Origin: Rhodospirillaceae bacterium
Lineage (GTDB): Bacteria; Pseudomonadota; Alphaproteobacteria; UBA7985
Reading direction: 5' to 3'
Length of the DNA: 40,297 nucleotides
Assembly (NCBI GenBank): GCA_002700865.1
Contig: PAFB01000141.1
Coordinates: forward strand, 1 to 40,297
Shown piece after piece: positions 1-40,297 of the stretch; positions within the stretch are counted from its first letter, which is position 1; each line of letters starts with the position of its first letter. The notes under the pieces were generated by a model. That model worked only from the letters and a program-made list of their open reading frames with translations. It was not told the DNA's origin and did no database searches. Position numbers and translations under genes: made by a program.

Positions 1-2
1 AC

Positions 3-581
3 TTGGATGAAGCCCAATTTCAAAAAATATTGTTTAAACAAGTCAAAAAAACCCACCCAGCAAAGGTCGTCGTTGACTCATCTAAATCGTACTCTCATCT
101 GAAAACCTTGTTTGAGAACGGTGTAGTCGCACCCGAAGAGGTAAAGATTATTTTCGTACAAAAAGACATCAGGGCGTGGGCACATTCGTTTCGCAGACAC
201 AGAACATGGCAAACGGGTAAGACCCCCTCTTACTACCTCGCTTTCCTAGGCTGGGTCGTGAAAATACGCTTTTATAAACTTCGTTTGAGGATGCTCAAGC
301 TCGACCACACCGTCATAAAATACGAAGACCTATGTCAAAATACAAAGCCGACTTTAACGGATGTGTGCGGTTTTTTGGGTCTCGATTTTGAGAATGAAAT
401 GCTCTCGCCTCAACGCGCCGGTACGCATTTTGTGACAGGAAATAAGATGCGGACAGCAGATGTAGACCGTATTGAAATCAAGCTCGATACCAAATGGCAG
501 GATGACCCAAATTGGCGCACGCCCTACGCTCTGTACTGCTTTTTTTACCGCCTGTTTAATATCTTCAAGTCTGTACGATAG
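3..581 (+). CDS. Sulfotransferase-family protein, probably 5'-truncated by the window edge
   Basis: VVVDSSK, FVQKDIRAWAHS (3'-PB-like), IKYEDLC..P..TL..VCGFLGL and HFVTGNKMR are typical of Sulfotransfer_3-like proteins. No 5'-PSB loop is visible, so the N-terminus lies outside the window. Confidence 0.7.
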   Translation: MDEAQFQKILFKQVKKTHPAKVVVDSSKSYSHLKTLFENGVVAPEEVKIIFVQKDIRAWAHSFRRHRTWQTGKTPSYYLAFLGWVVKIRFYKLRLRMLKLDHTVIKYEDLCQNTKPTLTDVCGFLGLDFENEMLSPQRAGTHFVTGNKMRTADVDRIEIKLDTKWQDDPNWRTPYALYCFFYRLFNIFKSVR

Positions 582-595
582 CAGCGATGGGGCCG

Positions 596-1582
596 CTATG
601 GGAAATCGAGTGAGATTGATGCGGTATCAGTGAGGCCATTTCCATCAGAAACGGTTATTTCCCAAGTCCAGGTATCAGAAGCAAGAAGACTGCTTGAAAT
701 ACCGTCGTACCAATTTTGAATTTCATCGGACCAAATGAAGTAGGCCGATCCTGCATCGCTCCAGTAAATGTCGAACTCAGCGAGCAACTCAGACGGTGAG
801 TCATAGTCACTGTCATACCCTGTGTAGTCGGTGGAACTGACCCCCGTCAGTGCCCATACCAAAGCGTCACCATCAACATCAGTTGCACGAGCATAAGGCC
901 ACACGGATGGTTCGCTACTCGGCATCACCTGTCCTGCCGCATTTAAGAATGGACCGCTTGTATCAAAATCGGATGACCAAGCATTTCCAAATACATCACG
1001 ACCCATTCTGCCAATCGCATCGGCCTCCAAAATTTCAGGTGCTTGGTTCGACAGGCTTGGTGGGGCGCTTTCCTCAATGCTGCCTTGGTCCTCTCCAAGG
1101 TCATCGCTCCGGGTTAGCTTGCTGAGCAGAACCATCCCCAGTGGTGTTATGGCAACCAACGAGCCAAGGGAAAAATCAGCATTCTCTTCATCAGGTAACT
1201 GCGCAACTTCATGCGTCTGCAACTCAAGCTGCTCAGACAGGCGTGGCGCTTGGCCCTCAGTGATCGACAGGGTCTGGGCCGGTGTGGCTTCAGCAACGGT
1301 GCCATCAATCGTAGTGATCGGGGTCAGGTCGGAAAGCCACTGGGCTCGCACCGATCCCATCAATGGCAGGCTGGAGATCGAGGCCTGGGCCAACTCGTCG
1401 GTAATGAGCAACAGGCCGTTTTCCATCAACGCGTAGTGTTCGGGCAGGAGCGTCATCGGCGAGGCCGTCTCATCGCCGACTGCTTGAGCCAGCTCAGACC
1501 CACCCACAGCACCTGCTGCGAGACCAAAGAAAGAAGCAAACGATCGTATCGACTTGCGTGGTGGCTGTTGCACGATAGGCAT
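596..1582 (-). CDS. Acidic hypothetical surface/secreted protein with one cadherin/Ig-like C-terminal module
   Basis: NQAPEI, ARATDVDGDALVWAL and ITVSDGNGLTDTASISL resemble bacterial cadherin-like Ca-binding motifs. Leader-like N-terminus; D/E/S-rich. Confidence 0.5.
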   Translation of the reverse strand: MPIVQQPPRKSIRSFASFFGLAAGAVGGSELAQAVGDETASPMTLLPEHYALMENGLLLITDELAQASISSLPLMGSVRAQWLSDLTPITTIDGTVAEATPAQTLSITEGQAPRLSEQLELQTHEVAQLPDEENADFSLGSLVAITPLGMVLLSKLTRSDDLGEDQGSIEESAPPSLSNQAPEILEADAIGRMGRDVFGNAWSSDFDTSGPFLNAAGQVMPSSEPSVWPYARATDVDGDALVWALTGVSSTDYTGYDSDYDSPSELLAEFDIYWSDAGSAYFIWSDEIQNWYDGISSSLLASDTWTWEITVSDGNGLTDTASISLDFP

Positions 1583-1888
1583 CCCTGGGGACGGCTCCGG
1601 ACAGAACTCTGCAGGGTGGTTGAAGGTTTAATTTGCCAGCCACAGGCACGCAAACCGGATGGGTTTCTGTGAGGTAAGAATCTCGGTTTGGTCACGGCAT
1701 CTATCTGAAAAGAAAAACCATTCTTGGTGTTTTCTCTCTTTGGTTGATATCGTTACGATTATGCGAACTCGTTTGCGGTAAAGACAACCGTACTGTGCTG
1801 GGTTTCCTCACCCAATCAAACATGACTCAAACATGAACCACTGTTTCAACGATGGTCCAGACCCGGACAATCAAGAGCCGAAAGTGCT

Positions 1889-2515
1889 CTATTCCTCGGA
1901 GATCGTCCCCCGCATGAAGTCGGCCAGGGCCTTGGTATCGAGACCAGTGGGTGAGTTTTCAACCGCGGCCGCAGCGTTAAGCCGGGACTCTGGCGGCTGG
2001 GTTTGATCAAGTTTCCACGTTCCTTCGACCGCTTCGATCTGGAAGCGGTAGGGAACAATTTGGGCCATCAGGCCGTCCATGGGCTTATCTTTGATATCTT
2101 CACTGCGCCATGGGGATTTGCCGTTCACTCTCATCTCAAATTCTGTCGTGAGTTCACTCACGATCCTGCGTAATTCTTGACGGTCTTGCAGGACCACAGT
2201 CCCCTTGATGTGGACAGCCACATAGTTCCACGTCGGACCCTGATGGGGCGCTTGATACCAATCGGGTGAGACATAGCCGTGGGGCCCCTGAATCACGAGG
2301 GTCGCTGTCGTCTTCACGAGGCCGGTGGAAACAATCGCGTTGTTCTGCGCGAGGTGCAGGTCGAACTCGTCGCTTTCGGGATTGAGATGGAAAGGCAGAT
2401 GGCTCACCAGCGTTTCACCTTCAAACGGAACGCACAGCATGCCAAAGCCTGTCTGAGCGGCAAAACGCAGATTTGTATCCCTCGTTGCCTGACGAAATGC
2501 AGGATGCGGGTGCAT
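1889..2515 (-). CDS. PaiB-family FMN-binding split-barrel protein (negative transcriptional regulator family)
   Basis: SHLPF, HLAQNN, GPHGYVSPDWY, PTWNYVAVH and WKLDQ motifs. Start moved to ATG 2515 (MHPHPAF), which has GAAGGA upstream. Confidence 0.85.
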   Translation of the reverse strand: MHPHPAFRQATRDTNLRFAAQTGFGMLCVPFEGETLVSHLPFHLNPESDEFDLHLAQNNAIVSTGLVKTTATLVIQGPHGYVSPDWYQAPHQGPTWNYVAVHIKGTVVLQDRQELRRIVSELTTEFEMRVNGKSPWRSEDIKDKPMDGLMAQIVPYRFQIEAVEGTWKLDQTQPPESRLNAAAAVENSPTGLDTKALADFMRGTISEE

Positions 2516-2714
2516 GGCAATTGATCCTTCCAGAACCGCAAAAACCAACTTTGACTGATGGTTTTGCCGTTGTTGGGTCGATGAGGATTTCTTCAATCTT
2601 TAGGGCCGAACCAGGGGGGAAGTATGCCCTGACAAAATCCTCGGCATCAAGCCACACGGTCTTTGTTGCCAGCACCCGGGAGGTCGCGGTTCAATCCTGA
2701 CCGCGCGTCAGATT

Positions 2715-2732
2715 TATATGATTGAACATATA
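2715..2732. promoter_or_regulatory. Palindromic operator TATATG-N6-CATATA, probable MarR site
   Basis: TATATGattgaaCATATA lies 50 nt upstream of the marR start. Identical arms and spacing recur at 8019-8036. Confidence 0.7.
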
Positions 2733-2781
2733 TGTGAAATCATGTTACCCCGACACGCATTCCGCGGAGCGTCGCAAACCC

Positions 2782-3261
2782 ATGAAATTCCACAACATCG
2801 ACAGCGAAACTTTACCGCAAAGCGCCAGCTTTCTGGTCAAGATCATCCATCGAATGAGCACGCTTTTGACGCGCGCTACGACGGCCGAATTTGCGTCTGT
2901 GACCATGTTCAATATCGTTGAATGGCGCGTGGTTTCGCTGCTCTATGCCTTCGGAAACTCCCGGCAGAAGGATTTGGTCGACTTCAGCTTAGCGGATCAG
3001 GCACAGACCAGCCGTGGCCTCGCTGATCTTGAACGCAGCGGGATGGTGCGATCCCTGCCCAGCGGCGACGACCGCCGGGTTAAGAACTTCGAGCTGACTG
3101 AAGAGGGTCGACACGAGGTTGAAGCCGCGCTGCCTGCCATCGTTTCCTACTTCAGCCAGATAGACCAGTCGTTAACCGAGGCGGAAAAAGCAACGCTGAT
3201 TGCCCTGCTCGACCGCATTCTCGATTCCGCAACAAGCAATCGCCAGCCGCCAGAGGGCTAA
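2782..3261 (+). CDS. MarR-family transcriptional regulator
   Basis: EWRVVSLL, QKDL..DQAQTSRGLADLERSGMV and DDRRVKNFELTEEG form a winged HTH. ATG 2782 preferred (GGAG upstream). Confidence 0.9.
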   Translation: MKFHNIDSETLPQSASFLVKIIHRMSTLLTRATTAEFASVTMFNIVEWRVVSLLYAFGNSRQKDLVDFSLADQAQTSRGLADLERSGMVRSLPSGDDRRVKNFELTEEGRHEVEAALPAIVSYFSQIDQSLTEAEKATLIALLDRILDSATSNRQPPEG

Positions 3262-3284
3262 GGCATTTTCAAAAGGAGGGACGC

Positions 3285-4460
3285 ATGCTGCTTACCGTTT
3301 ATTTTATTGTTCTCATCGGACTTGTTTTGGCGGAGTTGACCAAGGGCCTGAGCGCAAACGGCACCCCTCCCATCCTGCAGAAACTGCCCGGCCAGATGCA
3401 CCTTGCCCGCTTCATGTGGTCAAACATCATGCTGATCCGGGTGGTGCTGATCATTGCACTGGTTGCGATGGTGGTTCTGGCCTCAGGCAACGCACGGTGG
3501 GTCATGATCGGCGGCGCTGTGCCCCTTGGCCTGGCTTGGTTCGGTGTCTTCTGGATCTTTGAGAAACTCTGGAACGGGCGGGTCAAATTCCCCGCAATCA
3601 CCCAAAAGGTGTTTGCCACAGCCACGGAAAACGAGCTTGATCTCGATCTGCAGGTGATCGGTGTGGACCACGGCGGCGAGCAAAAGGCTTTTCCCGTCAA
3701 CATGATCACATTCCACCACCAAATCGTCGATCAGGTTGCCGACTTGCCGGTCTGGGTGACGTACTGTGGTCTGTGCCGCAGTGGCCGGGTCTACGACAGC
3801 ACCGTCGATGGTCAGGCACTCGACTTCAAGCTGATCGGTGCGATTTCTTTCAACGCCACCTTTAAGGACAACCAGACCGGTACATGGTGGCGGCAGGAAA
3901 CCGGCGAGGCCGCGAAGGGCAAGCTGGCGGGCCGGGTTCTGGAAGACGTGGCATCCGAGCAGATGACGCTGGGCAACTGGCTCGAGAAGTACCCTTCGAG
4001 CCTGGTTCTGCAGTACGACCCCGCGTTCACCCGGCGCTACAACTTCATCAACAAACTGCACCGGTTTGAAGCGACCAAGCCAGCCTGGCACATGCAGGAA
4101 ACACCGGCGCTGGTCATCGGTGTTGAGAGCAAAGGCACCGCTCGCGGCTACGACTGGGAGCAGCTCAAGTCGCGCGGGATGGTCAATGATGACCTCGGCG
4201 GTGCAAAAATCGTTGTGACCACTGACCCGGAACGGACATCGGCGGCGGCCTATTTGCGAGATGTTGACGGCGAGGCTCTGGACTTCAAGCCCAGCGAAGA
4301 CGGCATGATCGACGAACAGACCGGCTCGACTTGGAACTGGTTCGGCACGTGCCTCGCGGGCAAGATGAAGGGTAAACAGCTCACCCAGTTGCAGAGCTAC
4401 CAGCAATACATTCGCTCGTGGATCACCTTCCACCCTGAAACCAGCTTCTACGACTTCTAA
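3285..4460 (+). CDS. DUF3179-family membrane-anchored protein, copy 1 (CxxC)
   Basis: Three N-terminal hydrophobic segments, KAFP..HHQIV..TYCGLCRSG, two D..TG.W repeats and a C-terminal W..FHPET. Strong RBS AGGAGG. Confidence 0.8.
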   Translation: MLLTVYFIVLIGLVLAELTKGLSANGTPPILQKLPGQMHLARFMWSNIMLIRVVLIIALVAMVVLASGNARWVMIGGAVPLGLAWFGVFWIFEKLWNGRVKFPAITQKVFATATENELDLDLQVIGVDHGGEQKAFPVNMITFHHQIVDQVADLPVWVTYCGLCRSGRVYDSTVDGQALDFKLIGAISFNATFKDNQTGTWWRQETGEAAKGKLAGRVLEDVASEQMTLGNWLEKYPSSLVLQYDPAFTRRYNFINKLHRFEATKPAWHMQETPALVIGVESKGTARGYDWEQLKSRGMVNDDLGGAKIVVTTDPERTSAAAYLRDVDGEALDFKPSEDGMIDEQTGSTWNWFGTCLAGKMKGKQLTQLQSYQQYIRSWITFHPETSFYDF

Positions 4461-4501
4461 GCCGCTATCCTGACCGCGCTGACCGCCCACACCTTCCGCG
4501 G

Positions 4502-6118
4502 TCAGCGCGCACCGGCGTCTGCGAGGATAAGGTCAGCGCACTGGTCGGCGATCATCATGGTTGGAGCGCCGGTGTTGCCCGACACCAGCGCCGGCATGAC
4601 CGAGCAATCGGCAACTCGGAGCCCGTCGATGCCACGGACCCGCAACTGCGGATCAAGCACAGCCTTGCTGTCTCCCCCCATGCGGCACGTCCCCGAGGGG
4701 TGGTAGATCGTCCGCGCCTGTTCCCGGATTGCGTCGTCAAGGTTGTTAGAACCCTGCGCCACGCTGATCCCTGGGCCGGGCCATACCTCCTCTGCCACCA
4801 ACTCACGCATTTCAGCCTGATTAAGGATATCACGCGCCAGCCGCACACCGCGGCGCAAGACCTCAAGGTCTTCCGCGTGCCCCAGCGCCTCTGCTTGAAA
4901 CCGCAGGGAGTCACGGGGGTTGGATGATCTCAGCCCCAGCCGCCCCCGGCTCTTGGGTCGCATAGTCATAGGGTGAATTTGCAGCGCGTGAAAGTCCAGC
5001 GGCGGCATGCCCGGCCGACCCGGCGCAAACGGGGCAATATTGTACTGCACATCCGGACGGCCGCTGCCGCCAGTATCGACACAAGCCCCGCCCTGCAGCA
5101 GGTTGGTCGTCAGCAGGCCACGCCGCCGCAGGACATAGTTCAGGCCATGGCCCAAGGCCTTCAATCCTTTATCAGCGCCGTGCAGGCCGACGCTGTCTTT
5201 CATGCGCGCGGTCAGCGGTGCGCCAACGTGGTCCTGATAGTTGTCGCCGACCGCGGGCGCGTCTTCGATAACGTCGATGCCGTGGCGGTCCAGATGCTGC
5301 TTGGGCCCGATGCCGGAGAGCAGCAGCAGCTTGGGAGACTGAAAGCTCCCTGCGGTCAGCACGATTTCGCGCCGCGCCTTGATGAGCACCGGCGCTCCAT
5401 CGCCGTCAAAAGCCTCAACGGCACAGGCCCGCCGGCCCTCGATCCGCAGTCTTGAAACATCCATCCCGGTTAACAGCGACAGATTTTCCCGACCCAGCGC
5501 AGGCCTAAGAAAACAAGTGGCTGCCGACTGGCGTCGCCCTTTGTGGGCTGTAACCTGATACCACCCGACCCCGTCCTGCCGAGCGCCGTTGAAATCTGTA
5601 TTGAGCGGCAAACCGCAGGCGACAGCTGCGTCAATGATCTGCTGAGTTACCGGATGCTTTGTGCTGGGATCATCAACGATGAGCGGGCCGTTCGCGCCAT
5701 GGAACGGGTCATCGCCGAGGCGGGAATTCCGCTCCTGACGTTTGAACACCGGCAAAACATCGGCGTACCCCCATCCTTGGCAACCAAAGTCGCTCACCCA
5801 GTCGTCGTAGTCGCGGGCCTGACCGCGCATATAGATCATGCCATTGACGGACGTTCCCCCGCCAAGCACTCGGCCTTGCGGCACGACAAAAGCGCGGTTT
5901 TCGAGGGTCAGGTCAGGCTCGGAGGTCTGGGCTTCAACATCCTGGCTCTGGATCGCCTTGAAGAAGGTCGCTGGGATGTGAATCCACGGATTACTGTCCT
6001 TCCGCCCACGCTCGACCAGAGCGACGGAGGCCTCGGTATCCTGCGCGAGCCGGGCCGCCAGAACACAGCCCGCAGCACCGCCGCCAACGATGACAAAATC
6101 GAAGTCGAGGGTCTTCAC
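4502..6118 (-). CDS. GMC-family FAD oxidoreductase (choline/alcohol dehydrogenase-like)
   Basis: GGGAAG FAD loop, GRVLGGGTSVNGMIYMRG, YHPSGTC, GLRVADCSVMP and SGNT. Overlaps the sulfatase stop by 4 nt. Confidence 0.92.
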   Translation of the reverse strand: MKTLDFDFVIVGGGAAGCVLAARLAQDTEASVALVERGRKDSNPWIHIPATFFKAIQSQDVEAQTSEPDLTLENRAFVVPQGRVLGGGTSVNGMIYMRGQARDYDDWVSDFGCQGWGYADVLPVFKRQERNSRLGDDPFHGANGPLIVDDPSTKHPVTQQIIDAAVACGLPLNTDFNGARQDGVGWYQVTAHKGRRQSAATCFLRPALGRENLSLLTGMDVSRLRIEGRRACAVEAFDGDGAPVLIKARREIVLTAGSFQSPKLLLLSGIGPKQHLDRHGIDVIEDAPAVGDNYQDHVGAPLTARMKDSVGLHGADKGLKALGHGLNYVLRRRGLLTTNLLQGGACVDTGGSGRPDVQYNIAPFAPGRPGMPPLDFHALQIHPMTMRPKSRGRLGLRSSNPRDSLRFQAEALGHAEDLEVLRRGVRLARDILNQAEMRELVAEEVWPGPGISVAQGSNNLDDAIREQARTIYHPSGTCRMGGDSKAVLDPQLRVRGIDGLRVADCSVMPALVSGNTGAPTMMIADQCADLILADAGAR

Positions 6119-7983
6119 GGCGTTGCAATCTCAAACCAAAGGTCAAAGCTGTCGTGCAGCGCTAACCAGCGGTCGAACAGCGCCTCGTCGCCGTCAATAT
6201 GGATCTCGCCGGGCTGACCATTCATGCGCGCCTCCAGCGCTTGCCGGGTTGCCGTGACCGTGACGCCCGGCGGGTCTGCCGGGGTGGCGCCGATGCGCGC
6301 GAACTCGGTCTGCCGTGCCACCGTCACAAGGGCATGGCCCTCCGGCAGTTGGAGCAGCAGGCTGAAGGCCTCACCCCGTGCGCGGTCGGGATTGAGGCGA
6401 ATGGCGTAGGCGTCCAGCCAGTCCTTGAGTGAAAGGGTGGCGGCCAGCTCTGCATTCCGGCCACCGGCAGCAGGCAGCGCCCTGACACCCTGCTCTAGTT
6501 CTTGAGCGCCAGCGAGGCAGATATTGCGCTCGATCCCGCTTTCCGCGCGGTAAGCCATGTTGCGGTAAATTTCACTCAGCAGCGACTTGGCTTCCTGGCT
6601 GGGGTCTCCGGCAAAGACCACATGATTGACCAGCGTTGCCGCCCACTGCAGGTCGTCCTGCTCCACCGCTTCCCGAGCCAGTTCAAGCACCCTTTGCTCG
6701 CCACCCAGCGCCTTAAGATAGCGCTCACCTTCCGCTGCAGGCGACAGCGGATTGAGGTCAACCGGACGGCCATCGAAGGCGCCGTAATACTTCTGATAGA
6801 CCGCGCGGGCGTTGAAAGGGAGCATCCCATAGTAGCCCCGAACATGCAGCGCCTCACAGGCGAAATCCGGTTCCTGCAGGGCTTGTCCAACCTCCTTGAT
6901 GGTCATGCCATGGTTGGCCAAACGCAGGGTTTGGTCATGGATATATTTGTAGATATCCCGCTGTTCCAACATGAATTCTTGCACCAACTCCCGTCCCCAG
7001 ACCGGCCAGTTGTGTGAATTGATCAGGACCTGTGTGCGGTCTCCGAACCGGACGAGCGCTTCGTCGATTACCCGCGCCCACAGCCGAGCATCGCGTACTT
7101 CCGCACCCCTTGGGGTCAGCAGGTTGTGCTGGGTCTGCGTGCAAACCTCGGCCATGCACAGCACGCCTTGCTCGGGCAGGAAAAAGGTAAACTCTGCAGG
7201 GGCCTCTGTGCCGGAGCCCATCAGGAACTCGAAGGCGACACCATCGATATGGACCGAAGGCTCGTTCTCACCGATTTCCCGCGTCGGCTCACGGAAACCG
7301 CGATAGCCGCGCGCCACCGTTTTACCAATGCCACCGTCGACCAGCCCCTCGGGTCCAAATGGCAGGGCAAGGCCAAACTGGTCGATGGCTCGCCGCGAGG
7401 TGTGATTGCCGCCAAGCACACCTTCAGCCGCGGCGTAGTTCATGAATTCCTCGGGCACGTAAATCGGAATGTCGTCCCCCTCGCCCACAACGCCGCCCAA
7501 ACCACCGAAATGATCCGCGTGCGTGTGCGTCACCAGAACCGCGCTCACCGGCCTGTGGCCCAAGGTGTCGTTGACCAGCTTGAGCGAGGCTTGAGCGGTT
7601 TCCCGAGTCAGTAGCGGATCAACGATGATCCAACCGCTGGCACCCGCAATGATGCTCATATTGGCATAGTCGGCAGCCCGCACCTGCCAAACACCGTCCG
7701 TGACTTCGAACAACCCACTGATCGCATTCAACTGCGCGTGGCGCCAAAGCGAGGGGTTTACGGTCTCGGGGCAGTCTTCCTGCAAGAACGAAAACCAGGC
7801 CGGGTCCCACGCCTTGCCACCATCTGCGCGACCGATCCCACCTGCGGGTAAATCCGCGATCTTGCCCCGCTCTGCAGCCTCAGAAATGGTCGGATTATCG
7901 AGGTTCAAACGCTTTCGAACCCGAGCGTTGAACTGCCGGGTCGAACTGTACACGCGTGTCGTCAATTGCTTTACTTTCCCCAC
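6115..7983 (-). CDS. Alkyl/aryl sulfatase, SdsA1/BDS1 metallo-beta-lactamase type, no signal peptide
   Basis: TVNPSLWRHAQLN, THTHADHFGG, GTEAPAE, HNLLTPRGAEVRD, SHNWP, YKYIHDQTLRLANHG and RGYYG. GTG start. Confidence 0.9.
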   Translation of the reverse strand: MGKVKQLTTRVYSSTRQFNARVRKRLNLDNPTISEAAERGKIADLPAGGIGRADGGKAWDPAWFSFLQEDCPETVNPSLWRHAQLNAISGLFEVTDGVWQVRAADYANMSIIAGASGWIIVDPLLTRETAQASLKLVNDTLGHRPVSAVLVTHTHADHFGGLGGVVGEGDDIPIYVPEEFMNYAAAEGVLGGNHTSRRAIDQFGLALPFGPEGLVDGGIGKTVARGYRGFREPTREIGENEPSVHIDGVAFEFLMGSGTEAPAEFTFFLPEQGVLCMAEVCTQTQHNLLTPRGAEVRDARLWARVIDEALVRFGDRTQVLINSHNWPVWGRELVQEFMLEQRDIYKYIHDQTLRLANHGMTIKEVGQALQEPDFACEALHVRGYYGMLPFNARAVYQKYYGAFDGRPVDLNPLSPAAEGERYLKALGGEQRVLELAREAVEQDDLQWAATLVNHVVFAGDPSQEAKSLLSEIYRNMAYRAESGIERNICLAGAQELEQGVRALPAAGGRNAELAATLSLKDWLDAYAIRLNPDRARGEAFSLLLQLPEGHALVTVARQTEFARIGATPADPPGVTVTATRQALEARMNGQPGEIHIDGDEALFDRWLALHDSFDLWFEIATP

Positions 7984-8017
7984 CAGAACTTATTGCCAAA
8001 AATTACCATGACGGGAC

Positions 8018-8037
8018 ATATATGCCTATTCATATAT
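8018..8037. promoter_or_regulatory. Palindromic operator ATATATG-N6-CATATAT, second probable MarR site
   Basis: ATATATGcctattCATATAT lies 35 nt upstream of the sulfatase start and matches the site at 2715-2732. Confidence 0.7.
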
Positions 8038-8177
8038 CCCGGAACGGTGACGGCTTCAGGTCGGTTTAACCCGGCTGGCCCCTCGGTCTGACCGGCGCAT
8101 GGGCCTTTAGCCCTTGGTCTGGGCACGAACCTGAGTCACTGTGGAGCTCACTGTTTTTCAAGGAGAGGAATGCCGCA

Positions 8178-8567
8178 ATGATTGGTTATCTTATGGTCGG
8201 TACAAACGACTTGGCTCGGTCCTTAAGCTTTTACGATGCTGTATTCGCGCCGCTTGGTTATCAGAAAGTCAAAACCAAGGAGCGTTACGTGGCCTATGGC
8301 AACCCTGAAACCGGCGGTCGTTCTGAGTTCTATGTCACCGGTCCCTTTGACAAAAAACCCGCAACGGCTGGAAACGGCACGATGGTCGCGCTGCCAGTGC
8401 CAACGCTTCAGATACTGCACGATATCTACGAGATCGCAGGAAACAGTGGTGGCCTTCAGGATGGCGCTCCCGGCCCCCGAGTGGCAAACAGCCCCACGCA
8501 CTACGCCTATGTCAGAGACCCGGAAGGTAACAAGCTGGCTTTCTACTGTGACGATCCAACGGCCTGA
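8178..8567 (+). CDS. VOC (glyoxalase/bleomycin-resistance) family protein
   Basis: MIGYLMVGTNDLARSLSFYDAVF, PATAGNGTMVAL and YAYVRDPEGNKL. RBS GGAG/AGGA. Confidence 0.9.
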   Translation: MIGYLMVGTNDLARSLSFYDAVFAPLGYQKVKTKERYVAYGNPETGGRSEFYVTGPFDKKPATAGNGTMVALPVPTLQILHDIYEIAGNSGGLQDGAPGPRVANSPTHYAYVRDPEGNKLAFYCDDPTA

Positions 8568-8671
8568 TCACTACCGCCGAACAAACAGGGCGGCACGAAG
8601 AAAAGCCGGGGGCGCGGTCTGAGTTGATCGCGTCCTGATAGGTCCCAAGGCGTCGCGACGGTGTTTCAGAG

Positions 8672-9589
8672 CTATCCTGCCTCATCCCCTTCCGTCAGCT
8701 CCTGCACCAAGAAATCAACCGCGACTTTGGTTTTCATCAGTCGGTATTTTGGCTGAAGGTAGAGGAGATAGGTGCCGGTTTCTTCGTTGCGGGACAAAGC
8801 CAATTTACTGTCTTCGAGGATGAGTATTTGCAGAAGTCCGCTGGCGACCTGCTCTTTGATCGCCCAGCCGGGAACGACCGCCAGCCCATTCCCAGCCTCC
8901 GCCTCGGCAACCAGCTCCTTACCGATGTTGCAGATGAACGTGGGATTGGTCTTGATTTCTGCCCATCCGCCGGCGGTCTTGGCTTGCCAGTAAACGATGC
9001 GGTCAGGGCCGCGGTAAAGGAGTGTTCGGTGGTTCTGGAGGTCGTCGAGACAGCGGGGATATCCATGCTTTGACAGATAAGCCGGAGCCGCGACCAGTAC
9101 GTATTGATTGCTGTTCAGCCGCCGCGCAATTGCCCGCTGCGGCGGACTTGCTGTGGCTCGAATGGCAATATCGATTTCATCACTGGTCAAATCCGTCACC
9201 TGATCGGTCAAATCCAGATCAACGACAAGCCCCGGGTAACGCTGCCGCATGCGACGCAGCGCCGGGACAAGCCGGTATTCGCCATACCCGGCAAGCGCTG
9301 AAATCCGAAGCGTCCCTGTTGGGGAATCCAGGTGATGTTTCACCAGTTCATTCGCATAGCGCAGATCATCGAGGGTCGGTCGAACCCGATCGAGGTAGAG
9401 TTGGCCTAGTTCAGTCAGGCGTACCACGCGGGTCGTTCGGCTGAGTAGAATCACGCCCAACTCCTCCTCCAAATCTTGCAGGCGGCGAGATACCGACGAA
9501 GCGGGTACACCCAGAGCCCGCGCAGCTTCGGCAAAGCTTCTCAGTTCGGCTACTTTGATGAAACAACTGATAGCGCGTAGCTGGTCCAT
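8672..9589 (-). CDS. LysR-family transcriptional regulator (CrgA-like)
   Basis: SFAEAARALG..SSVSRRLQDLEEELG..LLSRTTR.V.LTE.G HTH plus substrate-binding domain. Start set at MDQL. Divergent from the pseudogene. Confidence 0.92.
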   Translation of the reverse strand: MDQLRAISCFIKVAELRSFAEAARALGVPASSVSRRLQDLEEELGVILLSRTTRVVRLTELGQLYLDRVRPTLDDLRYANELVKHHLDSPTGTLRISALAGYGEYRLVPALRRMRQRYPGLVVDLDLTDQVTDLTSDEIDIAIRATASPPQRAIARRLNSNQYVLVAAPAYLSKHGYPRCLDDLQNHRTLLYRGPDRIVYWQAKTAGGWAEIKTNPTFICNIGKELVAEAEAGNGLAVVPGWAIKEQVASGLLQILILEDSKLALSRNEETGTYLLYLQPKYRLMKTKVAVDFLVQELTEGDEAG

Positions 9590-9716
9590 TGATCCTAATC
9601 TCCAAGGGATGATTATTGCTGTTTTAGCAATTAACTTCACAAGAAACCGCTATGTTATCGCTCTTTTGCGCTCTTATATACAGAATATGCTAACAATTGA
9701 GACACTGGAAGACCTT

Positions 9717-10691
9717 ATGAAAGTCATCGAATACAACCGGATTGGTAATCCAGCCGACGTCCTTGAGATCAAGGAAGTACCCTCGCGTGCGCCGGCGGGC
9801 GGGTGAAGTTCGCGTGCAGGTTCTGGCGACCCCCATTCACCCGTCCAACTTGCTTCAGATTGCCGGTCTGTACGGCACCATGGCAACGTTTCCGTCGACC
9901 CCGGGTGCCGAAGGCGTCGGTGCGGTGGTGGAGATTGGTGAAGGTGTCAGTCATTTGCAGGCAGGCCAAAAGGTATTGCTGGCAGGTGTTGGCGGCACAT
10001 GGCGCGAAGAGATTACAGCACCGGCACAGGCTTTCATCCCTGTTCCCGATGGCGATCTGGACCAACTGTCCATGGCAGTCATCAACCCCATGACCGCTCA
10101 TTTACTTCTCACCGCAATAACAGACCTGAAAGAGGGCGATTGGATCATCCAGAGTGCGGCGAATTCAGCGGTTGGCGAATACCTGATTCAATTGGCGGCG
10201 CAGAGGGGCATCAATACGATCAACGCGGTGCGACGCGAAAGCTGGCCCCTGAGCTTAAGTCACTGGGTGCAACTGTTGTTCTGGTCGATGGGCCCAATCT
10301 GGTTGACGAGGCGCAAGCGGCGACCGGCGGCGCTGACATTGTTTACGGCATTGACAGCGTGGGTGGAGAAACCTTTTCCCGGATGTTACAAACCCTGTGC
10401 TTCGGCGGAACCCTTGCTTCCTATGGCTTGCTGTCAATGCAGCAACCTTCACTGGATCTGTCCAAAGTCATTTTCAACGATATTCGTGTCAAAGGCTTTT
10501 GATTGGCCAAATGGTTTGAAACCGCTTCTCCCGAAGACAAACAAACAGCGTTTGGCACGATCATCCCGCTCATCGCAGGCGGCAGCATCAAATCGACCAT
10601 CGACGCCCGCTTCAAGCTTGAAGACATCGCCAAAGCGGTGACTCGGGCAGGAGAGTCAGGACGCGGCGGCAAAGTGCTTTTGACGCCTTGA
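9717..10691 (+). pseudogene. Disrupted MDR-family NADPH oxidoreductase (2-enoyl-thioester/quinone reductase-like)
   Basis: MKVIEY..GNPADVL, +1 shift near 9798, GEVRV..PIHPSNL..PGAEGVG..INPMTA..QSAANSAVG, -1 shift near 10242, LAPELK..IDSVGG, in-frame TGA at 10500-10502 in GF*L (family GFWL), then GGKVLL. Confidence 0.85.
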
Positions 10692-10702
10692 TTGACGTCA
10701 AG

Positions 10703-10736
10703 GCCGGGCGGTGCGCCCTTCACAGCGCCGCCCGGC
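10703..10736. terminator. GC-rich hairpin between convergent genes
   Basis: GCCGGGCGGTGC...GCGCCGCCCGGC, a 12-bp stem with one G-U pair and no clear U-tract. Confidence 0.4.
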
Positions 10737-10767
10737 AGACCGCGACTTGAGCGCGTACGCCGCGCGG

Positions 10768-11736
10768 TCAGGCCACCATTTCTTCAATCAGTTTCTGGAT
10801 GGCGAGAGCATCATTGAAGGATGCGAGCCTCTGCTGACGGGTATCAAATTGGACCGCCAACTGATCCAACTGTCCGTGATAGGCAGCGATTGGCAAGTGC
10901 TGGTTTGCGTCCAGAACCGTTTCAGTGCCCGCTGTACTTTCAAGGATCAGATTGTACCAGTTATCGAACCTCAGACACCCTTTGCTGCCCAGAATTCTAT
11001 AGCTCGCCGTGTCATGCCGCTCGCCCCCGACGACACCCGAAACCGTCACTCGACCCAAGGCCGTATCCCAAATTGCCAGCATGACGGTTTCTGAGCCTTC
11101 CTGCGGCGGCTCAAATCGCGCTAAAACCGGACCGCTCAGGCTTGGCATTCCCAGTAAGAGCAGCGTCAAATAGGCGTGGTGCGAGATCATTTCTCGGGTG
11201 AAACCGCCTTCGGCCCGTGTTGATAACCAGTGCGCATGGGCTTGAAATGCGCGCGGCCAGCGGCTCAAACGTACATCGAGTTCGGCTCCCACAATGTCAC
11301 CGATGGTGCCTTCATCAATCAGCTGTTTGGCGCGGAGCGCGGCGGGCGCGCCGGAATAGACAAAATTGACAGCCTGCTCCAAGCCACTGGCGTTCATTTC
11401 TCGGGTGAGCCCTGTACTGTCTTCGATATCGACCCCAAGGGGCTTTTCACAGAAGATCCTCCACCCTTTCGCAATGCCGTGACGGACATACTCAGCGTGC
11501 GATTTTGGCGGTGTGCTGACGTACAGGACGTCGATGTCATCTCGGGAAAGCACAGCCTCAAAATCGTTGGTGCTGCTGATGTCAGGTGCCTGTTCACGGA
11601 ACGCTGATAGTGCAGATGCCGACGCATCAAACCCGATGACGGGCTCAAAGCGATCGTGGTTTTGCATGGTCCCGATCATGCGGGTTCCAACGGCACCTAG
11701 GCCAACAACGGCCACTCTATAGGTCTTTTGATTCAT
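10768..11736 (-). CDS. Gfo/Idh/MocA-family NAD(P) oxidoreductase
   Basis: VAVVGLGAVG, DIDVLYVSTPPKSH, CEKP and GGFTREMISH. Confidence 0.9.
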   Translation of the reverse strand: MNQKTYRVAVVGLGAVGTRMIGTMQNHDRFEPVIGFDASASALSAFREQAPDISSTNDFEAVLSRDDIDVLYVSTPPKSHAEYVRHGIAKGWRIFCEKPLGVDIEDSTGLTREMNASGLEQAVNFVYSGAPAALRAKQLIDEGTIGDIVGAELDVRLSRWPRAFQAHAHWLSTRAEGGFTREMISHHAYLTLLLLGMPSLSGPVLARFEPPQEGSETVMLAIWDTALGRVTVSGVVGGERHDTASYRILGSKGCLRFDNWYNLILESTAGTETVLDANQHLPIAAYHGQLDQLAVQFDTRQQRLASFNDALAIQKLIEEMVA

Positions 11737-11802
11737 CGTTCCCCTGCCTTTGGCCCGCTTGATTAGAGCAGCTGAGCCGAATGTATGCCCTGATCACGGT
11801 GT

Positions 11803-12585
11803 TCAGAGGGTCTGTGCCTTGAACCACCGTTTTCGGCGATCACGGACCTCAAGCCAAAAAACCACACCAACACATAGGGCTGTCCACGCCAACCAGCTTG
11901 CTACCCAGACGGCCTCTGGCACGCCAGTCAATACGGCCAGACCTGCGGCGTCTGAGTACTCGCCAAAACCAAAGAGGTAGGAAACTGAGCGCAGTCCACC
12001 GGTAATCATCGTTGCCGCTACGATCCGCTGCACCCAGTCTACGGGAATGTATCGTTTGAGCACCGTTGCACAGATCAGCGCGAGCATGAGCAGGCTCAGA
12101 ACAAGGATGGCCCCGATAGACAGGGTTGTTGCGGGGTCTGCCTTGGGCAACAATAACAAGGCAAGGGTCAAGACGATGGCAACGGCAAGCAAGGTGCCTT
12201 GCGTTTCCAACCCGCGGTCATTGGCTTCCCAATAAAGGAAGGCACCAACCAAAGGCGGCATGGCATAGCCAACCCAGCCGATGGGAAAGGCCGCGCTGTT
12301 GAGCATATATGACACGCTGCCGCCGCCATCCCAGTAAAGGTTGAACTCCAGAATTTCGCTTGTGCTGGCCAAGACAACCAAGGCATGGCCGAACTCGTGG
12401 AAAAAGGTGTCGAACCATTCAAACCAAATGCTGATTGGGATCAGCACCAGCCCGAGCGGGCCCAGCATCCCGCTGAACTGGATCAAGATCAGGCTCACAA
12501 GCGCAGCAATCGCCATTTCCCTTGCGACTTTTCGGCGAAAGGCGGGAGGCTGGGGCGGGTTGGATGGCGTTTCTGAATCAGACAT
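11803..12585 (-). CDS. M50B-like membrane metallopeptidase
   Basis: TFFHEFGHAL (HExxH), GY..P and a late SDA ligand motif. Several TM segments. Confidence 0.85.
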   Translation of the reverse strand: MSDSETPSNPPQPPAFRRKVAREMAIAALVSLILIQFSGMLGPLGLVLIPISIWFEWFDTFFHEFGHALVVLASTSEILEFNLYWDGGGSVSYMLNSAAFPIGWVGYAMPPLVGAFLYWEANDRGLETQGTLLAVAIVLTLALLLLPKADPATTLSIGAILVLSLLMLALICATVLKRYIPVDWVQRIVAATMITGGLRSVSYLFGFGEYSDAAGLAVLTGVPEAVWVASWLAWTALCVGVVFWLEVRDRRKRWFKAQTL

Positions 12586-12811
12586 AAGTCAACCATTCTG
12601 CATATTGCGTGCGGGGCAGCATAATTATGTCTTTTGCATTAATCCATATCACGCCGATAGGCGCTGAAAGCCAAATCCGCTCAAAGCGCCCTGCCAGACC
12701 GACTGCTTATTCTCGATTTCGACCGTAAACTTTGAAGTCTTACTGGACAGCACACGGGCAGTCCTGTTTTTTCATGGCGTTAATTCGGGGCTGTCAGGGA
12801 GGCGGAGCGGC

Positions 12812-14020
12812 GTGACTCGGACGCGAACAACGAGCTTGGCAACGCACGTCCTGCGCTCAAACAACAGATTTGCGGTGCTGAGTTGCCTGCGAGCCAACGG
12901 GCCCCTGTCTCGTGCAGCCTTGGCCGAGGCCCTTCAACTGAGCGCGCCTACCCTCACCAACATCACCAACCAGCTCATTGAAGAAGGGGCTTTAGAGGTC
13001 GCTACTGAGCAACCGGCCAGCAATACCGGTTACGGTCGACCGAGGGTCAATTTGCAACTTTCTGGACAGCATTCCTACGTTGCAACCTGCATAATGACCT
13101 TCAATGGCGTGGTGGTCGAAGTGATCAATTTTGCAGGGGAGGCGGTGAGTCAGACATCCTCCGCCCAAGTCATCCAGAACCTGGACGGGCACCATCTGTC
13201 CAAGCTGGTGCAGGATTTGGTCGCCCAAGCCGCTCACGCCTCAGACGTTGCAATCGAAAAGCTCTGCATTTCTATCCAGGGCGTAACCACCGCCGAACAC
13301 AGCGAGATATTGTGGTCTCCGGTTGTTTTCGATGATGCCCTGAACTTCCCACAACTCATTGAACAAGAGATGGGAATCCCGGTTTTTGTCGCGAACGATG
13401 CTGCGATGATGGCTCAGGGAATCCACGCCCGAAATGGTTTTGCCGAAAATAGCTTTGCTGCCGTGCTGATGTCCTACGGGATTGGCCTGGGTCTTTATCG
13501 TGAGGGAACAGCCTTTGTCGGCAACAGTTCCAGTGCCGCGGAAATGGGTCATTTGCCTTACATCGCCGGAGGCGCGAAGTGCCGGTGCGGTAAGCAAGGC
13601 TGCATCGAGGCTTACGCCAGCGACTACGCTATTCTCCGGCGCTCACAGGGATTGCCCACCAGCGAGTTGATCGCAGACCGCGTCAGCAACGATGACATCA
13701 CGGCAATCTATCAGCGCGCCGAAGCCGGGGATCAAGCGGCAAAAGCTGCTGTGCTGGACGCTGCAAAGGCGCTTGGTTTTGCCCTGGCCTCGCTGTTTTC
13801 CATCTTCGATGCTTTCCCCGTGGTCTTTGTTGGCCCTGCTGCGCGGTTACTGCCGCTGATGGAACCGCAACTGCGGCTCAGCCTTCGCGAAAACTTCAGG
13901 ATCAACCGGCGGGTTGATGTCAGCTTTACAGTGCTGGAGGACGATCAGGCGTTATCGCTGGCGGGCACAAAAGCCTACGCGCTGACGAAAGTTGACCGCC
14001 AGTTGGCGGACCAACGCTAA
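12812..14020 (+). CDS. ROK-family transcriptional repressor (NagC/XylR-like)
   Basis: N-terminal HTH LSRAALA..LS.PTLT.IT..LI..G, GRP, VANDA, GIGLG and EMGH..C.CG..GCIE. Confidence 0.92.
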   Translation: MTRTRTTSLATHVLRSNNRFAVLSCLRANGPLSRAALAEALQLSAPTLTNITNQLIEEGALEVATEQPASNTGYGRPRVNLQLSGQHSYVATCIMTFNGVVVEVINFAGEAVSQTSSAQVIQNLDGHHLSKLVQDLVAQAAHASDVAIEKLCISIQGVTTAEHSEILWSPVVFDDALNFPQLIEQEMGIPVFVANDAAMMAQGIHARNGFAENSFAAVLMSYGIGLGLYREGTAFVGNSSSAAEMGHLPYIAGGAKCRCGKQGCIEAYASDYAILRRSQGLPTSELIADRVSNDDITAIYQRAEAGDQAAKAAVLDAAKALGFALASLFSIFDAFPVVFVGPAARLLPLMEPQLRLSLRENFRINRRVDVSFTVLEDDQALSLAGTKAYALTKVDRQLADQR

Positions 14021-14045
14021 CGACGCCAAGACGCGACGACGCCAA

Positions 14046-15218
14046 TCAGAACTCGTAAAACGTGGTATTGCCGTGAAAGGTAATCCAACTGCGGACGAAT
14101 TGCTGATAGCTTTGCACCAAAGTCAGCTGCTGCCCCTTAAGTGCGCCCTCTGTGCACTGGCCGAAATGGTTCCACATGGACCCTGTTCCGAGGTCACGAA
14201 TACCCGCTTCAGTGCGCTCGAATTCCAGAATTTCAGCGCCATGCCTGCGGTCGTACACAAACCCGGACGTCTGGTCAGGGTCGACCAGAACGAGCAGGGC
14301 ATGGTCTCCGACTTGATCCTGCACGAGACCCCTTCCCTGCAACTGGGACCAGTCGTAGGCGCGGGCGTGCTCGCCCAAGTCGACGCCAATGACCAAAGGC
14401 GGCGAACCGACCATGTGCCAGGCGGGTTTGCTGGCCTCGTAGTTGAGCAGCTTGCCGAAGAACTCGTATCGGTGCGTGAAGGTCGGGTCATACTGCAAGA
14501 CCAGCGACTCAGGGTACTTTGTCAGCCAATTACCCAAGGTCATCTGCTCACAGGGGTAATCCTCAAGAACGCGTCCCTTCAGCGGTCCTTTTGCGGCCTC
14601 ACCGGTCTCCTGCCGCCACCAGGTACCGGTTTCACTGTCCCGGAAGGTGGCATTGAAGGAAACCGCGCCAACCAGTGTCAGCGTCAGCGGTCGGCCATCA
14701 ACCACGGTGTCATAAACCCGGCCACTCTGGCACAGGCCACAGTACGTGATCCACAGCGGCTTGTTGCCGACGGTATCGGGGATTTGGTGGTGCCAGTAGA
14801 CCATATTTGCCGGGAAGGCCTTGGCCTCGCCGTCAACGACAACCCCAATGATTTGCAGCCCAAGATCGACCTTGTTTTCAGCAGCGCCAACGAAGGTTTT
14901 CTGCGTGATCAGCGGAAACTTGATCCGGCCAACCCACCAACGATTGAACAACCAATAGACCCCCAACCAGAGCGCCAGCAGTGGCACAGCCCAGAGAACC
15001 ATGCTCAGGCGATCCGCCGCTGGGACCAGCAGCGCAGAACCAGCGATGGCCAGTCCGGCCACCACGCGCATCGCGCCAATGGTGGACCACATGAAGTAGG
15101 CGAGATCCATCTGCCAGGAAAAACGCTGCAGGACGGGCGGCGTGCCGTTGGCGCTGAGGCCCTTGATCAACTCCAAGGCAGCGATAAGCAATAGCAGGAC
15201 GACAAATACGGTAAGCAC
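14046..15218 (-). CDS. DUF3179-family membrane-anchored protein, copy 2 (CxxC)
   Basis: Colinear paralog of 3285..4460 (KGLSANGTPP, TYCGLCQSGRVYD, TGTWWRQETGEAAKG, RSWITFH). GTG start. Confidence 0.8.
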   Translation of the reverse strand: MLTVFVVLLLLIAALELIKGLSANGTPPVLQRFSWQMDLAYFMWSTIGAMRVVAGLAIAGSALLVPAADRLSMVLWAVPLLALWLGVYWLFNRWWVGRIKFPLITQKTFVGAAENKVDLGLQIIGVVVDGEAKAFPANMVYWHHQIPDTVGNKPLWITYCGLCQSGRVYDTVVDGRPLTLTLVGAVSFNATFRDSETGTWWRQETGEAAKGPLKGRVLEDYPCEQMTLGNWLTKYPESLVLQYDPTFTHRYEFFGKLLNYEASKPAWHMVGSPPLVIGVDLGEHARAYDWSQLQGRGLVQDQVGDHALLVLVDPDQTSGFVYDRRHGAEILEFERTEAGIRDLGTGSMWNHFGQCTEGALKGQQLTLVQSYQQFVRSWITFHGNTTFYEF

Positions 15219-15281
15219 TGTTGTTTCCTAGATGGTCTGGTCAAAAATCAGGATCGCAGCACCCAAGCAACGACAGTGCGA

Positions 15282-16379
15282 TCACGGACTCCGGTAGGCC
15301 TGCCCCAACTTGTTCCATAAATCGAGGAAGATTTCATCCCGCTGCACATCATAAGCTTCCCGCATCGGATGCCGGTCATCGCTTTTCGCCCAGAACAGGT
15401 CGTCCGTCAGCTTCGGCGACGTGGTCATGAAGGTGGCAACCCAGCTTGGGTTGATCAGCCAGGCGATGTTAATGATGTCCCAGATGACCCAAGTCCGCTT
15501 CTCCCTGTTGGTTATCGCGAACATGTCGTGCAGCGGATTGTGCGTGAACAGGTGAAACAGGTAGTCAGCAACGTCGCTTTGTCCCTTCACGTAATCCCGC
15601 ATTTCAGCGAACGAAATCTTGAGCTGCGCACCCACGTGATAACCGGGCAGGTAAACGTGGGGTACGCCGCAGTCGAACAGCAGCCGCGATGCGTGGACAT
15701 CTTGAACCAGATTGAGCGAAGGTCGATTGTTGTGCGGTGCGTGAGACGGGAAGGATGAGGTCCAAATCACCACAATATTCTCTCGGATATCAGGCGCTTT
15801 GAGGATGGCCGAAGCGATGTTGGTGACGCAGCCCATAGCCGCGATGTACAGCGACTGGTCGGTCTTTCGGGCGAGCTCGATAATGGTGTCAACAGCCTCG
15901 GATTCGACGATGTCGGTTTCATGGGCCATGTACCGGGTCGCCCCGCGGAATACCCGGCCCGCATGAGGTTCCTTCATCTTGTCGAAGATCGTGATGATTT
16001 CCTGATAACTCAGCTCCATACCTTCATCGGGCAAGGTGAAGTTTAGGTCTGCCGCCCGCCGTCCCTGTGCGTGCAGGCGCTCGATCCAGCCTTGGAACCC
16101 GCCCACCAAATATTCTGAATAAGCCTTGCCGCTCTCAATCGCTTGTTCGGCGGCGAGCAGGCCGGGCTTATGATGAGCGAAGGAAAACGGCTCGGCTGTC
16201 ACGGCCTCCACCGTCATATGGTCGGGCGAAAGCAATGCCCAGGCTACGGCGTATTGGTCATCAATCTCGTTCGCCGTGTCAGTATCAATAAGCAAACGCA
16301 CCGGCTGGTCTGTCGGCAGTTTCAGGCGTTCTTCGATCAGAGCTTTGGATAGGGGTTCAAAGCCTTGTTGGGCGGACAT
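15282..16379 (-). CDS. Nucleoside hydrolase (IU-NH family) with an internal insertion
   Basis: LIDTDTANEIDD Ca-binding motif, AMGCVTNIASA, NLVQD and WVIWDI. Start set at MSAQQ, immediately after the GntR stop. Confidence 0.88.
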   Translation of the reverse strand: MSAQQGFEPLSKALIEERLKLPTDQPVRLLIDTDTANEIDDQYAVAWALLSPDHMTVEAVTAEPFSFAHHKPGLLAAEQAIESGKAYSEYLVGGFQGWIERLHAQGRRAADLNFTLPDEGMELSYQEIITIFDKMKEPHAGRVFRGATRYMAHETDIVESEAVDTIIELARKTDQSLYIAAMGCVTNIASAILKAPDIRENIVVIWTSSFPSHAPHNNRPSLNLVQDVHASRLLFDCGVPHVYLPGYHVGAQLKISFAEMRDYVKGQSDVADYLFHLFTHNPLHDMFAITNREKRTWVIWDIINIAWLINPSWVATFMTTSPKLTDDLFWAKSDDRHPMREAYDVQRDEIFLDLWNKLGQAYRSP

Positions 16380-16380
16380 A

Positions 16381-17148
16381 CTACAGCTCCTGTGCGATTG
16401 GACTGGTGTGCCGAAGCTGGCGTGTCGATTGCGCAAGGTTAAAGCTCACAGACCCCATGCGAAGCACTTCTTCATGGAAGACGATTTTGCCGTCATCGTC
16501 GAAAGCCGAGCACGCTTGCTTGAGCAGCGGCTGGCCCACCGGCATGGCAAACATCTCTGCCAGCGGCGCGTCAGCCAGAATCGGGCTGATGTCCTCACAA
16601 GCCGCCGACCATGTCAGAGCGAAACGGTCACTCAGGATGCGCAGGATCGACTGATTGGGGCCAAGCTCGGGAAAATCTTCCGGGCGCGCGCCGTCGAGAT
16701 ACTGGGTTGGCGCGTAAGTTTGGACGAGCATGCTGGGCCGATTATCCACCAGCCGCAGCCGCACAACACGCGTGACCGGCAGCGCTCTCAACTCAGCAGG
16801 CAGCGCCGCAAGACTGGGGTCATCGGGTGCAAAGTGATCGATCGAAATGAACTTGGACCGCGGCTCGAGACCCGCCCGCAACATGGCGTCGGTAAAGGAC
16901 GTCAGACAGGTGTCGGAGGCTGGCGTCAGCGTGATCACCCGGTAGCCGCTACCCTGGCGGCTCTCGACGTAACCATCCTGAATCAGCATATCGAGCGCGC
17001 GTCGGATGGTTACCCGGCTCACACCGAATTGCCCGGCCAATTCCACTTCGGTCGGCACGCGTCCACCAACTGGATAATGCCCGTCTTTCAGTCGTTTGAG
17101 GATCGAGCGGTAGGTACGCTCGTACTTTGGCACGCTATCAGTTTCCAT
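16381..17148 (-). CDS. GntR-family regulator, HutC/UTRA subfamily
   Basis: YPVGGRVPTEVELAGQFGVSRVTIRRAL..L..DG..ESRQGSG HTH plus a UTRA-like C-terminal domain. Confidence 0.92.
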   Translation of the reverse strand: METDSVPKYERTYRSILKRLKDGHYPVGGRVPTEVELAGQFGVSRVTIRRALDMLIQDGYVESRQGSGYRVITLTPASDTCLTSFTDAMLRAGLEPRSKFISIDHFAPDDPSLAALPAELRALPVTRVVRLRLVDNRPSMLVQTYAPTQYLDGARPEDFPELGPNQSILRILSDRFALTWSAACEDISPILADAPLAEMFAMPVGQPLLKQACSAFDDDGKIVFHEEVLRMGSVSFNLAQSTRQLRHTSPIAQEL

Positions 17149-17195
17149 TGGTTCTGTTTCCCTGTTTTCCTCGAAGGTCGCTTTCCGGGCGATGC

Positions 17196-18860
17196 TTAGG
17201 TTTGTGGGTTACGCTCGGCCTTACGGAGAAGGCGTCGATTGATCTTTCCGGACGACGTCATGGGAAAATCTGTCACAAAGACAACTTCTCGGGGTGCCTT
17301 GTAACCGCCCAGCGCGTCACGGACATGGTGGCGGAGGGTGTCTGCTAGCACGGTGTCACCACTCACCCCGACGTGCAGCTTGATCAGAGCCTTGACGATG
17401 GCGCCACGGTCGGGGTCGGGCTTGCCGATCACTGCCACCTCTGCAACGGCAGAATGGGCAAGCAGGCATTCTTCGATCTCTGCCGGTCCGATACGGAAGC
17501 CTGACGACTTGATCAGGTCGTCCGACCGGCCTTTGTACCAGTAGTATCCATCGCGATCTCGGACCGCGATATCGTTGGTACGCAAAAACGCCCCAAGGCT
17601 CATTTCTGCAGTTTTTTGCGGATCACGGTAGTAGCCCAGAAAGCGGGTTGGGGAAGTGTCTGGCGTGACGATTTCGCCCTCCTCGCCCTCGGCCACTTCG
17701 TTGCCCTGAGCGTCAACCAGTCTGACATCGTGGCCGGGATAAGCCCGCCCCATGGAACCCGGCCTGCGCGGAAACAAAGCCGCGCAGTTGCCGATCAGGT
17801 GATTGACCTCGGTCATGCCGTAAAACTCATTACAGACCGCGCCCAGCCGGGTTTCCACCCATTGTAACGTTTCCGCCGCCAACGCTTCACCGCCGGTACA
17901 AATGACACGCAGGTTCAGGTCATAATGCTGATTTGGGTGCGCTGTCTGCGCCAGCCGTTTGATGGCCGTTGGTGCGAGGAAGACATGCGTGACGCGGTGC
18001 CGCTCCATGAAAGCGTAGGCCTGTTCTGCCTTGAATCGCGCCAGACTGGTTGCCACGGGGCGGCCTGCCATCCAGGCTGGAAACAGCATATCCAGCAGTC
18101 CGCCAACCCACGCCCAGTCCGAGGGTGAGTAGTAGACCGCGTCCTCGTCTTCCATCGCAAGGTTGAAGAACAGATTGATCGAAGGCGCGTATGCCGCCAG
18201 TACCCGATGCGCGTGCAAAATACCCTTGGGCTTTCCGGTCGAACCGGAGGTGTACATCAGCAGCGCTGGATCATCGCGACCTGTGTAGGCTGGCTCAAAG
18301 TCAGCCGGGGCCGGGGTTTCAAGGCTCAGCCCGAGATCGTGCTCGTCCGGCGCAGGGTCGCGGCACAGGACGTGGCGCAGATGCGGGACGTCTTCGGCAA
18401 GGCTTGCACGCAAGGGCGACCAGGCCGCATCCGTGGTCAGAATAACCGGAAGCGCACAGTCATTCATCGCGTGCTTTATGGTGTCGGGGCCGTACAACTG
18501 GGACAAGGTAACGGCAACACCACCAAGTTTACAGACTGCCATATGGGCAATACCGGTGTCAGGGGATTGGCCGGTGTGAATGCCGATCAGGGCGCCCGGT
18601 CCATACCCTAAAGCCTTGAGCTTGGCCGCCAAATTAGTCGCCGCCGCGTCAATGTCAGCGAAAGTCTGAACCTGCACGGAGCCATCTTCACGCTCATACA
18701 CCATCGCAGGCTTATCGCGGCGTTCAGGGCTCAGGTGTCGCCCGACTGTCATATGGAAAATGTTGCTCTCCGGGGCAACGGCGATCTCATAGCCCATGCC
18801 GGCTTGCCGGAGATTCATGGCGGGTAGCAGCGCTTCGGGAATGGAAAAAGATGAGGTCAT
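17196..18860 (-). CDS. AMP-forming acyl-CoA synthetase (short/medium-chain type)
   Basis: YTSGSTGKPKG, DWAWVGG, TGGEAL, EFYGMTE, GRSDDLIKSSGFRIGP.EIE and TSSGKI.R. Confidence 0.93.
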   Translation of the reverse strand: MTSSFSIPEALLPAMNLRQAGMGYEIAVAPESNIFHMTVGRHLSPERRDKPAMVYEREDGSVQVQTFADIDAAATNLAAKLKALGYGPGALIGIHTGQSPDTGIAHMAVCKLGGVAVTLSQLYGPDTIKHAMNDCALPVILTTDAAWSPLRASLAEDVPHLRHVLCRDPAPDEHDLGLSLETPAPADFEPAYTGRDDPALLMYTSGSTGKPKGILHAHRVLAAYAPSINLFFNLAMEDEDAVYYSPSDWAWVGGLLDMLFPAWMAGRPVATSLARFKAEQAYAFMERHRVTHVFLAPTAIKRLAQTAHPNQHYDLNLRVICTGGEALAAETLQWVETRLGAVCNEFYGMTEVNHLIGNCAALFPRRPGSMGRAYPGHDVRLVDAQGNEVAEGEEGEIVTPDTSPTRFLGYYRDPQKTAEMSLGAFLRTNDIAVRDRDGYYWYKGRSDDLIKSSGFRIGPAEIEECLLAHSAVAEVAVIGKPDPDRGAIVKALIKLHVGVSGDTVLADTLRHHVRDALGGYKAPREVVFVTDFPMTSSGKINRRLLRKAERNPQT

Positions 18861-19225
18861 GCTGTGTCCTCCAACCCTAAAACCAGCCGCGGCGGGTCAC
18901 TGGCCTGCAACACAAGGGGAGACTGGGCCACAGTCGCCGTGGATTGCAGGGCAACGGTGGTCAGTCCGTCAGCGCCGTCAAACTGGGCAAGGGCAAAGTC
19001 GCCGTCGAGCCCGCTGGTCCGGGTTATCACTGTCGCCCTACCGGACAAGATCACCCACTCACCCTCTGCACTGCCGCACGTGCACGTCCGCAAGGGTGGA
19101 AAGCTGACCCGCCCACAGGCTGCGCACACCCGCGCGACCGCCCGACCTTGAGTGAGCCCTTCGACAAAGGGCGATAGCCAGCCAGCCTTCAGGTCATATT
19201 CCAGTGGCAGATGAACCGTTGTCAT
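18857..19225 (-). CDS. DUF35 Zn-ribbon/OB-fold protein (thiolase partner)
   Basis: CAACGRVSFPP..CTCG zinc ribbon followed by W..LSG.ATV. 4-nt overlaps with both neighbours. Confidence 0.85.
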   Translation of the reverse strand: MTTVHLPLEYDLKAGWLSPFVEGLTQGRAVARVCAACGRVSFPPLRTCTCGSAEGEWVILSGRATVITRTSGLDGDFALAQFDGADGLTTVALQSTATVAQSPLVLQASDPPRLVLGLEDTA

Positions 19226-20394
19226 AGCCCCCCCGACCGTCTCAAAATCGTGACTGCCGCAGTGGTACAGACCCCGCCGTGCGTGTCAGCAAGGGCGTAC
19301 TCAGGCGGGACTGAAGGCTGAAGCGCTCCGTGATAGCGTCCTTCGAGAAGGCGCGCTGCCGTGGCGACTTGTGCAACGCCAATCGCACCGGCGGGCGCGC
19401 CCTGTCCCATCAGGCCACCCGAGAGGTTTATGGGGCAGCGCCCATCGGGGGCAAAAGCGCCTGAGCTCAGGTCCTGATCTACCTGCTCACTCAGACCCAA
19501 GGCTGCGACGGCTTGCAGTTGAGCACCGGCATAGGCGTCGTAGACTTCAGCCGCTCCGATTGCCTGCGGGTGGATGCCAGCAGCATCACAAGCGCGTTTC
19601 ATAGCCCGCTGCTTGGCCGCAAACGACCCCGGTTCCGACCGCGCACCAAGGTGCATGTGATCCGTCGCAGCGCCGATACCAACAACCTGCGGCGCGGTTT
19701 TTCGCGGGGCAGCTTTCGCATGGGAGAGGATCAATGCAGCAGCACCATCGGACAGCGGCGAGCAGTGCAATCGGCGGTACGGGCTGGCCACCAGCGGACT
19801 GGCATCAATGGCGTCTGCATCATCCTTTCGCGGCAAGTGTGCGTCCGGGTTGGAACAGGCATTGGTGCGGTTCTGCTGGGTGACGTGCGCGAGGTGCCTT
19901 GGTCCAAGGCCTTGTTCAGCGGAGAAATGCTGCCACGACAAGGCGTAGAGCGCCGTCGCGGTCAAACCGGTCATGCCATCGGTCCAGTTGTCGAAAGAGA
20001 ACCCATAAAGCGACCGGATTTTGTCACCGGGGAGGCCAGAAGCCGAGGCATCCAGACCGATCACCGCTGCGTGGCTGATCAGGCCGCTCTGGATCGCCAA
20101 GGTTGCCATCTGAACCGCCGACTGCCCCGAACAGCCCCCGCTTTCACAGCGGACAACAGCCGCGCCGGTCAGTCCCAATTCGCTGGCAAGGATCGATGCA
20201 GGATTAAGCTGCAGGGCGAAAAAGTCGCTTTCGCTGGCTAGGTAAAGCGCCTCAATCTGGTCGGTTTCAACGCCCGCCATCGCCACTGCGTCTGCAAAGG
20301 CCAGCATCGCCCAGTCGCGGGGTCCCGTACCATCTTTGCGCCGGTTGAATGGCGTTTGCGCCGCACCGGTAACGACAACTTGAGGGTCCCACAT
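19222..20394 (-). CDS. Thiolase-fold protein (SCP2/Ltp2-like) with non-canonical catalytic motifs
   Basis: VVTGAAQTPF, NA..NPDAH, SPLSDGAAALIL, AEVYDAY and INLSGGL. Start set at MWDPQ with GAGGAG RBS. Confidence 0.88.
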   Translation of the reverse strand: MWDPQVVVTGAAQTPFNRRKDGTGPRDWAMLAFADAVAMAGVETDQIEALYLASESDFFALQLNPASILASELGLTGAAVVRCESGGCSGQSAVQMATLAIQSGLISHAAVIGLDASASGLPGDKIRSLYGFSFDNWTDGMTGLTATALYALSWQHFSAEQGLGPRHLAHVTQQNRTNACSNPDAHLPRKDDADAIDASPLVASPYRRLHCSPLSDGAAALILSHAKAAPRKTAPQVVGIGAATDHMHLGARSEPGSFAAKQRAMKRACDAAGIHPQAIGAAEVYDAYAGAQLQAVAALGLSEQVDQDLSSGAFAPDGRCPINLSGGLMGQGAPAGAIGVAQVATAARLLEGRYHGALQPSVPPEYALADTHGGVCTTAAVTILRRSGGL

Positions 20395-20447
20395 GTCGGT
20401 CTGCTGATCTCCTCGCTCAAGGCAGCCTTTTGCGCCTGATGAACAGA

Positions 20448-20467
20448 ACTTATTTGTATTTACAAGT
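20448..20467. promoter_or_regulatory. Palindromic operator TTGTA-tt-TACAA, probable GntR/HutC site
   Basis: ACTTATTTGTATTTACAAGT between the divergent thiolase and MFS starts; 16/20 match to the core of the 34391 repeat. Confidence 0.65.
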
Positions 20468-20512
20468 TGCTGGCATATCAATAGCTCATCTGTGCTCTTC
20501 GTAGGATTCAAG

Positions 20513-21691
20513 ATGAGGTTTTGGCGTTACCTGACCGCCGTTGTTATGGGATTTGGTGCCGGTGCGCTTTATGGCTGGAGCGCTCTGGCGGCGCCGCTGC
20601 AGCAGGCCTTTGATGTTCGGACGGCTGAGATCGGTATGGTGTTTTCGATCGCTCTGGTCAGCTTTACTGTCGCCGTCCTGCTCGCGCCTGCGTTCACCCG
20701 CCTGATGGGGTCAGACCGAGTGCTTGCCGTGGGGGCTTTGGCGGCGGCGCTGTGTACGACACTCGCAGCCTTCGCCCCCAACTTTGCGCTGTTTGTTGCC
20801 CTCTTCAGCGTCGGCTTTGGGACCGCCAGCGGACTGCTTTATTCCACGGTCCTAACGATTGCAGCTCAGAGCCCAAGGCCCCAACTCGTCACCCCGATGT
20901 TTGTTACGGTCTTTGGATTGGGCGGCGTTGTTTTCGGGCCCGTTTGGAAAATCCTGGCTGCTGCCGATTGGGGGCTGACGGCGCTACTGCCTCTGTCGGC
21001 GCTTTTACTTATCGCCAGCCTGCTGGCTTGGTTTACGGGCAACAGAAAGACAGTTGACGGCGTTCAGGTCAAACAGAGCACAACCGATTCAGTTTCCGCT
21101 TCTGCTTCTGCTTCTGTTTCCGCTCCTGCCAAGTCGGCCACGCCGGGCCAGTTGCTGCACATCTGGTTGATCTTTGCCAGCGGCGCTTTTGCCGGTCTTA
21201 TGGTGCTGGGGCTAGCAGCAGAGATAATCGAAGCGGGCCCCTCGACCCTGTTCCTGACCAGCGCCGTACTCGCGGGCGTTGCCTTGGCCAATACAACGGG
21301 GCGCTTGTCTGGCGCGGCCTTTGGCAAGGCGGCTGACAGTCCCCTGAATGGTCTCCACGTCTCAGCCCTGATCACCCTCGTCGGGCTCACCACCGTGCTG
21401 TTGGCCCCTCAAGGGCTGGCGGTGGGGATTGGTCTGGTCCTGATCGCTGGCGGCTACGGCTTGCTGGCCTCAACAATCACCATGCTGACAGCCCGGCAAA
21501 CCCGGCCCGCTGATTTCCAACGGCATTTTGGATTGGTCTTTACCGCGTGGGGCGCGGCAGGGTTCGTCGCCCCGTGGCTAAGCGGCATCATTTTCGACCG
21601 GTACGGAGATTTCAGCTTGGCTTACCTTATCGCCGTGTCGACGACGGTGGCCTTGGCGCTGCTGGTCTGGGGATTCAGGCGGCGGCTTTAA
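20513..21691 (+). CDS. MFS transporter (OFA/monocarboxylate-like)
   Basis: About 12 hydrophobic segments, GALYGWS, GFGTASGLLY, ANTTGRL and FTAWG.AG..AP. Ser/Ala-rich central loop. Confidence 0.85.
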   Translation: MRFWRYLTAVVMGFGAGALYGWSALAAPLQQAFDVRTAEIGMVFSIALVSFTVAVLLAPAFTRLMGSDRVLAVGALAAALCTTLAAFAPNFALFVALFSVGFGTASGLLYSTVLTIAAQSPRPQLVTPMFVTVFGLGGVVFGPVWKILAAADWGLTALLPLSALLLIASLLAWFTGNRKTVDGVQVKQSTTDSVSASASASVSAPAKSATPGQLLHIWLIFASGAFAGLMVLGLAAEIIEAGPSTLFLTSAVLAGVALANTTGRLSGAAFGKAADSPLNGLHVSALITLVGLTTVLLAPQGLAVGIGLVLIAGGYGLLASTITMLTARQTRPADFQRHFGLVFTAWGAAGFVAPWLSGIIFDRYGDFSLAYLIAVSTTVALALLVWGFRRRL

Positions 21692-22571
21692 TCAGGCGTC
21701 GTAACCGCTGGATTCCGGTCGTGCTCAGCCAGTCCCGCAGCTGCGCTTCGCCTGATTGACCAAACACACTGATGGCATCGGACCACAGCGCCCGTCCGCA
21801 CATGAAGCCGGAAAAATCGACCCCGGCTTCACGGGCCAGTTGCAGCGAGGCTTCAAAGGACTCAAACGCCACGCCGGCACTTAGGTAGACCAGCCCTTTA
21901 CCCTGCGCCGGTGCTGCCGCACGGCGGAACGCCTCCAGCGCCTGCGTGCGGCTCATGGCCGGTTCGCCAAAGCCCTCGACAAAGGCCAGGTCCACAGGAA
22001 CTTCGACTTTGAGCACATCGACCTGAAACCTTTCGTCGGCAAAGGCCTGTGTCGCCCGCGCGACCAGATTGGGTTTGATCGCTGCATAAGCTGCGCTCCC
22101 GGGTTCCAGGGTCGGGTGATAGACCAAAGGTTCCATGAGGAACTGCACCCCTGCGCGCTGGCACCGCGCGCCAATGCCCTCCACAATCTCCTGCTTACGC
22201 GCATTCAGGGCGGGGTCTTCATCAGGGGCATAGTACATGAAAAACTTAAGCTGCCTGACGCCCAGACTGGGAAAATCTTCGATGGTCAAATGGTCGGGAA
22301 GAACGGTCACTCGATCCTGACCGGTTATCCTGTAAACGTCGGCCTCAAAAGCCAGCATCCGCGCGCACGTCGCCGGATAGGCATCCAGCAGCGCTGGGCC
22401 ATATTCGGCATCAAGCAGAACCGTCGTTGCGCCCTGTCCCAGTTCTTCGAGCACCGCGCGCTTGAAGGTCACAGCATCGGTATCGAGCGCGTGGGCCCCA
22501 CGGGCTTGGCGCAGGCTGGCGGCGAGACCGCTTCCTGCATCAACGGCAACCCCGTGTATCCGCTCAACCAT
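21675..22571 (-). CDS. Class I ketose-phosphate aldolase, LacD/YihT (tagatose-bisphosphate aldolase-like) family
   Basis: LLDAEYG, LKFFMYY, FLMEP, VDVLKVEVPV (Schiff-base Lys), YLSAGV and GFMCGRALW. Confidence 0.88.
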   Translation of the reverse strand: MVERIHGVAVDAGSGLAASLRQARGAHALDTDAVTFKRAVLEELGQGATTVLLDAEYGPALLDAYPATCARMLAFEADVYRITGQDRVTVLPDHLTIEDFPSLGVRQLKFFMYYAPDEDPALNARKQEIVEGIGARCQRAGVQFLMEPLVYHPTLEPGSAAYAAIKPNLVARATQAFADERFQVDVLKVEVPVDLAFVEGFGEPAMSRTQALEAFRRAAAPAQGKGLVYLSAGVAFESFEASLQLAREAGVDFSGFMCGRALWSDAISVFGQSGEAQLRDWLSTTGIQRLRRLIKAAA

Positions 22572-22574
22572 GAG

Positions 22575-23612
22575 TCAGTCCCCTAGTCCGGTGTTAAGCT
22601 GCGGGAACATCGGTGCCGCATGGGGCGCGCGCCAGTACCGGGCCATTTCGGCCGTCGGTGTGAACAGCGAGATTGAGAAGCCGCCCATTTCCTGTGTCGT
22701 GGAATAGGAACCAATCATCGGGGCCTCAGTGGGAATGTTCTTTTCGCCCAGATATCCAGCGACTTCGCCGTAGATGGTGAGCAATTCCATCATCGTTGTC
22801 CCACCTGATCCGTTGATCAGCACCAGCGTATCCGTACCCGCCGCAATCGGTCTGTCGGCCAGCAACGCATCCACCATATCCCGAACCAAAGTACGGGCAG
22901 GCGCGATCTGGCGATGGCCTGCCCCACGTTCGCCATGAACCCCCATCCCAATCGCAATTTCACCGGGCGGCAGGGTAAACATGGTTTCCCCGGTCAGTGG
23001 CGAGGTTCCGGGAAACAGCGCTGCGCCCAATGTTCGTGTGGCATCCCGCACCGCTTCGCCCAGGGCCACGAGAGCATCAAGATCCAGACCCGCTTCAGCC
23101 GCCGCGCCGAGGATTTTGTAGATGAACATGGTGCCCGCTGCGCCGCGTCGCTCGTCTTCCTGACCTTGAGGCGCTGAGGAAATATCGTCGTACATCAGCA
23201 AAGGACGGACATCGAGGCCCTGATCCTGCGCCATAAAGGCAGCCGCGTTGCCATTGATCACGTCGCCTTCGTGGCGCGATATCAGCAGAACGGCACCCGC
23301 CGGGCCGGTGACTTCGATGAGGCCATCCAGAATAGCGTCTGGTGATGGGGCCGTGAACACGTCGCCGACCACGTTGGCGTCGAGCAAGCCTTCACCGACA
23401 AAGCCCATGGCGATGGGTTCATGGCCCGAGCCGTTGCCAATGAGAACGGCAACCTTATCCGCGTCGGTCCGCAGCGCTTTACGGCGCACTACGCGACGGT
23501 TCGATGATCCCAGCGATATCAGCGCCGGATAGGCCGCAACGAAACCAGCGATCATGTCGTCCGCCATGGTTTCGCGGCTGTTATAGACCTTGTTCATGCG
23601 TTCTTGGGTCAT
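22575..23612 (-). CDS. DhaK-family ketose kinase, substrate-binding subunit
   Basis: GNGSGHEP..GFVG.GLLD, RRG.AG, GMGVHGERG, LINGSGGT and EMGGFSISL. Confidence 0.9.
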   Translation of the reverse strand: MTQERMNKVYNSRETMADDMIAGFVAAYPALISLGSSNRRVVRRKALRTDADKVAVLIGNGSGHEPIAMGFVGEGLLDANVVGDVFTAPSPDAILDGLIEVTGPAGAVLLISRHEGDVINGNAAAFMAQDQGLDVRPLLMYDDISSAPQGQEDERRGAAGTMFIYKILGAAAEAGLDLDALVALGEAVRDATRTLGAALFPGTSPLTGETMFTLPPGEIAIGMGVHGERGAGHRQIAPARTLVRDMVDALLADRPIAAGTDTLVLINGSGGTTMMELLTIYGEVAGYLGEKNIPTEAPMIGSYSTTQEMGGFSISLFTPTAEMARYWRAPHAAPMFPQLNTGLGD

Positions 23613-24130
23613 GGAGCCTCCCTATTCGCAAACAGCTTCAGAAGCTCAGCGACGGAGGTGGCACCGGCGTCAACATGCCCGACTCCCGCCCCTTCGACAT
23701 ATTTTGCGCGCCCCCGCCGAGCCGCCATCGCCCGAGTCGCCTCACAGCCAGCTTGAGCAGCAGTCGCCGCTTCACCAAGGGTCGCACACGCTGCCGCTGG
23801 GATGAGCGCATCAAGCATGGTTTTGTCGCCGGCTTTAGCCTGCCCGAGCATTGAAATCCGCTGGACCGCCTTACCCAAGGCTTCAGCAACGGAACCGCCG
23901 GCTTCGATATGAACGAGCGCGTCGATTACCTGCGCGAACAACATGCCGGATGCACCGCCCGCCGCCTTGCGAAAGGCCGTGCCGGGCTCTTCATCCGCCT
24001 GAGCCGCAGCGCGTAGCCCCTTGGCCATGGTTGCCCCGTGATCACCGTCGCCGGTCGCTGCATCCAGCCGGTTCAGCGTCGCCTCCAGCGCCTCAAAGTG
24101 CGCGACTGCTGCTCGCAATGCCGCGCTCAT
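23609..24130 (-). CDS. DhaL-family (DAK2) nucleotide-binding subunit
   Basis: LDAATGDGDHG, GGASGMLF, GDKTMLDAL, ARRGRAKY and DAGA. Confidence 0.92.
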   Translation of the reverse strand: MSAALRAAVAHFEALEATLNRLDAATGDGDHGATMAKGLRAAAQADEEPGTAFRKAAGGASGMLFAQVIDALVHIEAGGSVAEALGKAVQRISMLGQAKAGDKTMLDALIPAAACATLGEAATAAQAGCEATRAMAARRGRAKYVEGAGVGHVDAGATSVAELLKLFANREAP

Positions 24131-24963
24131 CCGAAAGTCGCTTTCATGAAGGCAAGGCTGGCTTCAGCAGCGCGGGTGGCTTCCGGCTCGATGTCCCGCC
24201 AGATGTTGAGGTCCGCGCTAGCAGGGTTCCCCGCGATAACGAACATTTCTGCGGTGATCCAACCATCATAATTGGCCGCCGCCAGACCATCTTGCACCTG
24301 CGCCCAAGGCACGTGGCCAGAACCCGGCACTCCGCGGTCGTTATCGGAGACGTGGAAATGAACCAAGGTGTCAGCCGAGGCCGCGATGGCCTGCGCCATG
24401 TCTTTTTCCTCGATGTTCAAGTGGAAGGTATCGAGCAAGACCCCCACCCGATCAGAACCCGCTGCCCGCGCCAACGCGCAGGCTTCTTCTGCTGTGTTCA
24501 GCAAGTCTGTTTCAAACCGGTTCAGCGCTTCCAGACCCAGCGTAACGCCTTCGCCATCCAGCCGGTCATGCACAGCCGCCAACGCCCGCGCCGATCTCGC
24601 CAGGCGTTCGGACTTGCGCGCCGGGTCGAACTGACCCCAGGGCGCAAACAGCACCCCGGCCAACCCGCGCGAGCCCAGTTTTGCCGTCGTCTCCACCGCC
24701 CAGTGCAGATAAGCCACCCCAGCCGCCCAGACGTCGGCGTCTGCTGAGGTGATATCGTGCGCGGTCGAGAGCCCGTCGGAACAGGTTACTTCCAGCCCAT
24801 GATCAGCAATCACTCGACCCAAGGCCGCCGCCTTCTCATCCGTCATGCCGAGCAGCGAGATTTCCACGCCATCAAAGCCCAGCTCAGCCGCCGTGCGGAT
24901 TGCAGGTTTGATGTCGTCTGTCCAGCGTGCCAGCCACAGGCCTGTGTGAATGCCAAACTTCAT
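24127..24963 (-). CDS. Ketose 3-epimerase (D-psicose/D-tagatose/L-ribulose 3-epimerase family)
   Basis: GFDGVEI, LEALNRFET, LDTFHLNIEE, HFHVSDNDRGVPG.G and ITAEMF supply the E-D-H-E metal site. Confidence 0.85.
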   Translation of the reverse strand: MKFGIHTGLWLARWTDDIKPAIRTAAELGFDGVEISLLGMTDEKAAALGRVIADHGLEVTCSDGLSTAHDITSADADVWAAGVAYLHWAVETTAKLGSRGLAGVLFAPWGQFDPARKSERLARSARALAAVHDRLDGEGVTLGLEALNRFETDLLNTAEEACALARAAGSDRVGVLLDTFHLNIEEKDMAQAIAASADTLVHFHVSDNDRGVPGSGHVPWAQVQDGLAAANYDGWITAEMFVIAGNPASADLNIWRDIEPEATRAAEASLAFMKATFG

Positions 24964-24972
24964 GCTGTGATC

Positions 24973-26022
24973 TCAGTCCTTTGCATGGGGCAGAACCCAG
25001 ATTTTCTCAGCGGGCAGATGCAGCATGACCGTCGAACCGGTGCCGTATGTCTTGATGATCCCGGCGTCGGCGACAACGTGGAACTGATGCGCCCCAACGT
25101 CGACTTTGAGCCGCGAGTGCGTGCCAACGTAGACGTGGCTGACGATATTGCCGGAAACGACATTTTCGCCCGGCGCTTCGCAAATTTCGATGTCTTCGGG
25201 CCGTATGGTGGCAAGCCCGCTGCCCGCTTCAATGCCGCGGGGGGCGCTCCACGCGCCGAGATCGCTGGTAAAGCGGCCTTTGTCCTGCGTGCCTGTCACA
25301 AAGTTCACCCCACCAAAGAAATCAGCGATAGCGCGTGATTTCGGAGACTCATAGAACCCCATCGGCGGATCGTACTGCTGCAGCGTGCCATCGAGGATCA
25401 GGGCGATCTTGTCCGAAAGCACCGCTGCTTCCTCCTGATCGTGTGTGACGAACAGCGTGGTGATCCCCATCTCCTGCTGAATTTCCCGGATCAGGTCCCG
25501 CATCTCGAACCGAAGGTGCGCATCGAGGTTACTCAGGGGTTCGTCCAGCAACAGCAGATTTGGCTGCACGATCAACGCCCGCGCCAACGCGACCCGCTGT
25601 TGCTGCCCACCTGACAGCTCCTTGGGGCGGCGGTCGCCGAGGCTGGGCAGCTTCACCAGTTCGAGCATTTCCCCGACCCGGCGATCAATCGTGGCCTGAT
25701 CAACCTTACGCATCTTGAGGCCATAGCCCACGTTCTGGGCGATGGTCATGTAGGGGAACAGCAGATAGTTCTGGAACACCATCACCGCCCCACGCTTCTC
25801 CGGCGCGATGTTGAGAATGGACTGGTTATCAAACAGGATATCGCCGGAAGTCGGCTCCAGCAGTCCGGCAATCATCTTCATCGTCGTTGTCTTTCCGCAC
25901 CCCGAAGGTCCGAGCAGGGCAACGAGTTTGCCGCTTTCGACTTCCAGGCTCAGCGAGTCAATCGCGGGCTTTTCCTCGCCCGGGTACCGCTTGGTCAGAG
26001 CATTGATAGACAAGTGGGTCAT
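24973..26022 (-). CDS. ABC transporter ATP-binding subunit (PotA/TOBE type)
   Basis: GPSGCGKT, LSGGQQQR, LLLLDEP and VTHDQEEA. Confidence 0.95.
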   Translation of the reverse strand: MTHLSINALTKRYPGEEKPAIDSLSLEVESGKLVALLGPSGCGKTTTMKMIAGLLEPTSGDILFDNQSILNIAPEKRGAVMVFQNYLLFPYMTIAQNVGYGLKMRKVDQATIDRRVGEMLELVKLPSLGDRRPKELSGGQQQRVALARALIVQPNLLLLDEPLSNLDAHLRFEMRDLIREIQQEMGITTLFVTHDQEEAAVLSDKIALILDGTLQQYDPPMGFYESPKSRAIADFFGGVNFVTGTQDKGRFTSDLGAWSAPRGIEAGSGLATIRPEDIEICEAPGENVVSGNIVSHVYVGTHSRLKVDVGAHQFHVVADAGIIKTYGTGSTVMLHLPAEKIWVLPHAKD

Positions 26023-27974
26023 GCGTGACTCTCCAATGGAATTTCAACAATGGCGACGCTGTGCGCAGGCAGGACGAGTGAAGCGTTCATCGGCCAGTCT
26101 TCGCGTTCGATTGTGACCGCCTCCGGCGCATCTTCGGTGTTGAGGGCTTGCGGGCCATGGCCCTGTATCAAGTGGATGGCGGCAGGTCCGGCACGGTCTA
26201 TGCCGCTGATCTCAAGCTCAGCCGGGCGAGCAGGGTCTCGGTTGACCACAGACAGGAACAGCGTGGCCCCGTCCGCCGAGCGGGTTGCGGCAGCGTCAAC
26301 CAGGCTGACAGCGTCAAAGGCGGGCAGGTTGCCCAGCTCGGGCGTGGCAACTGTCTCAGACGTTGCGCGACACCCAACGGCCCGGTCGCCACGGTGCCGT
26401 GTGTAGAGCTCAAGCACCAAGCCGGTGGGCGTCTTCCAGACGCCGGTCGGGCTGACCCTGAGATTGCCCATGACGTTGAGCAGATTGAAACTCGCCGACA
26501 TTTTGATCCACGCTGCCCGCTGCAGACAGGCGTTCATCAGAGCGCCGGCGTAAATCGCATCCGCCATGCTGTAGTTTTCAAAAAAATCAGGCGGCTTGGC
26601 TTCGACGTACGTGTTCCACTCGTCGAAGATAAGGGGCGGCGGCGGGTCTGCGTGCGTGCAAACAATCTCATAGGTGCGGTCGAGCATCTCCTCCACTTCA
26701 TGAGCCGAGGCGACCTTGGGCCAGTACATTTCCTCCACCACAGGCGTCACATCGCGCTTTTCTGTGCGGATCGAATAGTAATGGACGCTGAGTTTCTTGA
26801 TGGCGGTCCCAGCCGTGTGAAGCACCAACTCGTTCCAGTGCCCGTAGAGGTCAGCGGGCGCGCCCACCGCAATAAGGTCCAGTGTCGGGTCAACGGCGAG
26901 CATGGCAGCGGCATAGTCGAGGTAGCGGCGGGCATAGGTTTCCGCGTCACAAGTACCAACCTGCCAGTTGCCAAATTGCTCGTTACCGACGAACCAAGTG
27001 CGCACGTTGAAGGGCTCCGGGCTGCCGTTTGCGGCCCGGATTTGGCCCATCGGCGTGTCAGCATCACCGTTACAGTACTCAACCCAACGCGCCGCTTCGG
27101 CCGGATCGGCATTGCCCATGTTGATGGTGAGGATTGGTTCTGAACCGACGTGACGGCACAAGTCGATGAACTCGTGCGTACCCACGTCGTTCGGCTCCCA
27201 CGTATTCCAGGCCGGGTCAAGGTAGCCGGGCCGCTTATCCCGTGGGCCTAAGCCCTGCTCCCAGCGATAGGCCGAAGCGAAGTTGCCGCCGGGCCAGCGC
27301 AGAAAAGTCGGCGTCCAGTCCTTCAGCGTGGCGACAACATCAGCGCGGTGCCCGTCCAGCGTCCGAGCCGGCATGACTGACGTACAGCCGATCCAAAGAC
27401 TGCCCTGCTCAGCATGCGCGATGGAGAATAGCGCGCTGTTGTCGCTGGCCGTGACCGTCAGATTCCGCCGGTATTCCTGCCAGTCCGGGCCAACCGCATT
27501 GATTGTCCAGGTCTGATCCCCCAGGACAACCTGCACCTGCTGCCCCATGCCCTTTAGCACCAGGCTGATGGTGTAGGTCGCGCCAGCAACGACTGTAAGG
27601 CCGTCCTGCTGCACCCCATGAAAACCGCCATCTGCGTCCCGGATGGTGATACGCTGGGACTGATCGCCGGTGTAGAACTCACTGTTGTCGTGCACACACA
27701 GCACCCGCTGATAATCGGGGGCCAGGGCGGTCCAGGGGGTTACAACGCCGTAGCTCGAATCATGATGCGACAGGCGTTCATTCGCGCCCACAAACATCTT
27801 GTCGTGGCCGAGGAACTTGCGGTTTCTCAGCATTTCCGCCCAGTGCCCCTGATAAACGCAGCGCCCGATATGTTCGAGGTTGGCCCCATATAAATGGTCA
27901 TGCACCGCGCCGCGATCGACGCTGAGGTCGATGGCGATGGAGCCTTTGTGCGAAGGGTGGGAGGAGCCGGGCAT
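26019..27974 (-). CDS. GH51 alpha-L-arabinofuranosidase-family glycosidase, cytoplasmic
   Basis: YGANLEHIG, LRWPGGNF, WVEYCN, VGNE (acid/base) and FDEWN (nucleophile). No signal peptide. Confidence 0.88.
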   Translation of the reverse strand: MPGSSHPSHKGSIAIDLSVDRGAVHDHLYGANLEHIGRCVYQGHWAEMLRNRKFLGHDKMFVGANERLSHHDSSYGVVTPWTALAPDYQRVLCVHDNSEFYTGDQSQRITIRDADGGFHGVQQDGLTVVAGATYTISLVLKGMGQQVQVVLGDQTWTINAVGPDWQEYRRNLTVTASDNSALFSIAHAEQGSLWIGCTSVMPARTLDGHRADVVATLKDWTPTFLRWPGGNFASAYRWEQGLGPRDKRPGYLDPAWNTWEPNDVGTHEFIDLCRHVGSEPILTINMGNADPAEAARWVEYCNGDADTPMGQIRAANGSPEPFNVRTWFVGNEQFGNWQVGTCDAETYARRYLDYAAAMLAVDPTLDLIAVGAPADLYGHWNELVLHTAGTAIKKLSVHYYSIRTEKRDVTPVVEEMYWPKVASAHEVEEMLDRTYEIVCTHADPPPPLIFDEWNTYVEAKPPDFFENYSMADAIYAGALMNACLQRAAWIKMSASFNLLNVMGNLRVSPTGVWKTPTGLVLELYTRHRGDRAVGCRATSETVATPELGNLPAFDAVSLVDAAATRSADGATLFLSVVNRDPARPAELEISGIDRAGPAAIHLIQGHGPQALNTEDAPEAVTIEREDWPMNASLVLPAHSVAIVEIPLESHA

Positions 27975-28041
27975 TTTACCTCATGTCACTTTCATTCTTG
28001 TTGTGGTCGCCGCGCGTCGGGGTTGGTTGCCTTCAAGCCGA

Positions 28042-28929
28042 TCACACACGTCCAAAGCCACCCGCAGCGCTGGACTCACCCGACAGGTAGCGTGACGTCA
28101 CGAGCAGGATCAGGATGGCCGGCGCGATGAACACCAGCGAAATCGCCGCAATCATGGCGTTGTTGCCGCTACCTGCCGCTGAGAACAATAAAGCCGGCAG
28201 CGTGACCACGCGGCCCTGTCCAATCAGGAAGGTGAGCAGGTATTGGCTCCACGACACTAGGAACGCAAACAGCGCAGCAACGAACAGACCGGGGAGAATC
28301 GCCGGCAGCGTGACATCCCAGAATATCCGCCAAGGCGGAGCACCCAGACTGCGCGCCTGCGCTTCGTAGTCGGCATCATAGTTGGCGAAAACCCCGCTGA
28401 GCGTCAGCACCACGTAGGGCATCACCGGCACGAGATGCACCAGGGAAACACCGAACACACTGCCGGCAAGATCAATGGGAATGCCCGCGTTCATCAGCGC
28501 CATGTCCCAGCGAATGAAATTGATGTTCAGACCAAGGCTGAAAGCGATGGGCGGCACGATCGTCGGGGCGATAATCATAAACTCGACGATCTTCTTTCCC
28601 CGGAAGCGATACAAACCAAGCGCGCGGGCAGCGGGCAGACCGATGATCACCGACGTTCCCGTCACCAGCGTTCCGATAGCCAGACTCAGCCACAGCGCAG
28701 AAATGACGTCCGGCACGCCAGTCCAGAGATCGATAAAGCTCTCCAGCGTGCGGTCGCCTGGACGCGGGATCAACTTCAGCCGAACCCAAGCCTGCAGGCT
28801 CCATTCCTTCGGCACCAATTGCGGGTAGAACCAGCGATAGGCGAAGGCGTTGATCATGAACGATATGACCGGCGCGAGGAAAGCGATGCTGATGGCGATG
28901 ACGGCAGCGTAGAAGGGAACACGTCTCAT
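28042..28929 (-). CDS. ABC transporter permease 2
   Basis: Multiple TM segments, EAA loop YEAQARSLGA and SWSQY..T.LIG.G. Confidence 0.92.
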   Translation of the reverse strand: MRRVPFYAAVIAISIAFLAPVISFMINAFAYRWFYPQLVPKEWSLQAWVRLKLIPRPGDRTLESFIDLWTGVPDVISALWLSLAIGTLVTGTSVIIGLPAARALGLYRFRGKKIVEFMIIAPTIVPPIAFSLGLNINFIRWDMALMNAGIPIDLAGSVFGVSLVHLVPVMPYVVLTLSGVFANYDADYEAQARSLGAPPWRIFWDVTLPAILPGLFVAALFAFLVSWSQYLLTFLIGQGRVVTLPALLFSAAGSGNNAMIAAISLVFIAPAILILLVTSRYLSGESSAAGGFGRV

Positions 28930-28933
28930 CGGC

Positions 28934-29809
28934 TCAATCCTTCCGCACTGTGCGGGCGGTGATATACATGTAGATGAAGATCAGGACGAGCACGATAAAC
29001 GCGATAATCATGCTCAGCGCCATGCCTTCAGCCCGGGCATTGAGATCGGGGTTGAGGAAGAAGTCCAGTGACATGACCGGGAGCATCTTGGGATAGCCGA
29101 CCCCCAATATCCGCGGCACCTCGTAACTGCCAAAGGTAAAGGCAAAGACGATGATGGATGCCGACATGAGGCCCGGCATGATCAGCGGCAGTGTCACTGT
29201 CCTGAAACGCTGCCAGCGGTTGGCGCCAAGGCTTTGAGCAACCGCCTCGTAATCCTCGCCCAAGGATTGCAGGATCGCCAAAACGATGATGCCGAAGAAG
29301 GCAACTTCCTTCCAGATGTAAGCCAGAATGATCCCGATCCCGTAGGCATCTTTGGTAAGCGCTGGAAAATCGCGCGGCGACGTTACCAGCCCGAGCTCAC
29401 CCAGCATCCGCGAAACCAGACCGCTCTGGCTGAACAGCATGATCATACCGACCGCGATCACCAGATGCGGGATCGGCAGGTTCAGCTGGAAGAAAAACAC
29501 CGCCAGTTTCTTGCCAAAGAACGTGCGCCGCAGCAGCAGAGCCACGAAAATCGCAATCGCAGCGGAAACAAAAGTCGAGCAAAAGGCGACCCACAGGCTC
29601 AAGGTCAGGCCGGACCAGAAGCGGCCGGAGAATTCTTCAGAAAACATGACGCGCAGATAGGCGTCGAAATTGATGTCAGTGGCACCGATGTTCGGATTGT
29701 AGCCAAGGCTCTGCAGGAATCCGTAGAGCAAGGAACCAAAGAACAGAATGCTGATGACGAGCAGCGTCGGTGCCAGCATCACCGCTATTCGGATACGTTC
29801 CCACTTCAT
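28934..29809 (-). CDS. ABC transporter permease 1
   Basis: Multiple TM segments, WKEVAF, EAA loop YEAVAQSLGA and FGSYEVP. Confidence 0.92.
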   Translation of the reverse strand: MKWERIRIAVMLAPTLLVISILFFGSLLYGFLQSLGYNPNIGATDINFDAYLRVMFSEEFSGRFWSGLTLSLWVAFCSTFVSAAIAIFVALLLRRTFFGKKLAVFFFQLNLPIPHLVIAVGMIMLFSQSGLVSRMLGELGLVTSPRDFPALTKDAYGIGIILAYIWKEVAFFGIIVLAILQSLGEDYEAVAQSLGANRWQRFRTVTLPLIMPGLMSASIIVFAFTFGSYEVPRILGVGYPKMLPVMSLDFFLNPDLNARAEGMALSMIIAFIVLVLIFIYMYITARTVRKD

Positions 29810-29855
29810 ATTGAGTCTCTCGCCTGAGCCTTAAATTCAAATTTTGTAGAAAGGT

Positions 29856-29891
29856 GGGAGGGGGCGTCAACCGCGCCCCCTCCCTTTTTTT
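29856..29891 (+). terminator. Perfect 11-bp hairpin with T7 tract on the + strand, downstream of the binding-protein gene
   Basis: GGGAGGGGGCG-tcaaccg-CGCCCCCTCCC-TTTTTTT. On the mRNA (-) strand the stem is followed only by ACCTTTCT. Confidence 0.7.
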
Positions 29892-29910
29892 ACGGTCCTT
29901 ACAACCGGGT

Positions 29911-31197
29911 TTACTCGGGCAGTGGCTCGCCGCGCAGGACGTACTTCTGCCAGTCTTCCTCGATCAGGTTCTGGTACTCACCCGCGATATCAGCCACCAG
30001 CGCACCGGACAAACGAGCTGGGTCAGCCGCAGCGTCGCCCAGGTTCATCATTGCGGTTTCGATGGCTGCAATCTGGTCAGCATCCGTGACACGGGAAACG
30101 TCAATTGCCCAGCCACAGCAGAACCCGTTCGCAGGCTGCACCTGCGCTGCCTGACGATCAGGCCGCAGAACCAGGTTCGCCGTCACCAGTGCTGCCGCTT
30201 TGTTCGGAGCGTTGTATGGGATGGCGAGGTAGTTGAAGTCACCGATCATGTAGTTGTCGAAGCTGAAGGCACGGGACGTCGGTGCAATCACACCGGCACC
30301 AATGTCCGGACCAGCCCCGGCAGGCGACTGGGTAAAGGCAAACTCAACCTCTCCATTCGCAAACAGGCTCTTAAAGTCTGCGTTGCTCTCAGGGTAGGTG
30401 TTGCCTTCGCGCCAGAGGTTTGGCTCCCACGAAATCAGCTCTTTCCATGTTGCCATGCTCCACTGGTCGTAAAGCTCCTGATTGAACGGGCCGACCCACT
30501 GTTCGTGGTTGCCAGACAGTTCGAACATCAGCTGCTTGACAAAGCGGGTCCCGATGAAGTTCCCGGGTCCGGGCGCAACGTAGCTGAATTGGCCCGGGTT
30601 GGCAGCGATCCAGTCCCCGAGTTCCGCGTAAGAACGCGGCAGCTCAGAGTCGCTGAGGCGTGCGCTGTCGTACATGAAGTGGAACTGCGCGCTGGACCAA
30701 GGGCTTTCCATGCCCTCAACCGGCTTGCCAAAGTCGAGGTTAATCGCAGGGTTCCCCCAATCAACCAGCGCCGAGTTTGGAATGCTCTCAGCCCATGGAC
30801 CGTAGAGCAGGCCAGCCTGCTGCATGGTTTTGAAGTTCTCACCGTTGATCCAGATCATATCGACTGAACCCGCGTCGCCATCGGCGCCGGCTTCTTTCTC
30901 AGAAATCACCTGGTTCACGGCATCCACGGTCCCGGCGAGCGGCACGCGCTCAAGGTTGATGCCGTATTCTTCCTTCAGTGGGTCGCCGTAGAATGTATCC
31001 ACGAAGCCGTTGATGGCATCCGAGCCACCCCACATGTACCAATAGACAGTCTGACCGCGGGCTTCCTCCAGCACCTGGTCCCAGCTGTCATAGCCTGGCG
31101 GGGACTCTGCATGAGCATGCACCCCGATTGCGCTGACTGCGGACAGCAGCGCGACTTGGATTGTTCTTTTCAATGAAATCACTTTTCGAACTCCCAT
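29911..31197 (-). CDS. ABC substrate-binding protein, YnjB-like
   Basis: Signal peptide ending AHA, ARGQTVYWYMWGGS..IN, GSVDMIWINGENF, ESPW..AQ and LAIPYNAPNK..A..AN. Confidence 0.85.
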   Translation of the reverse strand: MGVRKVISLKRTIQVALLSAVSAIGVHAHAESPPGYDSWDQVLEEARGQTVYWYMWGGSDAINGFVDTFYGDPLKEEYGINLERVPLAGTVDAVNQVISEKEAGADGDAGSVDMIWINGENFKTMQQAGLLYGPWAESIPNSALVDWGNPAINLDFGKPVEGMESPWSSAQFHFMYDSARLSDSELPRSYAELGDWIAANPGQFSYVAPGPGNFIGTRFVKQLMFELSGNHEQWVGPFNQELYDQWSMATWKELISWEPNLWREGNTYPESNADFKSLFANGEVEFAFTQSPAGAGPDIGAGVIAPTSRAFSFDNYMIGDFNYLAIPYNAPNKAAALVTANLVLRPDRQAAQVQPANGFCCGWAIDVSRVTDADQIAAIETAMMNLGDAAADPARLSGALVADIAGEYQNLIEEDWQKYVLRGEPLPE

Positions 31198-31220
31198 TCA
31201 GTGACATTTTGGTTTTTTGT

Positions 31221-32669
31221 TTAGACATTGACCCCGTCGATTTGGACGTGATCGGCGTAAGGTACGGGTTGGAGAAGCTGCATTCCGGTCCAGGCAGCGA
31301 GTTCCATGAGCTCGCTGCTCATGTCCCCCTGACCCATGGCGAAATGATGCTGGACCCCTCTGACCGTCAGGGTGTTAATCAACGCCCAAACGTCGATTTT
31401 CTGGCCATTCATGGTCAGGTTGGAGACCCAGCCTCGGGTCCCGTCAAAGCCCGCGTCAGGGTGATCAACAACCTCGGACCCGAGAACCAGCAGTTGCTTG
31501 GCGTCCTCGTTCAGGTAGCTGATCGTGACAGGCTGAGGGGCGAAGATCTGGTCGCCCGAGACCCCGTAAGGCCCATCAGTGCCGTTGCGGCCCAGCGTGA
31601 CGTGATCCACCCACGCGATGCCATCCTCGTTAGCAAAGTGTCGAGGGGTCACACCGCAGTGCCACATTTGCACGGCCTGTCGCTCAGGATCGAGTGAAGC
31701 CAGATCGAGCAGCGTCGAAGACCCTTCTTTGCCCGAAATCAGGTTCAGCATGTACATGCTGATCGCGCCAAGAACGTCGCCTTCACAGGAAACCGGGAAG
31801 TTGTGATCGCTGCCGAGCCAGCTGTAAGCCATACAGGGAGCAATGTTGTAGAGTTCTTGAATGGTCGACCAGCACTGGACCGCCATCGTGTCGAGTTGCA
31901 TCTCCTGCGAGGTATCCAGCAGCGCAAGGTAAAACCGCGTCACCCGCTCGAAAGACCCGGGATCGGAAAGCACGACCTCGCGCGCTGCGCCCCGGATCAT
32001 TTCCGCCGCCGTTGCGACCCGGCCTGAGTCCATGGCCTCGGCGCGCTTGACGATAGCGGCGAGGTCCATTTGTTCGATGGTCAGTCCAAGGTTGGTCTGC
32101 ATGGCCGCTTCATCCGGCAGCATCCCGTCAAAACCCGGTGAGACACCACCGATCCAGCCGACGCGCGCCGCCCGCAAATTCTTCTCAGCCCGAACCGCCT
32201 TAACCGTCACGGTGAAACGGTTGGAAAATTTCTCCTGATCCGGGTTGCCATAGAACCACTTGAAGGGAATATCGCGATCCTTGAAGTAGCTCTTTATCAG
32301 GCTTGCGTAGTGGCTCATCGACACCATGGAATGCAGCTGAACCGGTCCGGAACTTTGCGGGTCAGGGACCGACCAGAGCCCTAGCTTCGGCGCAGCGTCG
32401 ATAAAGGGATGTAGCTGCTCGCCCATGGCACAGGCGGCGGTTTGGATCAGCAGAAAATCAACCCCGGCAGCTTTGATTTCCCGCGCAGCTTCCTCGGCAT
32501 GCTCCAAAGAGTGGATGGGCCGTTCTACCGCGATCAGATCGAAATCAAGTTCCTGAGCATAGCCCCTGAGCGCTGCAACCGCATTTTCACGCACCCGGTA
32601 CTTCTCGGCGAAGTACGGTGTGATCGACACGCCGACGTATCCAACCCTTAGACGGTGCCGTGCACTCAT
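31221..32669 (-). CDS. L-fucose/L-arabinose isomerase-fold aldose-ketose isomerase
   Basis: AVQCW, PC, SCEGDVLG (metal ligands), MWHCG and C-terminal QHHF. Confidence 0.82.
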   Translation of the reverse strand: MSARHRLRVGYVGVSITPYFAEKYRVRENAVAALRGYAQELDFDLIAVERPIHSLEHAEEAAREIKAAGVDFLLIQTAACAMGEQLHPFIDAAPKLGLWSVPDPQSSGPVQLHSMVSMSHYASLIKSYFKDRDIPFKWFYGNPDQEKFSNRFTVTVKAVRAEKNLRAARVGWIGGVSPGFDGMLPDEAAMQTNLGLTIEQMDLAAIVKRAEAMDSGRVATAAEMIRGAAREVVLSDPGSFERVTRFYLALLDTSQEMQLDTMAVQCWSTIQELYNIAPCMAYSWLGSDHNFPVSCEGDVLGAISMYMLNLISGKEGSSTLLDLASLDPERQAVQMWHCGVTPRHFANEDGIAWVDHVTLGRNGTDGPYGVSGDQIFAPQPVTISYLNEDAKQLLVLGSEVVDHPDAGFDGTRGWVSNLTMNGQKIDVWALINTLTVRGVQHHFAMGQGDMSSELMELAAWTGMQLLQPVPYADHVQIDGVNV

Positions 32670-32756
32670 GGCTCCTTACCTACCAACCCAGTTTCGATGC
32701 CCCACGTTATCGTTAAATCAGGCATGCATTCACCTCATAGTATGTGCTGCTAAAAT

Positions 32757-32788
32757 AATTGCAATGACTAATTTGTAGTAACTTATTT
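32757..32788. promoter_or_regulatory. 32-bp regulatory repeat, copy A (upstream of the isomerase operon)
   Basis: AATTGCAATGACTAATTTGTAGTAACTTATTT, 29/32 identical to 34391-34422; contains GT-N4-AC. Confidence 0.75.
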
Positions 32789-32916
32789 TTCCAAGAACGA
32801 GCATTTCTACTCCGATGCCTCTCTAATAATCAGGCTGCTAAAACATTGAAAATTCGCGTCTTTTCACATTTCTTGGCGGATGCGTCAGTGCACCCCTTGC
32901 GTCGAAGCACTCCGGG

Positions 32917-34338
32917 TTAGGCGTAGCCGGCGATGGACTTGAGTTCGAGGTACTCATCAATGCCCCATTCACCCTGCTCCCGGCCGTTTCCAGACTGCTT
33001 ATAGCCGCCAAAGGGAGCATAAGCGGACCACTCGGCCCCATTGATCCAAATGGCGCCCGCACGCATTTGCTGAGCCACCCGCCGCGCCCGTTCCAGCGAG
33101 CCGGACTGCACGTATCCCGCGAGGCCGTAGACCGTGTCGTTAGCGATCTCGATTGCCTCTGCTTCGTCACCGTAACCAATGATGGATAGCACGGGGCCAA
33201 AGATTTCTTCGCGGGCGATTGCCATATCGTTGGTGACATCGCCGAACACGGTCGGGCGGATGTAGTACCCGCGATTGAGCCCAGCAGGCCGCCCGACGCC
33301 ACCGGTAACCAGCGTCGCCCCTTCGTCGATCCCCGCCTGGATCAGGCTTTGGATGTGATTGAACTGCCGCTCGTTGACCACTGGCCCCATAGACACGTCC
33401 GTCATCGGATCACCCACCGTGTAGGTCTCCGCAGCCTCACCGGCGAGGGCTTTGGCTTCCTCCATCCGATCCGCTGGAACAAGCAGACGCGACGGCGAAC
33501 GACAGGACTGGCCCACGTTAACAAAGCACCAGTCCACGCCGTCCCGCACCGCTTGTTCCAGATCGGCATCGGGGAGGATGATGTTGGGCGACTTGCCGCC
33601 CAATTCTTGGGAAACACGCTTGACTGTTTCTGCAGCGGCCCGCGCAACGGCAATTCCGGCACGCGTTGACCCCGTAATCGACACCATGTCCACATCCGGG
33701 TGTCGCGCCAGCGCTTCACCGGCGACATGCCCGTAGCCGGTCAGATGGTTGTACACCCCCGGCTGAAACCCCGCCTCGTGCACCAGTTCAGCAAAGCGCA
33801 GGGACGACCGAGGCGAGAATTCTGAAGGCTTGGCGATCATGGTACAGCCAGCCGCGAGCGCGGGCACGACTTTGAGCACCAACTGGTTCATCGGCCAGTT
33901 CCACGGGGTGATGAGCGCACAGACGCCGATAGGCTCCTTCGACAACAGCGTATCACCACGACGCTCCTCAAACGGCATGGTTTCGAGGAAATGAATCAAG
34001 GCTTCAAAGTGCTCGGCACCGATCCAGGCCTGCGTCGAGAGTGAAAAAGCCTGCGTTGACCCCATTTCCTCGACCATCAAGGCGGCGATTTCATCAAAGG
34101 CCTCATTATAGAGCGCGTGGAGTATGCGCAGTAAGCGGATGCGTTCGGCTCGTGTGGTCTGAGAAAATGCCGGAAAAGCCGCCTTTGCCGCTGCGACCGC
34201 AGCGTTAACGTCGTGCTCGTTACCCATGGGGATTTTGCAGATTTCTGCCTCAGAAGCCGGGTTGATCAGCGCGTGGGCCTCACTGCCAACAGGCCGAACC
34301 CATTCTCCGTTGATGTAGAACTTCCCAATGTTTTGCAT
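32917..34338 (-). CDS. NAD(P)-dependent aldehyde dehydrogenase
   Basis: ITPWNWP, KPSE, ITGSTRAG, ELGGKS, GQSC, EEIFGP and PFGGYKQSG. ATG 34338 has GGAGG 7 nt upstream (alternative start GTG 34344). Confidence 0.95.
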   Translation of the reverse strand: MQNIGKFYINGEWVRPVGSEAHALINPASEAEICKIPMGNEHDVNAAVAAAKAAFPAFSQTTRAERIRLLRILHALYNEAFDEIAALMVEEMGSTQAFSLSTQAWIGAEHFEALIHFLETMPFEERRGDTLLSKEPIGVCALITPWNWPMNQLVLKVVPALAAGCTMIAKPSEFSPRSSLRFAELVHEAGFQPGVYNHLTGYGHVAGEALARHPDVDMVSITGSTRAGIAVARAAAETVKRVSQELGGKSPNIILPDADLEQAVRDGVDWCFVNVGQSCRSPSRLLVPADRMEEAKALAGEAAETYTVGDPMTDVSMGPVVNERQFNHIQSLIQAGIDEGATLVTGGVGRPAGLNRGYYIRPTVFGDVTNDMAIAREEIFGPVLSIIGYGDEAEAIEIANDTVYGLAGYVQSGSLERARRVAQQMRAGAIWINGAEWSAYAPFGGYKQSGNGREQGEWGIDEYLELKSIAGYA

Positions 34339-34390
34339 GTCCACCCCTCCGCCGAACCTGCGAGAGGTTCAGACTATGGGTTAGGGGATA

Positions 34391-34422
34391 AATTGCAACG
34401 ACTAATTTGTATTAACATATTT
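34391..34422. promoter_or_regulatory. 32-bp regulatory repeat, copy B (upstream of ALDH)
   Basis: AATTGCAACGACTAATTTGTATTAACATATTT; same orientation relative to its downstream gene as copy A. Confidence 0.75.
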
Positions 34423-34433
34423 AAGCGCCGCCC

Positions 34434-36035
34434 TTAGGCCCCCGCAGCCCGGATTATTGATGCTGCCTTCTCGGCAATCATGAAGGTTGGTGCGTTCGTG
34501 TTGGCAGAAGTGATGCGGGGCATGACGGAGGCATCCACCACCCGCAGCCCCTCCGCGGCGTTAACGCACAAGCTCGGATCAACCACCGCACTTTCGTCAC
34601 GGCCCATGCGACAGGTTCCGACCAGGTGGTAGACGGTTGCGGACATGCGGCGAACGGCGTCGATGATCTCTTTGTCGGTCTGGTGCTCGGCACCGGGAAT
34701 GATCTCACGCTGCCAGCGGTGCTTAAACGCCATCTGTTCATAGATCTCCCGAACCATGCGCAACCCCTCGATCATGACCTTCTGGTCCCGTTCGGCGGAC
34801 AGATAATTGGTTGTGATTTTTGGGTCGGAGAGCGGGTTGGCGTCAGCAATCTGCACAGATCCTCGGCTTTCAGGGTGGCACTGCCAGAAAGACGTCGTGA
34901 ACCCGGAATATCGGTGCAGCGGCATGCCGGGCTTATCCACCGACAGCGGCATGACAAACAGCTGCAAATCTGGTTGACCATCCTCCGCATACTTGGAGCA
35001 GGCCGCGCCGCCAACCTGTCCTGCGCCCACCGTAAGCGGACCGCGCTGACCGATCAACCAATCCAGCCCCATTTTGGCCAGGCTGAAGGGATTTCGCACG
35101 TGATCGTTGAGCGACACACCCGGTTCGGCAAGCTCTACAATGGTCCGCATTTGTAAATGATCCTGCAGGTTTTCACCCACTTCGGGAGCATCGTGCCGAA
35201 CCCTTATGCCGTGATGCCGGAGTAACGCCGCCGGGCCGATACCTGAAATCTGCAGCAGTTGCGGGGTCTGCACCGAGCCGCCGCAGAGAATGACTTCAAC
35301 GTCAGCATGGACAGTGTGAACAGCCCCGTCCTGCTGATACCGAACGCCGACAGCGCGCGAGCCCTCAAACACGATTTCGGTGACATGAGCGCGGGTTTCC
35401 ATATCGAGATTGGGACGAGACAGGGCTGGATGCAAAAATGCCGTCGCCGCGCTTTCCCGCCATCGACCCCGAACCGACAACTGGTATCGGCCAACGCCAT
35501 AAGCTGAGGCGCCGTTGAAGTCGTCATTCCAAGGCAAACCAAAGGCCTGTGCTGCCTCTAACCAATCATCGCAGGCGTCGTTCTGGTTCTTCAGATCGCT
35601 GATACGCAAAGGACCCTGCGCGCCGCGATACTGCGAAGGAGCCCCCTCATAGGTTTCGATTGACCTAAAGTGCGGTAGGACATCCTGAAAGGACCAGCCA
35701 TCTGCACCCATGGCTTGCCATTGGTCAAAATCCTGATGCTGACCCCGGATATAGATCAGTCCATTGATCGAGCTGGAACCACCAACGACCCGACCCCTTG
35801 GGCAGTCCATTGACCTGTCCGCAATCCCGGCGTCAGGCTCGCCACGGTAGAGATGCGAAACGCGGGCATCGTAGATGGACTTGTAGTAGCCCACCGGCAG
35901 CTTGAGCCAGAAACCCCGGTCCGCACCACCGCATTCCAGCACCAGAACCCGTGCGGAAGGGTCTTCAGAAAGACGGGCCGCGAGTGTCGAACCTGCAGTC
36001 CCTGAGCCGACGATAACGTAGTCATACCCCTTCAT
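34434..36035 (-). CDS. GMC-family FAD oxidoreductase, second copy
   Basis: GSGTAG, GRVVGGSSSINGLIYIRG, VYHLVGTC and SANTNAP. Confidence 0.92.
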   Translation of the reverse strand: MKGYDYVIVGSGTAGSTLAARLSEDPSARVLVLECGGADRGFWLKLPVGYYKSIYDARVSHLYRGEPDAGIADRSMDCPRGRVVGGSSSINGLIYIRGQHQDFDQWQAMGADGWSFQDVLPHFRSIETYEGAPSQYRGAQGPLRISDLKNQNDACDDWLEAAQAFGLPWNDDFNGASAYGVGRYQLSVRGRWRESAATAFLHPALSRPNLDMETRAHVTEIVFEGSRAVGVRYQQDGAVHTVHADVEVILCGGSVQTPQLLQISGIGPAALLRHHGIRVRHDAPEVGENLQDHLQMRTIVELAEPGVSLNDHVRNPFSLAKMGLDWLIGQRGPLTVGAGQVGGAACSKYAEDGQPDLQLFVMPLSVDKPGMPLHRYSGFTTSFWQCHPESRGSVQIADANPLSDPKITTNYLSAERDQKVMIEGLRMVREIYEQMAFKHRWQREIIPGAEHQTDKEIIDAVRRMSATVYHLVGTCRMGRDESAVVDPSLCVNAAEGLRVVDASVMPRITSANTNAPTFMIAEKAASIIRAAGA

Positions 36036-36266
36036 CCGGCAGCTCTCCTTTGTCCCTCGAGCGGCAAATCCAGCACCGGTTCATGAGAACATAGGCCATG
36101 TCAGGTAATCAATGAGTTTGATTTTCGGCCTGTAAACAGAGCGGAAAACAGGCTTTTCCCCTTGAAACCCGACGCGGTTCCGCGTCCTAATTTACCCCCG
36201 CGACCAGCCATGAGCCAGCCACAACCAAAGCGGTCGGCAAGCGAGCGTGGCAAAGGGAGAGCGCCC

Positions 36267-37406
36267 ATGATTCACATCACGCGGATACAGGCTTGGGCCT
36301 TCCGCAGTCCGACACCAAAGCCAGTGGCGACGTCCTTTGGCGTCATGCACGACCGCCCGGGCGTTTTGGTCCGTGTCGAGGCCGCGGACGGTGCTTTTGG
36401 CTGGGGTGAAATCTTTGCGAACTGGCCGGCAGCGGGGGCGGAGCACCGTCTGAGACTGCTGCAAATGGATATTGCTCCGTTGGTGTTCGATGCCCGGTTC
36501 GGCCATCCATCTGATGTCTTCCACCACCTCGACAAACAGACCCGCATTCGGGCGGTGCAATGCGGTGAAATTGGTCCCTTTGCGCAAGTCATTGCGGGCT
36601 TGGATATGGCCGTTTGGGACCTCGCCGCGCGCCGTGCTGGTCACCCGCTTCGGCAGTTCATTCGCGCAGACGCCCCCAATCGCGTTGCTGCCTACGCCAG
36701 CGGCATTCCGGCGGCAGATGCCTCCCAAGTCATCCCACGCGCGCGCGCCGCCGGACATCGTCGGTTCAAGGTCAAAGTTGGCTTTGATCTGGCACAGGAC
36801 ACAGCCGCCGTTCGCTCCATCTTCGAACGTGCACAGCCAGAAGAAAAGATTGCCTGTGACGCCAATCAAGCCTGGACCCTGGATCAGGCACAGGCTTTTC
36901 TCAAAGCAGTTGAGGGCCAGCCCCTGCTCTGGCTGGAAGAGCCCTTGCCGATGTTTGAGGATGAGTGCAAGTGGCGTGCGCTGGCCGAGGCATCTTTGAT
37001 CCCCTTGGCCGGCGGGGAAAACATCCATGGTCAAGCGGCCTTCGCCGAAACCATTCAAGCCGGGCACTTAGCCGTAATCCAGCCGGATGTCGCCAAATGG
37101 GGTGGCATCACCGGCTGCCTCGCCGTAGCGCAGCAGGCACGATCAGCGGGCCTGCGCTACTGTCCGCACTTTCTGGGCGCCGGATTGGGCCTTATCGCCT
37201 CAGCCGAGCTGCTGGCAGCGGTCGGGGGTGATGGTTTGCTGGAGGTTGACGTTAACGAAAACCCGCTGAGGACGCTTTTCTTTGATCAGGGGGAACCCAT
37301 CGAGGCTGGTCAATGGATCTGTCACAGTGACAGCGGCCTTGGCGTGCAGCAGCTACCGGAACCGCTGTTCGCCTTTCAAACCAGCGCTTGCGACATTTCC
37401 CAATAA
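36267..37406 (+). CDS. Mandelate racemase/muconate lactonizing enzyme family (enolase superfamily, MR subgroup)
   Basis: GWGE, DMAVWDL, FKVKVG (KxK), metal ligands DAN/EEP/GEN, QPD and CPH. Start set at MIHIT with GGGAG RBS. Confidence 0.9.
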   Translation: MIHITRIQAWAFRSPTPKPVATSFGVMHDRPGVLVRVEAADGAFGWGEIFANWPAAGAEHRLRLLQMDIAPLVFDARFGHPSDVFHHLDKQTRIRAVQCGEIGPFAQVIAGLDMAVWDLAARRAGHPLRQFIRADAPNRVAAYASGIPAADASQVIPRARAAGHRRFKVKVGFDLAQDTAAVRSIFERAQPEEKIACDANQAWTLDQAQAFLKAVEGQPLLWLEEPLPMFEDECKWRALAEASLIPLAGGENIHGQAAFAETIQAGHLAVIQPDVAKWGGITGCLAVAQQARSAGLRYCPHFLGAGLGLIASAELLAAVGGDGLLEVDVNENPLRTLFFDQGEPIEAGQWICHSDSGLGVQQLPEPLFAFQTSACDISQ

Positions 37407-37437
37407 ACCGGCGATTGTCGCGGCTGGATTGCGGGGA

Positions 37438-38574
37438 TCAGGCCGACAGTCGTTCAGGGGCAAGATCAGACAGCGCCACACCTTCGGCAACCATAGACGC
37501 AGGCAGTGGCTTTCCCAAGACCAGGGCAGCAGCAAGTTCCCCCAGTGCTGGCGCGGTTTGGATGCCGTAACCACCCTGCCCCGCCAACCAGAAAAAGCCG
37601 GGCACTTTGGCTGAAAATCCGGCAACAGGGCATTTGTCGGCGACAAAACTCCGCAAGCCCGCCCAGCGCGTTTGTATTCGCGTCACGCGCAGGTCAAAAG
37701 CCCTCTCCACCCGATCGATACAGATCGCGACATCCAGCTCATCCGGTTGCACGTCGCAGGGCAGGTCCGGGTCTTCATTGGCGGGGGAGAGAAGCAACTG
37801 TTGCGAGACCGGTTTGACGTAAAACTCTTCGTTAACGTCCACTGCAATCGGCAAATGACCGATTTCCATATCAGCGGGCGGGTTAATTTGCATGGCCGTG
37901 CGTCGCTTGGGAACCAGGCCGATCGGCTCCGCCCCGGCCATCTGACCCAATTGGTCCGCCCAGGCCCCTGCGGCATTGATCACGCAAGGCGCTTCGAACG
38001 CCCCGGCGGAGGCAGTCTGCACCCGCCATCCGCCAGCCTGCTGCGCCAATGCTGTTACTTCAGCACCGGTCACCACCGAACACCCCTGCGCCCGCGCTCG
38101 CTTCAAAAAGCCTTGATGCAGAGCCGCGACGTCGATGTCCTGACAGTTTTCATCGTAAAGCCCGGCAGTTGCATAGCCCTCGGTCACCAGCGGGTGGAGA
38201 CGCCGGATACCAGCAGCGTCGAGCTGCTGAAAGTTGCCCTCCGACCGAAGTTCGTCATGAAGCTCATTGAGGTCTGGCTCCTGATCCGCACGCGCGATGA
38301 ACAGCGCGCCTCGCGGTGTCAGTATCGGGCTATCCGTGAAGCCAGCGGGCGGGTTGGACATGAAGGCGGCTGAAGCACGGGTCAGCGCCCGGATGGGGGC
38401 TGGGCCATAAACTGGCGCGAACAACGCCGCCGACCGACCTGTGGTGTGGTAGCCGGGCTGAGGCTCACGTTCGAGGACCACCACCCGACAGGCCGCCGAC
38501 AAAGCATCGGCGACGGATGCCCCTGCGATACCGCCGCCAATTACGATTACATCACTTCGGGTCGTTTCGCCCAT
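37438..38574 (-). CDS. FAD-dependent oxidoreductase, DAO/D-amino acid dehydrogenase-like
   Basis: IGGGIAG, GYHTTGRSAA, NAAGAWAD, WAGLRSF and AGQGGYGIQTAPA. Start set at MGETT. Confidence 0.9.
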   Translation of the reverse strand: MGETTRSDVIVIGGGIAGASVADALSAACRVVVLEREPQPGYHTTGRSAALFAPVYGPAPIRALTRASAAFMSNPPAGFTDSPILTPRGALFIARADQEPDLNELHDELRSEGNFQQLDAAGIRRLHPLVTEGYATAGLYDENCQDIDVAALHQGFLKRARAQGCSVVTGAEVTALAQQAGGWRVQTASAGAFEAPCVINAAGAWADQLGQMAGAEPIGLVPKRRTAMQINPPADMEIGHLPIAVDVNEEFYVKPVSQQLLLSPANEDPDLPCDVQPDELDVAICIDRVERAFDLRVTRIQTRWAGLRSFVADKCPVAGFSAKVPGFFWLAGQGGYGIQTAPALGELAAALVLGKPLPASMVAEGVALSDLAPERLSA

Positions 38575-38760
38575 CTTTGCCCGCCCTTGCTTAATGAGAT
38601 TGGCAACAGACTGACGACAATTTGGCAAGCACACAAGACGGTTGGAGACCCATGTCAAACACCGCTGACTCAGGTTTTAGCCAGACCAGAGCGCCCTTAA
38701 GGGGTCTTCACACCGGCAAAAAATTCCGCCAGCACGGCGTTGTTCACGCTTTGATTAAAG

Positions 38761-38792
38761 CAAAAGGCTGACGAAGCGCCGTCAGCCTTTTG
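38761..38792 (-). terminator. Intrinsic terminator, possibly bidirectional
   Basis: CAAAAGGCTGACG-aagcgc-CGTCAGCCTTTTG, a perfect 13-bp stem with U-runs on both strands, ~95 nt after the 38887 stop. Confidence 0.75.
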
Positions 38793-38886
38793 GTTCTTCG
38801 GACTATCCCCTTTTCCCCGCCTCAGCCTCAGCCTCAGGCTTTCAGGGCCAAAGCTGCGGTAAAGGGACCTTTTAGGAGGGCGCAGA

Positions 38887-39315
38887 TCAGCGTCCGCGCA
38901 CCTTCGACAGGCAGGCAATCAGGGTGATAAGCGGAATGAGCATCAGTACCGCCGCAATGATATTGAAACCACTGAAACCATTGTAGCCATAGCTGCTCGC
39001 CATGCCCGCTGCGATGAATTGCGTTCCCATGACAGCGATCACGGCAATGGCGCCAACCCGCGCCCGCACAGGGTCAGCGACGAACAGGCCAATCGCAAAA
39101 ATCATCACGCCCATACCGAGCATGTGCGCGAACCACACGACCTCGACCACAATGGCAATGTTCAACTCTTTCTCAGTCAGGTCGCCGCCCCAGAAACCGG
39201 GAGCGCCGCTGGCGGCTTGGCCTGACGACAGCGCAAACGCTGTGAACGCCGTCAGGAATGCGCCCATGGCCATTAGCCAGAAGCGTGTATTGAGGATGGT
39301 GCTAAGGGCTTGCAT
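38887..39315 (-). CDS. Hypothetical four-TM membrane protein (142 aa)
   Basis: ATG 39315 with GGAGA RBS and four hydrophobic segments. The upstream ORF extension looks non-coding. Confidence 0.7.
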   Translation of the reverse strand: MQALSTILNTRFWLMAMGAFLTAFTAFALSSGQAASGAPGFWGGDLTEKELNIAIVVEVVWFAHMLGMGVMIFAIGLFVADPVRARVGAIAVIAVMGTQFIAAGMASSYGYNGFSGFNIIAAVLMLIPLITLIACLSKVRGR

Positions 39316-39332
39316 ACTGATTCTCCAACAGC

Positions 39333-39365
39333 ATTTAGTGAAAGTCGCATATTGTTTCACTAAAT
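39333..39365. promoter_or_regulatory. Perfect 11-bp inverted repeat, candidate operator or 5' hairpin
   Basis: ATTTAGTGAAA-N11-TTTCACTAAAT just upstream of the RBS of the membrane-protein gene. Confidence 0.55.
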
Positions 39366-39520
39366 TTGCGGTTCTGTCCATGCGCTTTGTGTGAGTGGGT
39401 CCACGGCGTAACCTGACCAAAGATGCGGAGACAGCATGGTTGTTTCGATGCCTCTGGGGCCCGACTTGGGCCTCGGGCGATGGCATGAGCTTCAATGAGA
39501 GCAGCGGCGGCAGCGAGGCT

Positions 39521-40009
39521 TCAGCAACGCGCCCAGACGAACAGGACCCCGTTTCGCTGAACGGCATGCTTGAAGTAAGTACCCAATTTATCACCATCCT
39601 GAACCACGGCACCGCCTGAGGGGATCATGCGCCATGGGATGTTGTTGACCTGGCACCAGCGATAAAGGACAGACCCTTCTTTCTCCACCGAAGGTCTTGG
39701 CTTTGGCGCGGTCACCGAAATGGCAGTTTCCTGGCTGAGCTGATCGCGGAGGCTCGACAGCTCGCGCTGACTGGGCTCCATTTCCCGCCGTAGCAACTGG
39801 ATCTCGTAGCGCTTCAGTTCCAACTCTTGCCGCAACAAGCTGATCTCCTCACGACGCAACTCCAGTTCCTGTTGAAAATAGTTTGTTTCCAACCTTTCGG
39901 CTTCTGCTGAGAGTTCAGCGAAGGAAGCAGAGACTTGTACTTGCGCATTCGACAGTGAGGCTGACAATGCAAGGAGCGAGGTCGTTACTAAAGTGATCGC
40001 TGATTTCAT
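39521..40009 (-). CDS. Hypothetical secreted coiled-coil protein
   Basis: Signal peptide ending SNA, 14-aa repeats ELELRREEISLLRQ/ELELKRYEIQLLRR and a small two-Cys C-terminal domain. Confidence 0.6.
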   Translation of the reverse strand: MKSAITLVTTSLLALSASLSNAQVQVSASFAELSAEAERLETNYFQQELELRREEISLLRQELELKRYEIQLLRREMEPSQRELSSLRDQLSQETAISVTAPKPRPSVEKEGSVLYRWCQVNNIPWRMIPSGGAVVQDGDKLGTYFKHAVQRNGVLFVWARC

Positions 40010-40297
40010 AGAAATCCATACTCAAAATTGCCAAAGATTAACGACGGGCCCGACCTAGTAGAATCAGATACCGCGCTGAGGCGATTCAGCCAAAAATTGG
40101 CGTTGGCGAAACCGTAAGAACTTCTTGAAAATCGGTGAAACTTATCAAGAATTTCTTATTCATTAGCGCCGGAAATATTGAGCTACTTGCATTACTCACC
40201 AAACTGGCAAGTTTAAATTGTTGCTGCATGCCAACGCATTTTAAAAGTAGAAGTAAGGTCACTTCCAATAGCAACATATTTTTTGCGTTTCGATAGA

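Follow-up and report, generated by a model that had tools for sequence, protein, structure and literature searches.

A candidate bacterial regulon combining genes for ketose-1-phosphate catabolism with a putative CoA-dependent lyase step

Organization of the locus

The window, by which we mean the whole stretch of 40,297 nucleotides that was analysed, comes from a marine bacterium. Every gene named in the initial annotation was found in its place with ORF, Pfam and NCBIfam assignments. The genes and boxes are as follows.

14046-15218, minus strand: DUF3179 membrane protein (Pfam; hydrophobic N-terminal helices, CxxC); CoA-side unit, membership doubtful
15282-16436 (probable start ATG at 16379), minus strand: IU-NH-like hydrolase, cytoplasmic (Pfam 58 bits against a cut-off of 34); CoA-side unit
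16381-17148, minus strand: GntR/HutC-type regulator with UTRA domain (Pfam, NCBIfam); CoA-side unit
17196-18860, minus strand: AMP-forming short/medium-chain acyl-CoA ligase (Pfam); CoA-side unit
18857-19225, minus strand: DUF35 partner protein with ChsH2-type zinc ribbon (Pfam zf-ChsH2); CoA-side unit
19222-20511 (likely start 20394), minus strand: thiolase-fold protein, proposed acyl-CoA lyase (alignments); CoA-side unit
20439-20458, minus strand: operator box C, in the divergent region between the thiolase-like and MFS genes
20492-21691, plus strand: MFS carboxylate transporter, oxalate/formate-lactate family (Pfam; NCBIfam SfMCT 128 bits, below the cut-off of 320)
21675-22571, minus strand: LacD/DeoC-type class I aldolase (PRK12858 249 bits, above the cut-off of 184; PDB LacD 179 bits); sugar unit
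22575-23612, minus strand: DhaK subunit (Pfam Dak1 314 bits); sugar unit
23609-24130, minus strand: DhaL nucleotide-binding subunit (Pfam Dak2, NCBIfam); sugar unit
24127-24963, minus strand: ketose 3-epimerase-like TIM barrel (Pfam; D-psicose 3-epimerase 216 bits, below the cut-off of 300); sugar unit
24973-26022, minus strand: ABC transporter ATPase (Pfam, NCBIfam); sugar unit
26019-27974, minus strand: GH51 glycosidase with N-terminal CBM4_9-like extension (Pfam, NCBIfam; 258 bits to Thermotoga arabinofuranosidase 3ug3); sugar unit
28042-28929 and 28934-29809, minus strand: two ABC permeases of the PotB/C, PhnU, ModB kind (Pfam, NCBIfam); sugar unit
29911-31197, minus strand: exported substrate-binding protein (SBP), YnjB family (PRK11622 397 bits, above the cut-off of 203); sugar unit
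31221-32669, minus strand: aldose-ketose isomerase, AraA/FucI fold (SftI 142 bits, below the cut-off of 700); sugar unit
32757-32777, minus strand: operator box A, upstream of the isomerase operon
32917-34344, minus strand: NAD(P)-dependent aldehyde dehydrogenase, ALDH (Pfam 505 bits; NCBIfam matches all below cut-offs); third unit
34391-34411, minus strand: operator box B, upstream of ALDH
34434-36035, minus strand: GMC flavoprotein, choline-dehydrogenase-like (Pfam, NCBIfam); outside the region initially annotated

The MFS gene diverges from the thiolase unit and converges on the sugar unit. The many 4-nucleotide overlaps described initially are five in the ORF coordinates (thiolase/DUF35, DUF35/ligase, DhaK/DhaL, DhaL/epimerase and ATPase/GH51).

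Boxes A and B share the 21-mer TACAAATTAGTC[A/G]TTGCAATT (0 expected in 100 shuffles), and box C is a weaker relative that matches them in part. A degenerate pattern made from the three boxes matched only those sites in the 2.32-Mb assembly, plus one site with two mismatches on another contig, and a reversed-pattern control gave no matches in the same assembly; since the pattern was built from these three sites, the uniqueness test is partly circular. Loci L001, L003 and L013 conserve box A, of which L005 and L012 have a degenerate form, box B is conserved in L001, and box C is conserved in L089 (Dinoroseobacter) and L091 (Bauldia). A related operator box does lie ahead of all three units, as had been proposed, and it is conserved in other genera as well. 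The GntR/UTRA gene is kept beside the IU-NH gene in L089-L091 and lies inside the operons of genomes G115 and G295. We infer that its product is a candidate binder of the boxes, and it would probably control all three units through them.

The thiolase-like protein and CoA activation

In an alignment with 7yvy, 6esq and 7pxp, the thiolase-fold protein has a glycine at the position of the nucleophilic cysteine, VYDAY in place of HDCF, and GAP in place of GHP. The family as a whole (52 aligned sequences) likewise has no nucleophilic cysteine, a conserved tyrosine for the HDCF histidine, and GAP for GHP. Both the substitute tyrosine and GAP show at least 90% conservation, evidence that a new active site is under selection. 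By its active site the final enzyme is therefore not a thiolase, the cysteine and both histidines being absent. A retro-aldolase requires a 3-hydroxyacyl-CoA, which the aldehyde from a pentose or 6-deoxyhexose would not yield, and this counts against a retro-aldol step. According to the accessible portion of one report, a Y-D-x-F/Y motif with a catalytic tyrosine is the hallmark of the DUF35-bound retro-aldolases TcLtp2 and CtSal (PMC12329534), and the protein described here resembles them in its own Y-D-x-Y motif. However, the catalytic cysteine of Sal (YDCY), as described in that portion, is alanine in this protein and serine in the family consensus, so lyase chemistry is not secured. Judged by its sequence, the protein is probably a lyase acting on acyl-CoA.

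The DUF35 homolog in L021 has zf-ChsH2 and OB_ChsH2_C domains. The best NCBIfam match of the ligase is acetate-CoA ligase PRK04319 (364 bits, below the cut-off of 729), and its PDB matches are 9g79 (235 bits), MacS 3etc (200) and the 4-hydroxybutyrate-CoA ligase 8biq (188); it is closest to short and medium-chain ACS-like enzymes. A family III CoA-transferase stands in for the ligase in Chloroflexota. Orthologs of the MFS gene hold the same position in L001, L003, L089-L091 and L099, and a second ALDH occurs within the CoA operon in Dinoroseobacter and G295. In L001, L002, L091 and L099, homologs of the GMC flavoprotein (53-90% identity) adjoin the system, making the flavoprotein a probable associate.

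Linkage of the sugar and CoA modules

Our counts are based on 80 loci, 46 of which are non-alphaproteobacterial with full 10-kb flanks. The thiolase-like gene is present in 39 of these 46, and only within those 39 are CoA-transferase (26), IU-NH (33), LacD aldolase (32) and ALDH (13) found. None of the four occurs in the remaining seven, which are Chloroflexota loci holding only the isomerase, DhaKL and SBP. The thiolase-like gene occurs in 51 loci, and 47 of these place it, DUF35 and DhaK next to one another. In Chloroflexota a single operon unites the sugar and CoA modules; that of L021 begins with thiolase-like, DUF35, DhaK, DhaL, isomerase, SBP and two permeases, and continues with ATPase, CoA-transferase III, IU-NH, ALDH, LacD aldolase and GH51.

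All five alphaproteobacterial genomes tested that have the sugar operon also hold a thiolase-like gene of 55-73% identity, which adjoins the operon in three of them. Beyond the genome of the window, the modules are adjacent or fused in five alphaproteobacterial genomes; in G115 and G295, single operons mix the two. Linkage extends to a Fraserbacteria MAG, with gene orders differing among Alphaproteobacteria, Chloroflexota and Fraserbacteria. No thiolase-like gene was detected at E <= 1e-20 in four genomes (G711-G714) that have an isomerase/ABC/GH51/aldolase operon, which makes the CoA step a common addition rather than a requirement; together with the seven CoA-free loci, these genomes indicate that the sugar part works alone. 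The stretches fetched from G307 and G162 contain ligase, thiolase-like and DUF35 genes without sugar genes. Co-occurrence of the two modules, chosen beforehand as the observation on which the proposed pathway could fail, was found in two phyla, between which the CoA-activating enzyme is replaced by a non-orthologous one. These data support the view that the two modules function as a single system.

Sugar-side proteins

Neither the SBP nor the isomerase has a sequence match in the PDB. The SBP model (pLDDT 83.6) is nearest to PhnS/PotD/FutA-type folds, with a TM-score of at most 0.63, and the importer is YnjB/PotD/PhnS-like, unlike the classical sugar ABC type. The isomerase, which has 527 unnamed homologs, gave a model (pLDDT 81) that Foldseek matched to L-arabinose isomerases (TM-score 0.73-0.76), the fold being AraA-like. 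The aldolase has an aligned Schiff-base lysine motif (DVLKVEVP) and glutamate. The IU-NH-like hydrolase carries the motif DTDTANEIDD, with weak PDB matches to nucleoside hydrolases. Its gene occurs in 42 of 80 loci, and orthologs follow GntR in L089, L090 and L091.

GH51, whose translation shows no signal peptide, occurs in 15 of 80 loci. The 3-epimerase-like gene is found in 6 of 80, as well as in G115 and G295, and a DUF3179 homolog lies near the isomerase in one (L078) and in none of L089-L092. GH51, epimerase and DUF3179 are accessory. The latter two do not belong to the core gene set, and the furanoside import of the initial annotation, which depended on GH51, is not upheld, the importer being of the YnjB/PotD/PhnS kind.

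DhaK is the proposed kinase for the C1 hydroxyl of a ketose or for a triose. Because DhaK enzymes are known chiefly for phosphorylating trioses, this kinase could work downstream of a cleavage step instead of upstream of it. Hints as to the sugar conflict: the IU-NH, PNP/UDP and ADP-ribosylglycohydrolase types point to ribosides, whereas L-arabino or D-galacto configurations are suggested by GH51, GH42, the AraA fold and the type of the aldolase (LacD).

Proposed pathway and alternatives

Our preferred reading, to which we give a probability of about 0.5, is that the genes form a single regulon for degrading a sugar that cannot receive a phosphate at its far end. We infer its substrates, the order of its steps and the chemistry of the last one from the gene families. 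The YnjB-type ABC system would bring in the sugar or its glycoside, and cytoplasmic hydrolases would release the aldose: the IU-NH-like enzyme and, here, GH51, or PNP/UDP-type, ADP-ribosylglycohydrolase-type or GH42 enzymes in other carriers. The AraA-fold isomerase would form the 2-ketose, with inversion at C3 where the epimerase is present, DhaK/DhaL would phosphorylate the hydroxyl adjoining the carbonyl, and the LacD-type class I aldolase would give DHAP and a small aldehyde retaining the blocking group. ALDH would oxidise this aldehyde to a short (hydroxy)acid, which the MFS protein could also carry across the membrane, and the short-chain ligase, or the family III CoA-transferase in Chloroflexota, would make its CoA thioester. 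The DUF35-bound thiolase-fold enzyme would then cleave the thioester through its enolate, without a covalent cysteine intermediate, most likely by a retro-aldol reaction as in Ltp2/Sal, or alternatively by beta-elimination or decarboxylation. The design of isomerase, ketose-1-kinase and aldolase is that of the fucose, rhamnose and sulfoquinovose routes, and the families found are consistent with the initially suggested sequence of isomerase, C1-kinase, class I aldolase and ALDH. All five complete Chloroflexota carriers have deoC and ribokinase above family cut-offs, which would make a plain ribose or deoxyribose route redundant and so favours an end-blocked sugar. It counts against this explanation that just 20 of 80 loci have an ALDH gene at a distance of 10 kb or less.

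Two alternatives start from nucleosides. It is unlikely that two parallel nucleoside-sugar branches share the kinase, with isomerase, DhaKL and LacD aldolase converting ribose to DHAP and glycolaldehyde, and ALDH or the GMC enzyme taking 2-deoxyribose to deoxyribonate and on to deoxyribonyl-CoA, which a thiolase-fold retro-aldolase would split into acetyl-CoA and D-glyceraldehyde for phosphorylation by DhaKL. Deoxyribonate, a true 3-hydroxy acid, would suit a retro-aldolase, and the thiolase-like/DUF35 pair beside DhaK (47 of 51 loci) is expected if its product feeds a triose kinase. Riboside-hydrolase-type families recur (IU-NH 42, PNP/UDP 15 and ADP-ribosylglycohydrolase 7 of 80 loci), an organic-acid MFS adjoins the CoA-transferase in 30 loci, and the accessible text on Klebsiella offers a precedent in a proposed CoA-dependent deoxyribonate route with CoA synthetase, 3-hydroxyacyl-CoA dehydrogenase and thiolase (PMC6365646). 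However, canonical deoC and ribokinase are kept in the five complete carriers tested, GH51 and GH42 would be without a role, the isomerase has the AraA fold, the SBP does not resemble known nucleoside binders, and the system is rare (145 of about 185,579 species genomes), which is surprising given how universal the substrate is. The LacD type also suits tagatose-like stereochemistry rather than ribulose. A non-orthologous DHAP shunt that would handle SAM by-products from outside the cell (5'-deoxyadenosine and methylthioadenosine, with the corresponding sugars 5-deoxyribose and methylthioribose) seems distinctly unlikely, even though its end-blocked-sugar logic is identical to that of our preferred reading. 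Nucleosidase, isomerase, ketose-1-kinase and class I aldolase would yield DHAP and acetaldehyde or (methylthio)acetaldehyde, with the acid then converted to a CoA ester. To our knowledge, no reaction of a cysteine-less thiolase-fold enzyme on (methylthio)acetyl-CoA has been described, acetyl-CoA requires no dedicated lyase, MtnK, MtnA and class II aldolase were all absent in Pfam and NCBIfam searches of the window, and GH51, GH42 and the AraA fold speak against ribose. In favour of the shunt, the riboside hydrolase types fit, the best family of the ligase is acetate-CoA ligase, and carriers vary among three classical short-acid activations (ACS-like ligase, CoA-transferase, and AckA with Pta in L008). 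Some loci have an aldehyde reductase (AKR or beta-hydroxyacid dehydrogenase), as in known shunts, and E. coli is described, in the accessible parts of two reports, as growing on 5'-deoxynucleosides (PMC10986504, PMC12632272).

The order could also be reversed, which we consider improbable: a 3-hydroxy acid or sugar acid imported by the MFS protein would be activated as a CoA ester for splitting by the thiolase-fold aldolase, and the aldose or triose set free would pass to the isomerase, then to DhaKL for phosphorylation and to the LacD aldolase for cleavage. The conserved gene string thiolase-like, DUF35, DhaK, DhaL, isomerase, the location of carboxylate transporters with CoA genes, and the promoter region and box common to the MFS gene and thiolase unit would fit, but the isomerase, DhaKL and SBP occur without any CoA gene in seven loci, four genomes lack the thiolase-like gene, the SBP and glycosidases favour a sugar as the entry point, and we can name no natural acid that fits. 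Highly improbable is the view that the modules are unrelated and merely side by side, or that the thiolase-like/DUF35 pair is an inactive or scaffolding remnant. The partial match of the box at the thiolase promoter to boxes A and B, the CoA genes without sugar genes in G307 and G162, the absence of the thiolase-like gene from G711-G714 and the loss of all canonical thiolase catalytic residues speak for it. Yet linkage is kept in Alphaproteobacteria, Chloroflexota and the Fraserbacteria MAG despite varied gene orders and a swapped CoA-activating enzyme, CoA-transferase, IU-NH, LacD aldolase and ALDH are strictly nested within the 39 thiolase-like loci, and the conserved replacement residues argue that a new active site is under selection.

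In composition, the cluster would be one of ketose-1-phosphate catabolism coupled to a putative CoA-dependent lyase step. No described pathway of this composition was found in the literature searched, in agreement with the initial annotation. Weak support for the preferred reading comes from one marine RNA library, of a kind that may contain DNA: its contigs, at least 99% identical, occupy 25 of 30 bins and cover the ligase, thiolase-like gene, permease, SBP, isomerase and ALDH.

Gene content and operator boxes

Every gene that the initial annotation listed for this stretch of about 20 kb is present, as judged from ORFs and from Pfam and NCBIfam matches, and five 4-nt gene overlaps follow from the ORF coordinates. 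The features are as follows.

14046-20511, minus strand: unit 1, the CoA-side genes, in the order thiolase-fold protein (19222-20394, "thiolase-like" below), DUF35 protein, AMP-forming ligase, GntR/UTRA regulator, IU-NH-like hydrolase and DUF3179 protein
divergent from unit 1: MFS gene
21675-32669: unit 2, the sugar genes, with isomerase, binding protein (SBP, 29911-31197), two permeases, GH51 protein, ATPase, ketose 3-epimerase-like protein, DhaL, DhaK and LacD-type aldolase
32917-34344: unit 3, ALDH
32757-32777: box A, upstream of unit 2
34391-34411: box B, upstream of unit 3
20439-20458: box C, in the divergent region between the thiolase-like gene and the MFS gene

The related operator box that had been reported before the units was confirmed. 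A 21-nt box, TACAAATTAGTC[A/G]TTGCAATT, lies upstream of units 2 and 3, where none is expected by chance, and the third box is related to it. In the 2.32-Mb assembly, a degenerate pattern of the three boxes, derived from the very sites on which it is scored, matches only these sites and one other with two mismatches, and the reversed pattern used as a control matches none. Orthologous operons of other genera also have the boxes upstream. The gene at 12812-14020, convergent with that of DUF3179, encodes a winged-helix regulator of the ROK family, which is a further candidate for binding them.

Linkage of the sugar and CoA modules

The isomerase was chosen as the most diagnostic gene for a neighbourhood survey. 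None of its 527 homologs carries an informative name. A set of roughly 185,579 species genomes contained 145 relatives, and 80 of the loci were fetched and scored for content by tblastn and ORF clustering. Thirteen of these come from alphaproteobacterial MAGs and nearly all of the remainder from Chloroflexota (Anaerolineae), with one each from Trueperaceae and Fraserbacteria.

In the Chloroflexota, the isomerase shares a single operon with the thiolase-like protein, DUF35, DhaK, DhaL, the SBP, the IU-NH-like protein and the LacD aldolase. Among the 80 loci, DhaK was found in 65, the thiolase-like protein in 51, the same SBP in 51, DhaL in 49, LacD aldolase in 47, DUF35 in 45, the IU-NH-like protein in 42 and ALDH in 20; thiolase-like, DUF35 and DhaK genes are contiguous in 47 of the 51 loci that have the first of them. 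A family III CoA-transferase takes the place of the ligase in 36 loci, none of them alphaproteobacterial, as a non-orthologous replacement of the CoA-activating step. By gene content, the core of the system consists of the isomerase, DhaKL and the SBP; the thiolase-like protein, DUF35, CoA activation, IU-NH and LacD aldolase form a frequent module, joined at times by ALDH and an organic-acid MFS. Less common companions are GH51 and PNP/UDP-type proteins (15 loci each), ADP-ribosylglycohydrolase and aldo-keto reductase (7 each), and GH42 and epimerase (6 each). DUF3179 lies near the isomerase in just one further locus.

The module is strictly nested. Of 46 non-alphaproteobacterial loci with full flanks, 39 have the thiolase-like gene, and CoA-transferase (26), IU-NH (33), aldolase (32) and ALDH (13) occur exclusively in these; all four are absent from the other seven. 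In the Alphaproteobacteria, all five tested genomes with the sugar operon have a thiolase-like gene (55-73% identical), which in three of them begins just past the fetched 10-kb flank. The Dinoroseobacter locus (L089) reads aldolase, MFS, then thiolase-like, DUF35, ligase, ALDH, GntR and IU-NH, and that of Bauldia (L091) reads GMC, MFS, then thiolase-like, DUF35, GntR and IU-NH, with the sugar operon after them. Among 400 other alphaproteobacterial genomes sampled across the class, four contained the thiolase-like gene (E <= 1e-60). Two of these (G115 and G295) have single operons mixing both modules, and in the remaining pair the ligase, thiolase-like and DUF35 genes are present, with no sugar genes within the stretches fetched.

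The initial annotation held that its proposal would fall if the two modules never occurred together in other genomes. Such a lack of co-occurrence is clearly contradicted by the Chloroflexota operons, the five alphaproteobacterial genomes and the operons of G115 and G295, and the objection fails because of operon fusion, nesting, alphaproteobacterial linkage and the conserved boxes taken together. Four genomes (G711-G714) count against a strict coupling of the modules: they have an operon of isomerase, ABC, GH51 and aldolase genes, and no thiolase-like gene was found in them at E <= 1e-20. Their DhaK is located elsewhere in the genome, and genes for an acetate/propionate-type kinase and a fused MaoC hydratase/phosphotransacylase adjoin the GntR gene.

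Enzymes and importer of the sugar module

The aldolase is of the class I LacD/DeoC type (PRK12858, 249 bits against a cut-off of 184), and the lysine of its DVLKVEVP segment and an upstream glutamate line up with 3kao. We take the corresponding LacD-type residues to be Lys205, which forms the Schiff base, and Glu163. DhaK and DhaL are encoded by two adjacent genes that score above their respective cut-offs (Dak1, 314 bits; Dak2, 87 bits).

The isomerase model (pLDDT 81) has the fold of L-arabinose isomerases (AraA; Foldseek TM 0.73-0.76) and of FucI (0.71-0.73). The protein falls in none of the named equivalogs AraA, FucI and SftI, its sole match being to SftI at 142 bits with a cut-off of 700, and its Pfam FucI_N2 match is under the cut-off. 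A distant second isomerase subtype, 24-29% identical to that of the window, was seen in L092 (3709-5094), L098 (12254-13630) and L101 (8175-9566), and it occupies the place of the isomerase in the operons of G002, G115 and G295.

A PDB sequence search with the isomerase and the SBP gave no match at E <= 0.01. The SBP belongs to the YnjB family and has a PotD/PhnS/FutA-like fold; the search with its model returned only that broad class (TM <= 0.63) and gave no clue to the ligand. The permeases resemble PotB/C, PhnU and ModB, and the importer lies outside the usual carbohydrate kind. In L014, L015, L025 and similar Chloroflexota loci, a YnjB-type SBP, with or without the ATPase, has no matching permeases nearby and an Opp/Dpp-type ABC system lies divergently upstream; the SBP_bac_5 protein of such a system occurs in 24 loci.

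The GH51 protein is, by its sequence, a clear member of that family, with both the catalytic and the C-terminal domain of alpha-L-arabinofuranosidases (258 bits to 3ug3 over residues 207-646; Alpha-L-AF_C, 73 bits). It scores 246 against the ArfA equivalog cut-off of 625, and no signal peptide was seen in it. The IU-NH-like protein matches its Pfam family at 58 bits (cut-off 34). The canonical N-terminal motif of IU-NH proteins, which binds calcium and ribose, is DxDxxxDD; the aspartate motif of the window protein, DTDTANEIDD, is two residues longer.

The thiolase-fold protein and the CoA enzymes

Thiolase and DUF35 proteins are a textbook pair, and the DUF35 gene, which has a zf-ChsH2 match, is adjacent to the thiolase-like gene with a 4-nt overlap; 45 of the 51 loci with a thiolase-like gene have DUF35. 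The best PDB scores of the thiolase-fold protein are to archaeal DUF35-associated thiolases (7yvy, 133 bits; 6esq, 99 bits), with weaker ones to BbsB (73 bits) and Ltp2 (6ok1, 37 bits). The ESM Atlas returned generic "thiolase family" clusters only.

The residues of a thiolase are missing. In alignment with 7yvy, 6esq and 7pxp, the nucleophilic cysteine of the C-x-S-G segment is a glycine, with a cysteine one residue on, and the family consensus of 52 sequences, EGGGATG, has no cysteine whatsoever. The histidines of the HDCF-type and G-H-P motifs are likewise absent: the window protein has VYDAY and GAP, and the family LYDSY and GAP, at least 90% conserved. All three catalytic replacements (Gly, Tyr and Ala) are kept across the 52 sequences. 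According to the passages of PMC12329534 on these motifs, SCP2 thiolases carry HDCF, and of the DUF35-bound retro-aldolases TcLtp2 has YDHF with Tyr294 as base and CtSal has YDCY with Tyr302 as base and Cys304 as acid. The window protein and its family consensus thus have the Ltp2/Sal-type tyrosine in place of the HDCF histidine. Given the missing thiolase residues and this aldolase-like tyrosine motif, we infer that the protein is a lyase, which would work via a thioester enolate.

The likeness to the steroid side-chain aldolases Ltp2-ChsH2(DUF35) and Sal-Shy(DUF35) extends to the thiolase fold without a nucleophile, the neighbouring DUF35 gene and a preceding CoA activation. However, sequence similarity is low (37 bits to 6ok1 against 133 for the archaeal thiolase), and the second motif residue, Cys in Sal and His (with Tyr344) in Ltp2, is Ala in the window protein and Ser in the family, so that this position is not Sal-like. 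No hydratase, acyl-CoA dehydrogenase or steroid genes were seen near the window system, whose context is sugar-catabolic.

The ligase groups with short/medium-chain ACS-like enzymes. For the family III transferase of the Chloroflexota, the nearest models are succinate-glutarate, mesaconate and formyl-CoA transferases, none of which it matches above the cut-off.

Comparison with known pathways

L-fucose and L-rhamnose catabolism, like that of D-arabinose in E. coli, converts an aldose to a 2-ketose, phosphorylates it at C1 and cleaves it to DHAP and a short aldehyde for an ALDH, which is a lactaldehyde or glycolaldehyde dehydrogenase; the window isomerase has the AraA/FucI fold. The window system differs in its DhaK/DhaL kinase, class I LacD-type aldolase and kind of importer, and adds CoA activation and thiolase-fold steps. 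The contrast drawn in the initial annotation, that the fucose/rhamnose route uses FGGY kinases and class II aldolases, stands: neither an FGGY kinase nor a class II metal aldolase was found in the window.

Sulfo-EMP and sulfo-EMP2 (YihS/V/T or SqvD/SqiK/SqiA, SLA dehydrogenase and a sulfonate exporter) also take an end-blocked sugar through a ketose-1-phosphate, and they, too, have an ALDH, an MFS that handles the acid and a class I aldolase belonging to the same superfamily, as far as the sections of the sulfoglycolysis review on them go (PMC12890257). Those sections give no sulfoquinovose (SQ) route that involves DhaKL or any thiolase-fold enzyme. Although SftI, the only NCBIfam match of the isomerase, is an SQ isomerase, its score of 142 bits is far from 700, and YihT-type chains reach 35 bits, compared with 179 for LacD. 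The window lacks a GH31 sulfoquinovosidase, and the set of sulfoquinovosidase and equivalog-level SQ isomerase, kinase and aldolase is not found.

The DHAP shunt for 5'-deoxynucleosides (Pfs/MtnP, MtnK, MtnA, Ald2; DrdK/I/A) similarly joins a nucleosidase to the conversion of an end-blocked pentose, via a ketose-1-phosphate, to DHAP and an aldehyde, and in the part of the literature on it used here exogenous substrates sustain growth. The shunt has no CoA module. Phosphorylation of the aldose comes first there, the isomerase is of the MtnA type and the aldolase belongs to class II; none of these families was found in the window.

The CoA-dependent deoxyribonate route proposed for Klebsiella michiganensis also takes a sugar-derived hydroxy acid through a CoA ester to cleavage by the thiolase superfamily, but in the portions of that report describing it C3 is oxidised first and a true thiolase is used (Price et al. 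2019, PMC6365646). The window, in contrast, has no 3-hydroxyacyl-CoA dehydrogenase, and its enzyme lacks the thiolase residues. Further comparable routes are the apiose pathways, reportedly described by Carter et al. in 2018, the haloarchaeal ribulose-1-phosphate route and the synthetic xylulose-1-phosphate routes, which follow a DHAP plus glycolaldehyde logic and are not known to have a CoA lyase. The initial annotation knew of no described pathway with this composition, and full-text literature searches gave none. We regard the finding as a variation on a known kind of pathway, in which the chemistry of the enzyme clade may be new.

Proposed pathway and substrate

Isomerisation, phosphorylation beside the carbonyl and cleavage to DHAP and an aldehyde are used for sugars with a terminal carbon that cannot be phosphorylated, such as fucose, rhamnose, sulfoquinovose and 5-deoxyribose. 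All five complete Chloroflexota carriers tested have deoC and ribokinase above cut-offs, and this coexistence weakens plain ribose or deoxyribose as the substrate and argues for a modified sugar. Because of the end-blocked-sugar design and the deoC/ribokinase redundancy, we favour a chain in which the substrate would be imported, hydrolysed, isomerised, phosphorylated at C1 and cleaved by the class I aldolase, and the aldehyde oxidised, activated with CoA and passed to the lyase. The acid could also be moved by the MFS, as are sulfolactate and DHPS where the sulfoglycolysis review treats their export (PMC12890257).

Hints of sugar configuration conflict, with riboside-type hydrolases set against GH51, GH42, the AraA fold and the LacD type. 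Simple pentoses or 6-deoxyhexoses would not supply the 3-hydroxyacyl-CoA that a retro-aldolase requires. DhaK might, instead of acting on the ketose, phosphorylate a triose freed by the lyase. A scheme with a hexuronate and a tartronyl-CoA decarboxylase would be another possible explanation, but no uronate-specific gene was seen. A CaiB-like transferase, a BADH-like ALDH and a choline-dehydrogenase-like GMC together recall carnitine or betaine aldehyde; we dropped this idea because it leaves the sugar genes without a role and because, of the seven family III models that match, the one for carnitine CoA-transferase ranks just sixth. Arsenosugars as a separate idea were also set aside, there being no ars-type gene among the window ORFs scanned.

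On the boldest reading, this would be the first sugar route to mineralise completely, on CoA, the "waste" aldehyde of ketose-1-phosphate cleavage. A new Cys-less, DUF35-bound clade of thiolase-fold lyases (Y-D-S/A-Y) would act on a small hydrophilic acyl-CoA, removing a substituent or splitting the carbon chain. The substrate would be an end-substituted furanose of marine ecological weight (SAM-derived 5-deoxy or 5-thio pentoses, 6-substituted galactose units of algal glycans, or arsenosugars), and carriers devoid of the CoA genes would use the MFS to export the acid, allowing cross-feeding. We give this joint reading a probability of roughly one in five. The proposed pathway in general would provide a new ending for the widespread isomerase, ketose-1-kinase and aldolase scheme for end-blocked sugars and the first non-steroid role for Ltp2/Sal-like thiolase-fold lyases. 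It would also give roles to YnjB-type binding proteins that have not been characterised and to an isomerase family that has over 500 sequences and no name.

Distribution and possible expression

The system occurs rarely and unevenly: besides the 145 matches among species genomes, it was found in one of 300 other Chloroflexota, evenly sampled. All carriers retrieved in the survey of species genomes are labelled as MAGs. The carriers are marine Alphaproteobacteria and Anaerolineae, which record and run labels place in sponge, marine and sludge samples, so that the substrate may genuinely contribute to marine or necromass carbon flow. Window DNA recurs in runs of 11 studies, with nearly all labels marine. 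One marine RNA library has contigs at least 99% identical over the ligase, thiolase-like, permease, SBP, isomerase and ALDH genes, which is only a weak hint of expression, since such libraries may hold DNA. In that library, X20, 5 of 30 bins had no contigs, which is no sign of silence; a second library, X21, covered next to none of the stretch and proves nothing.

Neighbouring genes and locus variants

A choline-dehydrogenase-like GMC gene, immediately outside the stretch delimited in the initial annotation, recurs beside the system in loci L001, L002, L091 and L099. At 36162-38658, an enolase-superfamily (MR/MLE) gene resembling sugar-acid dehydratases lies divergently to the GMC gene, with the gene of a DAO-type flavoprotein after it; L001 and L002 retain the enolase-family member. 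On the other side of the window, a second DUF3179 gene (3285-4460, plus strand) adjoins a second GMC oxidoreductase (4502-6118) and an SdsA-type alkyl sulfatase (6115-7983). DUF3179 and GMC are thus neighbours on this side of the window, and on the opposite side some 20 kb separate DUF3179 from the other GMC gene. A truncated ORF at the edge (3-581) has weak sulfotransferase matches below Pfam cut-offs.

A variant locus, L008 (17650-21093; also L009 and L011), has LacD aldolase, isomerase, ABC, GH51, GntR, an acetate/propionate-type kinase and a fused MaoC hydratase/phosphotransacylase, with DhaKL absent from the locus and a thiolase-like gene absent from the genome. After its transporter genes, the Fraserbacteria MAG (L051, 5561-8821) encodes an ADP-ribosylglycohydrolase, a PNP/UDP-type protein, a 128-aa protein that fits no family and a phosphotriesterase-related protein, which is phospho-furanose-lactonase-like.
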